64,000 nucleotides of DNA from positions 169,378 through 233,377 of IMG/VR virus record IMGVR_UViG_3300024239_000015. One strand, written 5' to 3'. The notes beneath the pieces are model-generated. The model ran no database searches, was not told the origin of the DNA, and was given only the letters and a program-made list of their open reading frames with translations. Positions within the stretch are counted from its first letter, which is position 1, and every line of letters starts with the position of its first letter. The position numbers were made by a program, and so were the translations under genes. Below are positions 1-64,000 of the stretch, piece after piece.

Positions 1-494
1 CCAATCAGGTTTTCGTTGTCGATCAGTTCAAACAGTAACCCACATGGATTTTGTTTGACGGGTGCGTCGTCTAGACTTTCTCGACACTCTTGTAGTACAG
101 AGTGAGGGTGGATAGGCCAGTCGTCGTCCCTTGTTTTTCCAGTACGGTCTACGAACACGACATCTAAGTCCGTTGAGTAGATAAACCCGCCGGCGTCTTT
201 GATATCCTCGTAGTGATGGTAACTGGTTTTTACGTATCCACGGCCTTTGGTGTTTAAGCGCCATTTCGGGATACGGTCGATTTCTTCTTTGCTGAGTAGA
301 TGTAGCTGTGGGTTGTCTTCTAACTCGATCAGGTCAGGACGCATGGTGTGGTCGATAATTTGTTCGACCATCAACCGTCCTTCTAACGTGGGATCTCTAG
401 AGGTCCCTGAGGATGGAATCTTTACTGCGCTTCCGTCGCGCAGGACCATCCATAAGTCTTTTCCTGTAAAGTTGTAATAACGCACGTCACTCAT
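1..494 (-). CDS. Conserved phage protein, 3'-truncated by the window edge (phiKZ gp122-like position); missing from the ORF track
   Basis: Manual translation gives MSDVRYYNFTGKDLWMVLRDGSAVKIP...GGFIYSTDLDVVFVD...PIHPHS...FELIDNENLI, open to position 1. The frame stays open upstream to ~675, so GTG at ~612 is an alternative start. Confidence 0.75.
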   Translation of the reverse strand, partial: MSDVRYYNFTGKDLWMVLRDGSAVKIPSSGTSRDPTLEGRLMVEQIIDHTMRPDLIELEDNPQLHLLSKEEIDRIPKWRLNTKGRGYVKTSYHHYEDIKDAGGFIYSTDLDVVFVDRTGKTRDDDWPIHPHSVLQECRESLDDAPVKQNPCGLLFELIDNENLI

Positions 495-800
495 GATCGC
501 GTTACGCGTACCTAAGTCCGTACAGTCTCGCTCTACGACGCGAGCTTTTACAGGACGCGCGTTTGGAACACGCGCTAGATATTGTCCTAATAAATTCGCT
601 GGGTTATTCACGATACCACTGAATCCTTTTACAGTCTCTTTTGAAAAGAACGAAGCTAATGGGAAAACGCTGTACTAAGCGACCTTAGTTGGACGCTACC
701 TAAAAGCTCGGGTCACCCCGCGTGACCAATTCAACCAAGCGACTTCTAAACGTTCCACGGTTTAGGGAGTTGCGAGGCTGAATGATCGTAGATTACTCAA
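495..800. promoter_or_regulatory. Structured leader / candidate ncRNA between the promoter motif at 805-835 and the upstream-truncated CDS
   Basis: Long-range stem CGAGCTTTTA (541-550)/TAAAAGCTCG (701-710); hairpins GCGCGT..ACGCGC, ACTAAG..CTTAGT, GGTCAC..GTGACC, GCGACTTCTAAAC..GTTTAGGGAGTTGC. Confidence 0.45.
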
Positions 801-804
801 AAAA

Positions 805-835
805 ATAATATATATCTGTAATGGATTCGACACGG
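805..835 (-). promoter_or_regulatory. Putative early (virion RNAP) promoter, copy 1
   Basis: Minus strand CCGTGTCGAATCCATTACAGATATATATTAT, matching a 7-copy motif; its 3' end resembles the phiKZ early promoter core TATATTAC. Confidence 0.65.
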
Positions 836-837
836 CA

Positions 838-866
838 TAGAAGGAGAGCACGAAGCTCTCCTTCTA
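838..866. terminator. Intrinsic terminator hairpin downstream of the major capsid gene
   Basis: TAGAAGGAGAGC-ACGAA-GCTCTCCTTCTA. Confidence 0.75.
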
Positions 867-887
867 AAGGGTATTCCACAATGGCGC

Positions 888-3032
888 TTATGGCGTTACT
901 GGGTTGTTGATGAACTCGACTGCACCAGAGGTGATCAGTTCCAGTTCTTCTACGTCGATCTCGATCTGCACTGGGCAGTTCAGGATGTGACGGTTACGAC
1001 GTTGTACGCCTACTTCCATCGCTAATGAACCATCGCGGATCATCTGGATTTCACCGACTAACTCAGGAATCCAAATGTGGTTACCGTAGTTCAGTGGGTG
1101 GTACTCAGCACCATCAGTTAAACGCAGGGCGATCATGATCTTACCGCGCATTAAACGGTTGTTGGTAGAAACCACTTCTGGTTTCAGCAGAGGACCTACA
1201 GTACGGTCATCACCTTGTACCATCAGGTATTGTGGTAATGTAGTATCTGTACCCATTACGACGGTTGGTTTCTGTTCTACACCGCCAGTCATTGCTGACA
1301 CGGCTGCCCAGTAACCAGACACAGTCATTGCTTCAGCAACAGCCTGACCGATCAACGTGGTGAAATAACCTTGGATGTCAGCCAGCTTGTCCTGAGAACG
1401 AACGCTGTTTAACACTTCAGACATTTTCACGTTGATGTAACGGTAGTAAGGCTTCACTAACTCACGACCTAAACCTTCCACTTTTGGAACGATACCAGTG
1501 TCCTGGTACGCTTCATACGCAGAACGAATCAGAGACGCGTTGTCCAGCAGTTGCTGTACAGCAGCGTTGTTCGTTTGTACGCGAGTGGTGTTGATCAGTG
1601 ACTCCGTGTTCACAGAAGCATCGTAAGACGCGTCGGCGTTTACTGGCTTGGTGTAGTGCACTGGAGCGTGTACTGGGATGGTGTAACCTTCACGACGGAT
1701 GTTTTGTTCCACCAGGATACCACGGCTGCGGTAGTTGCTGTTGGTACGACGAGCTGACAACTCAAAGCTATCTAATTCGAACGTTACACCAGTCACGTCA
1801 GCTGCGCCAGTACCGATGTTGTTACCGTTAGCGTCGAATACGCGAACGATTTCCACCTGACCTGACATGTACAGGTTACCTGACTGAACGTTCAGATCAC
1901 CTTTGAAGCGCAGACGCACTTGTACTTTACCAGTGAATGCAGCAAACGCAGGAACCACAGCACCAGCGATGTCTTTGGTTGCAGAACTGAACGTTACTGT
2001 GTCGACGTTCATGTTCAGTAACATCTCTCTCCAATCGCCTTCTGGCGTTTTGAAGAACTGAGTGCCTGGAGCATTACGTAGATCAACGAACACGTAGCTT
2101 TCGTCAGTGGCTTTGGTCACTTTCAACCAAGCACCTACTACTTTCGCAGCTGGGTCAATGGCATCTTGCTCAGTGAACACGTTGTTGCTCAGCAGCGTTG
2201 GGTGAGCAGACAGACCTAACAGACCGATTGACTTATCAAACACCAGCGGAGCAGTAGGAACGTTGACAGAACCCACGGCACGAGTAGAGGCTAAACCAGC
2301 TACTGCAGAGAAATAAGCGTTCTGACTGTTGTCTGGGTTTTTGTACGGCACCAGGTCAGTGATGTTGTTTTTCAGGATGTCAGGGTTTACCACTGCATCT
2401 AACAGAGACTTACGGTTGAAGTCAGCTTCAGCACCACCGTTCACGTGTTTGTAGCCTGGGTACACTAACGTACGGTCTACTTGCACCATGAAGATCGATT
2501 GGTCAGGAGTAGCAACGATCGTTGGGAAAAACGCTTCAGCGAAATCGTCCTGACGGGCAGACAGTACGTTCCACGTGATGGTCTGCTCAATGTAGTTTTG
2601 AGCGTTGGTACGGTCGAAAGCTTCCTGAGAGAAATTCGGTTGGAATAACATCTCACCGTTCTGAGCGTTTGGAGTCCACTGTACAGAAGGAACACCCGCT
2701 TTCGAACCCCAGCTGTTTAAGTTGTTACGTGCTAACGCAACGACTGTAGCGGCTTCTAAACCTAAGCTTAAACGCTCTAACGCAGCTTTGTTGCCAGTCA
2801 GATCGATTTTACTGTTTTCGAAAGCAGTTTTCAACGCACCTTCCAGTTCGTTATTCACAGAACTGAACGTACCTTTTAATGCTTGGGTATCCTGGAAGCT
2901 CAGAGACTCTGCGGACAGAATCTTTTGGCCTACGGCAGAATCTGCAGCTTGGCGAGCCAGTGCTGCTTTTACTTGTGTTTGCAGATTACCTACAAACGTA
3001 CCGGCCGATTGGCCTAATGCGAACTTTGACAT
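888..3032 (-). CDS. Major capsid protein (phiKZ gp120-like)
   Basis: 714 aa; 'ARQDDFAEAFFPTIV', 'ARRTNSNYRSRG', 'RNRHILNCPV' fit phiKZ-type capsid proteins; N-terminal S/A-x-E processing sites (LSAE, FSQE); adjacent to DnaB as in phiKZ. Confidence 0.9.
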   Translation of the reverse strand: MSKFALGQSAGTFVGNLQTQVKAALARQAADSAVGQKILSAESLSFQDTQALKGTFSSVNNELEGALKTAFENSKIDLTGNKAALERLSLGLEAATVVALARNNLNSWGSKAGVPSVQWTPNAQNGEMLFQPNFSQEAFDRTNAQNYIEQTITWNVLSARQDDFAEAFFPTIVATPDQSIFMVQVDRTLVYPGYKHVNGGAEADFNRKSLLDAVVNPDILKNNITDLVPYKNPDNSQNAYFSAVAGLASTRAVGSVNVPTAPLVFDKSIGLLGLSAHPTLLSNNVFTEQDAIDPAAKVVGAWLKVTKATDESYVFVDLRNAPGTQFFKTPEGDWREMLLNMNVDTVTFSSATKDIAGAVVPAFAAFTGKVQVRLRFKGDLNVQSGNLYMSGQVEIVRVFDANGNNIGTGAADVTGVTFELDSFELSARRTNSNYRSRGILVEQNIRREGYTIPVHAPVHYTKPVNADASYDASVNTESLINTTRVQTNNAAVQQLLDNASLIRSAYEAYQDTGIVPKVEGLGRELVKPYYRYINVKMSEVLNSVRSQDKLADIQGYFTTLIGQAVAEAMTVSGYWAAVSAMTGGVEQKPTVVMGTDTTLPQYLMVQGDDRTVGPLLKPEVVSTNNRLMRGKIMIALRLTDGAEYHPLNYGNHIWIPELVGEIQMIRDGSLAMEVGVQRRNRHILNCPVQIEIDVEELELITSGAVEFINNPVTP

Positions 3033-3110
3033 AGTCGATGCCTTCCTTTACTCTTAACGTTAAGATTCATACTACCGACGACACCGGGGCCGCCAGAAGC
3101 ACTCAAATGA

Positions 3111-3656
3111 TTAATGCGTTTGTTCCAGCGCACAGAAAAGTTTGAACATTTCTGACTGTTCCAGCTCCCGGTGCGTCATCATTTTATTCAGCTCAATCAA
3201 GGTTTGTTCTAAGAACGCACTTTGTTCAAACTGAATCCAACTCCCCACGCCCATAAAGGCGATGGTTTCGTCAGAGACGCAGCACGGTACATAGGATGTT
3301 CTACGTACTGTAACGGGGACTGAGATCTCACTCAGCTCCACCCCACTCCGTTCTGCTACAGCCACTGCTGTATCGAACTCTGCTTCTGCAGCTTGTAGCT
3401 TGCTGCGATGTTTGGTTAACCACGCATCGTTTTGTGGGTGGTCGGTAAAACTTTTAAAAGCGCCCGTTAGCCCTTTCAAATACCGTTCACGGCGATTGTG
3501 GTATGCGACGTAAAAACATACGTCCTGTACAGATAATTTGTCCTCCAGTAACGAGAGGTTCGTAAAGTCACTGACTGGTATTTGTCTAGACGTCGCTAGT
3601 TCTTTAAACCACTCTGGGATTAAAGCGACGTAACGAGTCACGGGATTTTGCATCAT
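3111..3656 (-). CDS. Conserved hypothetical / virion protein (phiKZ gp119-like position)
   Basis: 181-aa ORF between capsid and DnaB; synteny only. Confidence 0.6.
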   Translation of the reverse strand: MMQNPVTRYVALIPEWFKELATSRQIPVSDFTNLSLLEDKLSVQDVCFYVAYHNRRERYLKGLTGAFKSFTDHPQNDAWLTKHRSKLQAAEAEFDTAVAVAERSGVELSEISVPVTVRRTSYVPCCVSDETIAFMGVGSWIQFEQSAFLEQTLIELNKMMTHRELEQSEMFKLFCALEQTH

Positions 3657-3707
3657 AGTGAAATCCGCTTTTAAAAGGTTTATGGTTAATTAACAACAGG
3701 AGTTACG

Positions 3708-5635
3708 ATGGACGCTACCATGATTCTGGTGCAGGCTTTATCTCTAGCCTACTGGGAAAGCCGTTTACAACACACGTCCGGCGGGTCCATACAATTGCTT
3801 AGCAACGTGTTAGAAGAAGTCCCTATCCCAGATCAGAACATCGATGGGGATCGTACACGAGAGATCGTCGTGGGGTTACGTGGTTTAGTGCTGCAGTATA
3901 TCAACAAACCCGACCAAGGTGCGATGAACCTTGGTACACTCCTGCAACGAGTAAGGATTATCTGTCGTGATCAAAATTCGATCTACGACGCATTTGCTAA
4001 TGGTTTAGCAGATGGCTTAGAAGGCATTGAGATTCAAAAACGTTGCTTTTTATACGCACAGGAACTTTCTGACTTTGTGAACTTACGGAAGTTTCAAAAA
4101 CAAGTCAAAGGGTTCTACGCCAAACACGCGTACTCAGGCGAGCAGATCGACATCGCTTCAGCCGCAGCAGAAATGATCGAACAGTTAGAGCACTACGTGT
4201 ATCACCGCGAGGGAGCTTTAATAGACGGAATTTCAGGGATTGTCGACTATGTCGATATTTCTGACGAAGAGAAAATGCAGGACTTGTTTAAGAAAGCTCA
4301 GGAGGAGTCGTCTTCTGAGGGTATTCTGAAAGTAGGCTGGCAGGGGCTGACTCGGATGTTCGGTTGGCACGGCGGTCTGAGGCGAGGCGACTTTTACTTA
4401 ATCGGTGCGCTGCAACACAACTACAAATCAGGGATGGTTCTGAACCTCACTAAACAAGTTGCTTTGTATAACACACCGTACATGATCGACCCGAAGAAGA
4501 AGCCACTGATACTTGTTGTAGCCGCTGAAAACGCTACGACAGACAACATGACGTTTTTGTACTCTTCTTTAGTAGAGAATGAAACACAGCAACCAGCGGA
4601 CTTGACTAGGGTCTCCTACGAGGAGATGACGTCCTATGTGAAGCGACGTTTAGGCGTGAACGGATACCACTTCCACCACGTACGTGTAAACCCCTCTGAC
4701 TTTGGTTACCCAGAACTCTTTACGTTGATTCTGAAACTAGAAGCAGAAGGATACGAGATACACCTACTGACGATTGACTACCTGAACATGTTCAGTAAAA
4801 AAGGTTGTACGGCTGGTGCCCAAGGGCAAGACGTGCGTGACCTATTTAGACGTGTAAGAAACTTTTGTGCTCCTTAATTACAGGGCGTTAAAGCCGTAAG
4901 GTTTTAATGAAACCTCTCTGAACTGCTGGAAACCCCTAAAGCTGTTTCACCACTGCGAGGCGAAAGCCAAAGCCACGGTTTGAAAACGAAACGGATGTAC
5001 AATGGGCAACCGTGAGACCTAAGGTCTCCTGTAGCAGCCAAGTCCCCTCCCGTCCTTGAGACGCGGGGAAAGGTTCAACGACTATCCCGTAGCTGGGAGT
5101 AGGACTCAAGTGAGTCCCAAGTGGAGAGCTCCTCCTATTCTACTAAGAGTAGAGGATGAAATGATATAGTCTGTTCTGTAGGGAAAGCCTACAGCTGCGT
5201 ACCCACGCTGTGAAGCGTAAGACGCGGGAGAGGTCTCACGAACCTCTCCGAACATAAAAGAGAAGAATAGCGGTCATGACACCGGCTCAGATCAGCACAG
5301 AGGCGAAGTACTTGTTGAGGAATGGTGTAGATGACTTCGTGAAAGAAATCGCCAACAAAGGCTACTGGGACTCCTGTAAAACGATCGACCAAGAAGTCGA
5401 TATGGAAATGTTGATCCATATCGTGAAACTCGATGGTCGGAGTTACTTAACGGTACAACGTGGGAAACACCGTGGCTTAGGCACCCGCATGACACCTGAG
5501 ACAGATCTGTATACCGTACTTCCGTTTGAGCCTGTAGGTGGTATACGAGATGACATCCATGGTCGTGATACCAGTATGTCTCGTCCAGGGGGCGCTAACC
5601 TACACGGGGATGGCGGTGAGTGGTTTGCAGCATGA
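3708..5635 (+). CDS. dnaB: DnaB-like replicative helicase, two exons join(3708..4874,5261..5635), 513 aa spliced
   Basis: GGLRRGDFYLIGALQHNYKS (phiKZ-type variant Walker A), LLTIDYL (Walker B), QRGKHRG. Splicing gives RVRNFCAP|RRIAVMTPAQIS in frame. Confidence 0.88.
4875..5260 (+). mobile_element. Group I intron (IA-like, no homing endonuclease ORF), 386 nt
   Basis: P AACTGCTGGAAA (4921), Q AGCAGCC (5033), R GTTCAACGACTA (5073), S ATGATATAGTCT (5161). The 5' exon ends in U paired to G in P1 (GCTCCT/AGGGCG); terminal G at 5260; removal restores the frame. Confidence 0.9.
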
Positions 5636-6024
5636 TCGACTACTATCTGTGGGGGATACTCCTTAAAAGTATCCTCGTGCTTATCTATTACTGGAATAAA
5701 CACGAGCATCGAATTGCGTCAAGACAACTCAACGTCACAGGACACCTTACAGCGATTTGGTCAGCGTGTATCTTAGCGTATACGCTCTGTCGTCAAACCC
5801 CTGTGCTTTTAGAGCAGTGGTTATACGCCGTCGCTACTGTTGCGTTATTGGAGTTTATACTCTGGGTCCTTGAAGTACATTTCAAGCGAGTCTCTGTACT
5901 TAGAGGAAAACTTCTGTATAAAGAACACATGGACATCACCAAGGTCTTGCAAGGATTTGTACGCAGTAAAGCAATCTGGCTGTATTTACCCTACTGGAGT
6001 TTTTTACTCTGGTACAGCGCGTAA
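5632..6024 (+). CDS. Hypothetical membrane protein
   Basis: ATG overlaps the DnaB stop (ATGA); several hydrophobic segments. Confidence 0.6.
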   Translation: MIDYYLWGILLKSILVLIYYWNKHEHRIASRQLNVTGHLTAIWSACILAYTLCRQTPVLLEQWLYAVATVALLEFILWVLEVHFKRVSVLRGKLLYKEHMDITKVLQGFVRSKAIWLYLPYWSFLLWYSA

Positions 6025-6053
6025 TACAAAAAAAGAAATGAAGCAAAAAAAGT

Positions 6054-6085
6054 GCATAGAGGAGGCCCGAAGGCCTCCTCTATGC
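6054..6085. terminator. Hairpin terminator
   Basis: GCATAGAGGAGGCC-CGAA-GGCCTCCTCTATGC. Confidence 0.75.
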
Positions 6086-6089
6086 TAAG

Positions 6090-6690
6090 TAAGGTATGAA
6101 AGGTTAACACGGGTCTACGGACGAACATGGGTGAGTATTTCTACGATCATTCGTTAGCGTAGGTTTAGGTGTTGTGTGACTTTTAGTCATGCCGCCGTCG
6201 CGGTGTCTTGGAAGACGACTAGAAGTCAGTGACAAGGCAGGTTGGAAGGCTGCGCTCACCTTTATTACGCCGACTGTTCGTGTGGCACGCAAACGAGACG
6301 CGTGTGGAGGACTTTTCGGGACTCTTACATGACGCAGTAATCTTGGGGACTGCGTGGGCCGGAAACCACCGGTTGGCCGCTGCGCGGACAAGCAGTATTC
6401 CTTGTTTACCAAAGCCGGAGAGCTCTTGCTGTCTCCTGTAAAGGAGAGTAGCCAAATTGCCGCATCTTTCATACCTTAAACTCCCTTCGGATGTTCGAGC
6501 ACGAACGCTCGTGTAGATACACTCGTCAGAGTGCAGCTACGCAAACGAGGTGGTTAGCGAGGTTTGGTATTAATCGCGTACACTGTGAAAACGTACGTTT
6601 TACCATTGATCGCTAACTGAACAGTTTGGGGTTCTTGCATGGTGGATGTGTCCTAAAAGTTGAGTGGGGGAATGGGGGAATGTTCTACAG
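6090..6690 (+). ncRNA. Candidate large structured non-coding RNA of unknown family
   Basis: 13-bp closing stem AAGGTATGAAAGG (6091)/TCTTTCATACCTT (6465); many helices whose non-Watson-Crick pairs are G-U only on the + strand; GNRA loops (GGAA, GTAA); no credible ORF. Confidence 0.6.
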
Positions 6691-6708
6691 CGGCATAAAA
6701 GTGGGAGC

Positions 6709-6951
6709 TCACGCTCCCACGTAGACACGTTGTGCCTGTGGAAAGTTGCGGGCTAGTAATTCAACATTCAGAGCAGTTTGGATGTCACGGATAAATTGCG
6801 CATCTAACTCTTCTGGAACGTCACCTACTAACTCGTATGCAACTTTTACGGTTTGTTCGCCGGATTTTACTACGACGAAACCGTCTGGGATACCGACTTC
6901 ACCTAATTGTTTCAGGTGGACTTCTACGTTGGGTCTTACTAAGGTTGCCAT
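6709..6951 (-). CDS. Small hypothetical early protein
   Basis: 80 aa, AGGAG RBS, promoter motif upstream. Confidence 0.7.
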   Translation of the reverse strand: MATLVRPNVEVHLKQLGEVGIPDGFVVVKSGEQTVKVAYELVGDVPEELDAQFIRDIQTALNVELLARNFPQAQRVYVGA

Positions 6952-7018
6952 GGTGTTTGCTCCTGTTGGCTGGGTGGAAAATTCCTAGGGATCTGACGTC
7001 AAGCGTCATATCAACTTT

Positions 7019-7047
7019 ATATTAAATATCTATAAAAGATTCGAGTC
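7019..7047 (-). promoter_or_regulatory. Putative early promoter, copy 2
   Basis: GACTCGAATCTTTTATAGATATTTAATAT. Confidence 0.65.
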
Positions 7048-7049
7048 AG

Positions 7050-7080
7050 GCTACTCTAGGGCACTGCGCCCTAGAGTAGC
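7050..7080. terminator. Hairpin terminator after the structural operon
   Basis: GCTACTCTAGGGC-ACTGC-GCCCTAGAGTAGC. Confidence 0.7.
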
Positions 7081-7090
7081 TTTATGTCGG

Positions 7091-8431
7091 TTAAGTTTTT
7101 GGGATAAAATACACCATGACCGAAGCCGTGGTTTGGTACGTCTCTGTGGTAAACCCAGGACGTTCTAACGCGGTATATGCCTCTACCCCAAGGACTGTGC
7201 CGTAGCCTTCTACTAAGCCTTGTGGGCCTTGATAGAAAATACGCATGGGCATACCGGGGACTAACAACTCAGGGTCTGCATCATTCCATACGAAATGTGC
7301 CAGTTGACCTTTACGCGCTGAGAGTTTAGAAAGCTCTCGTGCGATGTTGTCCGTCACACGACGCTGAAGCATCGGAGCGTTGTTGAGTTTAGACTCACGC
7401 TCCTGGACTTGTACTGTCGCTGCGGTTTTATCGGGCTGTAAAACACCCACTCCGTTCTCGACTTTCACAAACTCATTAAACTGTTTGGTGGCAACGCTAA
7501 ACATTGCACCATTGCCTTCTGAGGTTTGTTTTTGGTCACTAAAGTCAAAATGCTTTACTGCCCCAGTAATTACAACAGTCACTCGATCGTTCTTTACGTC
7601 GTAGGTTCGTTCGGTGATCACCTGGTTGCGTGGGATGATATAAAAGTCCACGGCATATTTACTTTTGTTGTATCGCGTCGTGTCATACAACGGATATACA
7701 TACAATAACTGTCGGTGTGAAAAAATACCGATGTCGTTGTTGTAGATCCCTCCCCCATGTTTCTGTAGATACCCTGGTAGGTTATAAAGCTCTACACCGT
7801 GTTGGATGTTGATCTGTTTCCTGACGGTTTTGTTATCAGGCGTCACAAACTCCAACCCCTTTAATCGCTCGTTCTCTAACCCTTTGGTTTGGCTGATCGC
7901 TTGGGTGAGTAAACACTTGAGTAAATCTCCTGGTGTGGAGTTGACGTAAGGTCCACCAAAACGAACGTATTGCAGTTTATCAAACTCTATTGGAATCAAC
8001 TGAAACTTTACGTTGACAAAGGTCTGAGTCCCGCTGACTTGTGCAAGACCTGACATACTGTTCTGTCCTAAGAGTCCAGGGTCTGTGTTCTCTAAAAGGA
8101 CAGCACGGTAAGTACGCAGCGTAGGTGGGAGGGACTTGATGATCCCTCCCTGTAGTTCACCGACGACAATCCGTTTCAAATCTACCTTTAAGTCGTTTCT
8201 GTGTGGGTACACGTATTGACGGTATTGTTCTAACACCATTAAGACTTCCAGAAAGCTTGTTTCCATAAACCCTTTGACAAAGTCTTTCTCTTGGTCAAAG
8301 TTTACTACCTTCCATGGAGAGAACTTTCCTTTGGGGACTCGAAACTCAGCCGTCAGTTGTACAAACACAGGCCGAGGGGCACGTTGGATTTGCCGTACTG
8401 CCTCGGTGTAAAACATCGGTTTTAACGCCAT
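7091..8431 (-). CDS. Virion structural protein, probable baseplate hub (phiKZ gp101-like)
   Basis: 446 aa; 'LPGYLQKHGGGIY', 'YVYPLYDTTR', 'DPELLVPGMP'; synteny. Confidence 0.65.
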   Translation of the reverse strand: MALKPMFYTEAVRQIQRAPRPVFVQLTAEFRVPKGKFSPWKVVNFDQEKDFVKGFMETSFLEVLMVLEQYRQYVYPHRNDLKVDLKRIVVGELQGGIIKSLPPTLRTYRAVLLENTDPGLLGQNSMSGLAQVSGTQTFVNVKFQLIPIEFDKLQYVRFGGPYVNSTPGDLLKCLLTQAISQTKGLENERLKGLEFVTPDNKTVRKQINIQHGVELYNLPGYLQKHGGGIYNNDIGIFSHRQLLYVYPLYDTTRYNKSKYAVDFYIIPRNQVITERTYDVKNDRVTVVITGAVKHFDFSDQKQTSEGNGAMFSVATKQFNEFVKVENGVGVLQPDKTAATVQVQERESKLNNAPMLQRRVTDNIARELSKLSARKGQLAHFVWNDADPELLVPGMPMRIFYQGPQGLVEGYGTVLGVEAYTALERPGFTTETYQTTASVMVYFIPKT

Positions 8432-9060
8432 GCGCGTACCCTCTCCCGACCTAAACCACTGAGTGCTGCGTTAAACACGTCAGGGGCTTCGTTGGTGTAG
8501 GTTTTCTGCTCACGTTCAAAGAGTGGGTTTGTGCCCACACCGTGTCTCCAATACTCCAACATCTGCAAGAAGTCAGAGGGAGGAGCCACAGGCTCAGGTC
8601 GCCATCGCTCTACCACAGGGTGGAGTGCGTTGATAAACTCTTGTAAGTCACTCGCGTCTTGTAAGACACGTTGTTTCTCAGGAGACGCTTGAATGGCACG
8701 TTGGCTGAAAAACATCGACTCACTAAAGTACTCCGCGAGGACTTGGACGTGTTCGACCAGTAAGTCGTACAACTTTGCGATTTCTTGGGGTTTCTCGAAC
8801 TGCACTGGAACGCCATCCAAGATCAACTCTAGAATCGATTTGATCTGTGGAGTTTGTTCTGGGTCTCGTACCGCAGGGAGCTGACACAACACCATTTGCT
8901 TTAAAGCTGCTTCGTCGTGTTTTAAGTCCCCACTGGTGGGAGTTCCGTACAACTGGATGTGGTGATCAGTCAGTAAGTGGACTTGTGGAGCTTGTACCCA
9001 CCAGAAGTAGTTAAACAACTTCCAGATAGGGGTAGCCTCCAAAGAAGGATACGTACGCAT
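8422..9060 (-). CDS. Conserved hypothetical (phiKZ gp100-like)
   Basis: Translationally coupled in the structural operon; 'YGTPTSGD'. Confidence 0.6.
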   Translation of the reverse strand: MRTYPSLEATPIWKLFNYFWWVQAPQVHLLTDHHIQLYGTPTSGDLKHDEAALKQMVLCQLPAVRDPEQTPQIKSILELILDGVPVQFEKPQEIAKLYDLLVEHVQVLAEYFSESMFFSQRAIQASPEKQRVLQDASDLQEFINALHPVVERWRPEPVAPPSDFLQMLEYWRHGVGTNPLFEREQKTYTNEAPDVFNAALSGLGRERVRAWR

Positions 9061-10382
9061 TAGTTAATCGCTCCTAAAGCATACACGCTTAAAAACAACA
9101 CTAAAGGAGTAAAGTAAAACCGCTGTACTTCACTGAGGTTGTCAAGATCGCGTGCTAAGGTTAATACCCTGGCGAGCTGAGGGGTTTGATTGTCTAACAC
9201 CGCTTTGAGTTCTTGCTCTAGTACACACGTAGCAACGTAGTCCCTGTAGAACGCCTCAGAAACGACGTAGGCGGGCTCTAGAGGCCATAGGGGTACAGAC
9301 ACACTACTTTGTGTGTGTAAGAGCCCTGAAAGCTCTGTGGTGCTGATTTGAGCACTGAACGATTGGATCGTAGGTGGGGTACCTATCCAGTTAATCGGAC
9401 GTGTGGCGTTGGGGTGGTCTTGAGCAGACTTCACCACAAGGTCAATCCCACTGTAGCGAATGGTTCTGTACAAAGGAGGTTGGAATACCGTCTTTGTAGG
9501 CAGTAACGCAAAATCACGACGACACCGCACCAGCTGCTTCGTGTCTCCTTTGAGTAGAACGTCAAATAGTGTCGTGACTGTTGCTGAGTTCACGTCATCG
9601 CACACCAGCTGTTCCGCTTTCTGGTAGAACCGATAGCGGTCTTTCGGAACCAGGTGGGAGATAAAGTCTACGACGTAAGGATCGTACGTGGTAGTGTCTT
9701 GGTCAGGAACCAAGAACGCTTCAAACTCATGCACGTAGTTTTGTTCAAAGTACTGGTTGATCAACGTCTGCTGTAGAGTCAGTAACGTCTGGTACTGTGC
9801 GTACTCCGACTCGACTAACATTGGGTTTCTACCCACACGTAAGAAATCACGAACGTAGATCACGTCCTTAGTGACTTTCTTTTCAAGATCTCGTGACGTG
9901 ACGTCGTCCAGTAAGGAACGTAACTCGTAACGGATTTCATACGCAGGTTGCTGGAAGATCGACTTCGGCTCAGCTGACGTTAGCGTAAAGAACCCAAGCT
10001 GTCCCGGACGGACTGGGGCGATAAACATATCCCCTACGTTGGGTACCACGTGCGGAAATACAAACGCGGTCCCTTCGACTTTGAACTCAGCGTTTTCAGT
10101 TAAGGACTGAGGCTCAATAGGTGTCGTGACTTTAAACTCAAACTCACGGATTCGCACGTACTGCTGGAGTGCAGGAGGGATACTGGGTGAGTACGCTGTA
10201 GGCTCACTGTCTACCCCTAACACCTGACTGTAGTACGTAACTACCCACTTGGAGCCTTTGACGTGTGTGAGTAAATCGGTCGTTGGGATTAACCGCGTGT
10301 CGTTGGTAATCCCTCGGTAGGGTTGAGTCACTAAGTCCACAGGGGTTTGTGGAGGTGTGGTGTCATCGGTAAAGAAACTCAT
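9060..10382 (-). CDS. Virion structural protein, probable neck/head-completion (phiKZ gp99-like)
   Basis: 440 aa; 'GSKWVVTYYSQ', 'VPNVGDMFIA', 'YDPYVVDF'; synteny. Confidence 0.65.
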   Translation of the reverse strand: MSFFTDDTTPPQTPVDLVTQPYRGITNDTRLIPTTDLLTHVKGSKWVVTYYSQVLGVDSEPTAYSPSIPPALQQYVRIREFEFKVTTPIEPQSLTENAEFKVEGTAFVFPHVVPNVGDMFIAPVRPGQLGFFTLTSAEPKSIFQQPAYEIRYELRSLLDDVTSRDLEKKVTKDVIYVRDFLRVGRNPMLVESEYAQYQTLLTLQQTLINQYFEQNYVHEFEAFLVPDQDTTTYDPYVVDFISHLVPKDRYRFYQKAEQLVCDDVNSATVTTLFDVLLKGDTKQLVRCRRDFALLPTKTVFQPPLYRTIRYSGIDLVVKSAQDHPNATRPINWIGTPPTIQSFSAQISTTELSGLLHTQSSVSVPLWPLEPAYVVSEAFYRDYVATCVLEQELKAVLDNQTPQLARVLTLARDLDNLSEVQRFYFTPLVLFLSVYALGAIN

Positions 10383-11914
10383 GCTAAACGTCCTCTGCGG
10401 GTTTTAATTAGTAACTCATTGAACATCCACCACCGGACTTCAAAACTGGTTGCACGTTGTTGACCTATTTTGCGTAGTCGTCCTACGACCTTGTCGTACC
10501 CTTCTTTCTCTACTAAGCGATTAGCGATCACCCGAGGAGTAAGTCCTTGGGGTTGCATAGGCGGATACACCCAGCGTAAGACCTTTAAACACACCTGAGG
10601 GTTTTGACGAAACCGTAGTTCGGTCTGTGTGTCTAGCAGGTCTAAGCCCCACAGGACGTTAAACCGAAACCGGTACTCTAACCGTGGGTCTAAGTCACGA
10701 CTGCAAGTGATCACGAAGTTCTCGTCCATACTTAAGTAGGTGTAGTCAATGGGCACACCCCCTTCGTAGATCTCAATCTGTACTGGACAGTTATTCGCAC
10801 CAAACAAAAATGCACGTTCTTGTTTTAGATACTCTAAAAGCTCAGGAACGATTTCGTACTCACCCAACTGAGTTAACGTCAGTACCGTACGAGGGGTGTC
10901 TGGGTTAATCAACAGCAACGAGGTGACGATGTTCAAGTAGTTGGCGTTTGGATACTTCGGTAACCAATCGTCGTAATGAGGGATAGTAATCCCTACCGTG
11001 TAGTCTTTCGTCAACCACGAGAAACTCCGTGGTGTGTCAAGGATTTCGTCAATAAATCCTTTATCCGCTAAAGCTTCTGGTTTATAACTCGGTAGACGGT
11101 CATACAGTTTCGCTGGTACGGGCTGTTGATGCACCAATACAGGAATCTTCCCAATAATCGAAATCGGACGTTGGTACTGGAACACAAAGTCAAACGTCGC
11201 TTCGTACGTTGCACCGGTGGTTTTACTGGGTTCACTAGGTAGGGTATCACGGAACCACCCTTGTACGTTGATCTGGTCTTCCTGCACGTACGGTTCCATT
11301 TCCGAACCATCCAGTTTGGTAATAAACGTAAACTTTTCTAGTGCAGCGTGGTTCTTCCAGTACACACCGAAGTCTTCTGCGTAGCCTTGTTTGGTTTCCC
11401 GTAAACGATGTAACTCTAAAAGGGTAGCAAACGCTGCAGGTGGGAATGGATACTGGTAACTGACTTTGTGGAGCTGATGTGCTTTGTTATTCCGTAGCTG
11501 CCTTACGAAGTTGTCTCTCCAACGTACCGCGTCTTGTTTGTCTTCAGAGCGGAACGTGAAGGACAACGTCACTTCCATCGTGGTCGTAACGGGACGGTAA
11601 GCGATCCCTAAGTCGGTGTCTAAGAACAAATACTTCTGATCTTTCGTGGTAGAGTTCTGCGCGATCAACGTCGGTTCGTACTCGAGCTCTTGGTGTTTCA
11701 CAAACACCGCTTGACGTTGGTCAAACTGAGGCCCTACTCCTTCTTCTAACCATCCTGAATTTGTTAAACGCAGGACTTGTTGGTCTCCAAAGAACCCCAC
11801 GAAGGTTTGGTCGTGTATACCACTATTGGCTAACACCTGTTTTAAAATAGATACTGCCACAGGACGGGTGATGCTCTGGTACGTCTCTGGTAGCATGTAG
11901 TTGATCAAAGGCAT
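10379..11914 (-). CDS. Virion structural protein, probable neck/tail terminator (phiKZ gp98-like)
   Basis: ~511 aa from ATG MPLINY; 'SITRPV', 'IPVLVHQQ', 'IPHYDDW'; synteny. Confidence 0.65.
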   Translation of the reverse strand: MPLINYMLPETYQSITRPVAVSILKQVLANSGIHDQTFVGFFGDQQVLRLTNSGWLEEGVGPQFDQRQAVFVKHQELEYEPTLIAQNSTTKDQKYLFLDTDLGIAYRPVTTTMEVTLSFTFRSEDKQDAVRWRDNFVRQLRNNKAHQLHKVSYQYPFPPAAFATLLELHRLRETKQGYAEDFGVYWKNHAALEKFTFITKLDGSEMEPYVQEDQINVQGWFRDTLPSEPSKTTGATYEATFDFVFQYQRPISIIGKIPVLVHQQPVPAKLYDRLPSYKPEALADKGFIDEILDTPRSFSWLTKDYTVGITIPHYDDWLPKYPNANYLNIVTSLLLINPDTPRTVLTLTQLGEYEIVPELLEYLKQERAFLFGANNCPVQIEIYEGGVPIDYTYLSMDENFVITCSRDLDPRLEYRFRFNVLWGLDLLDTQTELRFRQNPQVCLKVLRWVYPPMQPQGLTPRVIANRLVEKEGYDKVVGRLRKIGQQRATSFEVRWWMFNELLIKTRRGRLA

Positions 11915-11996
11915 GGGGATGTCTCCCTGAGACAAAAAAAAAGAAATAGGTTCAAAACTATACGATTACGGGGCTTTTCAGCCCCGTAACACGTTT

Positions 11997-12500
11997 TTAG
12001 CTTACATGCTTTAACCGTTTAGAAGTCCAGAGTTCGGCATAGAACTCAAGAATCCAAAACGACTTCTTCGCGTCCACGACAACAAATTGTTCACCGCCAC
12101 CAAAGGTGTAATAGTGCGTCAAAGGGAGTGTGTTAGCTAGAAACAGTTTTGTAAGATCAGGGTGTTGTTGGAAACGTAACAGAATCGCACGCTTGAACTC
12201 CTCCTGAAAGTTCTCGAGTGGAATTTGCCGGTAGTTCTTTCCTACCCGTTTTGCATCGTATCCCGAGAGTTCACGTAACGAGTCCCATTGTTTCCCCGTC
12301 CCTAACCAGTACCAGAACGCTTCTAATGACTTAAACTCTCCGTACTCTGGGTGCGTAAACCCCAGAGGAGAGAAATTCGTCAGTAACCGCCCTAGCTCAG
12401 TTCTTGCTTTGGAATAGATGTTGACATGCGTCACACCGTCCTCGCTCAGTTGGGTGAGTTCTAACTCACCCTCTGTGCTCCCTACTTTGAAGGTTTTCAT
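11997..12500 (-). CDS. NADAR-superfamily protein (T4 gp30.3-like), putative ADP-ribosylhydrolase
   Basis: 'NIYSKARTELGRLLTNFSPLGF...FKSLEAFWYWL...LRFQQHPDL...PLTHYY' resembles phage NADAR proteins. Confidence 0.6.
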   Translation of the reverse strand: MKTFKVGSTEGELELTQLSEDGVTHVNIYSKARTELGRLLTNFSPLGFTHPEYGEFKSLEAFWYWLGTGKQWDSLRELSGYDAKRVGKNYRQIPLENFQEEFKRAILLRFQQHPDLTKLFLANTLPLTHYYTFGGGEQFVVVDAKKSFWILEFYAELWTSKRLKHVS

Positions 12501-12509
12501 CCATACCCC

Positions 12510-13472
12510 TTAGTGCAGGTGTTTGTGCTCTGCTGAAATGGAGTTCGTAGGTTCTCCAGTATCGTGACTGTGGTTCACTAAACCGAGCATCGCCATGAAA
12601 TGTTCAATACGACGACTCACCTGAGCAGTGATCTTCACACCGTTTTCAAACTGAGGGATCACACTTACTACACGACGGTTCTGTACACGCACTTCCCAGC
12701 TATAGCCCGTAGCCACGACTTTGTTAGACACAGGACGGTTCAGTAACTCCACTGAGAACACACCCTCGTTGAGTTTCTGTGGGTACGACAAGAACGTAAA
12801 CCCTACAAACTCAACGACCTCTAACCCATGGGGGTTTAGGTGTGTGTTTAAGTAGTACTGTAGTTCTTGGTCTGTCAAACGAGTCGCTAACGCACTGGCT
12901 TGCATTTCGGCTAAGTACAGCTGCTCGTTGAGACGCACTACACAGGTTCGTGTACCTGTTTGTATTTTAGCGACGTCCTCCACTTTGAGGTCACACAGAG
13001 GAGTCGTTACTTCAAACTCATCCATAGTCTCCCCATACTCAACGCGGGGTGCGTCACCGTAACTACCTAGGAGCAACGTGTCTATCCCAGAGACCTCAAC
13101 GTCTCCTACGTGTTTGATTGGGGTGTATAAGTCTAAGTACTCACACCAGCCAAACTGAATACCTGCTAACTCCAGAACTTCAGGTAGCTGTCCGCCGTAG
13201 GTGGTGTTGGCTGCAGCGCCATACCGTACGTTCTGTAATTGCATCACAGGACGTTCCGTCACACCGAAGCACTCAGTGTCTTTCTCCAATACGCTGAAGA
13301 ACTTGGTGGCGTAATTACGACCACCTAACTTCACTTCCTCTACAAGGTCGTATGGGGTCTCTAAGTTTAAAGCGATTTTCTGTACACAGGCTGGGAAAGG
13401 GCTCACCCCACCAGATTTTAAGTCGATAATCACAAATTGTTTACGTACGTCAAAAGTCTCTTTAATAAACAT
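12510..13472 (-). CDS. Hypothetical protein
   Basis: Long ORF; start at MFIKET after an AGAGGA RBS. Confidence 0.7.
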   Translation of the reverse strand: MFIKETFDVRKQFVIIDLKSGGVSPFPACVQKIALNLETPYDLVEEVKLGGRNYATKFFSVLEKDTECFGVTERPVMQLQNVRYGAAANTTYGGQLPEVLELAGIQFGWCEYLDLYTPIKHVGDVEVSGIDTLLLGSYGDAPRVEYGETMDEFEVTTPLCDLKVEDVAKIQTGTRTCVVRLNEQLYLAEMQASALATRLTDQELQYYLNTHLNPHGLEVVEFVGFTFLSYPQKLNEGVFSVELLNRPVSNKVVATGYSWEVRVQNRRVVSVIPQFENGVKITAQVSRRIEHFMAMLGLVNHSHDTGEPTNSISAEHKHLH

Positions 13473-13485
13473 AATGGTCGTCCTC

Positions 13486-13809
13486 TTAAGCTGCGATTGT
13501 GATACGGTTACGGTAGTCAGCACGTACGTGGTCTGGAAGCTGTTTTAGTACTTCTGCCCGTAACGTGTTGGCAAGTACACCAGACGGTAAACGTAAGCTA
13601 CGTGTACCTGTGAAGTAAAAGGCATTCATTCCGTCTAAACAGATCGACGGGTTGGTTTGGGTTTCGTCCCAGTTTCCTGCATGTACAGGGACCAGTGACA
13701 AATGAAATTTTTCTGCTGCTCTTTCAGCAGCACGACGTAACGCAACGTCTTCCTGAGTACGGGCTGCTGTATTGAATGCGGCAAACAGTTTTTTGATGGT
13801 TGTGAACAT
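13486..13809 (-). CDS. Hypothetical protein
   Basis: 107 aa with AAGGA RBS. Confidence 0.65.
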   Translation of the reverse strand: MFTTIKKLFAAFNTAARTQEDVALRRAAERAAEKFHLSLVPVHAGNWDETQTNPSICLDGMNAFYFTGTRSLRLPSGVLANTLRAEVLKQLPDHVRADYRNRITIAA

Positions 13810-13867
13810 AGTCTAGCTTCCTTTTTTTGAGAGTGGGGTGAGGCTGTGCGGTGGCACAGCCTTTGTA

Positions 13868-14188
13868 TCATAAACGAGCGATTTCTTCTTGGCTTAAAAA
13901 CCAGAACCACTCGGTAGGTTTCAGTACCGTTTCCTTTCCAGAGTCGTCAAAGATGACGTAGTTAGACTCCACGAACTTCCCTTGGAGGTTTTCATGTCCG
14001 TAGGTTTGTCGTAAGTAACGAATGGTCTCTGGAGTAGGGACAGCGCGAGTCAGTAAGTCTTTCGGCGTCTCACGCATGCGGCGCAGGATGGCTTTGGTTA
14101 AAGCTCTGCGAGAACGGATACTGCCGTAACCGATTAAGTCTTCACAGTGTGGTGGGATGCCTTGATAAGGGGCGATTCCTTCCAGCAC
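13868..14188 (-). CDS. Hypothetical protein (start uncertain)
   Basis: 106-aa ORF within a co-oriented run. Confidence 0.55.
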   Translation of the reverse strand: MLEGIAPYQGIPPHCEDLIGYGSIRSRRALTKAILRRMRETPKDLLTRAVPTPETIRYLRQTYGHENLQGKFVESNYVIFDDSGKETVLKPTEWFWFLSQEEIARL

Positions 14189-14267
14189 GTATGATCCATC
14201 GGTTGGGTCTTTCTTTACTATCGCAAAACAGCTGTGGAAGGCTGTCCTACGAATAATCAGCCGGTTA

Positions 14268-14906
14268 TCAGGCTTCTGCTTCAGTGGGGGCAGCAGCCAG
14301 CTGGGGTGCCTCCTTAGGCAGTTTTAATACCGCCAAGAACTGGTTGTAGTACTCGACCAGTAACGGTGAGTACAGATCCAGCTCTTTCTGAGTCGCTTTC
14401 GCGTCTTTAGCCACTAAAGGTTTTGGGAGTGTAAACTCACGACCCTTTAAGTCATCTTCGCTAAAGAGGGATAACCAGTTTTTCTCGTTGTACGTACCGC
14501 AGTGTGTGCGTAAGGTGTATAACACGTCACCGACTTTACGGATTAACTCACGTCGTGTGGTCTCACGCATGAAGTACCACTTTAAACTGTACTTCGTTGC
14601 AAACTGAGTGAAGAGCTCACTAGCGAGTTCCAGCTGTGCTAATGCGAAGCATGCTGCTAACACACGTGGGTTCTTACGCCATTCCAGGACCTGTTCTAAG
14701 GTTTGTTGAATGGCGTACTCGACATGCACGTTCATGTGTGGGTCGGGTAACGTATCCGCGATGGCGGTGGATAAACCCAACACGGATAGACGCACTTCGC
14801 GTACGACCTCTGGCGTAAGCTCAGTTTGCTTTAAGAGCTCTGCTTTGGTTTCCGCGAACAGTCGAATTTGACGTTCTTTATACTCATTTAAATCTAAAGC
14901 TGACAT
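14268..14906 (-). CDS. Hypothetical early protein
   Basis: 212 aa, TAAGGAG RBS, promoter motif upstream. Confidence 0.75.
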   Translation of the reverse strand: MSALDLNEYKERQIRLFAETKAELLKQTELTPEVVREVRLSVLGLSTAIADTLPDPHMNVHVEYAIQQTLEQVLEWRKNPRVLAACFALAQLELASELFTQFATKYSLKWYFMRETTRRELIRKVGDVLYTLRTHCGTYNEKNWLSLFSEDDLKGREFTLPKPLVAKDAKATQKELDLYSPLLVEYYNQFLAVLKLPKEAPQLAAAPTEAEA

Positions 14907-14940
14907 AGTTAAGTCTCCTTATATGGCTATTGTCCCAACC

Positions 14941-14971
14941 ATATTAAATACCTATAAAAGTTTCGAAACGG
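14941..14971 (-). promoter_or_regulatory. Putative early promoter, copy 3
   Basis: CCGTTTCGAAACTTTTATAGGTATTTAATAT, directly after the hairpin AAGGAGTACC-CGAA-GGTACTCCTT (14977-15000). Confidence 0.7.
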
Positions 14972-15010
14972 CATAAAAGGAGTACCCGAAGGTACTCCTT
15001 GTTTTATGGC

Positions 15011-16423
15011 TTACTCTTTGTCTACCGGGTAGGCAGCAATATGAGTAGCGATCATCGCCTGTGCGGCTTTCACCACACGCAACGACAACTCACACGCACG
15101 GCCCATAGGCTGGGTAGCCCACGTAGCGAATGCCGTTTGGTAACGCAGTAAGTCCTGGTAGTTTTCTTTCTGACCAGGAGTAGCTTCCGCTTTACCGAAG
15201 GTTTCAGAACAACGTTTAGACGACTGTTTCAGTTTGTCAGAAGCGTCTTTCAGTTTCTTCGATTTACCGTTACGATAGTCTGCCACTAAACGCAATACGG
15301 CAGCGCACTTACCGACCAATTTCTTCAGATCGGCTGGTGTCAGCACGTCAATATCGCCCGCTTTGTACGTTTCAAATTTTGGATTATCAACAATCGCAAA
15401 ATTCGCTGATCGTACTTTAGCGGAGGTAGCGTCATCGGTCGGAAGGTGAGCCACTAAGAACTTACCGCCTGGCAGAGGCGCGGACATCTTCACTTCAATA
15501 CCGTCTTCGGTTTTCTTGTAGCGATCGTCAGAACTACCTGGCTTAGGCAGGATACCCATTACACTGCTGTTACGCAGTGCGGCGCGGGCTTTACCAGCCG
15601 CTTCAGCCAATGCTTTCTCAGACTCTTCGGTTTTAAACCCAGTGAACACTTTGTCTAAATCGTCAGCTAAACCTAAGATTTCAGAAGAGTGTTTGTCCAA
15701 TAAAGAAGACAGTAACCGCTCTACTTCATTCAACGCGTCGTTCGCGTCAGCGAACTTGTTCGGTGCTTTACCGTTGCTGGTTAAGTACTTACCGGCAGTG
15801 CCCGTAGAGACTTTGTCTTTCGTGGGCTGTTTACCTTCGATTTTACCGATGCGGGCAATCAACTCTTTGTTCTTCGCGTTTTCACGACCTAACGTCGAGA
15901 ACACCGCTTCCACAAAGCGCATGAATGCTTCCCAGGCTTGAGACACTAAACCAGAGACAAAGTTCCAGAAACGACGAGCCATCTCACGGAAACCTTCAGC
16001 TTCCTGTGACAACTTACGTTTCGTGTAACCCATGGATTCTAACGCAGCATTTAAGCTGGTAGCGTCTTCCGGGATCTCTTGGTCGTGACCTAATTCCACT
16101 GCAGCATCGATTGGGGTGTCAGCAGCAGCTAAGTCACCTAAAGCTTCGGTTAATAAAACCTCACCTGGGGTAGACTCTTCTACAGTTTGATCCAATATTT
16201 CAGCAGCAGACTCCATCGCTACAGCACGGTTAGCCATATCGTTGGCGCGCTCTAAGTCAATTTCTGACTCAGCTAATGCGCTAGAAGCATCTACGGCCGC
16301 TTGTTCAGCGTCCATATCTTCCAGTGGTTCTGGTAAGTCAGGAATATCCACTAACGCTTCTGCTTCTGCAACTTCGGCGTTTTGTTCCATTTCTTCCAGT
16401 GCTAAAAAACGTTTTAAAACCAT
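15011..16423 (-). CDS. Internal head/ejection protein paralog (phiKZ gp93-97 family-like)
   Basis: Acidic propeptide with A-x-E/S-x-E sites (RFLALEE, AMES, ALES, SQE), then a basic helical domain. Confidence 0.75.
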   Translation of the reverse strand: MVLKRFLALEEMEQNAEVAEAEALVDIPDLPEPLEDMDAEQAAVDASSALAESEIDLERANDMANRAVAMESAAEILDQTVEESTPGEVLLTEALGDLAAADTPIDAAVELGHDQEIPEDATSLNAALESMGYTKRKLSQEAEGFREMARRFWNFVSGLVSQAWEAFMRFVEAVFSTLGRENAKNKELIARIGKIEGKQPTKDKVSTGTAGKYLTSNGKAPNKFADANDALNEVERLLSSLLDKHSSEILGLADDLDKVFTGFKTEESEKALAEAAGKARAALRNSSVMGILPKPGSSDDRYKKTEDGIEVKMSAPLPGGKFLVAHLPTDDATSAKVRSANFAIVDNPKFETYKAGDIDVLTPADLKKLVGKCAAVLRLVADYRNGKSKKLKDASDKLKQSSKRCSETFGKAEATPGQKENYQDLLRYQTAFATWATQPMGRACELSLRVVKAAQAMIATHIAAYPVDKE

Positions 16424-16494
16424 CTTTAAATTCCTTTACTCAAAAGGTTCTGTGAGAGGGGGAGTTTAGACTCCCCCTACGGAACGTAAACGAC

Positions 16495-17940
16495 TTACTC
16501 AGAAGCGTACTGAGCTAAGGACTTCTCAGCGTAGCTTAACGCCGCAACGCCAGTAGACGTAGCGTAAGAAATACCAGACTTAGCGAAGTTCAGGCTACCG
16601 CGAGCAACGTGCTGTACGATTTTCAGTACAGACTTAATTGCTGTCTTAGAACCTTCGTCTGCACCTTCGCCAGCTTCTGCGTTCTTAGCGAACTGATCGC
16701 CTGCTTCACGCAGTTGTTTGATCGCTTGTTGTACCTGATCGTTTTTGGTTTTGTAACCAACGATCATCTGGCCGATTTCTTCCACAGTCTTCGCGATAGC
16801 TTTGCAGTCTTCGATAGAAGCTACTGGAACTTCTTCGTAGTCGGCTTCTATGTCTTTCTTAAACATACCGAATGCTGAGGTCTTTACACATTTCAGTACA
16901 ACAGTACCTACCGTACCCTGAGCAGCAGCCCAACGTGTCAGCCACTGAACGACTTTGTTAGAGTCTTTGTACGCTTTGTCATCTTTGAAATCGTCGCGTA
17001 CGGTCACTGTTGCAACAGCGTAACCACCAGGTAATACAGGACCAGCAACAGCATGGTAGATCGATTCGTCTTGTTTGAAGGCACTACCAGCTTCTTTGAT
17101 GTAGTCGTCGGTAGTAGAAACAGCTTCAACGACATCGTTAGCTAACGTTGTGTAGATGTCCATGTTGTTCGTGAATTTGAAACTACGTAAAACATCGGCC
17201 ATCGCTTTAGCGCGTTCAGCACCTTTAGTAGCGGCTTCACCACACGCGTGGTTGATCATCGTTTTAACATCATCTAAACCACCAGTCACGTTTTCAAACT
17301 TGCCGTCTTTGTTACACAGTTTGGTCGCGGCACCGGCTTTCATCGTCTGGGCTTTCTTCTCGCCTTTGGCTTTACTTGCTTTTTCGAACACGCCCTGAGC
17401 GGATTTCACCATACGACCAGCTGAGCTGATGTGAGTTTGAATGAATTCGTTCACCTTCGCTAAGAACTCGGTGACCATCTTCACAATCATCGCCCACACT
17501 TCTTTGATCTTCGTACCGACAGATTCCTGAGACAGCGTAGTGGCACGCAGTTTAGACTGTGACACACCAAACGCTTCGCAGCTTGGAGCTGTGTTCTTTA
17601 AACCCACGCGGTTTAATTCACGGTTCAGTGCGAATTGGAAATACGTGGCAGATTCCTGAGACAAACCACCGGCAGTAGCGTCACGACCTAACATCGCATG
17701 CAGTGACTCCAGGGCTTCCTGTACATCTTCTGCTTCTTCGATGCCTTCTTCCATCTCATCCAGCTCAGCCGCGTCTTCTGCGATTTCAGCCAGCTCTTGT
17801 TGTAAAGGCAGAGTCGTAGACACTTCTACGTCTACGTCAGTAGTGGTGGTCACGGACTGTTGGCCTTCAGTACCGTCTTCGTTCTGGGCTACGATAGCTT
17901 CGCTTTCCAGCGCCAGGAAACGATTTAATTTCTTTGCCAT
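16495..17940 (-). CDS. Internal head protein paralog
   Basis: KLNRFLALESE, ALESL, LSQES-VGTKIKEVW. Confidence 0.75.
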   Translation of the reverse strand: MAKKLNRFLALESEAIVAQNEDGTEGQQSVTTTTDVDVEVSTTLPLQQELAEIAEDAAELDEMEEGIEEAEDVQEALESLHAMLGRDATAGGLSQESATYFQFALNRELNRVGLKNTAPSCEAFGVSQSKLRATTLSQESVGTKIKEVWAMIVKMVTEFLAKVNEFIQTHISSAGRMVKSAQGVFEKASKAKGEKKAQTMKAGAATKLCNKDGKFENVTGGLDDVKTMINHACGEAATKGAERAKAMADVLRSFKFTNNMDIYTTLANDVVEAVSTTDDYIKEAGSAFKQDESIYHAVAGPVLPGGYAVATVTVRDDFKDDKAYKDSNKVVQWLTRWAAAQGTVGTVVLKCVKTSAFGMFKKDIEADYEEVPVASIEDCKAIAKTVEEIGQMIVGYKTKNDQVQQAIKQLREAGDQFAKNAEAGEGADEGSKTAIKSVLKIVQHVARGSLNFAKSGISYATSTGVAALSYAEKSLAQYASE

Positions 17941-18088
17941 GGTTAAAACTCCAATTGGATTAAAATTTGTTTTTTTAGAACACGTGTTCTACGCACCTAC
18001 AAGCACGTGCACTTGGAAGTGCTTAGGTCACCGGACATACTCTGTAGTCCTGAGCAGCGGTCGGTACATAGCATTAAAGGAAAGACAG

Positions 18089-18119
18089 CATACAGGGAGG
18101 GTTCTACCCTCCCTGTATG
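18089..18119. terminator. Hairpin terminator
   Basis: CATACAGGGAGGGT-TCT-ACCCTCCCTGTATG. Confidence 0.7.
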
Positions 18120-18125
18120 GACGTA

Positions 18126-19448
18126 CTATTTCTGGATACTACGTTCAGCGTAATCTAAACAATGACCGATGTTTGGAATCGCCCACTTCACCACAGAGGT
18201 CATAAACGCCTGACTACCACGGATCACGTGTTGTGAAATACGAAGCATCGCAGCAGCGGCAGCTTTCTCTTTCTCTCCCAAACCAGCCGCTTTGTCGGAG
18301 TTATCCGAAAAGTGGTCTGCTGCAGATTTGAGTGTTTCGATTGCACGTTTTACTTTATCACCACGTGTGCGGTAGGACAGAATTTTCTCAGCGGCTTTTT
18401 GTACGTTATCAACCACGTCGATCGCTACTTCTTTTGTCAGAGCGGGGACTTCTTTGAACTTAGGCTCCACGGGTCTGAATCTGAAACGTTCTGTTACCAA
18501 CGAGTACGACGCGAGCATGGTGGGTACTTGTTGGAAGAACTTAGCGTTCCAGTTGATGATGTCTTTTTGTTGAGAATCTTTGTTGGTGTAATCCGGGCTG
18601 TTCTGATAGTCCGGTTTGATCATAACAGTCATCACTGAACGATCGCCAAATAACACAGGGCCTATTTTCGAAATCTCGATGCCGTCTTTGTGGGTAACAC
18701 GAGCACCTTCTTTCGTGATGTAATCATCGCTAGTAGCCAGGATCTCACGGATGACGGAATCGCGAATCGAGCCGTAGAACGACTCACTGTCGTCGTACTT
18801 GACACCCTTCAACAATTCTGCCATTTTCTCCATACGCGCGATACCCGCATCAGCACCATCTGAAACCGAGTGGTCTACCGCACGTAAAAGACGAGCACTA
18901 CCGATAACAGGGTCCAGTAACTCACCCTGGTTGTCGTACAATGCTTTCAGGCCATTTGCTGGCATGTTTCCTGTTTTGAAATTAGCGGTCTTTAATTTCT
19001 CGGTTAATGACTTTGCACGCTTGACGTAGTAACCAGCACGAGTCAAATGAGTTTGAATGAAGTCGTTGATTTTCGCTAAGAACTCAGAAACCACTTTGAC
19101 GATCATGTTCCATAGGTCTTTCAGCCGTTGGCCGATCCCTTCTTGCGAGTAACTGGATTCAAATCCAGTACCTAACTGTTCCAACCCCACTTTCTTTAAG
19201 TGCCGTTTCGCTAACGCGTTTGCGTAGCCCAGCGCTTCTTCGGATAACACGCCTGCTTCAGAGTCCGCTTGAACTTGATCCGCTAACGTAGACAGCTCTT
19301 GGTGTACGTCCAGTGACGTGTCCAGCGCTTCTTCTACTTCGCCTAACTCTTCAGCGGCAGCTTCGGCCGGAGCTGCGGTCTCTTCCAGACGTTCTTCTAC
19401 AATGGCTTCGTTTTCCATTGCTAAAAAGCGGTTTAATTTCTTAGACAT
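18126..19448 (-). CDS. Internal head protein paralog
   Basis: KLNRFLAMENE, YSQE-GIGQRLKDLW. Confidence 0.75.
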   Translation of the reverse strand: MSKKLNRFLAMENEAIVEERLEETAAPAEAAAEELGEVEEALDTSLDVHQELSTLADQVQADSEAGVLSEEALGYANALAKRHLKKVGLEQLGTGFESSYSQEGIGQRLKDLWNMIVKVVSEFLAKINDFIQTHLTRAGYYVKRAKSLTEKLKTANFKTGNMPANGLKALYDNQGELLDPVIGSARLLRAVDHSVSDGADAGIARMEKMAELLKGVKYDDSESFYGSIRDSVIREILATSDDYITKEGARVTHKDGIEISKIGPVLFGDRSVMTVMIKPDYQNSPDYTNKDSQQKDIINWNAKFFQQVPTMLASYSLVTERFRFRPVEPKFKEVPALTKEVAIDVVDNVQKAAEKILSYRTRGDKVKRAIETLKSAADHFSDNSDKAAGLGEKEKAAAAAMLRISQHVIRGSQAFMTSVVKWAIPNIGHCLDYAERSIQK

Positions 19449-19519
19449 CGTTTAGGGTTCCTTACCAAAAAAACGGTAGAAAAGAGAGGGCGTAAACCCT
19501 CTCTTTCACACAGACCGAC

Positions 19520-21007
19520 TTACGCGTATTGAGCCACAGACGCAGTAGCGTAACTCAGAGACTCTTGGGCTGACATCTTACACAGCTTCATCGACATCCG
19601 AGAGAACTTACCGCTTGCGCTAACGGTATTACGTACTAAAGACAGCACACCTGACAGCTGTTTAGAGACATCAGCCGGAACGTCTTTCAAACCACCTGCG
19701 CGGCTAGACAGAGAATCGCCAGCTTTCTTCAGTTCCTGCATTGTACGAGCCATCTCACCGTTCTTTTTGTCGTACGCTAACGCAGTGTCGATCAGAGCCA
19801 TCGTTTCAGCAACGATATTCTTACACGTTTTCACATCGGCTGTAGGTACGGTCTCAGGAATCGCTTTTTTCTCACCGCCTTCTTTAGAGACTAAGCTCTT
19901 CAGACTAGCTAGTAAAGCGTCCAGATACACTTTCACGATTTCGTAACCTTTCATCGTCTTTGGTTCTGAGTCGTAGACGCGATAAGAAATCACGTAGTCG
20001 CCGAAAAATGGCTTAGTTTCGTACTCGGTGTACTCACGACCGTTTTCGTCTTTCCCTTTGGACTCACTGCCGTGCTTGCCTTCCAGGAAGTTCATGTTGG
20101 TACTTTTGAGATTACCGACGTCGACCGCTTCCAGCCCTGACTTCAGAGAGTCTACTGAGGATGCGTTGATCCCTTCGATCATCGCTGTGGCGAACTGCAG
20201 TAAGGCTAAGTCTGGACCTTCACCAGTGAAGGCGGTTTTGGCTAAGTCCTGCGTCTGACCTAAGATTTGCAGCACGTCAGGGAACTTACCGTCGATCAAC
20301 ATGGACTTAAACTGCTTGCCAGGCAGAGTCTCACTCTTCGCTTTCGCAGAATCACCCAAACCATCCAGTTTCGCTTTCAACGCTTCAGCTTTCTTCTTCG
20401 CTTGGCCTAAAATAGTGAAGTTCTGTTTGAAGAACGTAGCGACTTTTTCGATGAAGGTTTTGATCATGTTCGCGACCATTTTCCAGATTTCAACGATACG
20501 TTCTTTGAAGCCTTCTACCGATAACGTCACAGACTCGTTAGAGACTTGCTCTACGGGTAAACCGACTTCTTCTACCAGCTCATTACCGTATGCATTGGCG
20601 TAGCCTAAGGCAGCATCATTTAACTTACCTGCTTCGTGGTCAGTTTCCATCTGCTCGACTAAAGACTCCAACGCTTCAGCGACTTCAGTAGCGGTATCGA
20701 TACCGTCTTCCACTTCTTCCAGGTCGTCTTCAGTTTCTGCTAACGCTTCTGCTTCTGGTGTGGTATCCAGATCGCTATCCACGTCAATGACGATTTCTGT
20801 AGTCGCTGCGTCAGACGCACCGCTGTCTGTAGTTACTTCAGTGGTCGTAGTGGCAGCCACAGAAGCATCTGTAGTTTGTGTGTCTTCACCGGTTGTCGTT
20901 GCCACACCAGTATCTTCACCTTGACCTTCAGCACCTTCGACTACAGAGGCTGTTGATGTAGCGTCTTCTTGTGACAGTTTTGAAAGTTTATGTAACAATA
21001 AAGCCAT
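19520..21007 (-). CDS. Internal head protein paralog
   Basis: Thr/Glu-rich propeptide, LSQE, ALES, LSVE-GFKERIVEIW. Confidence 0.75.
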   Translation of the reverse strand: MALLLHKLSKLSQEDATSTASVVEGAEGQGEDTGVATTTGEDTQTTDASVAATTTTEVTTDSGASDAATTEIVIDVDSDLDTTPEAEALAETEDDLEEVEDGIDTATEVAEALESLVEQMETDHEAGKLNDAALGYANAYGNELVEEVGLPVEQVSNESVTLSVEGFKERIVEIWKMVANMIKTFIEKVATFFKQNFTILGQAKKKAEALKAKLDGLGDSAKAKSETLPGKQFKSMLIDGKFPDVLQILGQTQDLAKTAFTGEGPDLALLQFATAMIEGINASSVDSLKSGLEAVDVGNLKSTNMNFLEGKHGSESKGKDENGREYTEYETKPFFGDYVISYRVYDSEPKTMKGYEIVKVYLDALLASLKSLVSKEGGEKKAIPETVPTADVKTCKNIVAETMALIDTALAYDKKNGEMARTMQELKKAGDSLSSRAGGLKDVPADVSKQLSGVLSLVRNTVSASGKFSRMSMKLCKMSAQESLSYATASVAQYA

Positions 21008-21056
21008 TGCTGACTCCTTTACTTAGTTTTTAAGAAAGTAAAGCGAGGGGACTCCC

Positions 21057-21566
21057 TCACTCGACGGTGCTACCAAACAGCACGTTTAACGTACAGATCA
21101 GATCAGCCATCCCATTGGGTTGGTTCACCCATTGGTACAGGTACGGCGCACTGACGTTAAACTTTTCAGACAGTTTGGTGGTGCGTTGAGGGCCCTCTGG
21201 GCTTTCAAAACGCTGTGCTCTGAACTCTTCTGCAAGCAGTAACTGATTGCTCGATAAGTTCAGTTGACGATGGCCAGTTTGGACAAACCGACACGTTTCT
21301 TCTAACAAAACAAATCCAGAGCGTGTAAGCTTTGGATTGCGGTCTTGCGCGTCTAAAAAAGTACGGAAGTCAGTACCGAGTAAACGCTTGGCGTGTTTGA
21401 GCACCGCAATCCGGAAGGACATCGAAGCGATGTTGTTTCGGCCGTTACGGATGGTCTCGTACAACGCCACCCACGCGTGGTCTACGTCAGTGTCGTGTCT
21501 GGCTTGTTCTGGAGCGAGTGGAGTACGAAACCCCAGTGGGTAGTATTGATAGTTGAGTAAGTCCAT
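21057..21566 (-). CDS. Virion/head protein (phiKZ gp91-like position)
   Basis: 169 aa, synteny. Confidence 0.55.
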   Translation of the reverse strand: MDLLNYQYYPLGFRTPLAPEQARHDTDVDHAWVALYETIRNGRNNIASMSFRIAVLKHAKRLLGTDFRTFLDAQDRNPKLTRSGFVLLEETCRFVQTGHRQLNLSSNQLLLAEEFRAQRFESPEGPQRTTKLSEKFNVSAPYLYQWVNQPNGMADLICTLNVLFGSTVE

Positions 21567-21569
21567 ACC

Positions 21570-22511
21570 TTACTCCCGCATACCAGCGTCACGTTCCATT
21601 TCGATGATCTCGTTAGTGATCAGCAACATCCGCTTTTCCTGCACATCAATCATCTTTTCCAATGCAGCGTCTTGCTGACCACTGCGTTGTTTCTTTAAGT
21701 GCATTAAACGTAGCTCTAACGACTTCTGCTCTTCCACTGCTTCGTGGTACTTCGCTGTTTGCCATTCGGCAATCGCTAAACGGACGTGGTAGATGGGGTT
21801 GTACCGATGGTTGATAAACCCAAAACGCATTGGATCGACGATGTCACGGCCATGGACCTGTACTGCAGCATCGATGTTCTTCAGATCCAGAGTGATCTCT
21901 GGCGCAGACTCAATCGCCGATACAAACTCTTCTGTCGTGTGTAAGAAGATCTGTAAGTAACGAGCAAACATCGTCAGGCCGTCGTTCAGTTTCTTTTGTT
22001 CCACGGCATTCAGTGGAGCGGGGATGTCACCCCCACCATTCGCGATTAACTCTTGATGGTACGTCCACAGCAGTAACTTACGTGCGTAGCTCACAGTAAA
22101 CGACATACCTTCTAACGCACGGATCACCGACGTGGAACGGTACGTCAAACCAAACTTAGAGATCTCATTGCTGTCTTCTGCAGCAACGTTCTGCTCCAAC
22201 CATTCCAGTTTCGCAGGTAAGGTTTGTAACGCACGGTACACGATCTCGATGTAGTTACCGCGTTGTCCACGTAACTGACCCATTAAGTACGTGTTGGTGT
22301 CTTTACACCACGCAGACTTCAAGGTTTGAAACACACGTTCATCCACCGCACTTTTGTATGGAGGTAATGTGTGGTTCTTCAGGATGTCTAACGTCGCTTT
22401 GGCGTCGTTTAGTACATCATTTCGTTTGAAAGAAGGCAGTAAACCTTTCAGGTAATCTTTGATACCAGACAGATCTACGTAGGCTTCTTCGGTGTAATTC
22501 ACATGGCTCAT
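21570..22511 (-). CDS. Internal head protein (phiKZ gp90-like)
   Basis: 'NPIYHVRLAIAEWQ' plus C-terminal coiled coil; synteny. Confidence 0.65.
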   Translation of the reverse strand: MSHVNYTEEAYVDLSGIKDYLKGLLPSFKRNDVLNDAKATLDILKNHTLPPYKSAVDERVFQTLKSAWCKDTNTYLMGQLRGQRGNYIEIVYRALQTLPAKLEWLEQNVAAEDSNEISKFGLTYRSTSVIRALEGMSFTVSYARKLLLWTYHQELIANGGGDIPAPLNAVEQKKLNDGLTMFARYLQIFLHTTEEFVSAIESAPEITLDLKNIDAAVQVHGRDIVDPMRFGFINHRYNPIYHVRLAIAEWQTAKYHEAVEEQKSLELRLMHLKKQRSGQQDAALEKMIDVQEKRMLLITNEIIEMERDAGMRE

Positions 22512-22523
22512 GGAGAGGCTCCG

Positions 22524-23603
22524 TTAGAAACTAGGCGCAGTGGCTGCGCGGTAGGCTTTTAAAATACTTTCGATGTCAGGACCTGTCCCTTTGTTGGCAG
22601 ACTTTAAGTCACGCAACAACAGTTTAGTCGGCAATGCCACACCACGATGGTAGATCTTGATCTCACCGAGTTCACGGTCGATCACACACAGTAACATCAA
22701 AGCGGACTTCACAAACAGACGCTGACGGGACGTAGGGTCTTTAAACGTCATCAGAAGCTCACGTTCGATTTGCAACTGTGTATCCGTAGGGATCACCAGC
22801 ATCGCGGAGGCACTGGCTACAGACAAATTACCAGAGGCTAAACCGGCTAATTTACTACCGCGTTCGTTGCCTAATAAAGCAGCATAAATGCCGTCTTTGT
22901 CGCGCATCATACCGCGCTTGTCCATCTGGATAATGTCTTCTGCTAACACGATGTCCCGGATAAAACGAATTGCACCTGCTTTCCATTGATACTTCCGCTC
23001 TTTCGCCGTGTATTCACTCCCAGCACTACGTAAGTTGTCCAGTAAGACGTCTTGACGTATAGCGATCGGCTGCAACTGGACGGTCACCGGCACGACGATC
23101 TTGTTCTTCCCGTCAGAGAACTCAACGTCTAACACTTTACCGACAGCTAGGTTATCTGCTTCGCGTAAACCTTGCACACCACCACGGCCTGCACCTGCAG
23201 TAATTGCACCTGGACCGGAATCATGTGCTTCTTGGGCTAAGCGACGATAATTCGGAAGACTCTTACGGAAGTCTTCTTGGCTTAGTCCGGTTAACACACT
23301 GCCGAGCGCACTACGGTTTGGGTTGAATTTATCCAACCGTGCAGAGATCGACATATCACCCAATTTATTGGAGATCGCCACTGCTTGTAAGTAGTAAGCA
23401 GAGAACATTGACGTCAAGGTTTGTAACACGTCAGAAATGAAAGGTTCGTGTTCGATACTGGAGTCAATCAGTACGATGGGTTGTACCCGACTGGCCTGTG
23501 TGTATTCCACCAGACTGTCGGCTCCTTCTTGACGCATTTGTCCAAGAAGCTTCGCGACACTCGACGCGGCTTCTAAAACGGTAACTGTAGCTGGTGTATA
23601 CAT
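22524..23603 (-). CDS. Internal head protein (phiKZ gp89-like)
   Basis: 'DSLVEYT..RVQPIVLID', 'YYLQAV', SQE/AQE sites, 'NLAVGK'. Confidence 0.65.
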   Translation of the reverse strand: MYTPATVTVLEAASSVAKLLGQMRQEGADSLVEYTQASRVQPIVLIDSSIEHEPFISDVLQTLTSMFSAYYLQAVAISNKLGDMSISARLDKFNPNRSALGSVLTGLSQEDFRKSLPNYRRLAQEAHDSGPGAITAGAGRGGVQGLREADNLAVGKVLDVEFSDGKNKIVVPVTVQLQPIAIRQDVLLDNLRSAGSEYTAKERKYQWKAGAIRFIRDIVLAEDIIQMDKRGMMRDKDGIYAALLGNERGSKLAGLASGNLSVASASAMLVIPTDTQLQIERELLMTFKDPTSRQRLFVKSALMLLCVIDRELGEIKIYHRGVALPTKLLLRDLKSANKGTGPDIESILKAYRAATAPSF

Positions 23604-23638
23604 ACATCCTCACTCTTAAGAAAAAAAAGGTTTAACAC

Positions 23639-24730
23639 ATGGCTAATAAAGAAGAGTTAATCCGCCAGGCGATTGATACCATCGCCCGTACGACAGGCGG
23701 GGGTGACTTCTCGACAGCGTACGCAAATATGCTGTTTGGGATTAACCACAGGGGGTTAGGCTCGCCCTTAAAACTCCACCATGATAATGGAGGGATCACG
23801 TTCTTCACGCGGCCAGACCTAAATCTAACATACGATAACCTCTCAGGGGTGAGGCCGCTATCGCCACTTTTAACCCAAGACGAATACACGATCCAACGCG
23901 CAGTACGAAGTTTGTTAGATCCGAGGAACAGTCGGGGGATGACGTACAAGTACGATCGTCTTTTTAATTCAGGAACCATGCCTCCTGGGAAGATCACTTC
24001 TCCGCTGATTGACGACCACTTACCGTTCATTACGTTACTGACCAACAACTTGATTTCTCTCACGGGCTGGCCAGATCAGGTGGCACAGTTTTATGAGTCT
24101 CGTGCTGGTGTGCGTAAAGAGGTGTATGGTCACATCGACTCACACGTGAGGATCACCACACCGTTTGACTTAACGGCAACGTTTCGTAACGTAGACGGTG
24201 ATCCGATTTCGTTATTACTGGCGGTGTGGTTACTGTACGCAAGCTCTGTGTACGTGGGGGACATGGTTCCTTACAACGATCACATCGTTCGTCGGAGTAT
24301 TGACTACAATACACGAATCTACCACTTTGACTTAGACCCTTCGCGTCGTTGGGTGACTAAAACCTTTGCGATCGGTGCTGGATTTCCTTACACGAATCCC
24401 ACTGGTGTTGCAGCGAATTTTAACCGTGACCGCACGTTTGTGGAAGGGAGCGATCAGATCACCGCACAGTTCCGATGCTACGGGATGGACTACAACGATC
24501 CGATTACGATTGAAGAGTTCAATCGGTTAGTGAGCTGGTATAACCCCGCAATGACGATTCTACAAGTCCGTGAGTCTACAGTCGTGCTCAAAGGACAAAA
24601 CATGATTCAGTTACGTGAACGTGACCTTGTGTATGGAAACTTCCGTGGGTATCCGTTGATACACCCACTGACCAACGAGCTGATGTGGTTTGTTACACGA
24701 GATCAATACAACTCCATTAAAGTAGGGTAA
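23639..24730 (+). CDS. Virion structural/baseplate protein (phiKZ gp88-like)
   Basis: 'GITFFTRPDLNLTYDN', 'IDYNTRIY'; divergent from the gp89-like gene. Confidence 0.65.
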   Translation: MANKEELIRQAIDTIARTTGGGDFSTAYANMLFGINHRGLGSPLKLHHDNGGITFFTRPDLNLTYDNLSGVRPLSPLLTQDEYTIQRAVRSLLDPRNSRGMTYKYDRLFNSGTMPPGKITSPLIDDHLPFITLLTNNLISLTGWPDQVAQFYESRAGVRKEVYGHIDSHVRITTPFDLTATFRNVDGDPISLLLAVWLLYASSVYVGDMVPYNDHIVRRSIDYNTRIYHFDLDPSRRWVTKTFAIGAGFPYTNPTGVAANFNRDRTFVEGSDQITAQFRCYGMDYNDPITIEEFNRLVSWYNPAMTILQVRESTVVLKGQNMIQLRERDLVYGNFRGYPLIHPLTNELMWFVTRDQYNSIKVG

Positions 24731-24737
24731 TTCAGAT

Positions 24738-27644
24738 ATGTCTTCTGTGACTCAATTAAACGACCAGCTGGATCTGGTTAGAAACAACCCCATGTTGATT
24801 CAAGAGTTGCAACTAGCAACCTTGGAAGAAGCATTAAACGGAGCTTTCGACGTTGTGGATGCGACGTCTCCTTTTGTGCACTTGATGGAGTCTGCTGCTG
24901 TGACCACAGCTAGTCTACACCGTCACTTAGAAACGATCGACCGTCGTCGTGCACCACAGCGTGCTCTTACAAGAGAAGACTTGTACTTACACATGTCGGA
25001 TGACGATTACCTTGGTGTGTTTGGTCAGTACAGTACTGCACCTTTTCGGATGTTTATCTCTGAAGCGGAAATCCGTCAACGCGCAGTGGTTACGGCTGAC
25101 GGCGTAACACGTAAGTTAGTGATTCCAAGAGGAACGGTGATTCGTCCGAATGACATACCGTTTACGTTACAGTACCCGTTGGAGATTCGAGTACTGGCGT
25201 CAGGTGGAATACAAGTTCTGTACGACACAGACGTGGTGTCTCCTTTACAGCAGATTGAAAGTAACATCGTCAACTGGTACTTAAACGACATCTCGGGTGT
25301 ACGCCACATTGAGTTTGAGTTTACTGTTCCCCAGTTAGAAGTTACCACGTTTATCGACACCCCGAATGTTTCTGTGGGGTATAAACAGTTGATCAACTTC
25401 CCTGATCAGTTTTACTACTGTCGGGTGTATGGCGCAAACGAAGACGGAAGTTTCACCGAATACAAAACCACGCACGATGCGATCACCTACGACCCTACAG
25501 AGGTCACCGCTGTACTGAAGGTATTAGACAATCAGTTACAGGTACAGATTCCTCTGGTGTATCTAACCGCCGGGTTGGTATCGAATCAATTACGGATTGA
25601 TATCTACACGACCCGTGGGGATTTCACACAAGACTTACGAGACTACAACGTCAACGCATTTCCAGCAGAGTGGGGTACAGAGTACACTGCAGATCAAAGC
25701 GTATTTAGCGCACCACTGAGCTTGATTGCCAGTAAAGGTATTTACTCTGCAGGGATTTGTCAAGGCGGCAGAAACGCACTGACGACAGAAGAGCTACGTG
25801 CTCGTGTGATGGCGGGGATCTCTCCTCGTCAAACGCCTATCACTCCACTGGAGCTAGAAGCTAAACTGACGTCATTAGGGTACAGTGTCATTAAGTCCGT
25901 AGACCGTTTGACGACGCGTAAATACTTAGCGTCTCGTGGGTTACCGACAATCGCTGGGTATAAGTTCAACTCTGGTGCTGCGTGTACTATCGATACCTTA
26001 CAAACGTCGTACAGTCAGTTGGAGTTACTGGCAACTGTCCGTAGAAACGGTGAGCGGTTAACTGTGCTCTCTAACACGTTATTGCAATACAAAGACGGTA
26101 CGTTGCAGCTAGTCCCCACGACAGAGATCCCTAATCCCACCGTACAAGGGAACGACACCGTAGCAAACATTCTAAACAATGGGACCTACGTGTATACTCC
26201 GTTTCATTACGTGCTGGATGCGACTGATAACCAGTTTAATGTGCGCGCGTTTTACTTAGACGCTCCTACGTTAAAGTCTCGTCGCTTCTTAACCGAGAAT
26301 GAGACCACTGGACTTTTTGTCACGACGGATGGATTCTTAATCCAGAAAACGGCAGAAGGGTATTTAGTCACTGTGAAAACCCGTTCTAGTGAGGTGTACA
26401 AAGCGTTAGCCCCAGAGCAGTTGCACGCACAGCTGTACTTTGTCCCTCCTGGAGAGTCGTCTGGTGCGTACGTCAACGGGACGGTGCGAGGAGTCGATCC
26501 TGACAGTAACGAGTATTACTGGGACTTTAGGGTCGTCACAAACTACGACGTGAGTGACACGAACGCGTTACTGCTGACTAACTTTACGATGTTTGATACC
26601 ACCCCGCAAGTGTTAGCAGCTCCACTGAACCACGAGTGGAGAATCGTTTATGGGGTCAGTGAGTACAACGTGGATGGGTTCCAGCGCACGAGTATCGACG
26701 ATCACTTAGGAATGCACTTACTCCCAGATGACACGCTAGGGTTAACGGAAGAGTTGCTGGTGCTGGAGTTAGGAGTGTATTTAGAGAGACTGTGGAGTAA
26801 TGGTCGTAGTGTAGCCAGTACGGTCACGTACGAACGACATCCTACGGACGTCTACCTCACGTACAAGTCTCCTGTGTACCGGACTGACCCAGTGACAGGA
26901 GCCGTGGTGTTAGAGCGTTTACCGGATGACACCTTTAAACGGACGGTGTTACACAACGTAGGGGACATCGTTTACGAAGACGGAGAACCCGTAGTGTTAT
27001 TCCCGGCAGGTTCAGTGGTGATTGACCCTGTTACGGAATTGCCAGTGATTGCAAACGGACGTACGGTATTACGTCAGGTGGACTTACTGCTGGTGGATGC
27101 AATCTACTTGTACGCTACCGTAGAGTCTGACATCGCCTACCGAGACAGTATCGCACAGACGTTAGTGGGGTACATCAACACGGAGATTGCGGCACTGAAC
27201 GCACAGCTGTACGATCGTACAGAGTTGTACTACTACCCCAATAAAAACATCGGGTTTATCAACGTCATCGCCGATGACCAAAGACGCTTGCAGATTCCAT
27301 CGAGTCTGTCGTTTGTGGTACGGTGTTACCTGTCGGAGACGAAGTACTTGGACGACAAAGTACGGGAAGTGATTCGTACTGCAGTGAAAGCGACGATTGC
27401 TTCTGCACTAACACGCACGACGGTATCGTTGGATAGTTTGATCGTTCAGTTACGTACGGCACTTGGGGATGACGTGATTTCTATAGACTTAGAGAAACTC
27501 GGTCCTTCTAAAGACATCTCTACGTTTACTGTAGCGGACAGCGCAGACCGTGCTTCTGTGAAACGGGTTTTGGAGTTACTACCGAACAACCGTTTAAACG
27601 TCATAGAAGACGTGCTGGTGGATTTTAAACGACATACGGCATAA
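24738..27644 (+). CDS. Baseplate wedge-like structural protein (phiKZ gp87-like)
   Basis: 968 aa; 'TSPFVHLMES', 'DLYLHMSDDDY', 'GGRNALTTEELR'. Confidence 0.7.
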   Translation: MSSVTQLNDQLDLVRNNPMLIQELQLATLEEALNGAFDVVDATSPFVHLMESAAVTTASLHRHLETIDRRRAPQRALTREDLYLHMSDDDYLGVFGQYSTAPFRMFISEAEIRQRAVVTADGVTRKLVIPRGTVIRPNDIPFTLQYPLEIRVLASGGIQVLYDTDVVSPLQQIESNIVNWYLNDISGVRHIEFEFTVPQLEVTTFIDTPNVSVGYKQLINFPDQFYYCRVYGANEDGSFTEYKTTHDAITYDPTEVTAVLKVLDNQLQVQIPLVYLTAGLVSNQLRIDIYTTRGDFTQDLRDYNVNAFPAEWGTEYTADQSVFSAPLSLIASKGIYSAGICQGGRNALTTEELRARVMAGISPRQTPITPLELEAKLTSLGYSVIKSVDRLTTRKYLASRGLPTIAGYKFNSGAACTIDTLQTSYSQLELLATVRRNGERLTVLSNTLLQYKDGTLQLVPTTEIPNPTVQGNDTVANILNNGTYVYTPFHYVLDATDNQFNVRAFYLDAPTLKSRRFLTENETTGLFVTTDGFLIQKTAEGYLVTVKTRSSEVYKALAPEQLHAQLYFVPPGESSGAYVNGTVRGVDPDSNEYYWDFRVVTNYDVSDTNALLLTNFTMFDTTPQVLAAPLNHEWRIVYGVSEYNVDGFQRTSIDDHLGMHLLPDDTLGLTEELLVLELGVYLERLWSNGRSVASTVTYERHPTDVYLTYKSPVYRTDPVTGAVVLERLPDDTFKRTVLHNVGDIVYEDGEPVVLFPAGSVVIDPVTELPVIANGRTVLRQVDLLLVDAIYLYATVESDIAYRDSIAQTLVGYINTEIAALNAQLYDRTELYYYPNKNIGFINVIADDQRRLQIPSSLSFVVRCYLSETKYLDDKVREVIRTAVKATIASALTRTTVSLDSLIVQLRTALGDDVISIDLEKLGPSKDISTFTVADSADRASVKRVLELLPNNRLNVIEDVLVDFKRHTA

Positions 27645-27647
27645 AGC

Positions 27648-27682
27648 AGCATACAGGGAGGCTTCGCGCCTCCCTGTATGCT
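27648..27682. terminator. Bidirectional terminator between convergent genes
   Basis: AGCATACAGGGAGGC-TTCGC-GCCTCCCTGTATGCT. Confidence 0.8.
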
Positions 27683-27691
27683 TGGTGTGAC

Positions 27692-29059
27692 TTAAGATTT
27701 AAGTTCTTTGTTCAGCCCGTGGGCAACATAAGCACCCACTGTGGTGATCTCTTTAAGGTTAGCTCGTGCGTATGCCATGGTAGCGTCTAACATTTCGTTA
27801 GAGTACTTAGCTGCCACAGTACTGAACTGTGAACTTGCGCGAATCATCGCTTTCACAACACTAACAGCGTGGCTTGAAGTCGCTCTTACACTATCGTCAG
27901 CACCTTTAGCATCTGCGTGACCCGCTAACACTCCTGCTGATTTTAAAACACGATCCATCTCGTCCGACAAAGACTTTTCAACGGTAGCGTATTTTAAAAG
28001 ATCAGCGCTAATCTTTTTCACCTTTTCCAGAAGAAGTGTCAGTTCCTTGGCGTTTAGTCCAGGTACTTCCGTAAATTTAACGTCTTGTAACGTAGAGTTG
28101 TCCATATAAACTGAATGTTTCTCATACTGCTGTGCGACGTGTGCCCAATAGTCAGAACTTCCTTTACCGGAGTCTTCGTTCTGAACGACATTACCTTTCC
28201 AGATCCAAATTAAACGGCGATCGCCTAGCAGGATGTCGCTGGTTAGGGTTTTGTACTCCTTACTGCGGCGACTTTCCGGTGCGGCGTGAGTCTCGCGTAA
28301 GAACGTGTTGGCTGTGTCGTAACCCAATCTGACGTTTCGGTATTTATCCAACACCGCAGTAAACGCGTTTGAATCGTCAACCACTTTCACCATCTCATCG
28401 AGTTGTTCTCGAACTAACTTTAAATGATCGACGTATTTGGTAGATACTTCATCAAACGCATACGCCATGACTTGCTCTACGCAAAACAATCCGTCTAGGG
28501 GTTGCCAAAATTCGCCTTTAGCATCCGTTAGTTTCTTCATTTCTAAAGTCGCTGGTATTGGTGGAGGTGCGGTATGCTCAGACACCTTCTTAAGGCGCGA
28601 GATCATCTGCTCGCATTCTTTCACGCGACGACCGGAAGCGCTAAAGAAAGACTGGAAGAAGAGATTCAATTTACGTAGGAATTCGGTTACGAACTTCTTC
28701 ACCATCTCCCACACTTCTTTGATGCGAGAGCCTACAGACTCAGCAGAGTACGACGACTCTAGGCCAGTTCGTAACCCACCTAAACCCACACGACTTAAGT
28801 GTACTTTGGCTAACGCGTTGGCGTAGCCTAAAGCTTCTGCGGATAACTTACCGTTGTCTGCGTCAGTCTGTACTTGGTTCGCTAAAGCCGACAGTTCGCC
28901 ATGGACGTCTAACGATTCGTCTAACGCCTCTTCGACTTCACCTAATTCTGCGGCTGCAGCCTCTACGCCGACCGTAGGCTCTTCCGAACCTTCTAAACGT
29001 TGTTCGATGATCGTCTCACTCTCTAAAGCAAGAAAGCGATTCAGTTTGTTCTTCGCCAT
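27692..29059 (-). CDS. Internal head protein paralog
   Basis: Start at MAKNKLNRFLALESE; N-terminal ~120 aa closely similar to 18126..19448. Confidence 0.75.
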   Translation of the reverse strand: MAKNKLNRFLALESETIIEQRLEGSEEPTVGVEAAAAELGEVEEALDESLDVHGELSALANQVQTDADNGKLSAEALGYANALAKVHLSRVGLGGLRTGLESSYSAESVGSRIKEVWEMVKKFVTEFLRKLNLFFQSFFSASGRRVKECEQMISRLKKVSEHTAPPPIPATLEMKKLTDAKGEFWQPLDGLFCVEQVMAYAFDEVSTKYVDHLKLVREQLDEMVKVVDDSNAFTAVLDKYRNVRLGYDTANTFLRETHAAPESRRSKEYKTLTSDILLGDRRLIWIWKGNVVQNEDSGKGSSDYWAHVAQQYEKHSVYMDNSTLQDVKFTEVPGLNAKELTLLLEKVKKISADLLKYATVEKSLSDEMDRVLKSAGVLAGHADAKGADDSVRATSSHAVSVVKAMIRASSQFSTVAAKYSNEMLDATMAYARANLKEITTVGAYVAHGLNKELKS

Positions 29060-29126
29060 AATTAAAAACTCTCTTCGAAATTTAACCGAAAAAAAGCGAG
29101 GGCAAACACCCTCGCTGCTCATAAAA

Positions 29127-30638
29127 TTAACGACCCAGAGGTTTTAAGAAGTCCTGAAGTTTCTCGTTTAATCGATTAAACTCCGCTTCATCCAACCGAC
29201 TGCCCGCATCTTTACCACGTTCGATTAACTTCAAGTACCGCTCTTTCGTACGTTTGAGTTCATCGTCTTGTTTCGCTAACGCTTCCCGGTAGAACGCCTT
29301 GACTTCTTTTAAGAAGTTTTCGTACTCTTCCGGATTGGATTCATCCACAGGGTCACTGAAGATACGATCGCGAATGTCACTTCTAAGTTTCCTTGCAGTT
29401 TCAAACGTTTTAAACACGCGACGCACAAGCTCGTAGTTAAACCGTTCGAAGTGAGCAAATGCACCCAATGACTGCTGAAGCTCTCTGACAATTTGTCGGA
29501 TCAACTCTGGTGTGGAAACCACTCCGTCTTTGGTGATCGGGTAGTTGTAAGCGTTATGCCGTCCCGTCTTTACTTGTTGTCCGCCCACCCCACCGTTTAA
29601 GTACCCTAAAAGCTCATTGACTTTTAAGCTCTCTAAGTAGGTAGGTCCACCAGCAACAATCGCAGCAGTGTGCTCAAATGCTTTTGTTGCTTCTGCAAAG
29701 AGCGTAGTGGCCGTTTGTGAGGTTAGCGCAACCGTTTCTTTACTGAACTGAGCCAGTGGGTTATGGTCAGGTAAGAACGCAGCGAAGATATCGATCAGCC
29801 CCACGTGTCCTTTGACGTACCCTTTGTACGCACCCCCACTAAACCAGATCGCTTGTTTACCGATCTGTTGCTGGAGCTGCTCTTGCTCAGCAAGAAAAGC
29901 TGTACAGTTGGCGCGTAAAGTATCTTCATCGCTGAGTTCTAGCTTGCCAGTTTCTGTACTGTCTGCTTTTTTCACAAACACAGCAAGCTCTAACGCTTGT
30001 GCAGCCACCCCTTGTAGGAGTTTACGCATTTCAATATGGAGGTTATCTAAACGGTTAGAGATCTGAGGGTCAGTCACAAACCGCAAAGCGAATTCACTGA
30101 CGTGGTGTTTCTGCTCTTTGATCACAGACTCTTCCACAGTTCTGACACGAGACTCAAAGAACTGTCGTAAGTTAGACGGTGCTTTCTTTGCGTGTTCTTC
30201 TGTAGCTTCATCTGCGTCAGTTTCGTTGAGTGCAGCAGCAATGTCTTCTGCTGCTTTTTCTACGGCTTCTACGCCTTCTTGGGTTTTGTTTTTGATCCAC
30301 TTGTACAGCTTGACAATCAACACACCTACAGCCACTAACGCAGCAGCGATCACAGCTAATGCGATTGTGAGGATACCTTCACAGGCTAAAGTTTTCTGCG
30401 TTAAGCTAGGGGCAGTCGTGTACCGAGAGGTTTGTTCGAACAGTCCCGTAGGGAGTAAAGACTCTAACGCCACAGCGTTTTGTTTAGACATCCCACGAGC
30501 GTCAATCTGTACGTACTGAGCGCTCAGCGTCTCAAACGCTTGCTCTAAGTCTTGTAGTACAGTTTGTTCACTCTCAAAGAGGTCTTTTAACTCCCCACGA
30601 CTCCCCGCAAGGTATGCGTCGTCTTCGGTGAGGTACAT
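29127..30638 (-). CDS. Internal head protein with a hydrophobic segment after the propeptide
   Basis: ALES, 'YTTAPSLTQKTLACE' followed by 'ILTIALAVIAAALVAVGVLIV'. Confidence 0.65.
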   Translation of the reverse strand: MYLTEDDAYLAGSRGELKDLFESEQTVLQDLEQAFETLSAQYVQIDARGMSKQNAVALESLLPTGLFEQTSRYTTAPSLTQKTLACEGILTIALAVIAAALVAVGVLIVKLYKWIKNKTQEGVEAVEKAAEDIAAALNETDADEATEEHAKKAPSNLRQFFESRVRTVEESVIKEQKHHVSEFALRFVTDPQISNRLDNLHIEMRKLLQGVAAQALELAVFVKKADSTETGKLELSDEDTLRANCTAFLAEQEQLQQQIGKQAIWFSGGAYKGYVKGHVGLIDIFAAFLPDHNPLAQFSKETVALTSQTATTLFAEATKAFEHTAAIVAGGPTYLESLKVNELLGYLNGGVGGQQVKTGRHNAYNYPITKDGVVSTPELIRQIVRELQQSLGAFAHFERFNYELVRRVFKTFETARKLRSDIRDRIFSDPVDESNPEEYENFLKEVKAFYREALAKQDDELKRTKERYLKLIERGKDAGSRLDEAEFNRLNEKLQDFLKPLGR

Positions 30639-30651
30639 AACACGCTCCTAT

Positions 30652-31359
30652 TTACGCTTGTAATTGACGATGGGTGACGAGTGTGAGTGTACTCACGGCA
30701 CCTAGTAACGAAACGCGCTCTAAAAGCGCTGTAAGGCCCTCTACCACCGCTGGGATGTACGGGTCATCCAAAGGGACTTGTACAGACAACCGATCCGCTA
30801 CAGTGTCTTGGAGTAACGACACCAGCGTGTGAGGTTTGAGTAACGCATGTTTAGGTAACACACGTACACTTTGTTTACATAAAGGTTTCCACTCGTGTAT
30901 CCGATCCCGTAACACCGCCACGGTATCAAACGGAGTCCGTGTCGTTATCCCTAACCACGACAACCACGCGTCTCGTTCTGTGAGGGCGTGGAAGTGGTCT
31001 AAAACGTCTAATGCATCCTCTAGTAAAGGTGTACTTAGCACTGTTTTTAAAACGTCTACGGTGTCTCTGGTGTCGGTATACAAGGCAGAGAGAGGCTGCT
31101 GTAATTGGGTATGTGCGCGTGCGCACTGAAGCCACCTGTGGTCGTTCCGAAGGTCTAACGAGTGAGGGTCGATCGCGTACTCTGAAAGCTCAGAGAGAAC
31201 TTTCGCTAAGTACTGGCAACCGATTCCGAACGTCTGTTGGAATTCGTGTAAGAACGTGTTTAAGTGCGCTTCTGTGCAAACGACACGAGGGGTCTCTAGA
31301 AAGACCCCTACTTCGGCAGGTAACGCGTCTATGACGTGACTGTATTGCCCTGTGACCAT
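30652..31359 (-). CDS. Hypothetical virion-associated protein
   Basis: Start at MVTGQY minimises overlap with the upstream gene. Confidence 0.55.
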   Translation of the reverse strand: MVTGQYSHVIDALPAEVGVFLETPRVVCTEAHLNTFLHEFQQTFGIGCQYLAKVLSELSEYAIDPHSLDLRNDHRWLQCARAHTQLQQPLSALYTDTRDTVDVLKTVLSTPLLEDALDVLDHFHALTERDAWLSWLGITTRTPFDTVAVLRDRIHEWKPLCKQSVRVLPKHALLKPHTLVSLLQDTVADRLSVQVPLDDPYIPAVVEGLTALLERVSLLGAVSTLTLVTHRQLQA

Positions 31360-31742
31360 GCTGACATTCCCTGTGCTACGTAATCGGCTTCTATGGCGTC
31401 TACTAACTGCTTGTAAGCGCCTACGTGGTTTGGATCGATCTTCGGAATGATCTGGTCTAACTGACAACCTAAGCTGTAAGCGCACAGTAACCGAGCATCG
31501 TAAAACTCACGTACCTTTTGGATCACGTAAGGAACTTTCAGGATCACCGACTCGTTGATGTCAGACACCGAGTCACGAATATACCCCTGGCAATGTTTCG
31601 CGTAGAAACCTAACGCGTCATCTTTGTTGTTTACCGGCAAAGGCATTGCCCATGCCAATGCGGCAGCGACATGTAAGTCGATGTCTGGGACGTTGAGTTC
31701 TTTCAGGGTCTTAGCAACCTGAAGTGCGGTCGTATGGTTCAT
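31329..31742 (-). CDS. Conserved hypothetical protein
   Basis: 137 aa with AAGGAG RBS. Confidence 0.65.
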   Translation of the reverse strand: MNHTTALQVAKTLKELNVPDIDLHVAAALAWAMPLPVNNKDDALGFYAKHCQGYIRDSVSDINESVILKVPYVIQKVREFYDARLLCAYSLGCQLDQIIPKIDPNHVGAYKQLVDAIEADYVAQGMSAWSQGNTVTS

Positions 31743-31760
31743 TCACCACTCCTTATTGTT

Positions 31761-33065
31761 TTAGCTTTGTAATTGACGGAATTCAGCAGCGCGAGCGTAC
31801 AGGTTATTTGCAGCAAGCTTTTCAAGCTCGATCTGCATTTTGTACGTACGGCGTTGTTTACGGGTACCTGGAACGATTACCAGCCAGATCTTCTGCCACA
31901 GGGACTCACGGTCGGTTAATTTCTTAACCAGTAACTCGATGGCGTCAAGATCTTCTAAGACCTTTTTCTCGACAGCTGGTTGTAAGTCCTTATCTTTCAG
32001 CATCGTCTGTAAATCACGACGTATGCGCTCTAGGCGTAATTCAGGTTGGTCGTAGTCGTCGTAGAACGGGTTATTAAACAGAATCGACAGTATGATCGTG
32101 ATAGATGTGGGTTCACCTTTTGATGCTGCTATGACAAAACCAATGAACCCTAAGATTTTTATGATTTCTGTTATTAAAAATAAAATCGTGCCGCGTGCCG
32201 ACCGAGCTCCAATTCCAAAGAACGCGCCGTGGTACAGTTTTGACAGAGCCGAAGCTAACGCCAAAGACGCACCGTGGCGAGACGAAAACTGATCACTCAG
32301 GTGCTCGTAGCTACGGACGTCAAATAAAGGAACACCGAACTCAGAACGCGTCTCTTCGATTTTGTCTTTTAAGATCAACGTTTGGAAGACGTCAGCGTCG
32401 CTCGTTTCAGCAACGTGCTCTTTGTCTTCTATTTTGATCTCCATGACGTTCTCTAAGTCTTCTAAGAACTCGATACGTTGTTTGGCGTTCTCGATACCCA
32501 TGAACTCACGCGTCGCTTGCGTCAAGACGTAGTTGGTCGTTAGGGTCTCCGCCAAACACTCGTAGTAGGAGAAGACATGACCCAGCTCATGTAGAATCAC
32601 TGCTGCAATTTCGTCTGGTGTGAAATCGCTTGTGAACATTCCTTTAGTCACAGCGGCGTCGAGTGTGAGTTTCGAGAACGCACCTGTGACTTTTGACTTC
32701 TCGCGATCTACCACACCGACCGCTTTCTTGTAGTCGTTACAACGCACCAACGCTTTCCCTTGTTCGTTCGAGCCCCAACTAGAACGTCTAAACATGGAAA
32801 TCAACGGATGGTTGACATCGATCGTCGGTGGCATCACGTACGCATTTGGGCTAGGTGAGAAATCGACAATAAACAACGTGTCTATCCCTAAGCGATCAAA
32901 GATCACTTTACGTAAACGTGTGCGCTTAAACGCGTCTTTGTCGTATTTCCCTTCGGCTTTCACTTCAGAGATAATCAGAGAGATCTCATTAAAAAGTGCG
33001 GGGTCTTGGTGCGCGATTGCTTCAGCGGCGTACCGCTTTAAAATGGGTTTCATAAACCTCTCCAA
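31761..33065 (-). CDS. Virion protein with HExxH zinc-metallopeptidase motif (phiKZ gp84-like)
   Basis: 'EIAAVILHELGH', downstream 'EHLSDQFSSRHG..LASALSKL' (M48-like layout), hydrophobic segment. Confidence 0.65.
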   Translation of the reverse strand: MERFMKPILKRYAAEAIAHQDPALFNEISLIISEVKAEGKYDKDAFKRTRLRKVIFDRLGIDTLFIVDFSPSPNAYVMPPTIDVNHPLISMFRRSSWGSNEQGKALVRCNDYKKAVGVVDREKSKVTGAFSKLTLDAAVTKGMFTSDFTPDEIAAVILHELGHVFSYYECLAETLTTNYVLTQATREFMGIENAKQRIEFLEDLENVMEIKIEDKEHVAETSDADVFQTLILKDKIEETRSEFGVPLFDVRSYEHLSDQFSSRHGASLALASALSKLYHGAFFGIGARSARGTILFLITEIIKILGFIGFVIAASKGEPTSITIILSILFNNPFYDDYDQPELRLERIRRDLQTMLKDKDLQPAVEKKVLEDLDAIELLVKKLTDRESLWQKIWLVIVPGTRKQRRTYKMQIELEKLAANNLYARAAEFRQLQS

Positions 33066-33138
33066 TGGTCCAACGGATTAAATAGTTACACACGATTGAC
33101 ATACTGTAGGATAACTTTACACGTAAGTAAGGATCAAG

Positions 33139-35283
33139 ATGTCTGAACAACCAAAAAAAGAGATCAAAGGGATTGAATGCAAGCATGTCATTTACATGCC
33201 TTCGAACCGAGCGATGTCTTCTGATGATGCGGTGTTTATCAAAGAACGTATCCATTTTCAAGACGGAACACAAACCACCAACTTCCGTCAAGTGAATAAC
33301 CCACCGATGGATTTCTACGTGGTAAAACCTGCACTGCGCACCTACCGTGAGAAAAAGATCGCAGAACCTTTGAGTCGTTTACAGAAGTACACGACGACTC
33401 AACGCAAACTCCCTGAGAAGCTTTCTCAAGCGTTAGGGTTACGAGGCGGTAAAGACTTACCATTGCGACGTTTAGCGCGCTCTCCGTACGTGTATGGTGC
33501 CGATGCTACTGTTGCGACACGGATTAAAAAGAAATACCAAGAACGCTGGCCTGACGTATCCTCCAAGTCCACTTTAGCTGTACTCGACATAGAAACCGAC
33601 GTTGTGGACTCGGATGAATTTGGGGATATCATCGCAATCTCACTGACGTGTGGGAAACACGCCGTGTTAGTTGCTACAGAAAAGTTCTTAGAAGGAACTG
33701 TAGACGTTGAGCGTCGACTCTTTGCAGCGATTGATAAACACATCGGTGAAGACATCCGTCAGCGTGAGATCACCGTCGACTTTAAGGTCGTTGACTCTCC
33801 TGCGGCAGCAGTGAAATACGTCATGCAACGAGCGCATGAACTCGAACCTGACTTTATGGCGTGTTGGAACATCAACTTCGACTTACCTAAACTCATTGCT
33901 ACTGTACAGGAAGAAGGACTGGACGTTGGTCAGGTGTTCTGTGACCCTCGTGTTCCTTACGAATTCAGAAACCCACGGTATATCGAAGGGACTGAAAACA
34001 AAGTCACAAGCTCTGGGAAACAACAACCGTTGAGTCCCCATGAACGCTGGCACACTTTTGACGTCCCGTCTACGTTTTACTGGGTAGACGCCATGATCGT
34101 TTACGCGATGATTCGTAAAGCTGCAGGGATGGAATCCAGTTACAAACTCGATGACGTACTGGATAAAAACATCAAACGTCAGAAACTGAAATTCGATGGA
34201 GCGAAAGGGAAGTCTGGGAGAGAATGGCACTACGTCATGCAGACTCAATACAAAATTGAGTACTTGGTATATAACTTATTCGACTCCATCGGTGTAGAGC
34301 TTCTGGATGAGAAAACGATGGACTTGCAATTGACGTTACCTGAATTGGTAGGGTTTGGTGAGATCCACACGTTTAAGTCTACGCCTAAACAGTTAGCGGA
34401 TGACTTACACTTCTTCTGTTTAGAAAACCAGATGGTACTCTGTAGTATCTCTGACCAAATGCTAGACCCGTTAGACGAGTACGTGATCTCCCGTGAAGGG
34501 TGGATTATCACGCTTCCTTCACACCTAGTGGAGGAGAATGGGATTTTCGTATGCTCAGACTTTCCTGAGCTTCGGTCTCAAGCACGATGTTGGGTAAGCG
34601 ATTCTAGGTGTGTTACGACACACCGAGTCCCCTATTCTCGAAAGAGAGTGGGTGTAGGTTCTTTAATTGCTGGAATACACTAAAGCTCAAAACGCTACAA
34701 CGCAGTCCGTGAGGACAGACGTGAATGCCATCGAAAGATAGAAAAAAGTTTTGAGATAACCTAAGCTGAAATAAAAGCTTTGTTAGACGCAAGGTGCTAA
34801 GGGTTGTAAACAATGGTTAACCAGCAGCTGGGGTGGTTCTAAACCACCAGAGTTCAACGACTATCCCGTAGCGGGGAGTAGGGACGCAAGCGGAGTATAC
34901 ACTCAAGGCGTTTCGAAATAAGAACCCACCTAAACGCGTTTCTAACGCGCACGGTGAAGATATAGTCTGGGCGTGCAGGGAAAACCTGCAGCAGTGTGGG
35001 CAACCACGCGGAGAGTAAGTCGCGTTTACTCTTGAACAAACCGTTAGACGTAAAATCCTCTTATCCGTACACAGAGATCTTCTTAAACGTCTGTAAGTCA
35101 ACGACGTTGGTAGAAGTGTGTGAGATTGTAGGGGTGTCCGACCAAGACCGTCGGATATGTGGGATTAACATGACAGGTGGGATGACCAACGCGGTAGACT
35201 GGTGTTGTACGATGTATCAATTACCAAGGTTTGACGATGCATTAGAAGCGTACTTAGCTGAGCAAGAAAAGGAGGTCGCATGA
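33139..35283 (+). CDS. Split family-B DNA polymerase, exonuclease/motif-A subunit (phiKZ gp82-like), join(33139..34602,35044..35283), 567 aa spliced
   Basis: ExoI DIETD, ExoII WNINFDLP, ExoIII YNLFD; splicing restores PolB motif A WVSD|LDVKSSYP. Confidence 0.85.
34603..35043 (+). mobile_element. Group I intron (IA-like, no homing endonuclease ORF), 441 nt
   Basis: P AATTGCTGGAA (34665), Q AACCAGCAGC (34819), R GTTCAACGACTA (34852), S AAGATATAGTCT (34957). P1 GAU|UC pairs with GAGUC (U-G at the splice site); P10 UCUAG/UUAGA; terminal G at 35043. Confidence 0.92.
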
Positions 35284-35702
35284 GGCTGTCTGTGTTACTG
35301 ATCGCTCACCGTACGGTGACTGAGCCTAAACCTAAGCCGTTTCTTTATGGAACGGTGGAGGTGATATTCGACTCCATCGACCAGAAAGCGTACGAGTGGG
35401 TGTTACTAGAGCGTTTTGAGCACGGGTTTGCTGAGCTACGCATGCAGCTTGGGTTACTGGACTTACCACGCAAACACCAAGCGTTATTCGATAGCGTAAT
35501 AGACGATCTCACCAGTGCTAAACTCATCGCACTGGAAACCTTTCAACAAGCTCCTTCACTCACACGGCAAGTCCCTCATAAAGGACAACACGATCGTTTA
35601 CGGGAAGGAGTCGAAAGTCACGTGGAGTTTGAACCCATACGTCACACGTGGGGAGACCCCTCACACTTTGCAGTGACGTTGTTGGTGTTACCTAAAGACT
35701 AG
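35280..35702 (+). CDS. Hypothetical protein
   Basis: ATGA overlap with the polymerase stop; AGGAGG RBS. Confidence 0.65.
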   Translation: MRLSVLLIAHRTVTEPKPKPFLYGTVEVIFDSIDQKAYEWVLLERFEHGFAELRMQLGLLDLPRKHQALFDSVIDDLTSAKLIALETFQQAPSLTRQVPHKGQHDRLREGVESHVEFEPIRHTWGDPSHFAVTLLVLPKD

Positions 35703-35705
35703 ACC

Positions 35706-35739
35706 GCATACAGAGAGAGCTCAGGCTCTCTCTGTATGC
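35706..35739. terminator. Bidirectional terminator
   Basis: GCATACAGAGAGAGC-TCAG-GCTCTCTCTGTATGC between convergent genes. Confidence 0.8.
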
Positions 35740-35751
35740 ACGTACAGTGTA

Positions 35752-36534
35752 TTAAATCGCACAGAACTGTTTGTACCACGCCATGAAGCGTTGACGGTAC
35801 GTTTCGTTCTTAATGCAACGGAACGCTAATTGCAGGTTGTAACGGCTGGAGACTAAAGCGCGCTCACCTGGGTTTGACGTAGACACAGAAACCAATACCG
35901 TGAAGAAGTCTTTAAACTCTTCGATCTGTGGTTTAGTCATACGGATGTCACGTGCGTCTAAGAAACGGAACAGGTGACGAGGACCGAAAGCGCTTTGTGT
36001 ACCTAACGCTTCTGTTAACGCTTTCATGCAGTGGCCGAAGTGTTGACCGTTACTGTATTCGATGGCTTGCATCACACCACGGAATAAAGCCGATTGGTGA
36101 TTTGCACCAGTACGAATTTCTACAGCAACGTTCGCTGCCATTTCTTTCACGTAGGCGTCGATGGTTCGTTTGAATACAGCGACTTCAGGCGCGTCTGCCG
36201 GAGTAGCGGCTGGTTCTTCCCAACGACTGGCTGGCTCTGCTGGGGCAGGGGTTGGAGTTTCTACAGCAGCTGGCTCTTCCACTACAGGCGCTTCTTCAGC
36301 TGTGGCTTCTGGCTCCGTTGACACGTCAGTAGCAGCCATTTCAGCTTCTGTAGTGACGTCGTCGTTTTCTGGAGTCTCTGCAGTTTCAGAAGCTGGTTCA
36401 TCCACACCAATTGATTCTTCTGCGCTGTCTAATTGGCCAATTTCTGTTTCCAGTTCGGTCGTTTCTACCGCAGGTGCTTCAGTCGGCGCTGTTGCTGCGG
36501 TGGTGTTGTTTCTTTTCTTGGACATTGTAAACAT
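35752..36534 (-). CDS. Conserved hypothetical protein with acidic disordered N-terminus (phiKZ gp81-like position)
   Basis: E/T/A/P-rich first ~115 aa, then a helical domain. Confidence 0.65.
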   Translation of the reverse strand: MFTMSKKRNNTTAATAPTEAPAVETTELETEIGQLDSAEESIGVDEPASETAETPENDDVTTEAEMAATDVSTEPEATAEEAPVVEEPAAVETPTPAPAEPASRWEEPAATPADAPEVAVFKRTIDAYVKEMAANVAVEIRTGANHQSALFRGVMQAIEYSNGQHFGHCMKALTEALGTQSAFGPRHLFRFLDARDIRMTKPQIEEFKDFFTVLVSVSTSNPGERALVSSRYNLQLAFRCIKNETYRQRFMAWYKQFCAI

Positions 36535-36647
36535 TCCTTAAGCTTAGGGAAATTAAAGGACGCCGGCCGACGCCCAAAGGATTCGTCACACAAATGATTA
36601 TTTTACAGCAAAAAAGAAAGAAACCGAAGCTTCTTTCTTTGTGTACG

Positions 36648-37091
36648 CTAAACCCGATGGTGCAGCACCGCTTGGCCCACGGCTTGCTTTACCGACTGCT
36701 CGGTCACCACGCCAAACATTCCAGCTAAGTGTTCGTACACCTGCGCACAGACTTCATCAAAGATCAACCGCATAGCTGGGTTGCTCAGATTTTGGTAAGC
36801 GTCAATTAACACACTCAGACGTTTGGGCGTGTTGTCTGCCTCCGATTCAAATAACACCTTACAAGTGGGAGTACGGTCATGTACGTCGTGTAAATGTACC
36901 GTAATTCCAAGGTCGTGGTTAGGGACTAAAGTATTTACGGTGTAGTCACACACCACACCAGCAACAGCCAGTGCTTCTCTGAGTTGTGTCAGCAACGGAC
37001 CCTGTAAGTCTGTGTAACGACTACCTTTGAAATGAAAGTCTAACAACGTTTTCACTTTAAACGTTGGTTTTTCAAATAACACTAAACTCAT
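36648..37091 (-). CDS. Hypothetical protein
   Basis: Coupled minus-strand operon. Confidence 0.6.
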   Translation of the reverse strand: MSLVLFEKPTFKVKTLLDFHFKGSRYTDLQGPLLTQLREALAVAGVVCDYTVNTLVPNHDLGITVHLHDVHDRTPTCKVLFESEADNTPKRLSVLIDAYQNLSNPAMRLIFDEVCAQVYEHLAGMFGVVTEQSVKQAVGQAVLHHRV

Positions 37092-37624
37092 CTTTCTCTC
37101 CTTTCAAGAAATTCTAACAATTGATCCCAATCTAAGTCACGTTGGTACGTACCGTGTTCGGCCCACCAACACACTTGAGACTTCCCGCGCATGAGTTTGT
37201 TATTCGGTACGGAATACACCGCAAAACGAAAGCCCAATTCTTTCATTTCTTCCCAGGTGTCTTTGAAGGGTACCCAGACGTAGTGGTTAGGGCATTCGCT
37301 ATCAAATCCACAGAGGACAGACGTTCCGGACAACTCCATGGGAATACCGTCTTCACGCGGTTCTGGCGGATACCCACGCAACTCACGTTTGTACCGCCAA
37401 CAGATCGATTCTAGTGACGTGTCGTAACAGGGAGCAGACCAAGGACCGACGTACTCTCGTGTGTCGCCGATTTTCACTTGGACTTCTAACCGGACTACTT
37501 CTACCAGTGTGGTATCCGCGCCTACCGGAAGCGGTGTTACTTTCTTGTGGGTTTCATCACGGTAAGAAACCACAGGAGGTCGATTACGATCCCTTACTCT
37601 TCTTTCAAACGCAGTTGTCGCCAT
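37088..37624 (-). CDS. Hypothetical protein
   Basis: GGGAGG RBS; coupled operon. Confidence 0.65.
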   Translation of the reverse strand: MATTAFERRVRDRNRPPVVSYRDETHKKVTPLPVGADTTLVEVVRLEVQVKIGDTREYVGPWSAPCYDTSLESICWRYKRELRGYPPEPREDGIPMELSGTSVLCGFDSECPNHYVWVPFKDTWEEMKELGFRFAVYSVPNNKLMRGKSQVCWWAEHGTYQRDLDWDQLLEFLERRER

Positions 37625-38052
37625 AACTGCATCCTCCCTACTTCGGTTTGTAGTTTCCCTTCTTGAGCCGCTTTCTGTAGAACTACAGCGCGCCGATTCA
37701 ACTCACCCCACGCCTCTTCGTCCTCAAAGGTCGAGACACAACTCATCCAGATGTCCACCCAGATCACCGCCGCGACGGATCGCAAATTGTCTAGATCGCA
37801 CCCGCGGAAATCGCCGGAGACAGTCACGCCAGCAAAGTCGGAAGTGGGGCTTTCGATGGTATAGATTTCGATATCGCCTTTCCAGCCGTCGAGTTGGTCG
37901 ACGTCAACAAAACAGGTATGTTCGACCAGTTGACTTGGGATATATAGGCCGAGAATCAACCCGACTTCTTTTAAAGCTTCGACTAACGTGTGTTCAAAAC
38001 CGCGGTGTGTCGTGACTGGTTGAAAGTTTAAAGCGAGTTTGGTTAGTTGCAT
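37594..38052 (-). CDS. Hypothetical protein
   Basis: Coupled operon. Confidence 0.6.
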   Translation of the reverse strand: MQLTKLALNFQPVTTHRGFEHTLVEALKEVGLILGLYIPSQLVEHTCFVDVDQLDGWKGDIEIYTIESPTSDFAGVTVSGDFRGCDLDNLRSVAAVIWVDIWMSCVSTFEDEEAWGELNRRAVVLQKAAQEGKLQTEVGRMQLWRQLRLKEE

Positions 38053-38513
38053 GGGGTGGTTTCCTTTTCAGTTCGTTTGTTTACCAAAGCTTTCTCAAGC
38101 TCTCTGTGGATGTACTGTAAGTCGTTCAGTTCGTTTCCCAAACCGGAGTAAAAGTACGCTTTGATAACGTCGCCGTCTACTGTCAGCCAGAGGGTTATAT
38201 CGGCCGCTTCAACCAATACGGCATAGTGGCGTTTATACATAAACAAAGCCTGTTTGACTGGCCCATTTCTGTATATTTCCACTGTACTTAGTTCATGAGT
38301 GGTCATCACCGGTTTATTAACGTCCAGTTTCATCGAAGGTGTACACAACGCATCTAAGCGGATTAAGATCTCTTGCAGTAATTGTTGTTTTTGATGTCGC
38401 TTCAGATCTTCTTCGCGTAGTTTCGTTAAACGACGTGTAGTTAGTGTGTTGGCTATAAACGCACCGATAAATGCGCTGACTACGAGTAGAAACACGATCA
38501 TTTTATCGCTCAT
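38043..38513 (-). CDS. Hypothetical protein with N-terminal membrane anchor
   Basis: MIVFLLVVSAFIGAFIA. Confidence 0.65.
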   Translation of the reverse strand: MSDKMIVFLLVVSAFIGAFIANTLTTRRLTKLREEDLKRHQKQQLLQEILIRLDALCTPSMKLDVNKPVMTTHELSTVEIYRNGPVKQALFMYKRHYAVLVEAADITLWLTVDGDVIKAYFYSGLGNELNDLQYIHRELEKALVNKRTEKETTPCN

Positions 38514-39076
38514 GGTGTTTGTCCTTTTAGTTCAATGTGGGTTAGGTGTTCCAGAAGAGAACCCGTACGGCCTTCTTCTACCATTTCTTTAATGACTGTT
38601 TCCAGGTCGTGTGTAGCAAACACAGCAGGCGCGTTGCGGTTCGATTGTTTGTACACTTCGAGCGCACACTCAGCGGTCTCAGAGATCATCGCAGCTGTGT
38701 ACACTGAATTGTCGTGATCTCCATCGAAGTGTGATGCCATGACTGCATCATCGCTCAAGGTTAATACAGCATTAACGAAACGTACGCCGGAATACAGCAT
38801 GTACAAGTTTTTACGGACATCGAGAAGGTAACCTAAACATACCGTCATTTCATCGTCCTGCAGGAGCGCACGTAGCGCTGCTTGACGTTGCGTGCGCGTC
38901 ATGTTAAAGAGTTCAGGGAGAGTTGCTGTAATCCTTTCTCCGCCCCAATACAAATTCCCAAAGGGGAGTTTGATTAAGTTCTGCGGAAAGACAATCCCGG
39001 CACGACGCATGACTTCTCCTGAGAACGTCACAAACTTTCCTTTCTTATACAGAAACATCAGACTCCTCCTCGTCAA
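38510..39076 (-). CDS. Hypothetical protein, possibly a degenerate Ntn-fold paralog of its neighbour
   Basis: Similar layout to 39045..39587; probable start MFLYKK. Confidence 0.5.
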   Translation of the reverse strand: MTRRSLMFLYKKGKFVTFSGEVMRRAGIVFPQNLIKLPFGNLYWGGERITATLPELFNMTRTQRQAALRALLQDDEMTVCLGYLLDVRKNLYMLYSGVRFVNAVLTLSDDAVMASHFDGDHDNSVYTAAMISETAECALEVYKQSNRNAPAVFATHDLETVIKEMVEEGRTGSLLEHLTHIELKGQTP

Positions 39077-39587
39077 ATACTTGACTGATCATCGGCTTTA
39101 GCTTTTTACTACTGATACTACAGACAGGACCAGAGACCGTCGGGTTATGTTGGAACACCCACTCCAAAGCTTCCAGTGGTTTAACACCCGCGTTTAACAA
39201 CACACGCATTTCCATAAACACACTTCCGCAGATGTTGTAGTTTACAGGAGAAACCACCAAACAACCTAACTCCATCACGTACGCCTGTTTTGCAGAAATA
39301 ACCAGCAAGCCAACAACTTCAAAGTACTTTTTCAGTCCTTCTGGAATGGACTCTGCCTCGACTTTCCCTAACTCGATATTTCTCACCGCAGCAATCAAGA
39401 ACTCTTGTAGTGCAAGGTGTGTGTCTTTGGAAAGACTCTTTCCCACTACGCCGTACGCTAACCGTTTACACTCCGTGGTGAATAGTTTCTGTGCCTTAAA
39501 AAGTACAGGCTCAGCACCACGCTCCTCAATGTACTCGCCTTGAGAGTCTGAATACAAAACTCCATCGGCCGTAAAAATAATCGACAT
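39045..39587 (-). CDS. Ntn-hydrolase (HslV/proteasome beta-like) family protein, possibly degenerate
   Basis: MSIIFTADGVLYSDSQ resembles the 'MTTI...DG.L.ADSQ' pattern; C-terminal 'GS...LEALE....P.VSGPV'. Confidence 0.45.
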   Translation of the reverse strand: MSIIFTADGVLYSDSQGEYIEERGAEPVLFKAQKLFTTECKRLAYGVVGKSLSKDTHLALQEFLIAAVRNIELGKVEAESIPEGLKKYFEVVGLLVISAKQAYVMELGCLVVSPVNYNICGSVFMEMRVLLNAGVKPLEALEWVFQHNPTVSGPVCSISSKKLKPMISQVFDEEESDVSV

Positions 39588-39651
39588 TCCCTCACTCCTA
39601 AATCAAACCGACAAAAAGGAGAGAGCCGAAGCTCTCTCTGTATGTTGTACG

Positions 39652-39942
39652 TTAAGCGAAGCGGTTGGCTTCCCGTTCCGCTTTAGATGGATACGGACTA
39701 CGGCCTGCTGCAGTCCCTGTAGGACGTAACGGTTCTGCGGTAGTCGCTGATGCAAATTTAAACTCGCTGTCAAACGACACCACCTGACGATGTTTTGCAC
39801 CTTCCGGTAACTGACTTTTGTTTAGTTTTAAGAAAATACCGTCGGAGAATTCCAACATCCAACCGTCTTTGCTTTTGACTAAAGTGGCTTTGGAGTCCAC
39901 TAAGAACGGACGTACTTTTTCTGGTAATACGAATTGACTCAT
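39652..39942 (-). CDS. Hypothetical protein
   Basis: AAGGA RBS, terminator downstream. Confidence 0.65.
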   Translation of the reverse strand: MSQFVLPEKVRPFLVDSKATLVKSKDGWMLEFSDGIFLKLNKSQLPEGAKHRQVVSFDSEFKFASATTAEPLRPTGTAAGRSPYPSKAEREANRFA

Positions 39943-39971
39943 GGGAGTTTCCTTTTCGGTTATGGGTTAAA

Positions 39972-40394
39972 TTAATTGTGTTTATCCAAATGGTTCAGAA
40001 CGGTTTGGATGGCCTGTTTTACTTCTTCAGGTGCGTTCTCCAAGGCCTCCTCGTAAGTAGAGACCAGCACCGCTAAAGATCTGGTACGATCTAACCTGCC
40101 GTCTAAGTCCAGAGCAATCAAGTTCTGAGCTTCTGCGATCAACTGTGGATACTGGCCGAAGTTTGACGCATGTAGCAAACGCTGTAACGTCAGAAAAGTT
40201 AGCTTACGCGAACTATCCATAGGAAGCGCGCTCGCACTCTGCACGATCAGACCAGCGGGCACCACCGTTGGCATGGGTTGACGATACATCGAACTTGCTA
40301 ACGCGACTGCAAACTCACGCTGGGCTTCGTTCTCCAGTTTGAACTCAATCGTACAGACTCCATTACGGAACCAGGTATCTAACACGTTACTCAT
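39972..40394 (-). CDS. Hypothetical protein
   Basis: Coupled to the upstream gene. Confidence 0.65.
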   Translation of the reverse strand: MSNVLDTWFRNGVCTIEFKLENEAQREFAVALASSMYRQPMPTVVPAGLIVQSASALPMDSSRKLTFLTLQRLLHASNFGQYPQLIAEAQNLIALDLDGRLDRTRSLAVLVSTYEEALENAPEEVKQAIQTVLNHLDKHN

Positions 40395-41050
40395 TTCTCT
40401 AACTCCAGTGTAATAGGCTCAAACAAAGGCTTAACTAAGTCAGGGCTAAAGATCCCTATCTCGTCGGATGCGATAATGTTTAACGCTTCGTTTTCAGTTG
40501 GAACCACGATTCGTAAGTCCTTTGACCAGATTTCAGCCATGTTGATCTGAAGCACCGAAACGAAAGAAATCTGGCTATACAGAAAGTATAAACGTGGTAA
40601 ACTGACGTGGCGGAGCAGACCTAGTTTGTTCTTAGCCGCATAGGCTAGGAGTCGCTCGTCGTGGATCTCGTCTCGAATCGGACTACGGTTCAGCTCTTTC
40701 AATAAAAGGGTATAACGACGCAATACGCTCACTGCGTCAGGGTCAACTCGATGGTCTCCAAACAACCCACAATACCGCAACCACAATTCCGCGACTGTAT
40801 ACGCGGGCATGTCGCGATATCGTCCAGAAATAGTGAGACAAACACCCTTCACACCCATGCGAGTAACCAGAACACCAATGTTAGTGTTTATCGAGGTGTC
40901 GTTGAAGGTTACAGAGACTACGAAATTTTCTGCGTGCTCTGACTGTACCTGGATTCCTAAGAGTTTTCCCAGTTCGTTCATCGATCTTGCGTAACTGGAG
41001 TCCGTAGAGTACTCGTCACTGTTTGCTGGTACGAAGTTTACTAAAAACAT
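40391..41050 (-). CDS. Hypothetical protein
   Basis: AAGGAG RBS. Confidence 0.65.
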   Translation of the reverse strand: MFLVNFVPANSDEYSTDSSYARSMNELGKLLGIQVQSEHAENFVVSVTFNDTSINTNIGVLVTRMGVKGVCLTISGRYRDMPAYTVAELWLRYCGLFGDHRVDPDAVSVLRRYTLLLKELNRSPIRDEIHDERLLAYAAKNKLGLLRHVSLPRLYFLYSQISFVSVLQINMAEIWSKDLRIVVPTENEALNIIASDEIGIFSPDLVKPLFEPITLELEK

Positions 41051-41135
41051 AACTACTCCTTTTTTAATGCGTCTAGAATCGATTTTAAGAGACTTTCTTC
41101 TTCGGTGGTATGAATACTCGTCTCTGGTGTTTTTA

Positions 41136-42479
41136 TTAAAGCTTAGGCTCTCTGAGAATACCTAACTCGGGTGTGTGGTAGAATGGGTTGTCAATACACT
41201 CTACGTCCGGCTCAGCAATCCCTAGGTAGGTCAACTTCCCGTCGTGTAACGCATACACACTGAAGTCTTTCGATAGCAGTAACTTGATTTTCGGTTCGTA
41301 TTCCCGACCTATTTCTAAGGCGCGCTTAGTGAACTTTGTGGTACGGCAGATGTTTGTGTTTTCGATGTTAACCACAACCTCCACTGGAGGGTACAGATAC
41401 TGCATTATCTTTCTGCCATATTCGAGCACAGTGGGAGAGAAACTACGACAGGAGGATTCTTGTTGTTCGTGGTACCACAACAGAAAATCGCCCACCGTTG
41501 GAACTTTCCCCTGTTCGATGAACACCTTATGCCCAATTACCTCTTCCAGCAACGTGTGGAACTTTTTAGATTCCACACCCGAATAACGAGTCGCTAAGAA
41601 GACGTACTGTTCTTCGCTCAACGCAGTGACGTTTTTACCCACTGAAACCTTTACGTAGGTTTCCGCTGGTTTAACCACCGCAGCAGGTACACGGGACAAC
41701 TTAGCATGTTCGCGCTGTTCCGCTTTACGCAGTTGTTCTACGGCAAATTCATGTCGTTCTAAACGACGTTTCTCGGCTATATCGTGACAGTAAGGTAGGA
41801 TGAAATTAAATCCATTTTCTGTACAGACTTGTAGCTCTAAGAACTCGGCGATTTTGACGTACACTTCAGCATTTACGTCTAAGAAAGACTGAGTGACGTT
41901 AGTCGGTTTACACATCACGTCGAACCAAATCAACCACCGTCCGATGGACGTTCTGATAATTTCTCTACCTTGCCCCCAGAGCGACAATTCCAGTTGTGTA
42001 GCAAACTTTCGTATGTCCACTAAAGGGTACTGTTTTTTCAGATAAGAAAACGCGTGTTCGTCAAGTGGTTCGTCTCTCAGTTCGTCTAAGGAGTAGATCA
42101 GTTCTGGTAAAGACGGATGTACATCGACTCGCAACACTAAGTTAGATTCCGCTTGCTCTTTCCAGCTCCCTTCTTCCTTTTCGTTGATTAGATCGGCTAT
42201 AGTTACCTCAGAAGGAATTCCCAAAGTCGTAAGTTTGTGAGCAGGCTGTACATACCGAACTGCTGCAGCCAACACCACGTCTGAAATGTACAAGTCTACC
42301 TCTGCAGACCTCCAGCCTGCGGTAAGGTAATCTTCAATCGTGGTTGCGTCAGCACACCCCACGTTAGACAGAAGTAACATACGGTCTATTTGGATCAGTG
42401 TGATTTTTAAGAAGTGGGCTACTTGTTCAGTAGACCAACCCAATGTTCTCAATAACTCTATCTTTTCTATTCTGGTCAT
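41136..42479 (-). CDS. Hypothetical protein with two internal repeats (alpha-CTD-like family) and possible N-terminal HTH
   Basis: Repeats YLKKQYP..TSIGRWL / FLATRYS..TVGDFL; C-terminus shared with 46400..47530. Confidence 0.65.
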   Translation of the reverse strand: MTRIEKIELLRTLGWSTEQVAHFLKITLIQIDRMLLLSNVGCADATTIEDYLTAGWRSAEVDLYISDVVLAAAVRYVQPAHKLTTLGIPSEVTIADLINEKEEGSWKEQAESNLVLRVDVHPSLPELIYSLDELRDEPLDEHAFSYLKKQYPLVDIRKFATQLELSLWGQGREIIRTSIGRWLIWFDVMCKPTNVTQSFLDVNAEVYVKIAEFLELQVCTENGFNFILPYCHDIAEKRRLERHEFAVEQLRKAEQREHAKLSRVPAAVVKPAETYVKVSVGKNVTALSEEQYVFLATRYSGVESKKFHTLLEEVIGHKVFIEQGKVPTVGDFLLWYHEQQESSCRSFSPTVLEYGRKIMQYLYPPVEVVVNIENTNICRTTKFTKRALEIGREYEPKIKLLLSKDFSVYALHDGKLTYLGIAEPDVECIDNPFYHTPELGILREPKL

Positions 42480-42494
42480 CTTTATACTCCTTAA

Positions 42495-43310
42495 TTAATT
42501 CACATCTTTAAATGGATGTTCCACCGAACCGATAGAGGTAGGTCTTGTGCGCTCATAACGACCTAACAACGTACCTTCTTGTGGGGTGATGTCTTTCTCA
42601 AACTTACGTGCTAAACCCATTCCAGGTTCCTGACAAAACACGTACTCAACGTTAGTGTGGTGAAACTTCTTCACTAACGACTCTAATGCAGTTTGAACTT
42701 CTTCGCTCTCTGGTGTTAAAGCTAACAACACGTTGTCTCTTTTCTTTAGGGACTCACCGTACACTTTTAAATACAGCGGAGGATATACCGCATACCCAGT
42801 CTCACTATGGAACTTCTCACGTAGATGTTTTAGAGACTCTATCACTTGAACTTCCGCTGACATCTCTGGATTGTGTTTACGGCGATACTGGATAGCACGA
42901 CGAATCATCTCCACAACGTCCTGAGGATCTCCACGATCCGCTGTGGCGATTAATTCACTCAGTAGACTACTATATCCGCCTTTCCAACTCGCGCGATGCT
43001 CCAGTGCGGCTAACCCCATTAACTCACGTTCTTCCTGGGTGTAGTTGTTCACTAACCAACTTGCAGGTTCAAACGTAAAGAAGCTATGAGCGAGATAGTG
43101 ATGGTTACTCCGACTCCATGTAAATAGGTCATGTAGCAACGCAGGAGGAACAATCAACCTTTCCTCTATCCCTAAATCAAATTTCTGATTTAACTCCAAT
43201 GCTGTTTTGCATACCTGCAACGTATGTTCAAATTGATGCGCTTTATCACAGATCGAGTACGCGTATTCGTATTTACGCATTAACATCTCAATGAGTTCTT
43301 GTGTGTTCAT
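42495..43310 (-). CDS. HD-domain phosphohydrolase
   Basis: 'AHQFEH', 'ALLHD', 'NHH', 'EHRAS', 'ATADR'; start at MNTQEL. Confidence 0.8.
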   Translation of the reverse strand: MNTQELIEMLMRKYEYAYSICDKAHQFEHTLQVCKTALELNQKFDLGIEERLIVPPALLHDLFTWSRSNHHYLAHSFFTFEPASWLVNNYTQEERELMGLAALEHRASWKGGYSSLLSELIATADRGDPQDVVEMIRRAIQYRRKHNPEMSAEVQVIESLKHLREKFHSETGYAVYPPLYLKVYGESLKKRDNVLLALTPESEEVQTALESLVKKFHHTNVEYVFCQEPGMGLARKFEKDITPQEGTLLGRYERTRPTSIGSVEHPFKDVN

Positions 43311-43414
43311 TCCTGAATCCTTCTGGGTTAAAGGTGGTTTCTCTTGAAGATAATGTATGCCTGTAATTCTTTCCAGACCGCAAAAAAGAGGAGACTTCGG
43401 TCTCCTCTTTGTAA

Positions 43415-43774
43415 TTATACCTGCGGCACTTGCGGAATCAGCTGTCTTAGCATGTACCCAGTGAATTCGCACCGCACCCCGTCTCCCATACCCCCAATCG
43501 GCTTACAGACGTCACCTAGGTTCGTGTAAAGAATCTCATACGCATCGTGAATGATTAACTCATCCAACTCGTTCATATAAACCCCAAATCCCAAATCGTA
43601 GACGAGGTACTCTACGGCAGGGAGCATTTTGTACGCGGTGTTGTTCTCTAACGCTTCTATATACTTCAGAAGCAGCGCGCCATAGGTTTTACGACGTTCT
43701 ACCGCCGTTGACACCACCGGTTCTTTTAACATCGCGGCTGACGCTTCAATCATCGTTCGTATAGCTGTTGTCAT
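43415..43774 (-). CDS. Hypothetical protein
   Basis: AGGAG RBS. Confidence 0.6.
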   Translation of the reverse strand: MTTAIRTMIEASAAMLKEPVVSTAVERRKTYGALLLKYIEALENNTAYKMLPAVEYLVYDLGFGVYMNELDELIIHDAYEILYTNLGDVCKPIGGMGDGVRCEFTGYMLRQLIPQVPQV

Positions 43775-43798
43775 TTTTTCTTACTCCTGAATGTACTG

Positions 43799-44674
43799 TC
43801 AAAACGTAGACAGTGGTCTTTTTGTTCCCGGAGGAACGATTGTTTTTAGTGTTAAGTTCAACGCAGGCACTTGTACTGTCTCTTCTAAAGGTAGACTGAG
43901 ACCTTTAGGAAACAGCGTCGCATACTGCCCTACCATTCCCGCAAAAGCGTCTGTTCCATTCCACACGTACACTTGTTCCATTTTCTCGTCTGTATACACC
44001 CCACACCCAGCATCTACAACTAACGAAAATAAAGAGTTCCAGAATGGCTCGTATAAGAAGATCTCATCCGCCAATACGCTAAACTTCGGAGAAATTAAAC
44101 TTTCTCCTTTCTCCGTCAGTCCGCAATGCAAGAAGCAGGCTTTCAGTAAGGTTTGGTGTTTAAACTCAGTGAAGTTAGCTCCTAAGCCTTTCGGGGTCTT
44201 TTTGTGCGCTGCGTGGGTTTCTTGTAAGTAGTCTCCTACCGTCACTAACCTCGCTTCACTTAACGCTTTACTGTACACCGGTTTAAACGTACGTAATACT
44301 GTCAGTGGGTCTTTGGTTCTCCGTACAACGATTCCAGGATACAGAGTCTGCAGTAACTCGTCCTGAGGGAGTCCTGTGAGGTCTAAACTCTCTACTGGAA
44401 GCTTACCGCAGTTGTCGTGAAGGTCTAGGTGGACACCACAGCGATCTAAACACCGGATTCGAAACTCTTCCAGTGTGCGTTTTCTAAATCCAGAGAGTAC
44501 GACTTTAGGTTGTAGGACGTATGTGAGGAAATCTCCTATCGTTTCGATCCTTAAACGTTGTAATTCACGTATCTGTCGTTCTCTTAGACTTTGTAGTCTA
44601 GTTAGCCTAACCTCGCAGGCTTCTAAGTTTATCGTGGGGTAGGTTTTCTTTAAATGGTCGTATCTGGACATCAT
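43799..44674 (-). CDS. Protein with tandem RNAP alpha-CTD-like (helix-hairpin-helix) repeats
   Basis: 'LQRLRIETIGDFL...LSGFRKRTLEEF' and 'ALSEARLVTVGDYL...KGLG'. Confidence 0.5.
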   Translation of the reverse strand: MMSRYDHLKKTYPTINLEACEVRLTRLQSLRERQIRELQRLRIETIGDFLTYVLQPKVVLSGFRKRTLEEFRIRCLDRCGVHLDLHDNCGKLPVESLDLTGLPQDELLQTLYPGIVVRRTKDPLTVLRTFKPVYSKALSEARLVTVGDYLQETHAAHKKTPKGLGANFTEFKHQTLLKACFLHCGLTEKGESLISPKFSVLADEIFLYEPFWNSLFSLVVDAGCGVYTDEKMEQVYVWNGTDAFAGMVGQYATLFPKGLSLPLEETVQVPALNLTLKTIVPPGTKRPLSTF

Positions 44675-44709
44675 TACTCTCTCTCGAGTGATTTAGTATT
44701 CTCGTAGGG

Positions 44710-44740
44710 ATAATGTAGATCTCAAATGGATTCCAGACAG
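44710..44740 (-). promoter_or_regulatory. Putative early promoter, copy 4
   Basis: CTGTCTGGAATCCATTTGAGATCTACATTAT. Confidence 0.6.
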
Positions 44741-44769
44741 CATAAACGGAAACCTCTTAGGGTTTCCTT

Positions 44770-45280
44770 ATTATTGTTTATTTTTTAAAGGGGTTACCCC
44801 CCTATAGGTTCTCATCCCCCAGACCCCCTAGCTCTCCTAGACCCCCCTCCCCAAAGACCTCGTTCGCTTCATCACTACGTTCAGGCTCACTCCGGTGAGG
44901 CTGTCGTTCGTACCTTTCGTCTTCGGCTACTACTCGCTCATTCTTCCTTTCAGTCAGAATCCCGCTCGCTGTATCCTCAACTCAAGTTACTCACTCCGCT
45001 CTTTATAGCGAAATTTCTTTCGCCTATAGAATAAGAAGTTAGTATGTAAATTTTTACATTAGTAAAAGTATATTATGTAATGTTTAATAATAGAAAATAG
45101 TTTAAAGACTATTTTCTATAGATTTTTATATATTTTATTTAATAAGAAAATTTTTTTAATAAGAAAAAGAGTTTTTTAGATAAGAGAGCTATCGCTCTTT
45201 AATTTACATATAGCGGCGGACCCAAAATCGGGAAAGTGGGAATCTGGCATGTCCGTCGTGGTCCGATCGCGTGGTGAGGC
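44770..45280. other. Non-coding origin-like region: C/G tracts, short repeats, AT-rich palindromic block
   Basis: Five C4-6 tracts at 44797-44852; YTCRYTC-like repeats at 44859-45001; strongly AT-rich 45028-45210 with palindromes. Confidence 0.5.
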
Positions 45281-45320
45281 AAAAAAAGAAGAGGGACGGA
45301 AGGTCCCTCTCTATGCCTGT

Positions 45321-45773
45321 TTAATCGCCTACGATCACTAACGTCCCGTAGTTGTTGTCTGACTCTGGTAACTCACGGACTTCTACTGCTACGGTATCGA
45401 GTTCAGCTTTTTGTTTCTCTAAAGCAAACAGAGCTGATGACAACACCATTACGATCTTTTTTACGTCATTGTTGTCGAAGACCACGAAGAGTTCTTCAGG
45501 ATCGTACATACCCCAACGGTATACTGTATTCGCATCCATAGCTACAGATTCACCCGAGTCTAGTTTCAGGTTAGCGTTGAAATCGTCTTCGAAGTCATCG
45601 GTACCCTCAAACTGTCCGTGTACAGGTAAATAATAGAAATCGTTCTCGCCACCGCTACGTTCGCAGAGTATGAATAACTGTGGGTTGAAACACGGCATTG
45701 AGTCTTTAGCGTGAGTGCTAAACACCGTGCCGATCGGAAGCTTACACAGCTCTGACATTTTTACTTTACGCAT
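45321..45773 (-). CDS. Hypothetical protein
   Basis: AGGAG RBS. Confidence 0.7.
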   Translation of the reverse strand: MRKVKMSELCKLPIGTVFSTHAKDSMPCFNPQLFILCERSGGENDFYYLPVHGQFEGTDDFEDDFNANLKLDSGESVAMDANTVYRWGMYDPEELFVVFDNNDVKKIVMVLSSALFALEKQKAELDTVAVEVRELPESDNNYGTLVIVGD

Positions 45774-45800
45774 CGAGTACTCCTAATGTAGTTAAAGGGT

Positions 45801-46220
45801 TTACTGCATCGGACGTAGACGTTGTTTCAATCGAGCGGTTAGGTTTTCTATCCCAGCCCAACTGAGTCGCGTCTGCAATTGAAAGTCTTTCACAGTCTCT
45901 ACTTTCCAACTGTCTATGTCTTCAGGGAACTCAGCACGGAAGAATAGTTTACCACACGAGTACGCACAGACCTCGGAGTCAGCCCAGACGAGTAAGTACT
46001 CACCGCGTTCTACCGCGTAGTGCGCGTATTTAAACGCACCTAGCTGAGTGTGGTGTGGATCGTACTCGTATAGCTCAGCCAAGCAGTCGCGGACTGTAGT
46101 GAGTAACTTAAGCGCACTTTCTTGTTGGGCTTTCCTGTTTCTTTGTTTTACAGTAATCCAGTACGCAAACACAAGAAAGACGCAAACGAAGAACAACGCC
46201 AAATACGTATAGTCTTGCAT
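45801..46220 (-). CDS. Hypothetical protein with N-terminal membrane anchor
   Basis: YLALFFVCVFLVFAYW. Confidence 0.7.
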   Translation of the reverse strand: MQDYTYLALFFVCVFLVFAYWITVKQRNRKAQQESALKLLTTVRDCLAELYEYDPHHTQLGAFKYAHYAVERGEYLLVWADSEVCAYSCGKLFFRAEFPEDIDSWKVETVKDFQLQTRLSWAGIENLTARLKQRLRPMQ

Positions 46221-46226
46221 AACACG

Positions 46227-46328
46227 TTACTCCTTAGAATCCACACGACGTGCGTCGCGGTGTGCTAAATAAGCCATAGTGAAAAAGAAAGTTAATACAG
46301 TACTTGCGATGATTATAAAGTCGATCAT
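46227..46328 (-). CDS. 33-aa single-pass membrane microprotein (below the ORF-track cutoff)
   Basis: AAGGAG RBS; MIDFIIIASTVLTFFFTMAYLAHRDARRVDSKE*. Confidence 0.65.
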   Translation of the reverse strand: MIDFIIIASTVLTFFFTMAYLAHRDARRVDSKE

Positions 46329-46399
46329 GGTTATACTCCTTCATTGAGAATGGGAGAACGATCAGAGGGAGTGTTTGCCCCCTCTCTTTTTTTGTGTGA

Positions 46400-47530
46400 T
46401 TAAAACTTAAGCTCTTTGACGATGCCTGTGGCGCCCGCATCAAAAGACCCTTCAGCGAAGGCTTCGACTTCAGGTTTAGATAAACCCAAATGCGTTAGCT
46501 TCCCGTTGAACAGACCCATGAACGTTCCGCTTGGAGCCAGATATAGTCGAATTCCGTACTTGTTTAAGTTACGACTTTTCAACTCTTCGGCACTGTACCG
46601 ATGACTACATTCAGGGTTTCTTCCTGAGACTGCATGTAGCGCCAGTTCCATTCCGGAGAGTACACGCCTGTCTGTAAAATACAGATGCACCAACACTTTC
46701 TGTAACTGCCAGACCACTAACGGCGTAGGCGTAGGACACTCCTCTGACTCCATCGCTTCTTTAAAACGCGACAAGAAGTCCCTTACGGTGTAAACTGGAG
46801 CACCCCACAATGTCGATACACCTTCAACCACCTGACTCAGAGGAGTGTCGAATCCTTCTGTTGCGGCATTGGGGAAAGCTTGTACTAGCTGTTCGTGAAC
46901 ACTCGAGGGTGTGAGGTCGTTGGACATGTTCTCACCGTCGTTGATTTCCTCCTGTTCTACAACCTGAGCCATTTCAGCTTGCAGTGCTTTTAAACCCGTT
47001 TTGAACGTTTCAAACAGAGGCAGGAAGTGTTGTGCTTTCTCTGCTTGGATCTTTACAACCTGACGTTTAAAATCTTCTGACAAACTAGCCCACACTGGAG
47101 TGTGCTTCAGCTTGTACAGATGACACAAATTTTCAATCGTGCCGTTCTGGTTGTAGTGGTACTCCTCAGACACGATCGTCTGTGCTGCCGTATCCATACC
47201 TGCTAAATAACCCCCTGTGCGGATTTCTAAGTCCGCTCCTTTAAAACCATCCAACATAGTCTGTACCATCGGGATATAGACCGCAAAACCCATACGGGTG
47301 AAGAAGTCTGCCAACAGCTCTGGTGTGGCACTGAAGGGTATCCAGGTCTCTAACACCGCTGGTAATGCAGCTTGACCAACATGTACGTTGGTTAACATCG
47401 TACCGTACGCGTGCATAAACGCGTCCTCTAACTCGTGAGGAATGTTGGTGTGATCGACTGCAGCACTAACGAATTGGTAGTTAGCGGAAGCAACTAAAGC
47501 ATTGAATTTTATTTGTTGTACTGTAATCAT
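46400..47530 (-). CDS. Hypothetical early protein; C-terminal domain paralogous to 41136..42479
   Basis: 'VYTVRDFL', 'FNGKLTHLGLSKPEVE' versus 'HDGKLTYLGIAEPDVE'. Confidence 0.7.
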   Translation of the reverse strand: MITVQQIKFNALVASANYQFVSAAVDHTNIPHELEDAFMHAYGTMLTNVHVGQAALPAVLETWIPFSATPELLADFFTRMGFAVYIPMVQTMLDGFKGADLEIRTGGYLAGMDTAAQTIVSEEYHYNQNGTIENLCHLYKLKHTPVWASLSEDFKRQVVKIQAEKAQHFLPLFETFKTGLKALQAEMAQVVEQEEINDGENMSNDLTPSSVHEQLVQAFPNAATEGFDTPLSQVVEGVSTLWGAPVYTVRDFLSRFKEAMESEECPTPTPLVVWQLQKVLVHLYFTDRRVLSGMELALHAVSGRNPECSHRYSAEELKSRNLNKYGIRLYLAPSGTFMGLFNGKLTHLGLSKPEVEAFAEGSFDAGATGIVKELKF

Positions 47531-47568
47531 GGCGTATTACCTTTTTAGCTAATGGGAAAATGGGATTC

Positions 47569-47595
47569 GTGAATGGGTAGTAGTACCTCATTCAC
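47569..47595 (-). promoter_or_regulatory. Conserved 5'-leader hairpin, copy 1
   Basis: GTGAATGAGGTACTACTACCCATTCAC, 4 nt downstream of the promoter motif. Confidence 0.65.
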
Positions 47596-47599
47596 CGTG

Positions 47600-47630
47600 A
47601 TATTAAGTATCTATAATTTATTCGAAACGG
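47600..47630 (-). promoter_or_regulatory. Putative early promoter, copy 5
   Basis: CCGTTTCGAATAAATTATAGATACTTAATAT. Confidence 0.7.
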
Positions 47631-47985
47631 TTTTCTTTTGTTGTTCAAAACACTCCGCTAACAAAGCAGCGTAGTTAGCGTCGATCCCACAAACAAGATA
47701 CGGACAATCACTATACCGTTCTCTCCCTACTGTCACAAACCCTACGTAATTTAACGCAGAAAGAAACAGGGGGTGGGCTGTCGCCACCCCCACTTCAAAA
47801 CGGTCTTCTGCGCGAGTAGAGGTTGTATCCTGCCACATGACGTCGATAAACGTCGTGGCTTGTTGGTAAAGATCTTCGAGAATCACAAGACCGGGACCTT
47901 CTCGTTTGAAGAGGTCAGCGATCATTTTCTCTACCTCCACGCCAAACATAAATACAGCCATTTCTTTCGACACGTGTATTGCCAT
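47611..47985 (-). CDS. Hypothetical protein
   Basis: AAGGAG RBS. Confidence 0.65.
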   Translation of the reverse strand: MAIHVSKEMAVFMFGVEVEKMIADLFKREGPGLVILEDLYQQATTFIDVMWQDTTSTRAEDRFEVGVATAHPLFLSALNYVGFVTVGRERYSDCPYLVCGIDANYAALLAECFEQQKKTVSNKL

Positions 47986-47986
47986 T

Positions 47987-48439
47987 TTAAAACTCCTTTA
48001 CTCTTTCGTAGAAATCGACCAACGCTTCAGTGTCGTTCACTGTGACGTCGTGTGCTGTGATGCCAACAGAACCGAGCTTAGTCGTTAAGTCAGCCCACAT
48101 CGCAACAAGCCTTTCATCTGACGTGCCTGGTGCGGCAGCGTGTAACTCGACTAACGTCCCACGAATCATGGTGGTTACACACAACGTATACTTATCTACA
48201 CGCAGCGTTTTTGAATGTGAGTAACGACTGATTTCTTCGTAGGTCAGTAAACCTTGCAGATTTTTGTGTTCTGCGTTACGAGAATCAAAACCCTGATGTC
48301 TGATCCACCACGCGGTGTTTTCAACCGCGTTTTCTAACGCCTTACGCGCAGCCCTTTCTTGTTTATACGAATTCCATTTTACTACAAGAGCTTGTAGAAA
48401 CGAGTGAACTCGTTTTGGAATATTTCTTAAATGAACCAT
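47987..48439 (-). CDS. Hypothetical protein
   Basis: AAGGAG RBS. Confidence 0.65.
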   Translation of the reverse strand: MVHLRNIPKRVHSFLQALVVKWNSYKQERAARKALENAVENTAWWIRHQGFDSRNAEHKNLQGLLTYEEISRYSHSKTLRVDKYTLCVTTMIRGTLVELHAAAPGTSDERLVAMWADLTTKLGSVGITAHDVTVNDTEALVDFYERVKEF

Positions 48440-48451
48440 TTTAAAACTCCT

Positions 48452-49294
48452 TTATTTTGTTGGTGTTAAATGGTGAGTAACCAACCACTCGTTGAGCGTG
48501 GATACAACACCCCGGTGGTTGTTCTTACTACGCCAGTTGGTCACAACCCCATTGTACAAACCAGACGCTTCTGTAATGAACCCAAAGAGTTCAGGTAAGT
48601 ACACGCCAGGTTGAACGACAATAACGATAGGTCGACCTTCAGGGAATGTTCGGATGAAATCCACCAGTTGGTGTAAATCGTCGCAATGCTCTAACAACTC
48701 ACGTGAAAGTACAGAATTCGCCCCTGAAGAATCCAGCTTACTTTTTAACTCTTCAGGCGTCACGTTACAGTCTTTATGAACACAAAGCAACGCCCACTTT
48801 GTTTTCCCTTGCATGAGTTTCGCATAACTGCTCAGCAGCTTAACGCGATTCATCGGCTGTTTGTACGTGAGCACATCCAACGTCGTTTCTTTCTCAACCA
48901 GTATAGGCTCAAACTCCCACCCGTGTTCTTCTAACCACTTCCATTGTTCAGCGTTGATCTCTAAGTCCAACGAGAAAGGGAAGCTCCAGAATGGATGGTT
49001 TTCCTTACGCATCCTTGTATGAAAACGGGGACGACCTTTATAACCGTTGTGTGAGAGTAACCGCTTCACCGCAGGCACCGCCAGACGGTACGAGAAAGTT
49101 TCTTTGAAACGAACCGACTGTTCTAGCAAGTACTCGTCTGGTTTTACGACACCTGCCGTGTAGTGAACCAGAATTAACTGACGAACCGTCTCTTTGTGTT
49201 CCCCTCCCTTACTTTTCAGTAGAGTGAGTTGTCTTTCTACTTCAGGGCGTATCAAGGCGCAGCGTAGAGAGTCGATTGGTTTTACTTGAGGCAT
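48452..49294 (-). CDS. Hypothetical protein
   Basis: GGGAG RBS, 280 aa. Confidence 0.65.
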   Translation of the reverse strand: MPQVKPIDSLRCALIRPEVERQLTLLKSKGGEHKETVRQLILVHYTAGVVKPDEYLLEQSVRFKETFSYRLAVPAVKRLLSHNGYKGRPRFHTRMRKENHPFWSFPFSLDLEINAEQWKWLEEHGWEFEPILVEKETTLDVLTYKQPMNRVKLLSSYAKLMQGKTKWALLCVHKDCNVTPEELKSKLDSSGANSVLSRELLEHCDDLHQLVDFIRTFPEGRPIVIVVQPGVYLPELFGFITEASGLYNGVVTNWRSKNNHRGVVSTLNEWLVTHHLTPTK

Positions 49295-49342
49295 GTTGTA
49301 ACTCCCATAACAAAAATAAAAGAAAGCGTAGGGAGAAAACCC

Positions 49343-49936
49343 CTACGCGTGACAGACCACAGGAGTCGGCTCGCTGTAAGCGCAGCGTAACTCCACCGAT
49401 AATTTCCCGTGAGTGACCCACTTGGATCTCTCCATGTACTCCACCGGCTGTCGGTTTGAGGCTTTCTGATAATACATCCCAACCTGATGTAAACAACGAC
49501 AAAGCTTTACGGTCGTTTCATGAATGTCGTAGTAATGTCGTGTTACTTTCTGGTGGTCTCTTAACGCACAGGTCACGGCGTGTTCGATGGTCGTACTGTT
49601 AAACGACGCCGTGCGTGAGTAAAACGTATAGAAGCAAGCACCAGCGTAATAGAACCTGAACTCGAAAAGTTCTGATCTCAAAGGGTGACCCAACCACTCG
49701 TGGGTGAGCGTTTTATCGCCCCACGGAACGACAATCTTCCGTTGGTCAGCTGAAACAACCAGTGACTGTGAGTTTTCTACAGCAGGGAGGTCCTTCGCTA
49801 GTTGTAGAAACCGCACCATCTGTTCCACTTCGTGCGGGAACTTACTGGTGCGTGTATAAATTTCACGCGTTTGTTTGTATAAGGTAGACGTTCCCACTAA
49901 GGTAAGCCTACTGTAGGTAAATTCTTTTGAGTACAT
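49343..49936 (-). CDS. Hypothetical protein
   Basis: AAGGA RBS. Confidence 0.6.
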   Translation of the reverse strand: MYSKEFTYSRLTLVGTSTLYKQTREIYTRTSKFPHEVEQMVRFLQLAKDLPAVENSQSLVVSADQRKIVVPWGDKTLTHEWLGHPLRSELFEFRFYYAGACFYTFYSRTASFNSTTIEHAVTCALRDHQKVTRHYYDIHETTVKLCRCLHQVGMYYQKASNRQPVEYMERSKWVTHGKLSVELRCAYSEPTPVVCHA

Positions 49937-50093
49937 TTTTAGAATCCTTCTAATTGATCAGATGTACGTTTAAACGTACGTAAACCCATTCCTGAGACGT
50001 TTTAAGGGTGGTGGGTATAAACCACTAAGGAATTGAAGAAAAACGTCCTATAACGCATTACAGAGCGTTTTGTGAGGGGTGGTAATTTACAGG

Positions 50094-50124
50094 CATAGAG
50101 GGAGCACGAAGCTCCCTCTCTATG
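50094..50124. terminator. Hairpin terminator
   Basis: CATAGAGGGAGC-ACGAA-GCTCCCTCTCTATG. Confidence 0.7.
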
Positions 50125-50129
50125 TCGTA

Positions 50130-50540
50130 TCAGTCAGGTAGTCTTTCTAACACCACGCTTACTGTAGATGCACCGCAATTGTTCACTAACACCACCGAAC
50201 TGTTAGGGTAGTCTTTGCGGATGTCTTCTTTAGCGCGACCCACGTAGATCTCGATGTGATATCTTTGTGTGTCGTACTTCAGACAGACTAATGACTTGTC
50301 GGTGGAATCTAACACCGAGGTGTCCATAGAACGCAACAACCCTTCCAGCTCCGATTCTGACACGCCCTGCACGCCCAGCTGCGCGGCTAAGGAGCGTTTG
50401 TTGGTCGACGTATCCCAGTGCTTGAGAATCGCTTCCATTTTCGCTGACGTCAGTTCCAGACCGTAATGAAACTCCATCGTACCGTAATACTGAACAGTTT
50501 CGTTCCACGGATGGTAAACCACGACTAATTTCTTATTCAT
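50130..50540 (-). CDS. Hypothetical protein
   Basis: AAGGAG RBS. Confidence 0.65.
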   Translation of the reverse strand: MNKKLVVVYHPWNETVQYYGTMEFHYGLELTSAKMEAILKHWDTSTNKRSLAAQLGVQGVSESELEGLLRSMDTSVLDSTDKSLVCLKYDTQRYHIEIYVGRAKEDIRKDYPNSSVVLVNNCGASTVSVVLERLPD

Positions 50541-50545
50541 TTACT

Positions 50546-51211
50546 TTACTCCTTAGTGTGATCGCGTTTAAACGAGTTCTCAGTCCAAGGTATAGGACGT
50601 AACGTCTGTAACATCACGTGAGAATCGTCTAAACTACGTAAGACGTTTTCGACGATTTGTAACATGGGTTTATCCATACGTACTTCCACAAGGGGTTCGG
50701 AAATTGGACACCGCTCCCCTTTATGCCGTAGTAGTTGAATGTAGTACTCCACAACGACACCGTTTGTGTTTAAATACAATTCCAAAGCTCGGAAGAACTT
50801 TTCGATGAAATCTGACGCATCACCTAAATACTCAGCACGGAAACTACAAACGTGTTGGTATGTTTGTAAGTGAGTTTCGAGCTTATCTGGAACAGTCGTA
50901 GGTGGTTTGTATTCACCGGCGGATTCGTTATTCACTTCCCAGTAGAAAACCTCCCAATACCCATTTAAAGAGTAGCCCATCTTCCTGTAAAGCTCGCGCC
51001 ATACTTCTGAGTTTTTATTCAATCCGTTTTTATAAAACTGATGTACAATTTCATTCAAACCGATAGCTTCGTATAACTCACAAATGAACGGATCGGCCTG
51101 CCAACGCAACACACCATCTACCAATACAATCGGGTGGTTGTGGTGTGTTTCCGTCTTTAACATTTCTTGGTAGTCTTGTGGGACTAAGTCCCGTTGTACT
51201 ATGGTGGTCAT
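50546..51211 (-). CDS. Hypothetical protein
   Basis: GGGAG RBS; 'ELYRKMGYSLNGYWEVF'. Confidence 0.65.
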   Translation of the reverse strand: MTTIVQRDLVPQDYQEMLKTETHHNHPIVLVDGVLRWQADPFICELYEAIGLNEIVHQFYKNGLNKNSEVWRELYRKMGYSLNGYWEVFYWEVNNESAGEYKPPTTVPDKLETHLQTYQHVCSFRAEYLGDASDFIEKFFRALELYLNTNGVVVEYYIQLLRHKGERCPISEPLVEVRMDKPMLQIVENVLRSLDDSHVMLQTLRPIPWTENSFKRDHTKE

Positions 51212-51216
51212 TTACT

Positions 51217-51924
51217 TTACTCCCAATCTTCGGGCGTTATAGCCCACATTTTGTTTTTAGGACGTTTCTGCGCCCACGTCGCATAACTGACTTTCAGCGT
51301 TACTGCTACAGGAGGGTTGTCTAAGTCAAGTGGTGTTTTTGCAATCACCGTAACGTCAGACATCCTTACTCCCGTGTCCGTTGCTATTTTCAGCATACGC
51401 GCAACACCGTTGATCAGCGTGTAGGGTTTGTGCCCTAACTCCTTTAACACATCCCCTAACGTACCACCTGCTGTCGATGGGTTACTCATAGCAGCTTGTA
51501 TACTGACGTCATCTAAACGTGCTAGGTAAATCCGATCGGACGTATGGTGTTCGTACTGAAACACCAAAGCGATGGTCGGTATTGGTGTTTCGAGATCTTC
51601 CATCAATACGTCTAAATAAGAAATGCACGAAGGAATATCTCCATGTACCACTTTCGACTCACCGATGTTCTCTACGGGGTCGATTAGAATGACTCGATCA
51701 CTTACAGCAATCAAGTCTTCTAACCCTTCCGTTGTATCCCGCCAACAGTAGCCCACTACCGCCTCCAGAGTTTCAGGAACAGGCTGAAGGTACTCTTGTT
51801 TGAACCGCGCGAGGACGTCTCCCGTCCTTGAGAACTGCAGTCGTTGTACCGGACGATTCTCTGTAGGGCGGAGTAAGTCTAAACGACCTACGAACCCTAC
51901 GTTTCCAACAATTAAAATTTTCAT
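51217..51924 (-). CDS. Hypothetical protein with Rossmann-like N-terminus
   Basis: MKILIVGNVGFVG. Confidence 0.6.
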   Translation of the reverse strand: MKILIVGNVGFVGRLDLLRPTENRPVQRLQFSRTGDVLARFKQEYLQPVPETLEAVVGYCWRDTTEGLEDLIAVSDRVILIDPVENIGESKVVHGDIPSCISYLDVLMEDLETPIPTIALVFQYEHHTSDRIYLARLDDVSIQAAMSNPSTAGGTLGDVLKELGHKPYTLINGVARMLKIATDTGVRMSDVTVIAKTPLDLDNPPVAVTLKVSYATWAQKRPKNKMWAITPEDWE

Positions 51925-52850
51925 CAGTAAATCTCCCCGTAGTGTTGTTTATCTACTACCGTACCAACGTCCAGTTGCTGTTTCGAAAGCAGAAAACCTA
52001 AACCGCTCGCGTGGTTTAATAGTTGTCCTTTTTCAGCAAACGACACCGTGGGGCGATTAGGATGTTTTGTGTTGCTGTACAACGCAGCTGCTAGATACCC
52101 TAATCGTTCTCCCACATCCATGACACATTCGGTGTGTTCTAATGTTGAGGGGTATTCAATCGCAGCCAGGATCGCTTCCCCATCTTTTTGTAAGAAAAGA
52201 GGGTTGTGCTTTAGTGTCAGTAACTCAGTAGGGTTGTTTAGATGAACAACATATCTCACCTGTAAATCCCGTAAAACGTGTACGTAAACCCCCTGGTCTT
52301 CTTCTGAATACCAAGGCGCTGCTTTCAAAGTGATTTCCAACTCCCGATCAAACGAGTACAACAATACATGTCCTTCGTTTAAACGCACTGCGGCTTCACT
52401 TAACCACTTCTGAAACGCATCGATGTTACCTAACTCACCGTCCGGTAGTTCCGACAGCCAACTCCCCACAGCTTCCGCGTCTAACTGATTTAGATCAACG
52501 TGACGGATGTCTAGCGGGTTTTTACCAAACCACGCAACGGAGAGTTCTACCCAAAAAGGTTGGGTGGTATCCACCACTGGTTTCTTTTCAGGTACGACCG
52601 TAGGCACTAACATCCGCCACTGAGTAGCCAATTCAGGAAACTCCACCAGCTCTTCAGCACCCATTTCGTATACAGTACCATCATAACTACTAAATATGAT
52701 TGTTTTGGTAGCCTCATCTACTACATCGACCCGCAGCAACGCATCTTCGTTTAAATCGAACGCAAAGAAGGTCTGGTTGTTTTTCAGAGTATCGGGTATT
52801 ACTAAACCGAACGACGCTTTAGCAAGCGCTAAGATTTCTTCAATAGCCAT
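51924..52850 (-). CDS. Hypothetical protein sharing a domain with 52870..53472
   Basis: 'PFWVELSVA..P.D...DLN......W....N...FQKW'. Confidence 0.65.
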   Translation of the reverse strand: MAIEEILALAKASFGLVIPDTLKNNQTFFAFDLNEDALLRVDVVDEATKTIIFSSYDGTVYEMGAEELVEFPELATQWRMLVPTVVPEKKPVVDTTQPFWVELSVAWFGKNPLDIRHVDLNQLDAEAVGSWLSELPDGELGNIDAFQKWLSEAAVRLNEGHVLLYSFDRELEITLKAAPWYSEEDQGVYVHVLRDLQVRYVVHLNNPTELLTLKHNPLFLQKDGEAILAAIEYPSTLEHTECVMDVGERLGYLAAALYSNTKHPNRPTVSFAEKGQLLNHASGLGFLLSKQQLDVGTVVDKQHYGEIY

Positions 52851-52869
52851 CTTTCATTAATCCTCTTTG

Positions 52870-53472
52870 TTAACTAACCGGATGGTTAATTGTACCAAAA
52901 CCGACAGGTCTGACTTGTATCTGCGGTTGAGCAGCACCAAAAGAATATACACACCCAGAGTTTTTCCCCATATCAGAACGCACCAGGTTAATCCATTTCT
53001 GGAACAATTCAGCATTGTAGTTCCTTTCTGGTAGATACTTCCGCAACCAAAGAACGAGTTCCGTCAAATCTGGAGCGTTTAAGTCGTAACTACACACATC
53101 GGTAGGCGACTCACCGGCTTGCGCTATCGAAAATGTCACCCATAAAGGTTTTTTGGCGTTAGTCAGATCGTATTTCAGGTCCATACGCGCCACGTAGTCC
53201 GCGGCTATGATACCGCACCAGAGACGTAAGTTACCCACCCTTTCACCAGACGGTATTTCAGCTTGGTTTATCACATACTCGATGTGTTCGTGAGCGAGTA
53301 CTGGCGTGATACCCGCAGGAAACGAAGGGTCGAGTGTCACACGTAGTGTGGCGGAATTACCGTAATCGACGATCACACGTCCGGTAGCGCATAACGCTTC
53401 CTCCATCATTGTTACGAGGTGTTGGTTTCGAATGTCTGCAATAACTCGATACATCGGTTTGTTGATCGGCAT
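52870..53472 (-). CDS. Hypothetical protein sharing a domain with 51924..52850
   Basis: 'PLWVTFSIA..SPTDV..YDLN...WL...NAELFQKW'. Confidence 0.65.
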   Translation of the reverse strand: MPINKPMYRVIADIRNQHLVTMMEEALCATGRVIVDYGNSATLRVTLDPSFPAGITPVLAHEHIEYVINQAEIPSGERVGNLRLWCGIIAADYVARMDLKYDLTNAKKPLWVTFSIAQAGESPTDVCSYDLNAPDLTELVLWLRKYLPERNYNAELFQKWINLVRSDMGKNSGCVYSFGAAQPQIQVRPVGFGTINHPVS

Positions 53473-53483
53473 TTTAAAACTCC

Positions 53484-54215
53484 TTATTTGATTCGATACG
53501 CTGGACCTAAGTCCGCTCTGGGGGTGTAATCGATTTGCGGTTGTCCCGCCGCAATTAGTTCCCCCGGCCGTGTTATATCCACTTCGTCGACGTTGACGTA
53601 CGTCTGCGCTAACACCCCGAAGATTTCATCGTTGGACAAATTACCGTAGTTGAAGAAATACAGCGACTCTTCGTCCGAGTCTACACTACGCTTGAACGCT
53701 AACTGCCGTCCTCTCAAAAACATCACGTAACCAGCACAGACCAGCTTACGGTATTCGCTTAACGATTCCGAGTCTGGTACGTGTCCACGTGTATTTAAAA
53801 ACTCGCAAATGTCATCAAACTGCTTTAAGCGTTGTTTGGTGTGTTCGCTAAAGTTTTCTTCGGAGATAACAGCGGTTTCAACCGTTGGCGTCGGCCTGAC
53901 GTAATACGGGTTGTATTGACAATCAAAGTAATCTTTCAACCACTGCAGTCCCTCACGGACTAAAGCTTCGTCGGGTTTTTCGTCTGGGTGTATAAAACAA
54001 ACACTTACGCATGTGGGTGTTGTGACGAGGGGTAAAATACAAACATCACCTTTACGTACCATAAACTTCACACGGAAAGGATCGGATAGCCCTTCCGTCC
54101 CTTCTGCGATAAAACGGTATTCCCAAAAGAGGTCTTTCGTAATTAGTAAGTCCGCTAAAACCTCTGGGACAGTAGCGATTATGGCGTAGGCCATTCCTTT
54201 CTTTAAATTTGACAT
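53484..54215 (-). CDS. Hypothetical protein
   Basis: GGAG RBS. Confidence 0.65.
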   Translation of the reverse strand: MSNLKKGMAYAIIATVPEVLADLLITKDLFWEYRFIAEGTEGLSDPFRVKFMVRKGDVCILPLVTTPTCVSVCFIHPDEKPDEALVREGLQWLKDYFDCQYNPYYVRPTPTVETAVISEENFSEHTKQRLKQFDDICEFLNTRGHVPDSESLSEYRKLVCAGYVMFLRGRQLAFKRSVDSDEESLYFFNYGNLSNDEIFGVLAQTYVNVDEVDITRPGELIAAGQPQIDYTPRADLGPAYRIK

Positions 54216-54221
54216 GGTGTA

Positions 54222-54536
54222 TTACTCCACGAAAAGTTCAGGACGTAGCTTTTTCAGCTCGTTTAATAAAGTAGTTACCACCACTGGGTTTACTGAGGCA
54301 ATGTATTCCGCATCTTCTAATCGAAGATCGTAAGCGACATCGACGGATTCATTATTGGTTAGATATACATTCCCGCTAAAAACGTCTGGCTCCCACGGCC
54401 CTTCAGTCGTTTCTGCTGACAAAGCGTTTTGTATTCTACGGATGTTTTGCCTTAACTCAGCGGTCTGTGTATCCGTTTCACGAAAATCTGACTGAGGTAC
54501 TTCAGTTGCAGTTTTAGCCATCGTTAATGACTCCAT
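54222..54536 (-). CDS. Ead/Ea22-like family protein
   Basis: 'TTEGPWE...DAEYIASVNPVVVTTLLNEL'. Confidence 0.6.
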   Translation of the reverse strand: MESLTMAKTATEVPQSDFRETDTQTAELRQNIRRIQNALSAETTEGPWEPDVFSGNVYLTNNESVDVAYDLRLEDAEYIASVNPVVVTTLLNELKKLRPELFVE

Positions 54537-54582
54537 TAAAAAGAAACAAAAAGAAAAGGGAGCCGAAGCTCCCTGTGTTTTC

Positions 54583-55056
54583 TTAAGCTTGGTAACCAGC
54601 GATGGATACGCACAGCGTGTAACCGTACTTCACCGCATCGTGTCCGACGTTTGGACGGTAACTAAAACCCGTGTAATCCGCGCCTTCTTCGATCAGCGTG
54701 ATTAACTGATCGATCCCCGTCGACAGATACGGTTGATACAGTTTCACCAACTGCTGTAAGCGATCAAACGAGCCAGGGATTAAACTGTTCGCTGTCTCAG
54801 TCAACTGAGCGTCTAAGTCACTAAACGCTTTGTTCAGCGTTTCCTGCGGGTTATGTAGGTACGCTTTCTGATCTACGTCCACAGTGAATTGTAAAGCGCT
54901 GTGGGTAGAAACCGGTTTTAACGTGAACAACAAGGAAATAGTGTTAGTCATAGTAGACTCCTGATTAAAAACTGAACGCTTGGAATGGGTTAAAGCTGCG
55001 ATGATCGGAAGTTCTCCGCGACGGAAACCTCCTACCGGAATAATAACGTCTTTCAT
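54583..55056 (-). CDS. Hypothetical protein
   Basis: Coupled start; internal RBS/ATG at MTNTIS. Confidence 0.6.
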   Translation of the reverse strand: MKDVIIPVGGFRRGELPIIAALTHSKRSVFNQESTMTNTISLLFTLKPVSTHSALQFTVDVDQKAYLHNPQETLNKAFSDLDAQLTETANSLIPGSFDRLQQLVKLYQPYLSTGIDQLITLIEEGADYTGFSYRPNVGHDAVKYGYTLCVSIAGYQA

Positions 55057-55394
55057 GCAACCACCTCGACTGTGTGACGTGCAACAAACTCCTTAGCCGT
55101 AAGGATCTCTCCTTTGCTAAGACCGACTGCGGTTTTCTCCATCGCGAAAACTAAAGCTCCAGAGAAACCCCCTACCGATACAGAGCAGTACGAGTCGGCT
55201 TCCATACGAGACATTGGTTTGATGTTCTCCGGTGTGTTGACGAGGATCACGTGCGTGCCGTATCCCTCAGACCACTTTAACTTTAAACCATCGTTAACTT
55301 GAGAGACCTTAAAACCAGCGTCCTCTAAAAGCTCACGTAATGCACTGTGTTGCGCTAACGTAAGGTCTGGGTGTGTAACTATCACTTTTAACAT
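55053..55394 (-). CDS. Hypothetical protein
   Basis: AAGGA RBS. Confidence 0.65.
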   Translation of the reverse strand: MLKVIVTHPDLTLAQHSALRELLEDAGFKVSQVNDGLKLKWSEGYGTHVILVNTPENIKPMSRMEADSYCSVSVGGFSGALVFAMEKTAVGLSKGEILTAKEFVARHTVEVVA

Positions 55395-55423
55395 TTCTAA
55401 TTTCCTTGCGATCGTGAGAACGT

Positions 55424-55825
55424 TTAAACGGGGGTGACAGGCCAGTACAGCGGAGTACCGTCGCCTGAGGTAAATACAAAACAGTACACCGACATACCGT
55501 CAAAATCAACGACGTCGGTCGTCCACTCACAGCGCTCTGCGTTTAATGCGTTTTCTAAGTACGGAGTACCTTTTAACGCATCGTCCGCTAACAACCATGC
55601 CATCTGTAATTGCTTCACAGTAACTACTGTTGTCTCCGTACCTTCCGGTGGGTTAGTAGGTAGTAAAACTAAGTAAACGTCGTCTGCTTGAGCGAACGTC
55701 GTTTCGCGAAGTACGTAACGCGAGCGTTTACGGAAACGCAGACCAGCGGTCGTGTGTTTCACGTAAACAGCCATTGTGTTCAGTAACTCCACTAGACGTA
55801 CGTATGAACCGTCTTTGGAATCCAT
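55424..55825 (-). CDS. Hypothetical early protein
   Basis: Start at MDSKDG after TAAGGAG. Confidence 0.65.
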   Translation of the reverse strand: MDSKDGSYVRLVELLNTMAVYVKHTTAGLRFRKRSRYVLRETTFAQADDVYLVLLPTNPPEGTETTVVTVKQLQMAWLLADDALKGTPYLENALNAERCEWTTDVVDFDGMSVYCFVFTSGDGTPLYWPVTPV

Positions 55826-55885
55826 GGATATACTCCTTAAGCTTTTAAAGCTTTCAAATCGTTTCGCAATTGTGATATTGGGTTC

Positions 55886-55912
55886 GTGAATAGGTAGTGG
55901 TACCTCATTCAC
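55886..55912 (-). promoter_or_regulatory. Conserved 5'-leader hairpin, copy 2
   Basis: GTGAATGAGGTACCACTACCTATTCAC. Confidence 0.65.
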
Positions 55913-55916
55913 TTCC

Positions 55917-55947
55917 ATATTAAAGACCTATAAAAGTTTCGAAACGG
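55917..55947 (-). promoter_or_regulatory. Putative early promoter, copy 6
   Basis: CCGTTTCGAAACTTTTATAGGTCTTTAATAT. Confidence 0.7.
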
Positions 55948-55959
55948 GTTTTTTTACAG

Positions 55960-55992
55960 CATAGAGGGAGGGTTTGTACCCTCCCTCGTATG
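55960..55992. terminator. Hairpin terminator after the RNAP subunit gene
   Basis: CATAGAGGGAGGGT-TTGT-ACCCTCCCTCGTATG. Confidence 0.7.
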
Positions 55993-55996
55993 ACGT

Positions 55997-57307
55997 TTAC
56001 GTAAGCTCTACACTTAAGTCAAACTCTACAGCGGACAGTGCTTTACCGTGCATCTTTTTCATCTGCAATAGCATCAGCTGGTTGCCGACTTGAGTTTCTG
56101 CAATGCTCACCGCAGTTTCTCTTCCCCGGATAAACTCACCCATGCAATAGATACAGTAGTCTGGAGCTTTGGCTTTGCATGTTTGTGTGCTACGCACCAT
56201 TGCTCGTTTTCCTACTAGCTCTCCTACCGAGACTTTATCCAAAAGACGAGACTTCCCACCAGAGACGATCAAGTACTTCCCAGCAAACTCATTCTTGTTC
56301 TCAGGAGTGAACACTACCCACTCTCCAAGCTGAGTCCCACAGTCTTCCAGTTTCACTTGTAAGTTACTGGTCATCCGTAAGGTGTCTTTCGCTACCGTAC
56401 CCCCCAATGCCGTCATCGCACCCCGAGAGTGTGACGCGTCCCGCATGGAGTTGATCATCGGTGGAAGCTTTTTGATGTCATACCCTTCACTTAACGACCG
56501 TGGAATGACTTGTATCCCACCGTCTCCGTTGAAGTTGTATTCCATCCCGTACATGTAGTACATCTTTGCACGGGTAACATCAAAGTCTTTTGCACTACGG
56601 ATAAACCCACCATCTGGGTCTTCTGCAATCCACTGACGGTCTAAGTCAGACAACTGTTTTGCGATGTTCGCTAACACCACAGGGTCATGTAACTCGTCCT
56701 TGTGTTTCTCCAGCAACTCATCCCGTAGTCTGCGACCATCAGGATGCGGTAGGAAACTACGACGCGTGCCACTGGGTGCAAAGAGTTGTGCAAACCCTTC
56801 CATGTGGAGCGAGCCTTCTAAGTACTTCTCCAGCATCCCCGTGTCGATCTGGTCGTCTGCTGGATTACTCTCCACGTACTTCGACACTAGGTACTGTTCC
56901 AATTTTGGAATGTCTACCCGACCTACCTGAAACGGTACCCTACCCCCAAACGCGTACAGTAACGCAAAGGCATTGTACAAGCCATTGCCATACGTCGTCA
57001 CAAGCTCAGTCGTGACGTTTGCGAAGTCCCCTGCAGAGAACACCACTTCCTCTAACCGTAAGTACAAAGGCTCATTCAGAGGAGGACCTACCAACAGCGT
57101 CTCCTCTCCTGTCTCTGGGTCCACGAAGTAACGCTCTTTTCCATCTTTGCTGTACAACTGATAGGGCCAGTGTTGCTCAGGGTGTAACGGGTCGTCCTGT
57201 GTAGGACTCTCACGCAGTTCAGGGATTCCAAACGCGTCAATCACCCAGTTCGTCCAGCGATACGCACCAGCGTTAATCGCTTTGATAAAATACGTACGTT
57301 TATCCAC
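55997..57307 (-). CDS. Virion RNA polymerase beta' subunit, C-terminal part (phiKZ gp80-like)
   Basis: 'SLSEG', bridge-helix-like 'SRGAMTALGG', 'EDCGT', 'VRSTQTC..YCIYCMG' zinc site, trigger-loop-like 'LQMKKMHG'. Confidence 0.85.
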   Translation of the reverse strand: MDKRTYFIKAINAGAYRWTNWVIDAFGIPELRESPTQDDPLHPEQHWPYQLYSKDGKERYFVDPETGEETLLVGPPLNEPLYLRLEEVVFSAGDFANVTTELVTTYGNGLYNAFALLYAFGGRVPFQVGRVDIPKLEQYLVSKYVESNPADDQIDTGMLEKYLEGSLHMEGFAQLFAPSGTRRSFLPHPDGRRLRDELLEKHKDELHDPVVLANIAKQLSDLDRQWIAEDPDGGFIRSAKDFDVTRAKMYYMYGMEYNFNGDGGIQVIPRSLSEGYDIKKLPPMINSMRDASHSRGAMTALGGTVAKDTLRMTSNLQVKLEDCGTQLGEWVVFTPENKNEFAGKYLIVSGGKSRLLDKVSVGELVGKRAMVRSTQTCKAKAPDYCIYCMGEFIRGRETAVSIAETQVGNQLMLLQMKKMHGKALSAVEFDLSVELT

Positions 57308-57310
57308 GAG

Positions 57311-58132
57311 TTACTCCTGTGCTTGACTGTAACGTACCACGGTACGATACACAAGGTTTAAACGGTTTGCATCCGTGTAGTAGTTTTGCAAGTACTGCTT
57401 CACCGTCAGAGGAATCTGCTCTTTCTCTAAACACGCTAACGCCCCTAAACCAAACCATAACGCCCCTTGCTCTTGTGGGCTACCCGTTTGTCCTAACAAC
57501 GACTCAAACGTCGTTAAATACGCTTGGAAAGGATACCCTATCACACCCCCTCTCTGTACGTAATGTCGCAGTGGGTGCTGTTCTGGAAGCTCTGCTAAGA
57601 ACGCTTTTGCAAACCCACTCAGCTCTGCTTGTACTGAAACTTCTTCTACAGACAGTAAACGCTCTTGTAGTCTAGACTCTAACGCATGGAAGTACGCAGG
57701 GTTCGTGTACGTGAACAACTCCAGTAAACGATCTTCTGTGCTGTAGTATGTTCCTGCAACCGCTAAGAGTTTATCCTCCACAGATTCTGCAGCACGTAAA
57801 CGATCCAGTAGCTCTCCAGGCATCGCGTGCTCTTCTATACGACTGATCGTGTCTACGAAGTCCCCTAGCACATTTAAGTCTTGTTTTTCAATGTCGTCCA
57901 CGACAATAAACTCGTACTGCTGTAGTGCGTACGCAATACAGTCTGCTAAGCCTTGCTCCAGTAAAAACAACAAGTGGTACGTAGGCTCTGCGTTGAGCTT
58001 ACTGGTGATGTTCTCCAGTACTCCCTCTATCCCTTTGGGTTGTACGGTCTGTAACGTCAAGATTAATTCGTAGGTCTTCCCGTAGCGTTCTGGTGATACA
58101 ACACTACTGAGCCACGTTTGAAATAAGTCCAT
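57311..58132 (-). CDS. Conserved/virion protein (phiKZ gp79-like position)
   Basis: 273 aa, synteny. Confidence 0.6.
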   Translation of the reverse strand: MDLFQTWLSSVVSPERYGKTYELILTLQTVQPKGIEGVLENITSKLNAEPTYHLLFLLEQGLADCIAYALQQYEFIVVDDIEKQDLNVLGDFVDTISRIEEHAMPGELLDRLRAAESVEDKLLAVAGTYYSTEDRLLELFTYTNPAYFHALESRLQERLLSVEEVSVQAELSGFAKAFLAELPEQHPLRHYVQRGGVIGYPFQAYLTTFESLLGQTGSPQEQGALWFGLGALACLEKEQIPLTVKQYLQNYYTDANRLNLVYRTVVRYSQAQE

Positions 58133-58236
58133 ACTCCACCCTTTTCTTGGTTTCTTTTTACTGAGGTTCTTTTTATATATGATGGTTGTGCAGACCTCCC
58201 TAAAGACTTCTCATTATTCTCCTAAAGGAATTAAAC

Positions 58237-58731
58237 ATGAATCGGCCTAAAAAAGACAAACCTTCAACGGCCACTGCCGTTTTAGATAAAATGTACGGCG
58301 ACCAAGCCGCCACTCGTCGTGCAACCCAGTACGGTAAGAAATCTATCGCTGACTTAAAAGCCTTGTCGTCTCAAGCAGCCCAGCTTTTAAATGTAGGTCC
58401 CTTTTTCGGTAAAGTGGGTTTAGACCACATTGAGATCATCAAGCGTGCTCCTGAAGAACGTCAACGTGAGATTGCTGAACTCTCCCGACGTGTGACTTCT
58501 GATATCGCGACCTTCCGTACCCGTTATGAAGCCTTGCGTGAAAGAGAACACGCGTACGAACAATCCGTCCTACAAGGCGCTCAGCGAACGGACCTCGTGG
58601 GTCCTGGTTTAGAGCTCGCGATGGAATACAACAACTGGTTAGGTGAATACACTGAAGTCGTTCAAAACAGCATTGCTTCGTTAAGTGATCTGATCCAACA
58701 AATCATCGAACAGTACCGCGATCACTCCTAA
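58237..58731 (+). CDS. Conserved hypothetical helical protein (phiKZ gp78-like position)
   Basis: AAAGGA RBS, synteny. Confidence 0.65.
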   Translation: MNRPKKDKPSTATAVLDKMYGDQAATRRATQYGKKSIADLKALSSQAAQLLNVGPFFGKVGLDHIEIIKRAPEERQREIAELSRRVTSDIATFRTRYEALREREHAYEQSVLQGAQRTDLVGPGLELAMEYNNWLGEYTEVVQNSIASLSDLIQQIIEQYRDHS

Positions 58732-58743
58732 GGGGACGTAGAG

Positions 58744-60489
58744 ATGCAAGAAGACCAAAACTTAGAAACCTTAGCTGACAAGCTCAATAAAGAGCTAGGT
58801 GAGCAGACTCCTCTGGAAGACCACGAGCACACTGCGAGTGTAGTAGCAGAAGAAACCACAGCAGTCGATGTAGGTGGGGGTATCGTCGTCGTTGATTCTA
58901 CTGCATTAGGTGGTATTGCCGTAGAGCTACCAGAAGGTGTGGAGTTTGAAGTCGCGAGTGACTCAAACTGGGAGTTGGTAGAAACCGACACACCCGCTGA
59001 AGAAGACGATCAGGAACCTGCAGCCCCAGAAATTCCTCTGATCAGAAACTCGGTCATTGACGCGTTCGAAGACCCGTCTCCGCGGACTACAGAAAACTCA
59101 GCGTCTGCAGTCAGCGCCAACTTCCCAAGCTGGTCAAATGACTACCCAGCCCTGTATGGCCTATATAGCAAACTCTCCAGCACCTTAGCAGCGTTAGAAG
59201 CTGCCACACTGAATTCACCTGGCACCGCAGAAGCTGCCGAGTGGGGCGCTACGTTACAAGGAGCATTAGCCGCGGGGTTCCATCCAACAGGCGGAGCGTT
59301 AGACTTACTGACTGAACGCCCCGCTCAGTGGACGAACACACCGTACTACGAAGGGAAGCGGTTAGTTCCTACCCGTGGTCGTCCTACCCCAGAAGGTGAC
59401 CAATACGTCGGTGACTCGATTGCCGCGCGTGTAGCGCAGTCTATCGGTGTCGGTCAAACGGTGACGTTCCCAATGTGGGCGTCTGGTTTTTACGTCACGA
59501 TCAAAGCACCCAACAACGCACGTTTACTGCAGTTGGAACGTCAGATTTCCATGAACAAAGATCACTTAGGGTATGCAACCTCTGGGATGATCTACGCAAA
59601 TGACGTCGCGTATTCACTGGAAACGTTAGTGGGTTACATTTTACAGGACATCGTGGACTGTAACGTACAGAACTGGAACCCAACGCTACTGAAAGAGTTA
59701 ATCCTCTCTCCTGACGTTCAGGTGTTAGCGTTAGCGTATGCGACTGCGATTTACACCAATGGCTTCCCGTTCTCTCAGCCGTGTACTGCACAGCTTGGGA
59801 AATGTTACCACACAGAAACTACGAAGCTTCACTTATTGAAGTGTTTACAAGTCGATGAGTCCAGACTGACGTTTGAACAACTCAAACACATGTCGAGCCG
59901 TGCTACCAAACATACGGTAGAACAAGTCCGTGCGTACCAAGAAAAACACACCGAAAGTCGTGTAGGTACAGCGCGCATTGCTAACGACATCACGGTGGTG
60001 TTCCGTGTCCCTACGTTGTCTGAATACTTCAGCTCTGCTGCGCGTTGGTTAGACGGAATTGAGACGTCGACCAAAGCCGCGTTCCGTGAAGCCTTAGCGG
60101 GCCAAGAACGCTTAGAGTACATGAAACAACAACTGCAAGCGTCATTGTGTCGTCAGTACGGACATTGGGTAAAAGAAGTCATCTTTGATGACCCAGCTCC
60201 TGATGGTGAATCAACGATCCAACGCTCGATTACCGTACCAGAATCGATTGACAAAGCTGTAGACTCTTTCAGTGCGTCAGACGACTACACCAACGTGTTT
60301 ATCGATGGGGTGTACCAGTATATCAACGATCGTACGATTGCACTTGCTGCGATTAACAACTACAAGTGTCCGTCGTGTGACAACTGGCACCACACCTCAC
60401 ACAGCAATCGGTTAGTCCTCCCAATCGATGCGGTGGGTACTTTTTTTACGCTCATGCAATTCAAGTTACTTCAGTACCTCCCGAACTGA
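58744..60489 (+). CDS. Conserved protein (phiKZ gp77-like), possible tail/baseplate assembly chaperone
   Basis: 'PMWASGFYVTIKAP', 'IYTNGFPFSQPC..C', C-terminal CxxC, ends near a T7 slippery site. Confidence 0.7.
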   Translation: MQEDQNLETLADKLNKELGEQTPLEDHEHTASVVAEETTAVDVGGGIVVVDSTALGGIAVELPEGVEFEVASDSNWELVETDTPAEEDDQEPAAPEIPLIRNSVIDAFEDPSPRTTENSASAVSANFPSWSNDYPALYGLYSKLSSTLAALEAATLNSPGTAEAAEWGATLQGALAAGFHPTGGALDLLTERPAQWTNTPYYEGKRLVPTRGRPTPEGDQYVGDSIAARVAQSIGVGQTVTFPMWASGFYVTIKAPNNARLLQLERQISMNKDHLGYATSGMIYANDVAYSLETLVGYILQDIVDCNVQNWNPTLLKELILSPDVQVLALAYATAIYTNGFPFSQPCTAQLGKCYHTETTKLHLLKCLQVDESRLTFEQLKHMSSRATKHTVEQVRAYQEKHTESRVGTARIANDITVVFRVPTLSEYFSSAARWLDGIETSTKAAFREALAGQERLEYMKQQLQASLCRQYGHWVKEVIFDDPAPDGESTIQRSITVPESIDKAVDSFSASDDYTNVFIDGVYQYINDRTIALAAINNYKCPSCDNWHHTSHSNRLVLPIDAVGTFFTLMQFKLLQYLPN

Positions 60490-60920
60490 AAGAACACCAG
60501 TACGTCGCTCATCCATCCTTTGGTTTAACCGTCAAAGGACGAGACTTTATCCAAGACGCACTCAACAAACTCCAAAGGAACCTCGATCCCTTTGAGTGTA
60601 GAATGCTACTGACCGAGTTGTATGAGCTTACGTACGGGATACGGCCTGACGTAGAGAACGAATCTCCTTTAGCGCCTGTGTCGTTTCATGAAGCGAATAA
60701 CACCCTGCGGTACTCTGGGTTGTTTTCCTACGTGGACCGATTTGAGCGTTTAAAAGTAGGAGAGACGTATCGACTCTCGCTGGTGGAGTTTTTAGAACTC
60801 CCTCGTGACATCGCCGATGAGTTGTTAGAGCGGGCGTTACTGCGCCTTCGGGAGAAAGGAAACAGTGTTGACTCTATAGAAGCAAAACTGTCAGAAGAGC
60901 TACGAAAACTAGGGGGGTAA
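60447..60920 (+). CDS. C-terminal extension ORF (tracked as 60603..60920), probably reached by a -1 frameshift
   Basis: The -1 frame is open from 60381 across T-TTT-TTT (60441-60447) to 60920; 'YRLSLVEFLELPRD' resembles tail-chaperone extensions. Confidence 0.55.
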   Translation, partial: YAHAIQVTSVPPELKEHQYVAHPSFGLTVKGRDFIQDALNKLQRNLDPFECRMLLTELYELTYGIRPDVENESPLAPVSFHEANNTLRYSGLFSYVDRFERLKVGETYRLSLVEFLELPRDIADELLERALLRLREKGNSVDSIEAKLSEELRKLGG

Positions 60921-60922
60921 AC

Positions 60923-61387
60923 ATGCCCATCGTCAGTGAAAACGAACACGATCTCTTAGAGTGCCCAGCGCAGACTATACTCTGCCCTGTCAACACGGTA
61001 GGGGTGATGGGGTCTGGTTTGGCTTACTACTTTCGTATGCTCTCTGAACCTTTCTTTTTAAAGTATAAAGAGTTGTGTTTGACTCGTAAGTTTACCATCC
61101 GTACGCTTTGGTTGTACAAACCTAAACCGGAAGAAAACATCCCGTATTGGTTCTTAGCCTTTCCTACGAAACAAAACTGGACGATGCCTTCAAAAGTCGA
61201 ATGGGTTGAAGACAACTTAAAACGATTGGTGGAAGCCATCCCTAAAAAGGGAATTACGTCCTTAGGTGTGCCTTACTTAGGGTGTGGGAAAGGAGGACTG
61301 GATTACCAAAAGGTAGTCCGTCCTCTTTTATACAAGTACTTAGACCCACTGGACATCCCTGTACATATCTGCGAGAGGAAGTTTTGA
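60923..61387 (+). CDS. Macrodomain (DarG/Appr-1-p-like) ADP-ribosylhydrolase
   Basis: 'PVNTVGVMGSGLA', 'FPTKQNW', 'VPYLGCGKGGL'. Confidence 0.85.
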   Translation: MPIVSENEHDLLECPAQTILCPVNTVGVMGSGLAYYFRMLSEPFFLKYKELCLTRKFTIRTLWLYKPKPEENIPYWFLAFPTKQNWTMPSKVEWVEDNLKRLVEAIPKKGITSLGVPYLGCGKGGLDYQKVVRPLLYKYLDPLDIPVHICERKF

Positions 61388-61890
61388 TGCCTGTATTTAA
61401 AATGATTGCTGCTGTCGCGTTTGGTAACTTAGCTGTCGGACAGCAAGGGAAGATCCCATGGAGAATCAAAGAGGACTTACAGCACTTTAAACGCATGACG
61501 TTACACACGTGTGTGGTGATGGGTCGTAAGACGTTTGAATCCTTAGGGTCTAAACCACTCCCAGAGCGTACCAACGTAGTACTGTCTACTCAACCACGCC
61601 CAGTGGATTTAAACCCAGCGGTGGTGTGGTTGAACTCGTATGACGCTGTACTTGAGTACACGAAAGACGAAGAGCTGGTGTGGGTCATTGGTGGTGGGGA
61701 AATTTACGAGTTGTTCTTACCCATCGCACAAGAGCTGGTGCTCACGTGGGTGTTACAGCACGTACCTGACGCAGACGCATTCTTCCCTGACGTCCCGTAC
61801 GAGCACTACACCCTGAAACGAGAAGAGCTCACCTCGACTCCGATTCAGTCATGGGTGATCACGTACACCAAAAAAGAAAGTACGGAATAA
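61387..61890 (+). CDS. folA: Dihydrofolate reductase
   Basis: 'IPWRIKEDLQHFK', 'VVMGRKTFESL', 'PLPERTNVVLS', 'VIGGGEIY', 'DAFFP'; TGATG coupling to the macrodomain gene. Confidence 0.95.
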   Translation: MPVFKMIAAVAFGNLAVGQQGKIPWRIKEDLQHFKRMTLHTCVVMGRKTFESLGSKPLPERTNVVLSTQPRPVDLNPAVVWLNSYDAVLEYTKDEELVWVIGGGEIYELFLPIAQELVLTWVLQHVPDADAFFPDVPYEHYTLKREELTSTPIQSWVITYTKKESTE

Positions 61891-61894
61891 AAGC

Positions 61895-61922
61895 TACAGG
61901 AGGAGCAAGTGCTCCTCCTGTA
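61895..61922. terminator. Bidirectional terminator
   Basis: TACAGGAGGAGC-AAGT-GCTCCTCCTGTA. Confidence 0.75.
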
Positions 61923-61928
61923 TGCCGC

Positions 61929-62519
61929 TTACACTTGTATGGCTGGAACTACATCGGGCCAAATGGCTTTAATAACAATCCACTTTGCTTGCTCTACTGG
62001 CATACCTTGACCGATCGCTTCCGCAGCTTCAATCAAAGAACAACGACGTGGAGTGATGTCCTGCCCCAAGCTAACCAGTTGTCTTGCGACGTGTTTATCC
62101 AAAACTTCCAGCTGATACTGCGTGGTGTGGAATTGCTCGTACGTGATGGTACCCTCAACCACTAAGTTCGCTGCGATGCAGCTGGCCACTTTGTAGTTTT
62201 GCCACTCCGCCGACACACGAACGGTACGGTGTTCTTCTTCGGTGGTAGGAACCACCAACCCCATCAACGCAGCACGACAATAAGGAACAGTCCCAGTATG
62301 CGCGTGAGAGATCGTGCCGTATAAGGCAAAAACTTTATCGATGGTGCGTCTGAGTGTCAGCGCGGCTTCTTCTTGGTTCCGGACCAACGTGGAATCGAAA
62401 GATACCCCGTGTTTAGCAGAGTACCAACACGATTTTAAATTAGGGCGCTTACCGCTACGAACAATAGCAGCAACATTCTTTACGAAACGGATAACGACAA
62501 CAAATAATTGCTTTAACAT
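61929..62519 (-). CDS. Hypothetical protein
   Basis: AAGGA RBS. Confidence 0.65.
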   Translation of the reverse strand: MLKQLFVVVIRFVKNVAAIVRSGKRPNLKSCWYSAKHGVSFDSTLVRNQEEAALTLRRTIDKVFALYGTISHAHTGTVPYCRAALMGLVVPTTEEEHRTVRVSAEWQNYKVASCIAANLVVEGTITYEQFHTTQYQLEVLDKHVARQLVSLGQDITPRRCSLIEAAEAIGQGMPVEQAKWIVIKAIWPDVVPAIQV

Positions 62520-62569
62520 AGTTTAGATTCCTTCTTTGAAAATGGGAGTGTGCGGTTATTTAAAAAAGC

Positions 62570-63217
62570 CTATTCCGCATCTAGCGGAATAGGGAATCTT
62601 GCCCCGTGGTACTGCAGGTAGAATACATCCGTCCGTATCCCACCCAGATTGCTGGTGCCTAGCAAACCAGTTCCAGATGACAAATACATGTTCTTATGGG
62701 TGTCCCACATCCCTTCGGTTCTGAGAGCTTTGATGTATTCGATGCATTCGACTTTCAGAGTTTTCCACTCTTCAAGAAAACTTTCCGGTAAAGAAACACA
62801 ATAAAGCTTGGGGCAACTTTGTGTTTTAGGGGTGTGTTCTCCGTAGATCAGACGGTTTTCGTAGTTGGACGTTACACGTCCCCAGTTGTTAACGATCACC
62901 GACAGTCTGCGATTAAAGTCTTCCAACTTCATCTCTAGTTGGTCCGACCTTAACTTCTTCTGGACTTGCCGGAACAACGCAACGACGTCGATTCCCGCCC
63001 AGTCTGGTTTCGTGCATTCCTCTGGGTCTTTACGAAAAACAAAACGCGAGTAGTCGCGGTACGAGGCTTTGTGCTCCGCGCTGTGTTCAGAAGCTTCCTT
63101 CAGTTCTTTTTCGCGCTCTGCTCCGTTACGATAGACGTTCCTGTCATCGGAGTACGTGTAGTACCAGTCGTGCGCCAGTAACGCTTTGCGGAAGGTTTGT
63201 AAATCTTTTAAGTCCAT
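62570..63217 (-). CDS. Hypothetical early protein
   Basis: Start at MDLKDL after TAGGAG; 'HDWYYTYSDD' motif. Confidence 0.7.
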   Translation of the reverse strand: MDLKDLQTFRKALLAHDWYYTYSDDRNVYRNGAEREKELKEASEHSAEHKASYRDYSRFVFRKDPEECTKPDWAGIDVVALFRQVQKKLRSDQLEMKLEDFNRRLSVIVNNWGRVTSNYENRLIYGEHTPKTQSCPKLYCVSLPESFLEEWKTLKVECIEYIKALRTEGMWDTHKNMYLSSGTGLLGTSNLGGIRTDVFYLQYHGARFPIPLDAE

Positions 63218-63251
63218 GGTCTTTCTCCTAAGGGCGATTGGGGTTACGTTT

Positions 63252-63278
63252 GTGAATGGGTTAGTGTGCCTCATTCAC
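63252..63278 (-). promoter_or_regulatory. Conserved 5'-leader hairpin, copy 3
   Basis: GTGAATGAGGCACACTAACCCATTCAC. Confidence 0.65.
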
Positions 63279-63282
63279 CGCA

Positions 63283-63313
63283 ATAATTTATATCTATAAT
63301 TTATTCGAAACGG
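63283..63313 (-). promoter_or_regulatory. Putative early promoter, copy 7
   Basis: CCGTTTCGAATAAATTATAGATATAAATTAT. Confidence 0.7.
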
Positions 63314-63350
63314 CAAAAAAGAAAGGACCGCAGTCCTTTCGTTCTAAAGA

Positions 63351-63761
63351 TCAACAAACGGTCCAGTACACGTCTTTTTGTATCGCCCCTGCTCCTGGTG
63401 TACCTTCGTACCAAAACACGCCAAAATGCGTACTAAGCGCTTTTGCGATACTTCCAGTAGGAATCGCTTTATCCGTTTGGATAAAGCGTAACCCCGCTTC
63501 TTTGATCTTAGCGATCACGCGTGAGTCATCCATATACGGACTGAGTTGTTGTAACAAATCGAGCATTACTTCCACGTACGGATTATTGTCTTTACTACCT
63601 ACGTAGTACAACCCATGCATCGGTACGGGATATTTGTGCATGTGCTGTAAAGAATACCCATAGGTGTCCACTAACTGCTTCACCGTGTGGATTAACCGTA
63701 CTGCTTTGCCGTATTCAAAATCTAAGACCAGCTTCAGTCCTGTACCATCGTCGTGTTTCAT
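63351..63761 (-). CDS. Hypothetical protein
   Basis: GGAG RBS. Confidence 0.65.
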   Translation of the reverse strand: MKHDDGTGLKLVLDFEYGKAVRLIHTVKQLVDTYGYSLQHMHKYPVPMHGLYYVGSKDNNPYVEVMLDLLQQLSPYMDDSRVIAKIKEAGLRFIQTDKAIPTGSIAKALSTHFGVFWYEGTPGAGAIQKDVYWTVC

Positions 63762-63764
63762 AGT

Positions 63765-64000
63765 TTACTTGCTCCACCGAAAGTGATCTATTACAAAAAT
63801 AAACGAATGTAACTCATTGTCGATTCGTACAAAGTCAGGAGGGATATCTACCCCGTCATTTGCAGACAGATACGTCATAAACCGTTGTAACCACGCATCG
63901 TCTTCTACAATACTGTTCGTGTGCTGTGACATCAATAACCGTAACGTCAGTAACGTCGACGGATAGTGTTCACGGTACACTTTCCTCGCTAACAGAAAGT
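63765..64000 (-). CDS. Hypothetical protein, 5'-truncated by the window edge
   Basis: Frame stays open to the window end. Confidence 0.55.
   Translation of the reverse strand, partial: FLLARKVYREHYPSTLLTLRLLMSQHTNSIVEDDAWLQRFMTYLSANDGVDIPPDFVRIDNELHSFIFVIDHFRWSK

What the first reader, a model, noticed from the sequence alone, without database searches (positions are those of the whole stretch)
34603..35043. Group I intron at the start of DNA polymerase motif A; unspliced mRNA encodes an exonuclease-only protein
Seen: P1 (GAU|UC:GAGUC, extended by GGTGTGT-TACG-ACACACC), P10 (UCUAG:UUAGA) and the full core. Splicing gives WVSD|LDVKSSYP, the PolB DxxSxYP motif. Unspliced, the frame runs 26 codons into the intron and yields a 514-aa protein with ExoI-III but no motif A. 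Inference: splicing efficiency could set the ratio of exonuclease-only to full subunit of an already split polymerase.
Basis: partly seen in the sequence, partly recalled or inferred. Interest (0 to 1): 0.6.

Follow-up and report, generated by a model that had tools for sequence, protein, structure and literature searches.

The report
Endonuclease-less intron in jumbo-phage DNA polymerase
A 441-base self-splicing (group I) intron with no homing-endonuclease gene interrupts the DNA polymerase N-terminal subunit gene of an uncultured phiKZ-like jumbo phage two codons before the catalytic aspartate; the intron is real but of a known kind, and nothing supports the idea that unspliced mRNA is used for regulation.

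Summary
Window 34603..35043 is a complete group I intron. It has a U·G pair at the 5' splice site, a terminal G, and helices P1-P9.2 including P7.1/P7.2 (subgroup IA type). Removing it joins two exons that match one phage DNA-polymerase profile at adjacent positions (494|495) and restores VSD|LDVKSSYP.

The host gene is the N-terminal subunit (DNAP-N) of the split B-family polymerase of phiKZ-like (chimallivirus) phages. About 64 of 78 related IMG/VR loci carry the two exons contiguously. Ten have insertions here or a few codons away, and eight of those were scanned and all match the Rfam group I model. Phage Goslar has an intron at exactly this site with an HNH endonuclease gene, already reported in a 2026 preprint. 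The window's copy has no endonuclease gene and no trace of one.

The 514-aa read-through ORF exists, but the regulatory idea is unsupported. Read-through tails range from 0 to 28 codons among 10 same-site introns. Eight of the 14 same-site introns examined start with an in-frame UAA.

A second, related intron splits the DnaB-like helicase gene at 4875..5260. Verdict: new member of a known kind.

The parts
33139..34602 (+). Exon 1 of the DNA polymerase N-terminal subunit gene (DNAP-N): 488 codons covering the N-terminal and 3'-5' exonuclease domains (Exo I D150/E152, Exo II N244/D248, Exo III Y378/D382). It ends in GAT (Asp488).
   Evidence: PHROG 3011 'DNA polymerase' E 1e-159, profile positions 5-494. 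tblastn finds 306 phiKZ-like phage records. Invariant residues are listed.
34603..35043 (+). Group I intron, 441 nt, subgroup IA type (P7.1/P7.2 present), with no internal ORF for a homing endonuclease.
   Evidence: Rfam RF00028 over the full model, 34.4 bits, E 4.8e-5 for the window. MFE z-score -4.4. Covariation with same-site introns. No HEG homolog in the intron or the window.
34600..34629 (+). P1. Exon GAU (34600-34602) plus intron UC (34603-34604) pair with the internal guide GAGUC (34625-34629), with U34602·G34625 at the splice site. A UA bulge follows, then a 7-bp P1 extension GGUGUGU/ACACACC (34607-34624) capped by a UACG tetraloop. This occupies the position where relatives carry the HNH ORF.
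   Evidence: Read from the sequence and formed in the MFE fold. GUC opposite the exon's GAU is conserved in 10 same-site introns. L084 has an analogous hairpin with a different sequence.
34630..34652 (+). P2 hairpin (CCC..UCUC GAAA GAGA..GGG) with a GNRA loop.
   Evidence: Compensatory changes occur in relatives (columns 9-30).
34657..34663 (+). P3 5' strand GGUUCUU. It pairs with AAGAACC at 34920-34926.
   Evidence: It covaries across introns: Goslar CUCUCUUU/AAAGGGAG, L081 AUUAUUU/AAAUGGU, L017 CCCAUC/GGUGGG.
34668..34826 (+). P4-P6 domain. P4 is UGCUGG (34668-34673) paired with CCAGCA (34821-34826). It encloses P5 and a ~145-nt P5 extension (34674-34820).
   Evidence: This stretch is 70-77% identical to introns of Brochothrix, Enterococcus, Staphylococcus and Listeria phages and of Goslar.
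34832..34848 (+). P6 hairpin GGUGGUU-CUA-AACCACC.
34859..34864 (+). P7 5' strand GACUAU (guanosine-binding helix). It pairs with AUAGUC at 34962-34967. It is flanked by the consensus J6/7 GUUCAAC and J8/7 GAAGAU.
   Evidence: Rfam alignment. Pair counts columns 317-321/439-443 and.
34865..34911 (+). P7.1 (CCCG-UAG-CGGG, 34865-34875) and P7.2 (34884-34911), inserted between P7 and the P3 3' strand.
   Evidence: P7.1/P7.2 is the hallmark of subgroup IA (my knowledge of the Michel-Westhof classification).
34920..34926 (+). P3 3' strand AAGAACC.
34927..34956 (+). P8 hairpin.
34962..34967 (+). P7 3' strand AUAGUC.
34974..35043 (+). P9 (34974-34990), P9.1 with a GCAA loop (34994-35009), P9.2 (35012-35032), then the tail UGAACAAACC and the terminal guanosine G35043.
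   Evidence: The GAACAA..G tail recurs in relatives.
35044..35283 (+). Exon 2 of DNAP-N: 79 codons plus the stop codon. It begins L489-D490-V-K-S-S-Y-P (motif A; D490 is the predicted catalytic Asp). It continues into the C-terminal segment equivalent to the PhiKZ DNAP-N palm-insertion piece.
   Evidence: PHROG 3011 positions 495-572, E 8e-22. tblastn finds 267 phage records. The PhiKZ structure is described in PMC13648687.
34603..34683 (+). In-frame read-through of unspliced RNA: 26 codons (SRCVTTHRVPYSRKRVGVGSLIAGIH) and TAA at 34681-34683. A ribosome reading it would cross P1, P2 and the 5' strands of P3, P4 and P5.
   Evidence: The tail is not conserved in same-site introns.

Best explanation
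Window 34603..35043 is a self-splicing group I intron of subgroup IA type that has no homing-endonuclease gene. It sits in the gene for DNAP-N, the exonuclease-plus-motif-A subunit of the split B-family replicase of a phiKZ-like jumbo phage.

Shown:
- The RNA has every element of the group I core.
- The exon's GAU pairs with the guide GUC, giving the U·G wobble at the 5' splice site.
- The intron ends in G.
- Removing it restores a continuous, conserved DNAP-N reading frame (VSD|LDVKSSYP), two codons upstream of the catalytic Asp.

Inferred mechanism: exogenous guanosine bound in P7 attacks after U34602. The freed 5' exon, held on the guide, then attacks after G35043 and ligates the exons. The result is a 567-aa DNAP-N that assembles with DNAP-C, which is encoded outside the window.

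The intron belongs to a lineage that occupies this exact site in many chimalliviruses. In about half of the copies examined, an HNH/NUMOD homing endonuclease sits in the P1 loop. In this phage that loop is reduced to a 7-bp hairpin. The copy is therefore a streamlined, immobile derivative, kept because imprecise loss would destroy the active site.

The 514-aa protein from unspliced RNA is most likely an unselected by-product.
For: Rfam full-length match. The MFE fold reproduces the group I architecture, z = -4.4. Exon 1 and exon 2 map to adjacent PHROG 3011 positions 494|495. The closest intron-less homolog, P0002 (68% identity), reads ...HVADLDVKSSYPYTEIF... across the junction.

About 64 of 78 IMG/VR relatives have a 0-nt gap between the exon homologs. 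Ten have insertions at or near the site. Eight of these were scanned and all match RF00028, and five of the matches, in four loci, exceed the curated cut-off.

Goslar has an intron at the identical junction, 81186|82949, stated independently in bioRxiv 10.64898/2026.10.01.755736.

Covariation supports the fold: 41 of 79 predicted pairs show double compensatory changes among 5 same-site introns, and 16 of 19 among 11 introns. P3, P2, P8 and P9 keep pairing with different sequences.

The endonuclease ORFs of six same-site introns are mutually homologous (E 1e-28 to 1e-88), and none has a homolog in the window. Two independent metagenome assemblies carry the identical sequence.
Against: The Rfam score (34.4 bits) is below the curated threshold of 50, so the default scan reports nothing. 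No RNA data exist for this uncultured phage, so splicing is inferred and not observed. P1 has only 3 exon-side base pairs, and the canonical P10 is only 2 bp. For phiKZ itself, predicted intron endonuclease loci showed no splicing in long-read transcriptomes (PMC10914365), so prediction is not proof in this phage group. Whether this phage forms a phage nucleus was not verified within the window.
Confidence: 0.88

Rival explanations
1. Splicing is deliberately incomplete. The ratio of spliced to unspliced mRNA sets the ratio of full DNAP-N to a 514-aa exonuclease-only protein, which tunes replication or proofreading.
For: The 514-aa ORF exists, and exon 1 holds all exonuclease residues. Unlike most same-site introns, this one lacks an early in-frame stop. 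There is general precedent: T4 intron splicing varies with translation and growth state (Sandegren and Sjoberg 2007, cited in PMC10914365).
Against: The tails of same-site introns are 0-28 codons long with no conserved peptide, and 8 of 14 start with UAA. Similarity between the two long tails is confined to the translated P3-P4 RNA consensus. The truncated product lacks catalytic Asp490 and the ~50-residue segment that in PhiKZ builds the inter-subunit palm-insertion domain. In nucleus-forming phages transcription is separated from translation (PMC12908238), so unspliced RNA would first have to be exported. Only identical copies of this phage exist, so no signal of selection on the tail can be measured.
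Confidence: 0.05
2. The intron is a splicing-dead relic and the polymerase is made in three pieces. Exon 1 is translated as the 514-aa protein. Exon 2 is translated separately from the internal GTG at 34996 (95-aa ORF 34996..35283).
For: An ORF 34996..35283 in the exon-2 frame exists. The polymerase family already tolerates one split.
Against: All catalytic-core elements and consensus junction sequences are intact, and the paired elements are stable. The GTG lies inside the P9.1 helix and no ribosome-binding site was sought. Relatives with 0-codon tails and with endonuclease ORFs show that the lineage is a working intron. A separate 9-kDa motif-A peptide has no precedent in the family.
Confidence: 0.03
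3. This is a sub-hypothesis about the 3' splice site. The bases at the very 5' end of the intron (UCUAG) are a real, non-canonical guide for the 3' exon. They would act either as the reader drew it or as a composite guide, UCU^[hairpin]^GA, next to GUC.
For: The window has 5 bp of complementarity. L085 has 8 bp (ACGUCUAG: UUAGACGU). L084 carries ACGUCUAA, the exact reverse complement of UUAGACGU. The chance of 5 bp or more in the search space used is about 7.5% per intron.
Against: Goslar, L017, L081 and L086 show no such pairing (0 bp) and L020 and L049 only 3 bp. L049, L020 and L093 instead have canonical guides 5' of GUC, with 6, 4 and 4 bp. The three positive introns may share ancestry and so are not independent. 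L084's exon 2 was not recovered.
Confidence: 0.15

Closest known systems
Escherichia phage Goslar gp068 (DNAP-N) intron carrying the HNH/NUMOD homing endonuclease gp069 (bioRxiv 10.64898/2026.10.01.755736, methods; NC_048170 81187..82948)
   Same: It has the identical insertion site (after the Asp codon GAT, before Leu-Asp of motif A) in the same host gene. It shares the GUC guide, the P2-P9 architecture and the sequence-related P3-P5 region (73% identity over 133 nt).
   Different: Goslar's intron is 1762 nt, with a 396-aa endonuclease ORF in the P1 loop and an in-frame UAA as its first codon. The window's intron is 441 nt and ORF-less, with a 7-bp hairpin in that position and a 26-codon read-through. 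The host proteins are only about 37% identical.
PhiPA3 gp210 intron in the virion RNA polymerase gene (Birkholz et al. 2024, PMC11620839) and the PhiPA3 intron splitting the DnaB-like helicase gene (gp134 / endonuclease gp133 / gp131)
   Same: These are group I introns in essential nucleic-acid enzymes of chimalliviruses, inserted next to catalytic residues. The PhiPA3 helicase intron shares a 91% identical P7-P7.1/J8/7 core with the window intron.
   Different: They sit in different host genes and carry endonucleases. For gp210 an interference-competition role was shown experimentally. No endonuclease is present here, so that role is excluded for this copy.
Group I introns in phage DNA polymerase genes: SPO1/SP82 (I-HmuI), Bastille (I-BasI), LUZ24, Pf-WMP3 (cited in PMC11620839, PMC12908238, PMC10914365)
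   Same: They are self-splicing introns in a phage replicative polymerase gene at conserved motifs. Several carry HNH nicking endonucleases.
   Different: The polymerase families, insertion sites and phage lineages differ. Those polymerases are single-chain, whereas here the host gene is one subunit of a split PolB.
T4 td / nrdB / sunY and Twort-like (Herelleviridae) subgroup IA2 introns
   Same: They share the IA-type architecture with P7.1/P7.2. The window's P4-P6 extension is 70-77% identical to introns of Brochothrix A9 (in its ribonucleotide reductase gene), Enterococcus, Staphylococcus and Listeria phages.
   Different: The hosts are phages of Gram-positive bacteria or T-even phages, and the genes differ. 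Splicing of the T4 introns is coupled to translation (Sandegren and Sjoberg 2007), which should not apply if this phage transcribes inside a phage nucleus.

Membership tests
Group I intron (Rfam RF00028) | Conserved core P3-P9 with consensus J3/4, J6/7 and J8/7, scored by the family covariance model | tested here: met
   The model aligns over its full length (1-253), E 4.8e-5 for the whole window. Caveat: 34.4 bits is below the curated gathering score of 50, because of the ~145-nt P5 extension and P7.1/P7.2. Same-site homologs score 57-92 bits.
Group I intron (Rfam RF00028) | P1 with a U·G wobble pair at the 5' splice site | tested here: met
   U34602·G34625 lies within GAU|UC: GAGUC. GUC opposite the exon's GAU is conserved in 10 same-site introns.
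Group I intron (Rfam RF00028) | Terminal guanosine (omega-G) at the 3' splice site | tested here: met
   The intron ends in G35043. All 10 same-site introns with a recovered 3' end also end in G.
Group I intron (Rfam RF00028) | P3/P7 pseudoknot with the guanosine-binding P7 helix | tested here: met
   P7 is GACUAU/AUAGUC and P3 is GGUUCUU/AAGAACC. P3 covaries across introns. P7 pairs are kept 5 of 5, with one compensatory change.
Group I intron (Rfam RF00028) | Excision restores the host reading frame exactly | tested here: met
   PHROG 3011 positions 494|495. Intron-less relatives are contiguous at this point.
Group I intron (Rfam RF00028) | Canonical P10 (3' exon paired with guide bases 5' of the P1 strand) | tested here: inconclusive
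   Only 2 bp (UU/GA) form here. Relatives L049, L020 and L093 have 6, 4 and 4 bp. P10 is dispensable in many group I introns (my knowledge).
Group I intron (Rfam RF00028) | Guanosine-dependent self-splicing activity | not testable with these tools
   This needs in-vitro transcription and splicing, or RNA from infected cells.
Subgroup IA (IA2-like) group I introns | Extra helices P7.1 and P7.2 between P7 and the 3' strand of P3 | tested here: met
   P7.1 at 34865-34875 and P7.2 at 34884-34911 form in the MFE fold and in the alignment fold.
Mobile (homing) group I intron | Intron-encoded homing endonuclease | tested here: not met
   No plus-strand ORF in the intron apart from the read-through tail and the exon-2-frame ORF from GTG 34996. 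Six related HNH endonucleases give no tblastn hit in the intron or the window (best E 0.19).
Chimallivirus split DNA polymerase, DNAP-N subunit | Homology to the DNAP-N family, with the exonuclease residues and motif A and a C-terminus about 77 residues after the motif A Asp | tested here: met
   PHROG 3011 E 1e-159. There are 306 phiKZ-like phage hits. D150/E152/D248/D382 are invariant. D490 lies 77 residues from the end, against 76 for PhiKZ D562 of 638.
Chimallivirus split DNA polymerase, DNAP-N subunit | Separate DNAP-C gene (motifs B and C, fingers, thumb) in the same genome | not tested
   No motif B or motif C pattern occurs anywhere in the 64-kb window. The rest of the 233-kb contig was not available.

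The most novel reading that the evidence does not exclude
This phage probably transcribes in a ribosome-free compartment, as nucleus-forming chimalliviruses do, and its intron has lost the early in-frame stop that most same-site introns keep. Export of unspliced DNAP-N mRNA could then yield a 514-aa exonuclease-only protein that cannot dock to DNAP-C. Splicing efficiency would act as a switch on replication or on nuclease activity. A linked possibility is that the bases at the intron's 5' end form a new kind of 3'-exon guide (seen at 5-8 bp in the window and L085, and in L084 if its unrecovered exon 2 begins UUAGACGU).
Probability: 0.05. Interest if true: 0.65.

Novelty: new member of a known kind. 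Interest (0 to 1): 0.3.

Why it matters
For annotation: gene callers truncate DNAP-N at or just after the splice site, as in the Goslar RefSeq record and in about one in five metagenomic homologs. The catalytic motif A of the replicase is then missed, and the default Rfam threshold does not flag this intron.

For biology: the few codons around motif A of the chimallivirus DNAP-N gene are a hot spot for group I introns. There are at least three or four insertion sites, and copies occur with and without the endonuclease. This gives a natural series for studying the invasion, endonuclease-loss and streamlining cycle in phages whose genomes are physically isolated in a phage nucleus.

This phage carries two sibling endonuclease-less introns in two replisome genes, the helicase and the polymerase. 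The proposed regulatory use of unspliced mRNA would be interesting, but it has no support.

Tried and rejected
- The default Rfam gathering scan of the window found nothing. The intron appears only with the E-value threshold.
- Megablast of the gene against 50,697 phage records gave no match. The phage is uncultured and is known only from two IMG/VR contigs.
- A family profile (A2) searched against PDB sequences gave no hit at E <= 1e-3. Structural statements therefore rest on the PhiKZ cryo-EM preprint, not on my own comparison.
- Pfam found nothing for either exon. PHROGs did.
- A covariance model of the whole intron, which would have allowed count of structure pairs with a stored structure, was not built. 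The intron exceeds the size and calibration limits. I avoided typing a structure string of more than 500 characters and used RNAalifold plus per-helix scripts instead. MAFFT misaligns the variable helices, so column-based counts for P3, P6, P8 and P9.1 are underestimates.
- A predicted complex of the exon-2 peptide with DNAP-C was not run. DNAP-C is outside the window, and spliced exons cannot be passed by reference.
- I searched for endonuclease remnants in the intron and for a free-standing homolog in the window, with negative results.
- I considered and rejected an assembly artefact (identical in two assemblies) and an intein or frameshift (the insert is RNA-structured and has stops in frame).
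- The two-piece tblastn hits in PA7-like Pseudomonas phages are not introns. They most likely reflect the 'little finger' protein insertion described for PhiKZ; I did not inspect those loci.
Full report
**What is in the sequence**

The + strand ORF 33139..34683 (514 aa) and the 79-codon stretch 35044..35283 are separated by 441 nt. Exon 1 ends in GAT (Asp488, T34602). The insert ends in G35043. Exon 2 begins TTA GAC GTA AAA TCC TCT TAT CCG, which reads LDVKSSYP.

PHROG 3011 ('DNA polymerase', 576 positions) matches the first piece at profile positions 5-494 (E 1e-159). It matches the second piece at positions 495-572 (E 8e-22). So the two pieces are adjacent parts of one protein, and the junction is exact to the codon.

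**Is it a group I intron?**

Rfam RF00028 aligns over its whole length to 34602..34991. The score is 34.4 bits, E 8e-7 in a local scan and 4.8e-5 for the whole window. This is below the curated 50-bit cut-off, which is why the default scan was blank. The deficit comes from a ~145-nt extension of P5 and from P7.1/P7.2.

An unconstrained MFE fold of 34597-35049 reproduces the group I layout by itself:
- P1 (GAU|UC : GAGUC, with U34602·G34625) plus a 7-bp extension capped by UACG
- P2 with a GAAA loop
- P3 (GGUUCUU/AAGAACC)
- P4 (UGCUGG/CCAGCA) enclosing P5 and its extension
- P6, P7.1, P7.2, P8, P9, P9.1 (GCAA loop) and P9.2

The z-score is -4.4, and 0 of 100 shuffles fold as well. P7 (GACUAU/AUAGUC) forms the pseudoknot with P3. 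P7.1/P7.2 place the intron in subgroup IA, like nearly all phage introns (my knowledge of the classification).

**What gene is interrupted?**

tblastn of exon 1 finds 306 phage records, all phiKZ-like jumbo phages, at 36-41% identity. The window also encodes phiKZ-type internal head proteins, a tail tube protein, the major head protein, a DnaB-like helicase and a phiKZ-type RNA polymerase beta subunit.

Two 2026 preprints show that chimalliviruses make a split B-family polymerase. DNAP-N carries the N-terminal domain, the exonuclease, part of the palm and motif A. DNAP-C carries the rest. A third protein, Rhc, completes the complex (PMC13648687; 10.64898/2026.10.01.755736). So 'already split polymerase' is right. 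No motif B or C pattern exists in the window, so DNAP-C lies elsewhere on the 233-kb contig.

In PhiKZ the motif A Asp is D562 of 638 residues. Here D490 is 77 residues from the C-terminus. The intron therefore sits two codons upstream of the catalytic Asp. All four exonuclease acidic residues (D150, E152, D248, D382) are in exon 1.

**Relatives with and without the intron**

The window is identical to two IMG/VR contigs from two metagenomes, so this is not an assembly artefact. The nearest homologs (P0002-P0004, 66-68% identity) are uninterrupted and read ...HVADLDVKSSYPYTEIF... across the junction.

I compared 78 other IMG/VR chimallivirus loci. About 64 have the exon homologs directly abutting. 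Ten have insertions at this site or a few codons away. Eight of those ten were scanned, and all match RF00028. Five of the matches, in four loci (L051, L049, L061, L017), score 57-92 bits, above the curated cut-off.

Among the 120 best protein homologs, about 23 are gene calls truncated at one of these positions:
- at the splice-site Asp
- two codons later (ADLD|)
- about five codons later
- about 32 codons earlier

Goslar has a 1762-nt intron at exactly this junction (81186|82949), with the NUMOD1/HNH_3 gene gp069 inside. The Goslar preprint states the same coordinates in its methods. The site and the phenomenon are therefore already on record for one cultured phage.

**Comparative support for the fold**

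I collected 14 introns at this exact site: the window, Goslar, L017, L020, L049, L081, L084-L087 and L090-L093. All 10 whose guide region was located keep GUC opposite the exon's GAU. L092 and L093 show the same GUC in the printed sequence.

RNAalifold on five of them gives 79 pairs, 41 with compensatory double changes. On the 3' domain of 11 related introns (ten same-site introns plus the window's helicase intron), 16 of 19 pairs show such changes. A per-intron helix table shows P2, P3, P6, P8, P9, P9.1 and P9.2 maintained with different sequences.

**Endonuclease status**

Eight of the 14 carry an ORF in the P1 loop. The six I compared are homologous to each other (26-39% identity, E 1e-28 to 1e-88). 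Six of the 14 are ORF-less.

In the window the P1 loop is a clean 7-bp hairpin. None of the endonucleases has any tblastn match in the intron or elsewhere in the window. This copy is a streamlined, non-mobile derivative of a homing intron lineage. The direction of change is an inference, and an ancestrally ORF-less state is not excluded.

The read-through ORF is real, but comparison gives it no support. Tails of the 10 same-site introns with a readable 5' end are 0, 0, 0, 0, 2, 7, 10, 12, 26 and 28 codons. The four added later all begin with UAA too, so 8 of 14 start GAU|UAAC.

The two long tails (window and L084) resemble each other only in SLIAG/SLTAG. That is the translation of the conserved P3-J3/4-P4 RNA (UUUAAUUGCUGG).

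The truncated protein would lack Asp490. It would also lack the last ~50 residues, which in PhiKZ DNAP-N (589-638) fold with DNAP-C into the palm-insertion domain of an 'extensively interdigitated' interface. It is therefore unlikely to be an alternative subunit.

Chimalliviruses strictly uncouple transcription from translation (PMC12908238). If this phage does so too, splicing precedes ribosome access. That would explain why a 26-codon path through P1-P5 is tolerated, and it means unspliced RNA would have to be exported to be translated. This step is inference.

General precedent for condition-dependent phage intron splicing exists (Sandegren and Sjoberg 2007, cited). I therefore leave the idea at about 5%.

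**P10**

A canonical P10 pairs the 3' exon with guide bases just 5' of GUC. Here that is 2 bp (UU/GA). L049, L020 and L093 have 6, 4 and 4 bp.

By chance such a match (5 bp or more in the registers I allowed) occurs about 7.5% of the time. However, L085 has 8 bp of the same kind (ACGUCUAG: UUAGACGU). L084 carries ACGUCUAA, the exact reverse complement of UUAGACGU. Goslar, L017, L081 and L086 have none, and L020 and L049 have at most 3 bp.

I cannot tell whether this is a shared-ancestry footprint or a real non-canonical guide. A composite guide, UCU^hairpin^GA next to GUC, is geometrically possible in the window. It is recorded as unexplained.

**Comparison and verdict**

This is a group I intron of a familiar phage type in a familiar kind of target: a replicative polymerase, next to a catalytic residue. 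Its site has already been noted for Goslar. It is a new, endonuclease-less member in an uncultured phage.

What the survey adds:
- This short stretch of DNAP-N is an intron hot spot across chimalliviruses.
- Standard annotation and default Rfam thresholds miss it.
- The same window holds a sibling intron in the helicase gene.

Noticed in passing
window 4875..5260 (+); exons 3708..4874 and 5261..5635: A second ORF-less group I intron (Rfam 47.2 bits, E 7e-9, again below the gathering score) splits the DnaB-like replicative helicase gene. PHROG 3213 matches exon 1 at positions 1-384 and exon 2 at 386-506. Its P7-P7.1 core is nearly identical to that of the polymerase intron. PhiPA3 has the same gene split by an insert holding a putative endonuclease (gp134/gp133/gp131).
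   Followed up: partly
L085:4455-4462 and L084:4443-4450, compared with window 34603-34607: In two related same-site introns, intron nt 3-10 are an 8-nt complement of the 3' exon start UUAGACGU. The window has 5 nt of it. Other same-site introns lack it or have a canonical guide instead. This could be a non-canonical 3'-exon guide or a shared-ancestry footprint.
   Followed up: partly
window 34783..34789: The loop of a peripheral hairpin in the P5 extension reads UUAGACG, identical to the first 7 nt of exon 2 and complementary to the intron's 5' UCUAG. About 0.03 such matches are expected by chance in 441 nt. The hairpin is not conserved in relatives.
   Followed up: no
L017 (IMGVR_UViG_3300024239_000014) and L020 (IMGVR_UViG_3300024308_000021): The two metagenomes that hold this phage each hold another, distantly related chimallivirus (39-41% DNAP-N identity). 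Each of those has its own ORF-less intron (297 and 430 nt) at the same site, although only about 13% of IMG/VR relatives are interrupted here.
   Followed up: partly
L051:4855-5206 and 5360-5693; L061, L042/L043; proteins P0037, P0039, P0045, P0074, P0069, P0073, P0098, P0100: At least three further insertion sites cluster around motif A of DNAP-N: about 32 codons upstream, after ADLD, and after ADLDV-x-x. L051 carries two strong group I introns (92 and 87 bits) within 850 nt.
   Followed up: partly
window 34661..34880, compared with Brochothrix phage A9 NC_015253 85172..85386 and with Enterococcus, Staphylococcus and Listeria phages: The intron's P4-P6 domain is 70-77% identical to introns of Herelleviridae of Gram-positive hosts. 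In phage A9 the matching intron lies between two ribonucleotide reductase gene pieces. This points to one widely dispersed intron family.
   Followed up: partly
L001 (Goslar NC_048170) 82949..83203: Exon 2 of Goslar DNAP-N has no annotated feature in RefSeq, and gp068 is annotated as ending at 81189. My independent junction equals the one given in the 2026 preprint.
   Followed up: yes
window 35280..35702 (+): A 140-aa ORF overlaps the DNAP-N stop codon (ATGA). It has no Pfam or PHROG match.
   Followed up: no
L085 / P0005 and P0006: P0005 (uninterrupted, 562 aa) and P0006 (interrupted by an endonuclease-bearing intron) are about 90% identical over the last 120 exon-1 residues. They form a close intron-plus / intron-minus pair, useful for dating gain or loss.
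   Followed up: no

What the first reader, a model, noticed from the sequence alone, without database searches (positions are those of the whole stretch)
44770..45280. Tripartite non-coding element: G-quadruplex-capable tract, iteron-like repeats, AT-rich cruciform block
Seen: (i) five C-runs with repeated AGACC(CCC) at 44797-44860, which are G-runs on the minus strand; (ii) a pyrimidine-skewed stretch with recurring CTCGTTC/CTCACTC/GTCGTTC/CTCGCTC heptamers; (iii) ~180 nt of very AT-rich DNA with palindromes ATGTAAA-TT-TTTACAT and ATAGAAAATAGT-TTAAAG-ACTATTTTCTAT and a TTTAATAAGAAAA direct repeat. Nothing else in the window looks like this. Inference: a replication origin (unwinding element plus iterons plus G4/R-loop primer site), or a packaging or nucleus-anchoring site.
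Basis: partly seen in the sequence, partly recalled or inferred. Interest (0 to 1): 0.6.

Follow-up and report, generated by a model that had tools for sequence, protein, structure and literature searches.

The report
Unique non-coding module in jumbo phage
A 646-base gene-free stretch in an uncultured phiKZ-like giant phage holds the genome's only extreme A+T block and only G-run cluster, fenced by the phage's own terminators; it is most likely a transcribed non-coding unit, and it could be a replication start, but that is unproven.

Summary
All three features are real, at the stated coordinates and far beyond chance. The A+T block (10% G+C) and the five C-runs are each the single extreme of the whole 233-kb genome. 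The window is the last 64 kb of an uncultured phiKZ-like (chimallivirus) phage from a subsurface metagenome.

The element fills a 646-nt gap (44675-45320) between two leftward genes. It has phiKZ-type terminators on both sides and a standard early promoter for the next gene. So it is a self-contained module, not a spacer.

Inside, TATGTAAW boxes bracket the A+T core; TATG is the start motif of the phiKZ non-virion RNA polymerase. The core also holds a 30-bp perfect palindrome and direct repeats. Leftward lies a 230-nt purine-rich stretch ending in G4AG6...G5...G5...G6.

The "iterons" are only 7-mers at irregular spacing. No initiator gene, no skew switch and no Rfam family were found. One relative (L005) shares the layout and the ATGTAA box. 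Seven complete distant relatives and phiKZ lack it. A related strain keeps the layout.

Best reading: a transcribed non-coding unit (0.4). An R-loop-type origin is the main rival (0.25). No RNA or raw-read data exist to decide.

The parts
45281..45311 (-). Terminator of the upstream gene (45321-45773): hairpin 45311->45289 followed by a T7 run. Read on the + strand, the same hairpin is followed by CTATGCCTGT, a near match to the phiKZ terminator tail.
45212..45280 (.). G+C-rich spacer with a helix (GCGGCGGACC / GGTCCGATCGC). The part 45236-45270 is replaced by other letters in a minor strain variant.
45203..45210 (-). TATGTAAA box at the right edge of the A+T block, facing inward. The G of TATG is at 45207. 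It forms a 10-bp inverted repeat with 45043-45052.
   Evidence: (I12)
45030..45200 (.). A+T block: the genome's single most meltable stretch (10% G+C in its most A+T-rich 100 nt).
45043..45059 (.). TATGTAAA (+, G at 45046) and TTTACAT, which reads ATGTAAA on the - strand. Together they form the 16-bp palindrome ATGTAAATTTTTACAT.
45074..45081 (+). Third TATGTAAT box (G at 45077).
45090..45119 (.). 30-bp palindrome with perfect 12-bp arms and a 6-nt centre, followed by CTATAG at 45116-45121.
   Evidence: (I4)
45138..45167 (.). Direct repeat TTTAATAAGAAAA, two copies 17 nt apart.
45004..45030 (-). Hairpin at the border between the A+T block and the purine-rich stretch (CUAUAGGCGAAA-GAAA-UUUCGCUAUA on the - strand). 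It contains CTATAG at 45024-45029.
44859..45003 (-). It has six YTCRYTC heptamers and two copies of CTCACTCCG. The 35-nt core 44861-44895 is kept, with 3 changes, in related strain contigs.
44797..44852 (-). G-run tract on the - strand: GGGG-A-GGGGGG-13-GGGGG-3-GGGGG-13-GGGGGG. It contains CTATAG at 44802-44807. A related strain keeps CCCCCCTCCC while the surrounding sequence differs.
44768..44796 (-). A/T-rich linker (GGGG-TAA-CCCC, then TTTAAAAAATAAACAATAATAA). A 14-codon ORF at 44815->44771 runs through it and is probably chance.
   Evidence: read directly
44737..44767 (-). phiKZ-type terminator that closes the module: hairpin GGAAACC-CTAAGA-GGTTTCC followed by GTTTATGCTGT.
   Evidence: motif from PMC10914365
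44703..44735 (-). Standard early (virion-polymerase type) promoter of the next gene: TGGAA...TTTGAGATC-TACATTAT-N6-G. The predicted start G is at 44703, 29 nt before the ATG at 44674.
   Evidence: architecture from PMC5312081

Best explanation
The gap is a self-contained, transcribed non-coding module on the minus strand of a phiKZ-like jumbo phage.

Shown by the sequence:
- It lies between two leftward genes.
- The upstream gene ends at its own terminator (45311-45289).
- The module ends at a second, phiKZ-type terminator (hairpin 44767-44748 plus GTTTATGCTGT).
- Only after that terminator comes the standard early promoter of the next gene (predicted start G at 44703).

Inferred:
- A terminator placed there makes sense only if transcription crosses the module.
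- No canonical early promoter lies inside, so the transcript should start at the TATGTAAW boxes that bracket the A+T core. TATG is the start-site motif that the phiKZ non-virion RNA polymerase reads on melted DNA, and the 10%-G+C core supplies the easy melting.
- From the box at 45210 the product would be a leftward RNA of about 460 nt. Starting at the border hairpin it would be about 280 nt.
- The body of this RNA is about 68% purine and it ends in five G-runs.
- The two + strand boxes (45043, 45074) could give 245-275-nt rightward antisense RNAs that end at the two-way terminator.

What the RNA does is open. I rate a free regulatory or protein-binding RNA as slightly more likely than an RNA that stays on its C-rich template as an R-loop (see the first rival).
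For: - Boundaries. Hairpin + TTATGCYGT is a recurring terminator class in this genome: 26 matches to the tail follow a hairpin of -8 kcal/mol or stronger, counted on both strands, and the 44745 copy is one. It matches the published phiKZ terminator motif (PMC10914365).
- Early promoters. The consensus T(c/g)GAA...TAYWTWAT-N6-G gives about 22 sites, all on the minus strand. One lies at 44710, just after the module.
- Start boxes. TATGTAA occurs 9 times in the genome, 3 of them in the A+T block. This is the only cluster of three or more ATGTAA/TTACAT boxes per 220 nt. TATG recognition on opened DNA is described in PMC12809450.
- Relative L005. It has the same order: terminator, A+T block, purine/GGA-rich stretch. 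ATGTAA is the top hexamer enriched in both A+T blocks: 4 and 2 copies against 0.12 and 0.14 expected. A third box in L005 lies 37 nt before a gene start, as a promoter would.
- RNA folds beat shuffles: z -2.7 for the minus strand 45030-44740 and z -4.8 for the plus strand 45146-45322.
- No ORF of 40 aa or more in the gap.
- Precedent: phiKZ makes small intergenic and 5'UTR-derived RNAs that end at such terminators.
- A related strain keeps the order hairpin, 88-nt tract with CCCCCCTCCC, 35-nt core, although most flanking DNA is under 90% alike.
Against: - No RNA data exist for this phage, so no start, end or strand is observed.
- TATG is only four bases. TATGTAA is not a general promoter elsewhere in this genome.
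- There is no covariation evidence, because no alignable homologue was found.
- A 170-bp block at 10% G+C is far more than a promoter needs.
- The density of palindromes and short repeated DNA words looks more like protein-binding DNA than like an RNA gene: CTATAG three times, ATGTAAW four times, a 30-bp palindrome and direct repeats.
- No Rfam family matches.
Confidence: 0.4

Rival explanations
1. Transcription-primed (R-loop) origin of lytic replication. Phage RNA polymerase opens the A+T block and transcribes leftward. The purine- and G-rich RNA stays paired to its C-rich template, helped by G-quadruplex formation at G4AG6...G5...G5...G6. The phage DNA polymerase then extends its 3' end leftward, in the same direction as about 80% of the genes.
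For: - The genome's single lowest-stability block and its single G-run cluster lie side by side.
- If the TATG box at 45210 is used, the order on the transcribed strand is start box, A+T core, purine-rich body, G-runs, terminator.
- There are dense palindromes and repeats of the kind that bind proteins.
- About 80% of coding DNA is on the minus strand.
- No origin is known for this phage family in the papers searched.
- From my own knowledge: the layout resembles T7's primary origin, T4 oriF/oriG, ColE1 RNA II, mitochondrial CSB II (G-run, A, G-run) and herpesvirus oriLyt.
Against: - No skew change at the element, whether raw skew or third-position skew of same-strand genes. The only shift is a broad one from 207.6 kb to 28.7 kb.
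- No initiator-like neighbour.
- The heptamers are not iterons.
- Absent from phiKZ, and 5 of 7 complete distant relatives have no comparable A+T block. The other two have only 45-nt promoter-type blocks.
- L005 lacks the G-runs.
- The locus varies between strains.
Confidence: 0.25
2. A fast-evolving accessory spacer with no function of its own. It would be left over from gene loss or from insertion of foreign A+T-rich DNA into a variable early-gene region, and its repeats would be by-products.
For: - The locus is a hot spot of strain differences. In minor variants the G-tract is replaced by 88 other letters, the neighbouring gene 45321-45773 is deleted, and 45236-45270 is replaced.
- The 9-nt direct repeat CGCTCTTTA flanks the A+T block at 44997 and 45193 (D11), like a target-site duplication.
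- The element is not conserved in distant relatives.
Against: - The genome is 93% coding, so long non-coding stretches are rare.
- A 9-nt repeat is expected by chance about once in 650 nt, and there are no matching terminal inverted repeats.
- The related strain keeps the layout, the tract length and the C-run.
- The ATGTAA box is shared with L005.
- Several word classes are enriched well beyond local composition.
- A dedicated terminator closes the module.
- No copy of the palindrome was found elsewhere in viral contigs. Matches in bacterial genomes are scattered across unrelated taxa, as chance would give.
Confidence: 0.15
3. A protein-binding cis site on DNA other than an origin. Candidates are a packaging (pac) site, a partition or nucleus-positioning site, or an operator cluster for a phage regulator bound at the ATGTAAW and CTATAG words and the 30-bp palindrome.
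For: - There are symmetric and repeated DNA words: the ATGTAAA-TT-TTTACAT palindrome, the 30-bp palindrome, and three of the genome's 24 CTATAG sites.
- In L005 the element lies 2.4 kb upstream of the tubulin (TubZ/PhuZ-like) gene.
Against: - No terminase, TubR-like or DNA-binding gene was recognised nearby.
- Contigs run through the site without ends, although contigs cannot show molecule ends.
- Nothing ties the words to a protein.
Confidence: 0.1
4. A long leader or attenuator for the downstream gene, or a small-peptide gene: the 14-codon ORF at 44815->44771 preceded by AGGGGG.
For: - In L005 the purine-rich stretch runs into the next gene with no terminator or early promoter between them.
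- The short ORF ends just before the terminator hairpin.
Against: - Here a terminator and a separate early promoter lie between the module and the next gene.
- The short ORF lies in the part that a related strain replaces, and it has no support beyond being open.
Confidence: 0.05

Closest known systems
phiKZ small intergenic and 5'UTR-derived RNAs (ONT-cappable-seq; Putzeys et al. 2024, PMC10914365)
   Same: Same phage family. They are non-coding stretches between co-directional genes, ended by a hairpin plus TTAT-K-YYGT terminator just upstream of the next gene.
   Different: Those RNAs are 70-200 nt, have mapped starts, and come with no extreme A+T block or G-run tract. Here no RNA data exist and there is no sequence similarity. 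phiKZ has no 50-nt window with three or fewer G/C.
Transcription-primed origins: T7 primary origin, T4 oriF/oriG, ColE1 RNA II, mitochondrial CSB II (from my own knowledge)
   Same: A polymerase start next to an A+T-rich unwinding element. The RNA strand is G-rich over a C-rich template. The G4AG6 run has the same form as CSB II.
   Different: No start site, hybrid or replication start has been observed. In T7 and T4 the A+T element lies downstream of a well-defined promoter, whereas here the candidate starts lie inside the block and face each other. The element is not conserved across the family.
Iteron origins (lambda ori, plasmid oriV types; from my own knowledge)
   Same: An A+T-rich block next to a stretch with a recurring short word.
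   Different: The words are 7 nt, degenerate and irregularly spaced, not 17-22-bp phased repeats. No initiator gene overlaps or adjoins the element.
Herpesvirus oriLyt (from my own knowledge)
   Same: An A+T-rich palindromic part beside a G-rich transcribed part in a large virus that replicates inside a compartment.
   Different: This is an analogy only. No shared proteins or sequence, and nothing was tested.
CsrB/RsmZ-type protein-sponge RNAs (from my own knowledge)
   Same: A purine-rich non-coding RNA with many GGA/GGAG words. L005 has 11 GGA in 150 nt.
   Different: In this window GGA is not enriched in the element: windows elsewhere reach 8 TCC per 150 nt on the + strand, and none of the three highest lies in the element. 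No Rfam hit. The host is unknown.

Membership tests
Iteron-type replication origin | Three or more direct repeats of about 17-22 bp, regularly phased | tested here: not met
   Only 7-mers (STCRYTC) with start-to-start spacing of 27, 17, 30, 4 and 53 nt. The longest direct repeats in that stretch are 9 nt, in two copies.
Iteron-type replication origin | A+T-rich unwinding element adjacent to the repeats | tested here: met
   10% G+C block, unique in the 233-kb genome.
Iteron-type replication origin | Initiator gene overlapping or next to the origin | tested here: inconclusive
   The flanking proteins have no informative PHROG or Pfam match. The AlphaFold model of the 291-aa neighbour has pLDDT 33 and is unusable.
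Replication origin (any type) | Strand-composition switch at the site | tested here: not met
   Cumulative G/C skew falls steadily with no turn. Third-position skew of minus-strand genes shows no step at 214.4 kb. The test is weak for phages that replicate by recombination or in one direction.
Replication origin (any type) | Read-depth peak or replication start mapped to the site | not testable with these tools
   Only assembled contigs of four DNA runs are held, with no raw reads.
Transcription-primed (R-loop) origin | Promoter reading through the unwinding element | tested here: inconclusive
   No canonical early promoter inside: the best score is 7.2, against 19 or more for real sites. Three TATG-type boxes are present, but TATG is only 4 nt.
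Transcription-primed (R-loop) origin | G-rich RNA or non-template strand downstream of the start | tested here: met
   About 68% purine over 145 nt, followed by five G-runs on the minus strand. This is the top 60-nt G4Hunter window of the genome.
Canonical G-quadruplex motif (G3+ N1-7, four tracts) | Four G-tracts with loops of 1-7 nt | tested here: not met
   It matches only with loops up to 15 nt. The single canonical motif of the genome lies elsewhere, at genome position 129986.
phiKZ-type intergenic non-coding RNA | phiKZ-type terminator at the 3' end | tested here: met
   Hairpin 44767-44748 plus GTTTATGCTGT, one of 26 such matches counted on both strands of this genome. The motif is from PMC10914365.
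phiKZ-type intergenic non-coding RNA | Mapped transcription start and abundant short RNA | not testable with these tools
   No RNA run holds the sequence.
phiKZ-type intergenic non-coding RNA | Conservation in close relatives | tested here: inconclusive
   Short contigs of a related strain keep the layout and a 35-nt core. No near-complete close relative is in any collection searched.
Any described RNA family (Rfam 15) | Score at or above the family's gathering threshold | tested here: not met
   No hit at the gathering threshold in the whole window. With the loose search the best hit is 21.8 bits against a threshold of 70. No tRNA or tmRNA.
CsrB/RsmZ-type sponge RNA | Many GGA motifs, above background | tested here: not met
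   The element is not among the three highest GGA/TCC windows of the window. L005's counterpart is the top window of its locus, with 11 per 150 nt.

The most novel reading that the evidence does not exclude
The module is the lytic replication origin of a nucleus-forming jumbo phage. The phage's own non-virion RNA polymerase would start at TATG boxes inside an ultra-meltable core. Its G-rich transcript would lock onto the template at a G4AG6-type tract and prime DNA synthesis. That would be a phage counterpart of mitochondrial CSB II and herpesvirus oriLyt, in a family for which no origin is known.
Probability: 0.2. Interest if true: 0.8.

Novelty: new variant of a known kind. Interest (0 to 1): 0.42.

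Why it matters
The papers I could search describe neither an origin of replication for nucleus-forming (phiKZ-like) phages nor what their non-coding RNAs do. This module gives a concrete, bounded candidate for either role: a unique meltable core with polymerase start boxes, a G-rich transcript and a dedicated terminator. It also gives a simple signature to look for in cultured relatives: inward-facing TATGTAAW boxes around an A+T core, followed by a purine-rich stretch.

The limits are real. The phage is uncultured, the element is lineage-specific, and nothing about its activity has been observed.

Tried and rejected
- **Known RNA genes.** Rfam at the gathering threshold and at a loose threshold, and ARAGORN on the window and the whole genome, found nothing.
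- **Similar DNA or proteins in isolated phages.** No match for the element or for three neighbouring proteins.
- **Close relatives through the flanking proteins.** IMG/VR returned only an identical contig. The word search with the 291-aa neighbour found nothing, not even the protein itself.
- **Relatives through the HD-domain neighbour.** These share 53% identity or less, and synteny around the element is not kept.
- **Sequence homology between the window's element and L005's.** nhmmer found none. The shared CGTAGTG and GAAGCGA words are common in this genome and were dropped.
- **Strain-variant sequence** taken from a loose end of a contig: no hit in viral or JGI metagenome contigs.
- **The 30-bp palindrome as a mobile or host-derived word.** In viral contigs it matches only the identical contig of the same phage. 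A relaxed form gives 37 scattered hits in unrelated bacteria, as chance would.
- **A+T block as a cluster of early promoters.** Rejected by the promoter matrix.
- **A+T block as a transposon-like insertion.** The 9-nt flanking repeat is at chance level and there are no terminal inverted repeats to match it.
- **Fold of the 291-aa neighbour.** The model was too poor to search with.
- **Extreme A+T block as a family-wide feature.** Rejected.

Full report
**What the window is.** The window is the last 64 kb of a 233,377-bp IMG/VR virus record. Its 127-nt terminal repeat looks like an overlap left by circular assembly. The major head protein, internal head proteins, split RNA polymerase beta subunits and a divergent DNA polymerase place it among phiKZ-like phages. 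Relatives carry chimallin and tubulin genes. All sequencing runs that hold it come from one subsurface metagenome study. They are DNA runs, kept only as contigs.

**The observation.** All listed features are present.
- The A+T block has 10% G+C in its most A+T-rich 100 nt. The genome mean is 47.8% (sd 4.7) and the next lowest window is 28%.
- It is the only 40- or 50-nt window in the genome with three or fewer G/C.
- The five C-runs form the only such cluster in the genome. They are the top 60-nt G4Hunter window, but they fit a quadruplex motif only with long loops.
- The heptamer family occurs six times in 151 nt, against 0.84 in local shuffles. It was defined after the fact and its spacing is irregular.
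- The palindromes and the direct repeat are exact.
- Contigs from independent runs span the element, so it is not an assembly artefact.

**Setting.** The element fills the second-largest gene-free gap of a genome that is 93% coding. It lies between two minus-strand genes inside a 22-kb run of leftward genes. No ORF of 40 aa or more lies in it.

**The phage's own signals.**
- A 10-nt A+T-rich core (TAYWTWAT) is enriched in intergenic DNA: 19 of 45 copies fall in 7% of the genome.
- It comes with an upstream T(c/g)GAA...TTTnAG part and a G six bases downstream. This is the architecture reported for virion-polymerase early promoters of phiKZ-related phages.
- A matrix built from 15 copies finds about 22 sites, all on the minus strand.
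- One lies at 44710, directly upstream of gene 43799-44674.
- The copies inside the A+T block score 7.2 or less, against 19 or more for real sites. The block is therefore not a cluster of early promoters.
- Hairpin plus TTATGCYGT is a recurring terminator class here and matches the published phiKZ terminator motif.
- One such terminator (44767-44748 plus GTTTATGCTGT) lies at the left end of the odd region.
- The upstream gene has its own terminator at 45311-45289.

The odd part is thus fenced on the minus strand, from 45288 down to 44768. A dedicated terminator at its end implies that transcription crosses it.

**Inside the module.**
- TATGTAA occurs nine times in the genome. Three copies are in the A+T block (+45043, +45074, -45210), and there is a fourth ATGTAAA at -45059.
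- This is the genome's only cluster of such boxes.
- The outer boxes face inward and form a 10-bp inverted repeat around the core.
- TATG is the start motif of the phiKZ non-virion polymerase, which reads it on already opened DNA.
- CTATAG is avoided genome-wide (24 copies against 62 expected), yet three copies lie in the module.
- RNA folds are more stable than shuffles on both strands: z -2.7 and z -4.8.

**Relatives.** No close relative exists in the collections searched.
- One distant relative is L005, a 203-kb ENA contig with 36% G+C. It shows the same order: terminator, A+T block, purine/GGA-rich stretch.
- The genes flanking L005's element are not related to those flanking the window's.
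- nhmmer finds no homology between the two elements.
- ATGTAA is still the top hexamer enriched in both A+T blocks.
- The two purine stretches share more 6- and 7-mers than shuffles do, z about 2.1-2.4.
- L005 has a third TATGTAAA box 37 nt before a start codon.
- Seven complete distant relatives and phiKZ have no comparable block. Two of the seven have only 45-nt blocks in ordinary terminator-promoter gaps.

**Strain variants.** Short low-depth contigs from the same study belong to a related phage that is mostly under 90% alike.
- They keep the terminator hairpin, an 88-nt stand-in for the 92-nt G-tract that still holds CCCCCCTCCC, and the 35-nt core 44861-44895.
- The heptamer region is diverged but still pyrimidine-rich.
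- Other variants delete gene 45321-45773 or replace 45236-45270.
- The locus is variable, but its layout is kept.

**Origin tests.**
- Cumulative G/C skew has no turn.
- Third-position skew of minus-strand genes has no step at the element, only a broad shift between 207.6 kb and 28.7 kb.
- No initiator-like neighbour was found.
- The papers searched describe no origin for this phage family.

**Verdict.** The best-supported reading is a bounded, transcribed non-coding module whose A+T core supplies melting and start sites. Whether its G-rich RNA acts free or stays on the DNA as an R-loop that starts replication cannot be decided with the data held. I put 0.4 on the first and 0.25 on the second. 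The iteron, packaging and anchoring ideas have no support.

Noticed in passing
window 5165(+), 34961(+), 60972(-); genome 5398(-), 16892(-), 18544(-), 86073(-): A repeated structured leader of about 110 nt in the other large intergenic gaps. It has a conserved (T)ATAGTCTG followed by two or three hairpins and GAACA, and ends just before start codons. The first hairpin shows compensatory changes: 7 pairs changed on both sides in 6 copies. It matches no Rfam family.
   Followed up: partly
genome 129587-130032 (outside the window), minus strand: A second ornate 446-nt gene-free gap. It holds the genome's only canonical G-quadruplex motif (GGGAGGGGTTGGGGTGGGG followed by a T-run), then a purine-rich stretch and five near-perfect hairpins. 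It ends at a terminator and an early promoter.
   Followed up: partly
window 805, 7021, 14943, 43350, 44710, 47602, 55919, 63283 (all minus strand), and about 14 more in the rest of the genome: Early-promoter consensus of this phage: T(c/g)GAA-N-TTTnAGrtA-TAYWTWAT-N6-G. Relative L005 has the same core, (c)AGATAyACATTAT-N6-G.
   Followed up: yes
window 45316-45798 and 46239-46337: Minor strain variants in the same study. One deletes the 150-aa gene 45321-45773. Another replaces 97 nt of the gap at 46240-46336 with 407 other letters.
   Followed up: no
whole genome: Strong avoidance of palindromic hexamers: CCCGGG, GCTAGC and GGATCC are absent, and ACTAGT, GGGCCC and AGGCCT are at 0.1 or less of expectation. 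This pattern is typical of restriction avoidance. There is also no tRNA gene in all 233 kb.
   Followed up: partly
genome about 207.6 kb through the record's end to 28.7 kb: Minus-strand genes in this 54-kb arc have higher third-position G-over-C skew than the rest (permutation P 0.014). This is probably a gene-class effect rather than a replication effect.
   Followed up: partly
L024 15290-15570 (identical in L049): A distant A+T-rich relative carries two tandem copies of a unit of about 125 nt with several hairpins, in a gene-free gap. It may be another non-coding RNA.
   Followed up: no
window 43799-44674 (-): The 291-aa ORF just downstream of the module was not found in the 5.8-billion-protein collection, not even as itself. 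Its AlphaFold model is poor. It does have a textbook early promoter and a ribosome-binding site.
   Followed up: partly

What the first reader, a model, noticed from the sequence alone, without database searches (positions are those of the whole stretch)
47569..63278. Conserved 27-nt bulged-A hairpin at the 5' end of a subset of early transcripts
Seen: three copies (47569-47595, 55886-55912, 63252-63278), each exactly 4 nt downstream of the promoter motif and upstream of unrelated genes. Consensus is GUGAAUG-A-GG(N8)CC-YAUUCAC: a 7-bp stem, a bulged A and a short upper stem. The single stem substitution gives G-U on the mRNA strand. The motifs at 780-800 and 6132 (UGAGU..CUAC..AUUC) look like degenerate relatives. 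Inference: an operator-like RNA tag for a phage protein (stability, translation, or export from the early vesicle or phage nucleus), or part of promoter recognition.
Basis: partly seen in the sequence, partly recalled or inferred. Interest (0 to 1): 0.68.

Follow-up and report, generated by a model that had tools for sequence, protein, structure and literature searches.

The report
Early-promoter 5' hairpin cassette, jumbo phage
Three early promoters of an uncultured phiKZ-like giant phage are each followed, right at the predicted transcription start, by the same 27-base hairpin; the element is real and under selection and travels with the promoter as a recombining cassette, but its function (probably protecting the 5' end of the mRNA) is inferred, not shown.

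Summary
Three exact matches to the hairpin consensus lie on the minus strand at 47569-47595, 55886-55912 and 63252-63278. Chance expects 0.01, and these are the only copies in the 233-kb genome. Each starts 4 nt after the AT-rich box of a conserved promoter that has 13 strong copies, all on the minus strand. The promoter has the architecture of phiKZ and AR9 virion-RNA-polymerase early promoters (AT-rich box, 6N, G+1). By that rule the transcript starts at the third base of the hairpin, so the stem-loop is 5'-terminal. No RNA data exist to confirm this.

A fourth version in a co-occurring strain variant has an identical stem and a new loop. Across the four versions the stem and bulge are 95-100% identical, the promoter 53-77% and the loop 38-88%, so the stem is under selection. 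In that variant the cassette sits in front of a different gene: a 215-aa ORFan plus its terminator is inserted right behind the hairpin in this genome.

Other promoters of the class carry unrelated hairpins at +1 to +6. phiKZ's own early leaders show no such enrichment.

My best reading is a cis-acting 5'-terminal stem-loop within a mobile promoter-leader cassette. A specific RNA operator or a DNA operator remains possible. There is no Rfam match.

The parts
47569..47595 (-). Hairpin copy 1: GTGAATG-A-GG-TACTACTA-CC-CATTCAC. Predicted +1 at 47593.
   Evidence: Exact pattern match. Fold -13.3 kcal/mol, z -4.6. Covariance-model E 7.5e-9.
55886..55912 (-). Hairpin copy 2, with loop TACCACTA and C>T in the 3' arm. 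Predicted +1 at 55910.
   Evidence: Identical in the 97.7%-identical strain contig L057.
63252..63278 (-). Hairpin copy 3, with loop CACACTAA. Predicted +1 at 63276.
   Evidence: The orthologous site in variant L052 has the same stem with loop TACAGAAA.
47600..47630 (-). Early-type promoter 1: CCGTTTCGAA-N4-TTATAG-N5-TTAATAT.
   Evidence: Pattern and nhmmer matches.
55917..55947 (-). Early-type promoter 2, preceded by a GC-rich terminator hairpin at about 55964-55987.
63283..63313 (-). Early-type promoter 3, preceded by a terminator at 63321-63340.
47556..47568 (-). Post-hairpin block GAATCCCATTTTC. Related blocks are AACCCAATA in copy 2 (about 55875-55883) and AACCCCAAT in copy 3 (63237-63245).
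   Evidence: Alignment. The same 13-mer follows the hairpin in L052.
62538..62547 (-). Orphan remnant of the leader (TCCCATTTTC) upstream of the 196-aa gene. It marks the right-hand junction of the ORFan insertion.
   Evidence: read laying joint 62547->63304.
62570..63217 (-). 215-aa ORFan behind hairpin 3. Together with its terminator (62569-62593) it is absent from the co-occurring variant.
55424..55825 (-). 133-aa gene behind hairpin 2, no family match.
46400..47530 (-). 376-aa ORFan behind hairpin 1.
780..835 (-). Same promoter class (805-835) followed by an unrelated weak hairpin at +1 to +19 (798-780).
   Evidence: Not a covariance-model relative.
6990..7049 (-). Same promoter class (7019-7049) followed by an unrelated hairpin at +1 to +23 (7012-6990).

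Best explanation
The 27-nt element is the initially transcribed part of a promoter-leader cassette of a phiKZ-like jumbo phage. The promoter is of the kind used by the virion-packaged multisubunit RNA polymerase for early genes. Transcription is predicted to start at the G that is the third base of the element. The nascent early mRNA would then begin, with no unpaired 5' nucleotide, with a bulged stem-loop: 5 bp, a one-base bulge, then 2-4 bp.

The most likely job of such a 5'-terminal stem-loop is to act in cis on the fate of the transcript, by shielding the triphosphate end from 5'-end-dependent decay (the RppH / RNase E type) before the phage has made any protective proteins. The three copies share a sequence because the promoter and hairpin move as one unit by recombination in front of unrelated ORFan genes. 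Selection then keeps the stem intact.

Shown: the element exists, its register to the promoter is fixed, the stem is under selection, and the cassette is mosaic with an indel polymorphism at its edge. Inferred: the position of the start site, that the RNA rather than the DNA is the active form, and the stabilising function.
For: (1) Promoter class. There are 13 strong copies, all on the minus strand, most of them directly behind an intrinsic terminator. They do not score as sigma-70 promoters. They align position for position with TATATTAC-6N-G promoters in relatives L009 and L010 and in phiKZ itself. AR9 early promoters are AAATATATATTAT-(6N)-G+1, and the phiKZ and phiR1-37 start sites lie 6 nt downstream of the consensus (PMC5312081; PMC7598289). 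The phage has phiKZ-type capsid and RNA-polymerase genes. A homologue of phiKZ gp55 lies 2 kb downstream of one of these promoters.

(2) Start site. A G-A dinucleotide 7 nt after the AT-rich box is present in 12 of 13 promoters. This places +1 at base 3 of the hairpin.

(3) The hairpin keeps an exact register to the promoter, but its distance to the start codon varies from 34 to 60 nt.

(4) Four versions, including L052: stem and bulge 95-100% identical, against promoter 53-77%, loop 38-88% and flank 20-63%. Variable columns number 5 of 8 in the loop against 1 of 19 in the stem (Fisher P 0.004).

(5) The first 30 nt of transcripts from this promoter class are more structured than their composition predicts: mean z -2.1 against -0.06 for controls, P 3e-5, and still P 1e-3 without the three copies. 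Eight of the 13 minimum-energy folds pair from +1.

(6) The orthologous promoter in relatives with 48-52% RNAP-beta identity is also followed by a hairpin, of different sequence.

(7) Cassette mobility. L052 combines a promoter most like the copy at window 14941 (91%; copy 2 77%) with the common stem and a copy-1-like flank, and sits in front of another gene. Both forms coexist in two runs.
Against: - There are no RNA data, so the start site is inferred only by analogy.
- Absolute folding energies of the leaders are not lower than the genome background (P 0.01-0.15).
- Five of the 13 promoters have no 5' hairpin.
- phiKZ's 21 early leaders show no enrichment of structure (mean z -0.17).
- In relatives L009 and L010 the hairpin starts at +7, which would protect the 5' end less well.
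- There is no compensatory substitution in any of the 9 base pairs, so structure-only selection is not demonstrated. The stem is more conserved than the promoter itself, which hints at sequence-specific recognition.
- Complementarity extends to positions -2 and -1, which are predicted not to be transcribed.
- Sense and antisense strands fold equally well. The last two points are as expected for a DNA palindrome.
Confidence: 0.4

Rival explanations
1. The hairpin is a sequence-specific RNA operator. A phage (or host) RNA-binding protein recognises the bulged stem on these three early mRNAs and sets their stability, processive antitermination, localisation or timing.
For: - The stem and bulge sequence is invariant in four versions while the promoter around it has diverged to 53-77% identity.
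- Other promoters of the same class start with only GA in common, so promoter requirements do not explain the conserved GAATGAGG.
- A second short block, AAYCC(C)AWT, is conserved just 3' of the hairpin and is not in a constant reading frame.
- Operons 2 and 3 contain internal terminators that would need read-through.
Against: - No candidate binding protein was identified. The downstream genes are unrelated ORFans.
- The loop is hypervariable, unlike MS2 or boxB-type operators, where loop bases are read.
- The hairpin is 34-60 nt from the start codons, so direct translational occlusion is unlikely.
- There are only three copies in one lineage, none in relatives, and no Rfam family.
Confidence: 0.25
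2. The element acts as DNA. It is an inverted repeat (GTGAATG, 13-bp spacer, CATTCAC) spanning -2 to +25. It would serve as an operator for a dimeric DNA-binding regulator that shuts off, or tunes, three early promoters, or as a promoter-proximal element sensed by the virion polymerase.
For: - Conserved half-sites with a variable centre are the classic operator pattern.
- Complementarity includes positions -2 and -1, upstream of the predicted start.
- Both strands fold equally well, and there is no G.U bias towards the sense strand.
- The position overlaps the start site.
Against: - The conserved asymmetry (an extra A, with GG/CC inside the 'spacer') has no obvious role in a symmetric DNA site.
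- Other promoters of the class carry unrelated hairpins at the same place, which fits a structural RNA role better than a shared DNA-binding protein.
- Ten of the 13 promoters lack the element, so it is not needed for promoter recognition.
- No regulator was identified.
Confidence: 0.17
3. The element has no function of its own. The similarity is a by-product of repeated copying and gene conversion of promoter cassettes, and the palindrome mainly serves as, or results from, a recombination junction.
For: - The L052 cassette is a mosaic.
- The ORFan insertion junction lies directly behind the hairpin.
Against: Gene conversion would homogenise the loop as well. Instead the loop is the most variable part and the stem the least. 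The leaders of this promoter class are enriched for structure even without the three copies.
Confidence: 0.12
4. The conserved sequence is the start of a short upstream ORF (AUG at bases 5-7 of the hairpin, encoding MRY.Y.FTNPI...) that is translated from a nearly leaderless mRNA.
For: - An AUG is present in all versions.
- After the hairpin, copies 1 and 2 differ mostly at third codon positions.
- In copy 3 the AUG is in frame with the 215-aa gene (ORF 62570-63274).
Against: - The conserved post-hairpin block falls in a different frame in copy 3.
- The loop codons change amino acids freely.
- The AUG is base-paired in the stem, has no Shine-Dalgarno sequence and would sit at +3.
- Each downstream gene has its own good ribosome-binding site.
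- Relatives L009 and L010 have no such AUG.
Confidence: 0.04

Closest known systems
Early (virion-RNA-polymerase) promoters of phiKZ-like jumbo phages (phiKZ TATATTAC-6N-G; AR9 AAATATATATTAT-6N-G+1)
   Same: A long, highly conserved AT-rich box centred near -10, with a conserved G 7 nt downstream. There are many copies on one strand in front of operons of small unknown genes. Spacing is the same as in relatives whose box reads TATATTAC.
   Different: Here the box reads T(A/T)(A/T)A(A/T)TAT, with additional upstream TTAYAG and CCGTNTCGAA blocks. A shared hairpin immediately after the start site has not been described for those phages, and phiKZ leaders are not enriched for structure.
5'-terminal stabilising stem-loops of bacterial and phage mRNAs (ompA 5' hairpin; the stem-loop at +1 of the T7 phi10 leader). 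Named from my own knowledge, not from a tool.
   Same: A stem-loop starting at or within a few nucleotides of +1. Its position is tied to the 5' end and not to the start codon. Different sequences can occupy the same place at other promoters.
   Different: Stabilisation was not tested. Here one particular sequence is kept in several copies, which those generic hairpins do not require.
PeSLs, the composite terminator/early-promoter cassettes that mediate modular shuffling in T4-like phages (PMC2839356, PMC4122927)
   Same: A repeated cassette of about 70-100 bp with terminator hairpin and early promoter, flanking ORFans. Close strains differ by insertion or deletion of an ORFan with its own terminator at the cassette edge, and chimeric cassettes occur.
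   Different: PeSL promoters are sigma-70 type, and their stem-loop is the upstream terminator. Here the promoter is of the jumbo-phage virion-polymerase type, and there is a second hairpin downstream of the start site.
Protein-binding leader hairpins (lambda nut boxB with N; HIV-1 TAR with Tat; MS2 or PP7 coat-protein operators with a bulged purine). Named from my own knowledge, as analogies only.
   Same: A short hairpin with a single bulged base near the 5' end of viral early transcripts. The local motif AUG-A-GG...CC-CAU resembles the MS2 operator stem.
   Different: No binding protein is known, no boxA-like partner was found, the loop is not conserved, and the hairpin does not overlap a ribosome-binding site. 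There is no Rfam match.

Membership tests
phiKZ-like early (vRNAP) promoter | A highly conserved AT-rich element of about 10 nt centred near -10, repeated upstream of presumed early operons | tested here: met
   13 strong copies, nhmmer E 1e-10 to 1e-5, all on one strand. They align with TATATTAC promoters of relatives and phiKZ. The definition comes from PMC7598289.
phiKZ-like early (vRNAP) promoter | Transcription starts at a conserved purine about 6 nt downstream of the box, early in infection and independently of host RNA polymerase | not testable with these tools
   A conserved G-A lies 7 nt after the box in 12 of 13 copies. No RNA run holds this phage.
phiKZ-like early (vRNAP) promoter | The phage encodes split multisubunit RNA-polymerase subunits | tested here: met
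   phrog_2962 RNAP beta, E 1e-117. Homologues are annotated as RNAP beta in jumbo phages. A phiKZ gp55 homologue was found, E 4e-51.
5'-terminal stabilising stem-loop | The stem begins within 0-2 nt of the 5' end of the transcript | tested here: inconclusive
   Met if +1 is the predicted G, or the G two bases upstream. The start site was not measured.
5'-terminal stabilising stem-loop | Lengthens mRNA half-life, depending on pairing and not on sequence | not testable with these tools
   The only indirect evidence is that unrelated hairpins occupy the same place at other promoters, and that no compensatory change occurs within the family.
PeSL-type mobile regulatory cassette | A repeated composite terminator-plus-early-promoter motif flanking ORFans | tested here: met
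PeSL-type mobile regulatory cassette | Indels or replacements between close strains with junctions in the cassette; chimeric cassettes | tested here: met
   L052 compared with the window. Joint 62547->63304 in two runs.
PeSL-type mobile regulatory cassette | A sigma-70-type promoter of a T4-like phage | tested here: not met
   Not flagged by the sigma-70 scan. The phage is phiKZ-like. This is therefore an analogue, not a member.
Lambda-type nut site / HK022 put antiterminator RNA | boxA plus a boxB hairpin with a conserved loop (nut), or two stem-loops of about 70 nt (put); a match to the curated models | tested here: not met
   No Rfam hit at E<=5 in 43000-64000. There is a single hairpin, and its loop is variable.
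MS2/PP7-type translational operator | The hairpin contains or abuts the ribosome-binding site or start codon of the regulated gene; the loop bases are conserved | tested here: not met
   The hairpin ends 34-60 nt upstream of the start codons. Five of 8 loop columns vary.
Dimeric-repressor DNA operator | An inverted repeat with conserved half-sites overlapping the promoter or start site | tested here: met
   This does not discriminate against the RNA reading.
Dimeric-repressor DNA operator | A cognate DNA-binding protein encoded nearby or elsewhere in the genome | not tested
   No Pfam domain in the ten neighbouring proteins scanned. The rest of the genome was not surveyed.

The most novel reading that the evidence does not exclude
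The bulged stem is a dedicated address tag on a subset of the very first phage mRNAs. It would be read by a virion-delivered or early phage protein to control their fate: selective stabilisation, read-through of the internal terminators, or hand-over from the early infection compartment to ribosomes. That would make it the first cis-acting RNA signal defined for early transcripts of phiKZ-like phages.
Probability: 0.12. Interest if true: 0.75.

Novelty: new variant of a known kind. Interest (0 to 1): 0.4.

Why it matters
How phiKZ-like phages protect and sort the first mRNAs made by the injected polymerase is not known. A leader element that keeps an exact register to the start site and is more conserved than the promoter itself is a concrete, mutable handle on that question.

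Separately, the data show that a promoter-plus-leader cassette is a unit of gene shuffling in a jumbo phage. Both the 'with ORFan' and the 'without ORFan' forms coexist in one subsurface population. This extends the PeSL idea, known from T4-like phages, to a different polymerase system.

The limits are real. The phage is uncultured, there are only three copies plus one variant, there is no expression data, and model phage phiKZ shows no equivalent.

Tried and rejected
- Rfam scan of 43000-64000 at E<=5: only a spurious lncRNA hit.
- Search for relatives:
  - IMG/VR holds only near-identical copies of this phage.
  - A variable-loop pattern gave only chance hits inside coding regions.
  - The metagenome scan gave one informative variant, L052, plus two chance hits.
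  - The cultured-phage collection has no DNA match, and the closest capsid protein is <=34% identical.
- The covariance model found no further members in the genome or in relatives at about 50% protein identity. The 'degenerate relatives' are therefore rejected as homologues.
- RNA evidence: no RNA runs exist, only four DNA runs from one study. No base differences were listed within hairpin 3.
- Polymorphism test with L057 (97.7% identical): the differences are clustered in patches, and a 1-kb difference-free stretch covers hairpin 2, so the test is uninformative.
- Strand test by folding energies and G.U counts: no asymmetry.
- Generality test in phiKZ: negative.
- uORF reading: weakened by the frame shift of the conserved block in copy 3.
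- Function of the downstream proteins: no PHROG, Pfam or Atlas lead and no sequence relatives.
- Records behind L008-L010 could not be searched whole.
- phiKZ start-site tables and the Ceyssens 2014 paper are not held.
- Chimallin was not detected: tblastn with phiKZ gp54 found no match in the genome, and the 581-aa neighbour is not similar to gp54 by BLASTP and has no relative among solved structures. Nucleus formation is therefore unverified, although a PhuZ homologue is present.
- Pfam RNAP models are too distant to detect the subunits.

Full report
**What the window is.** The window is the last 64 kb of a 233,377-bp IMG/VR virus record with a 127-bp terminal repeat and 47.8% G+C. It encodes:
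- a phiKZ-type major head protein (phrog_3231, E 1e-145);
- a split RNA-polymerase beta piece (phrog_2962, E 1e-117);
- elsewhere in the genome, a homologue of phiKZ gp55 and of the PhuZ tubulin.

No cultured phage is close: capsid identity is <=34% and there is no DNA match. The runs that hold this DNA are four DNA libraries from one subsurface-metagenome study. No RNA library holds it.

**The observation.** The pattern GTGAATGAGG-N8-CCYATTCAC matches exactly three times, on the minus strand, at 47569-47595, 55886-55912 and 63252-63278. Shuffles expect 0.01 matches. These are the only copies in the genome, by pattern and by a covariance model built from four versions (E about 1e-8; the next hit has E 0.35).

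Each copy folds as a 7-bp stem, a one-base bulge and a 2-4 bp upper stem (dG -10.6 to -13.3; z -3.1 to -4.6). The genes behind the copies (376, 133 and 215 aa) are unrelated to each other and have no family assignment.

- The C>U change in copy 2 is accommodated by a shift of the bulge (A8-U21 paired, G7 bulged), and equally well on the opposite strand. It therefore does not identify the mRNA strand.
- The proposed 'degenerate relatives' are not recovered by the covariance model. The one at 780-800 is an unrelated hairpin in the same position behind a promoter of the same class. The one near 6132 lies on the other strand inside an ORF.

**The promoter.** Upstream of each hairpin lies the motif CCGTNTCGAA-N4-TTAYAG-(R)T(M)T-WWAWTAT. 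An HMM finds 13 strong and 2 weak copies in the genome, every one on the minus strand. Most sit directly behind a GC-rich terminator hairpin whose tail reads TTTATGCCGT. That tail matches the conserved tail of phiKZ terminators (YTTATKYYGT; PMC10914365).

These sites do not score as sigma-70 promoters. The closest relatives I could fetch have 48-52% RNAP-beta identity (loci L009 and L010). In them the positional orthologue of promoter 3 aligns column by column, and its box reads TATATTAC. That is the box I find in front of phiKZ early genes, followed by 6N and a G.

The literature agrees. Jumbo-phage early promoters are AT-rich boxes of about 10 nt centred near -10 (PMC7598289). The AR9 consensus is AAATATATATTAT-(6N)-G+1, and the phiKZ and phiR1-37 start sites lie 6 nt downstream of the box (PMC5312081). 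In this genome a G-A dinucleotide lies 7 nt after the box in 12 of 13 promoters, usually preceded by T.

I therefore infer that +1 is the third base of the 'hairpin' (window 47593, 55910 and 63276). That leaves a 5-bp lower stem that begins exactly at the 5' end. If initiation sometimes uses the G two bases upstream, the full 7-bp stem forms. Either way the stem-loop is 5'-terminal. This rests on analogy, not measurement.

**Is the hairpin constrained, or just duplicated?** The metagenome scan recovered a 2.5-kb contig (L052). The same sequence occurs in two further assemblies. It comes from a variant of this phage: 94% identical upstream and 83% identical downstream.

At the orthologous place of copy 3 it carries a fourth version: the same stem and bulge, with a new loop (TACAGAAA). 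Its promoter is most like the copy at window 14941 (91%), with copy 2 at 77%. The 13 nt after the hairpin are identical to those of copy 1.

| Segment (four versions compared) | Identity |
|---|---|
| Stem and bulge | 95-100% |
| Promoter | 53-77% |
| Loop | 38-88% |
| 30 nt downstream | 20-63% |
| Upstream (non-orthologous pairs) | 27-33% |

Variable columns number 5 of 8 in the loop against 1 of 19 in the stem (P 0.004).

So the stem is the best-conserved part of the whole cassette, which neutral decay after duplication cannot give. Gene conversion would have homogenised the loop too. There is no compensatory double change, however. The data therefore show selection on the stem but cannot say whether the target is pairing or sequence.

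**The cassette is mobile.** In L052 the promoter and hairpin lead straight into the homologue of the 196-aa gene (61929-62519). In this genome, a leader remainder, the 215-aa ORFan and its terminator (62569-62593) are inserted between the hairpin and the block TCCCATTTTC. That block survives as an orphan at 62538-62547.

Laying the four runs on 61500-63900 shows a contig joint 62547->63304 (756 nt skipped, 55 replaced) in two runs. Its depth is 59 against 257 in one and 7.9 against 22.6 in the other. Both forms therefore coexist.

This parallels the PeSL cassettes of T4-like phages. Those are repeated terminator/early-promoter motifs that flank ORFans and recombine (PMC2839356, PMC4122927). 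The difference is that here the promoter is of the jumbo-phage type and the cassette has an extra hairpin after the start site.

**Is a 5' hairpin general?** Folding +1 to +30 or +40 of all 13 leaders gives mean z -2.1 and -1.8 respectively. Random GA-starting sites of the same strand give -0.06 and -0.24. The difference has P about 3e-5, and about 1e-3 when the three copies are left out. Eight of the 13 minimum-energy folds pair from +1. A stricter 'terminal hairpin' score reaches -5 kcal/mol or better in 5 of 13 leaders, against 10.5% of controls (P 0.008).

Absolute energies, though, are not clearly lower than background, and five leaders have no hairpin. The orthologous leaders of L009 and L010 have different hairpins that start at +7. 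phiKZ's own 21 early leaders show no enrichment (mean z -0.17), although the chimallin (gp54) leader has an 8-bp hairpin from +1. The tendency is thus a property of this lineage and is moderate in strength.

**Mechanism.** The hairpin is fixed relative to the promoter (4 nt after the box in all four versions) but lies 34-60 nt from the start codons. That ties its role to the 5' end or to initiation, not to ribosome binding.

The best-supported reading is a cis-acting 5'-terminal stem-loop on early mRNAs, most simply a shield against 5'-end-dependent decay. This is established biology for the ompA and T7 phi10 leaders (my own knowledge). It is attractive here because the first transcripts are made before any phage protein exists.

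I give this reading 0.40. The rivals, with my estimates:

| Rival | Estimate | Main support | Main objection |
|---|---|---|---|
| Sequence-specific RNA operator | 0.25 | Invariant stem, conserved 3' block AAYCC(C)AWT, internal terminators in operons 2 and 3 | Variable loop, no candidate protein |
| DNA inverted-repeat operator or promoter-proximal element | 0.17 | Half-site pattern, complementarity reaching -2/-1, no sense/antisense asymmetry | Conserved asymmetric bulge, unrelated hairpins at sister promoters |
| Pure hitch-hiking or recombination junction | 0.12 | Mosaic cassette, insertion junction directly behind the hairpin | Loop varies while the stem does not |
| Short upstream ORF | 0.04 | AUG present in all versions | Conserved block changes frame in copy 3 |

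**Comparison and novelty.** The promoter is a member of the known jumbo-phage early-promoter kind. The hairpin matches no Rfam family, and I found no description of such a leader element in the jumbo-phage transcriptome papers I read. It works most like a 5'-terminal stabiliser embedded in a PeSL-like mobile cassette, but it is a member of neither family in the strict sense. I rate it a new variant of known kinds, of moderate interest. The decisive experiments are start-site mapping and compensatory stem mutants.

Noticed in passing
window 62548-63303 (minus strand); L052: Presence/absence polymorphism of a 215-aa ORFan with its own terminator, inserted directly behind the promoter-hairpin cassette. 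The form without it coexists at roughly a quarter to a third of the main form's depth in two runs.
   Followed up: yes
window 700-835 (minus strand): The early-type promoter at 805-835 is followed by a 5' hairpin. About 70 nt further on there is a second hairpin (GGTCAC..GTGACC, 711-727) with the tail CGAGCTTTT, and no ORF lies in between. This could be a short leader RNA or an attenuator of about 95 nt, like the 5'-UTR-derived short RNAs reported for phiKZ.
   Followed up: no
L009:5024-5094 and L010:5462-5532: The orthologous leaders of two relatives share an 18-nt second element (GTCGTGTGCTACAGCGAC) followed by a T-run, although their first hairpins differ. This may be a conserved attenuator.
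   Followed up: no
genome-wide; e.g. window 55948-55990 and 63314-63340: Terminator hairpins in front of the promoters end in TTTATGCCGT. This matches the conserved tail of phiKZ terminators (YTTATKYYGT), so the terminator design is shared across distant phiKZ-like phages.
   Followed up: partly
genome C1:18365-20070 (minus strand), outside the window: The homologue of phiKZ gp55 (RNA-polymerase beta) aligns in two pieces separated by about 380 nt, which may be an intron or an insertion. In relative L010 a neighbouring gene carries a LAGLIDADG domain.
   Followed up: no
window 52624-58652 compared with L057: A 97.7%-identical strain differs in dense patches (up to 24 differences per 200 nt) separated by stretches of up to 1 kb with none. 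This pattern indicates mosaic recombination among co-occurring strains.
   Followed up: partly
L018 (phiKZ) 45582-45609: The leader of the phiKZ nuclear-shell (chimallin, gp54) gene can form an 8-bp hairpin starting at the predicted +1 (dG -8.8, z -2.7). It is one of only a few phiKZ early leaders that do so.
   Followed up: partly
window 44100-64000: Sigma-70-like promoter matches are fewer than in shuffled sequence (10 against 22 +/- 4.6). This is consistent with a genome that does not rely on host polymerase.
   Followed up: no
window 58744-60489 (plus strand): A 581-aa protein of a conserved jumbo-phage family of unknown function (phrog_4585) lies close to the RNA-polymerase gene, in the same neighbourhood that holds chimallin in phiKZ. 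It is not similar to phiKZ gp54 by BLASTP and has no relative among solved structures.
   Followed up: partly
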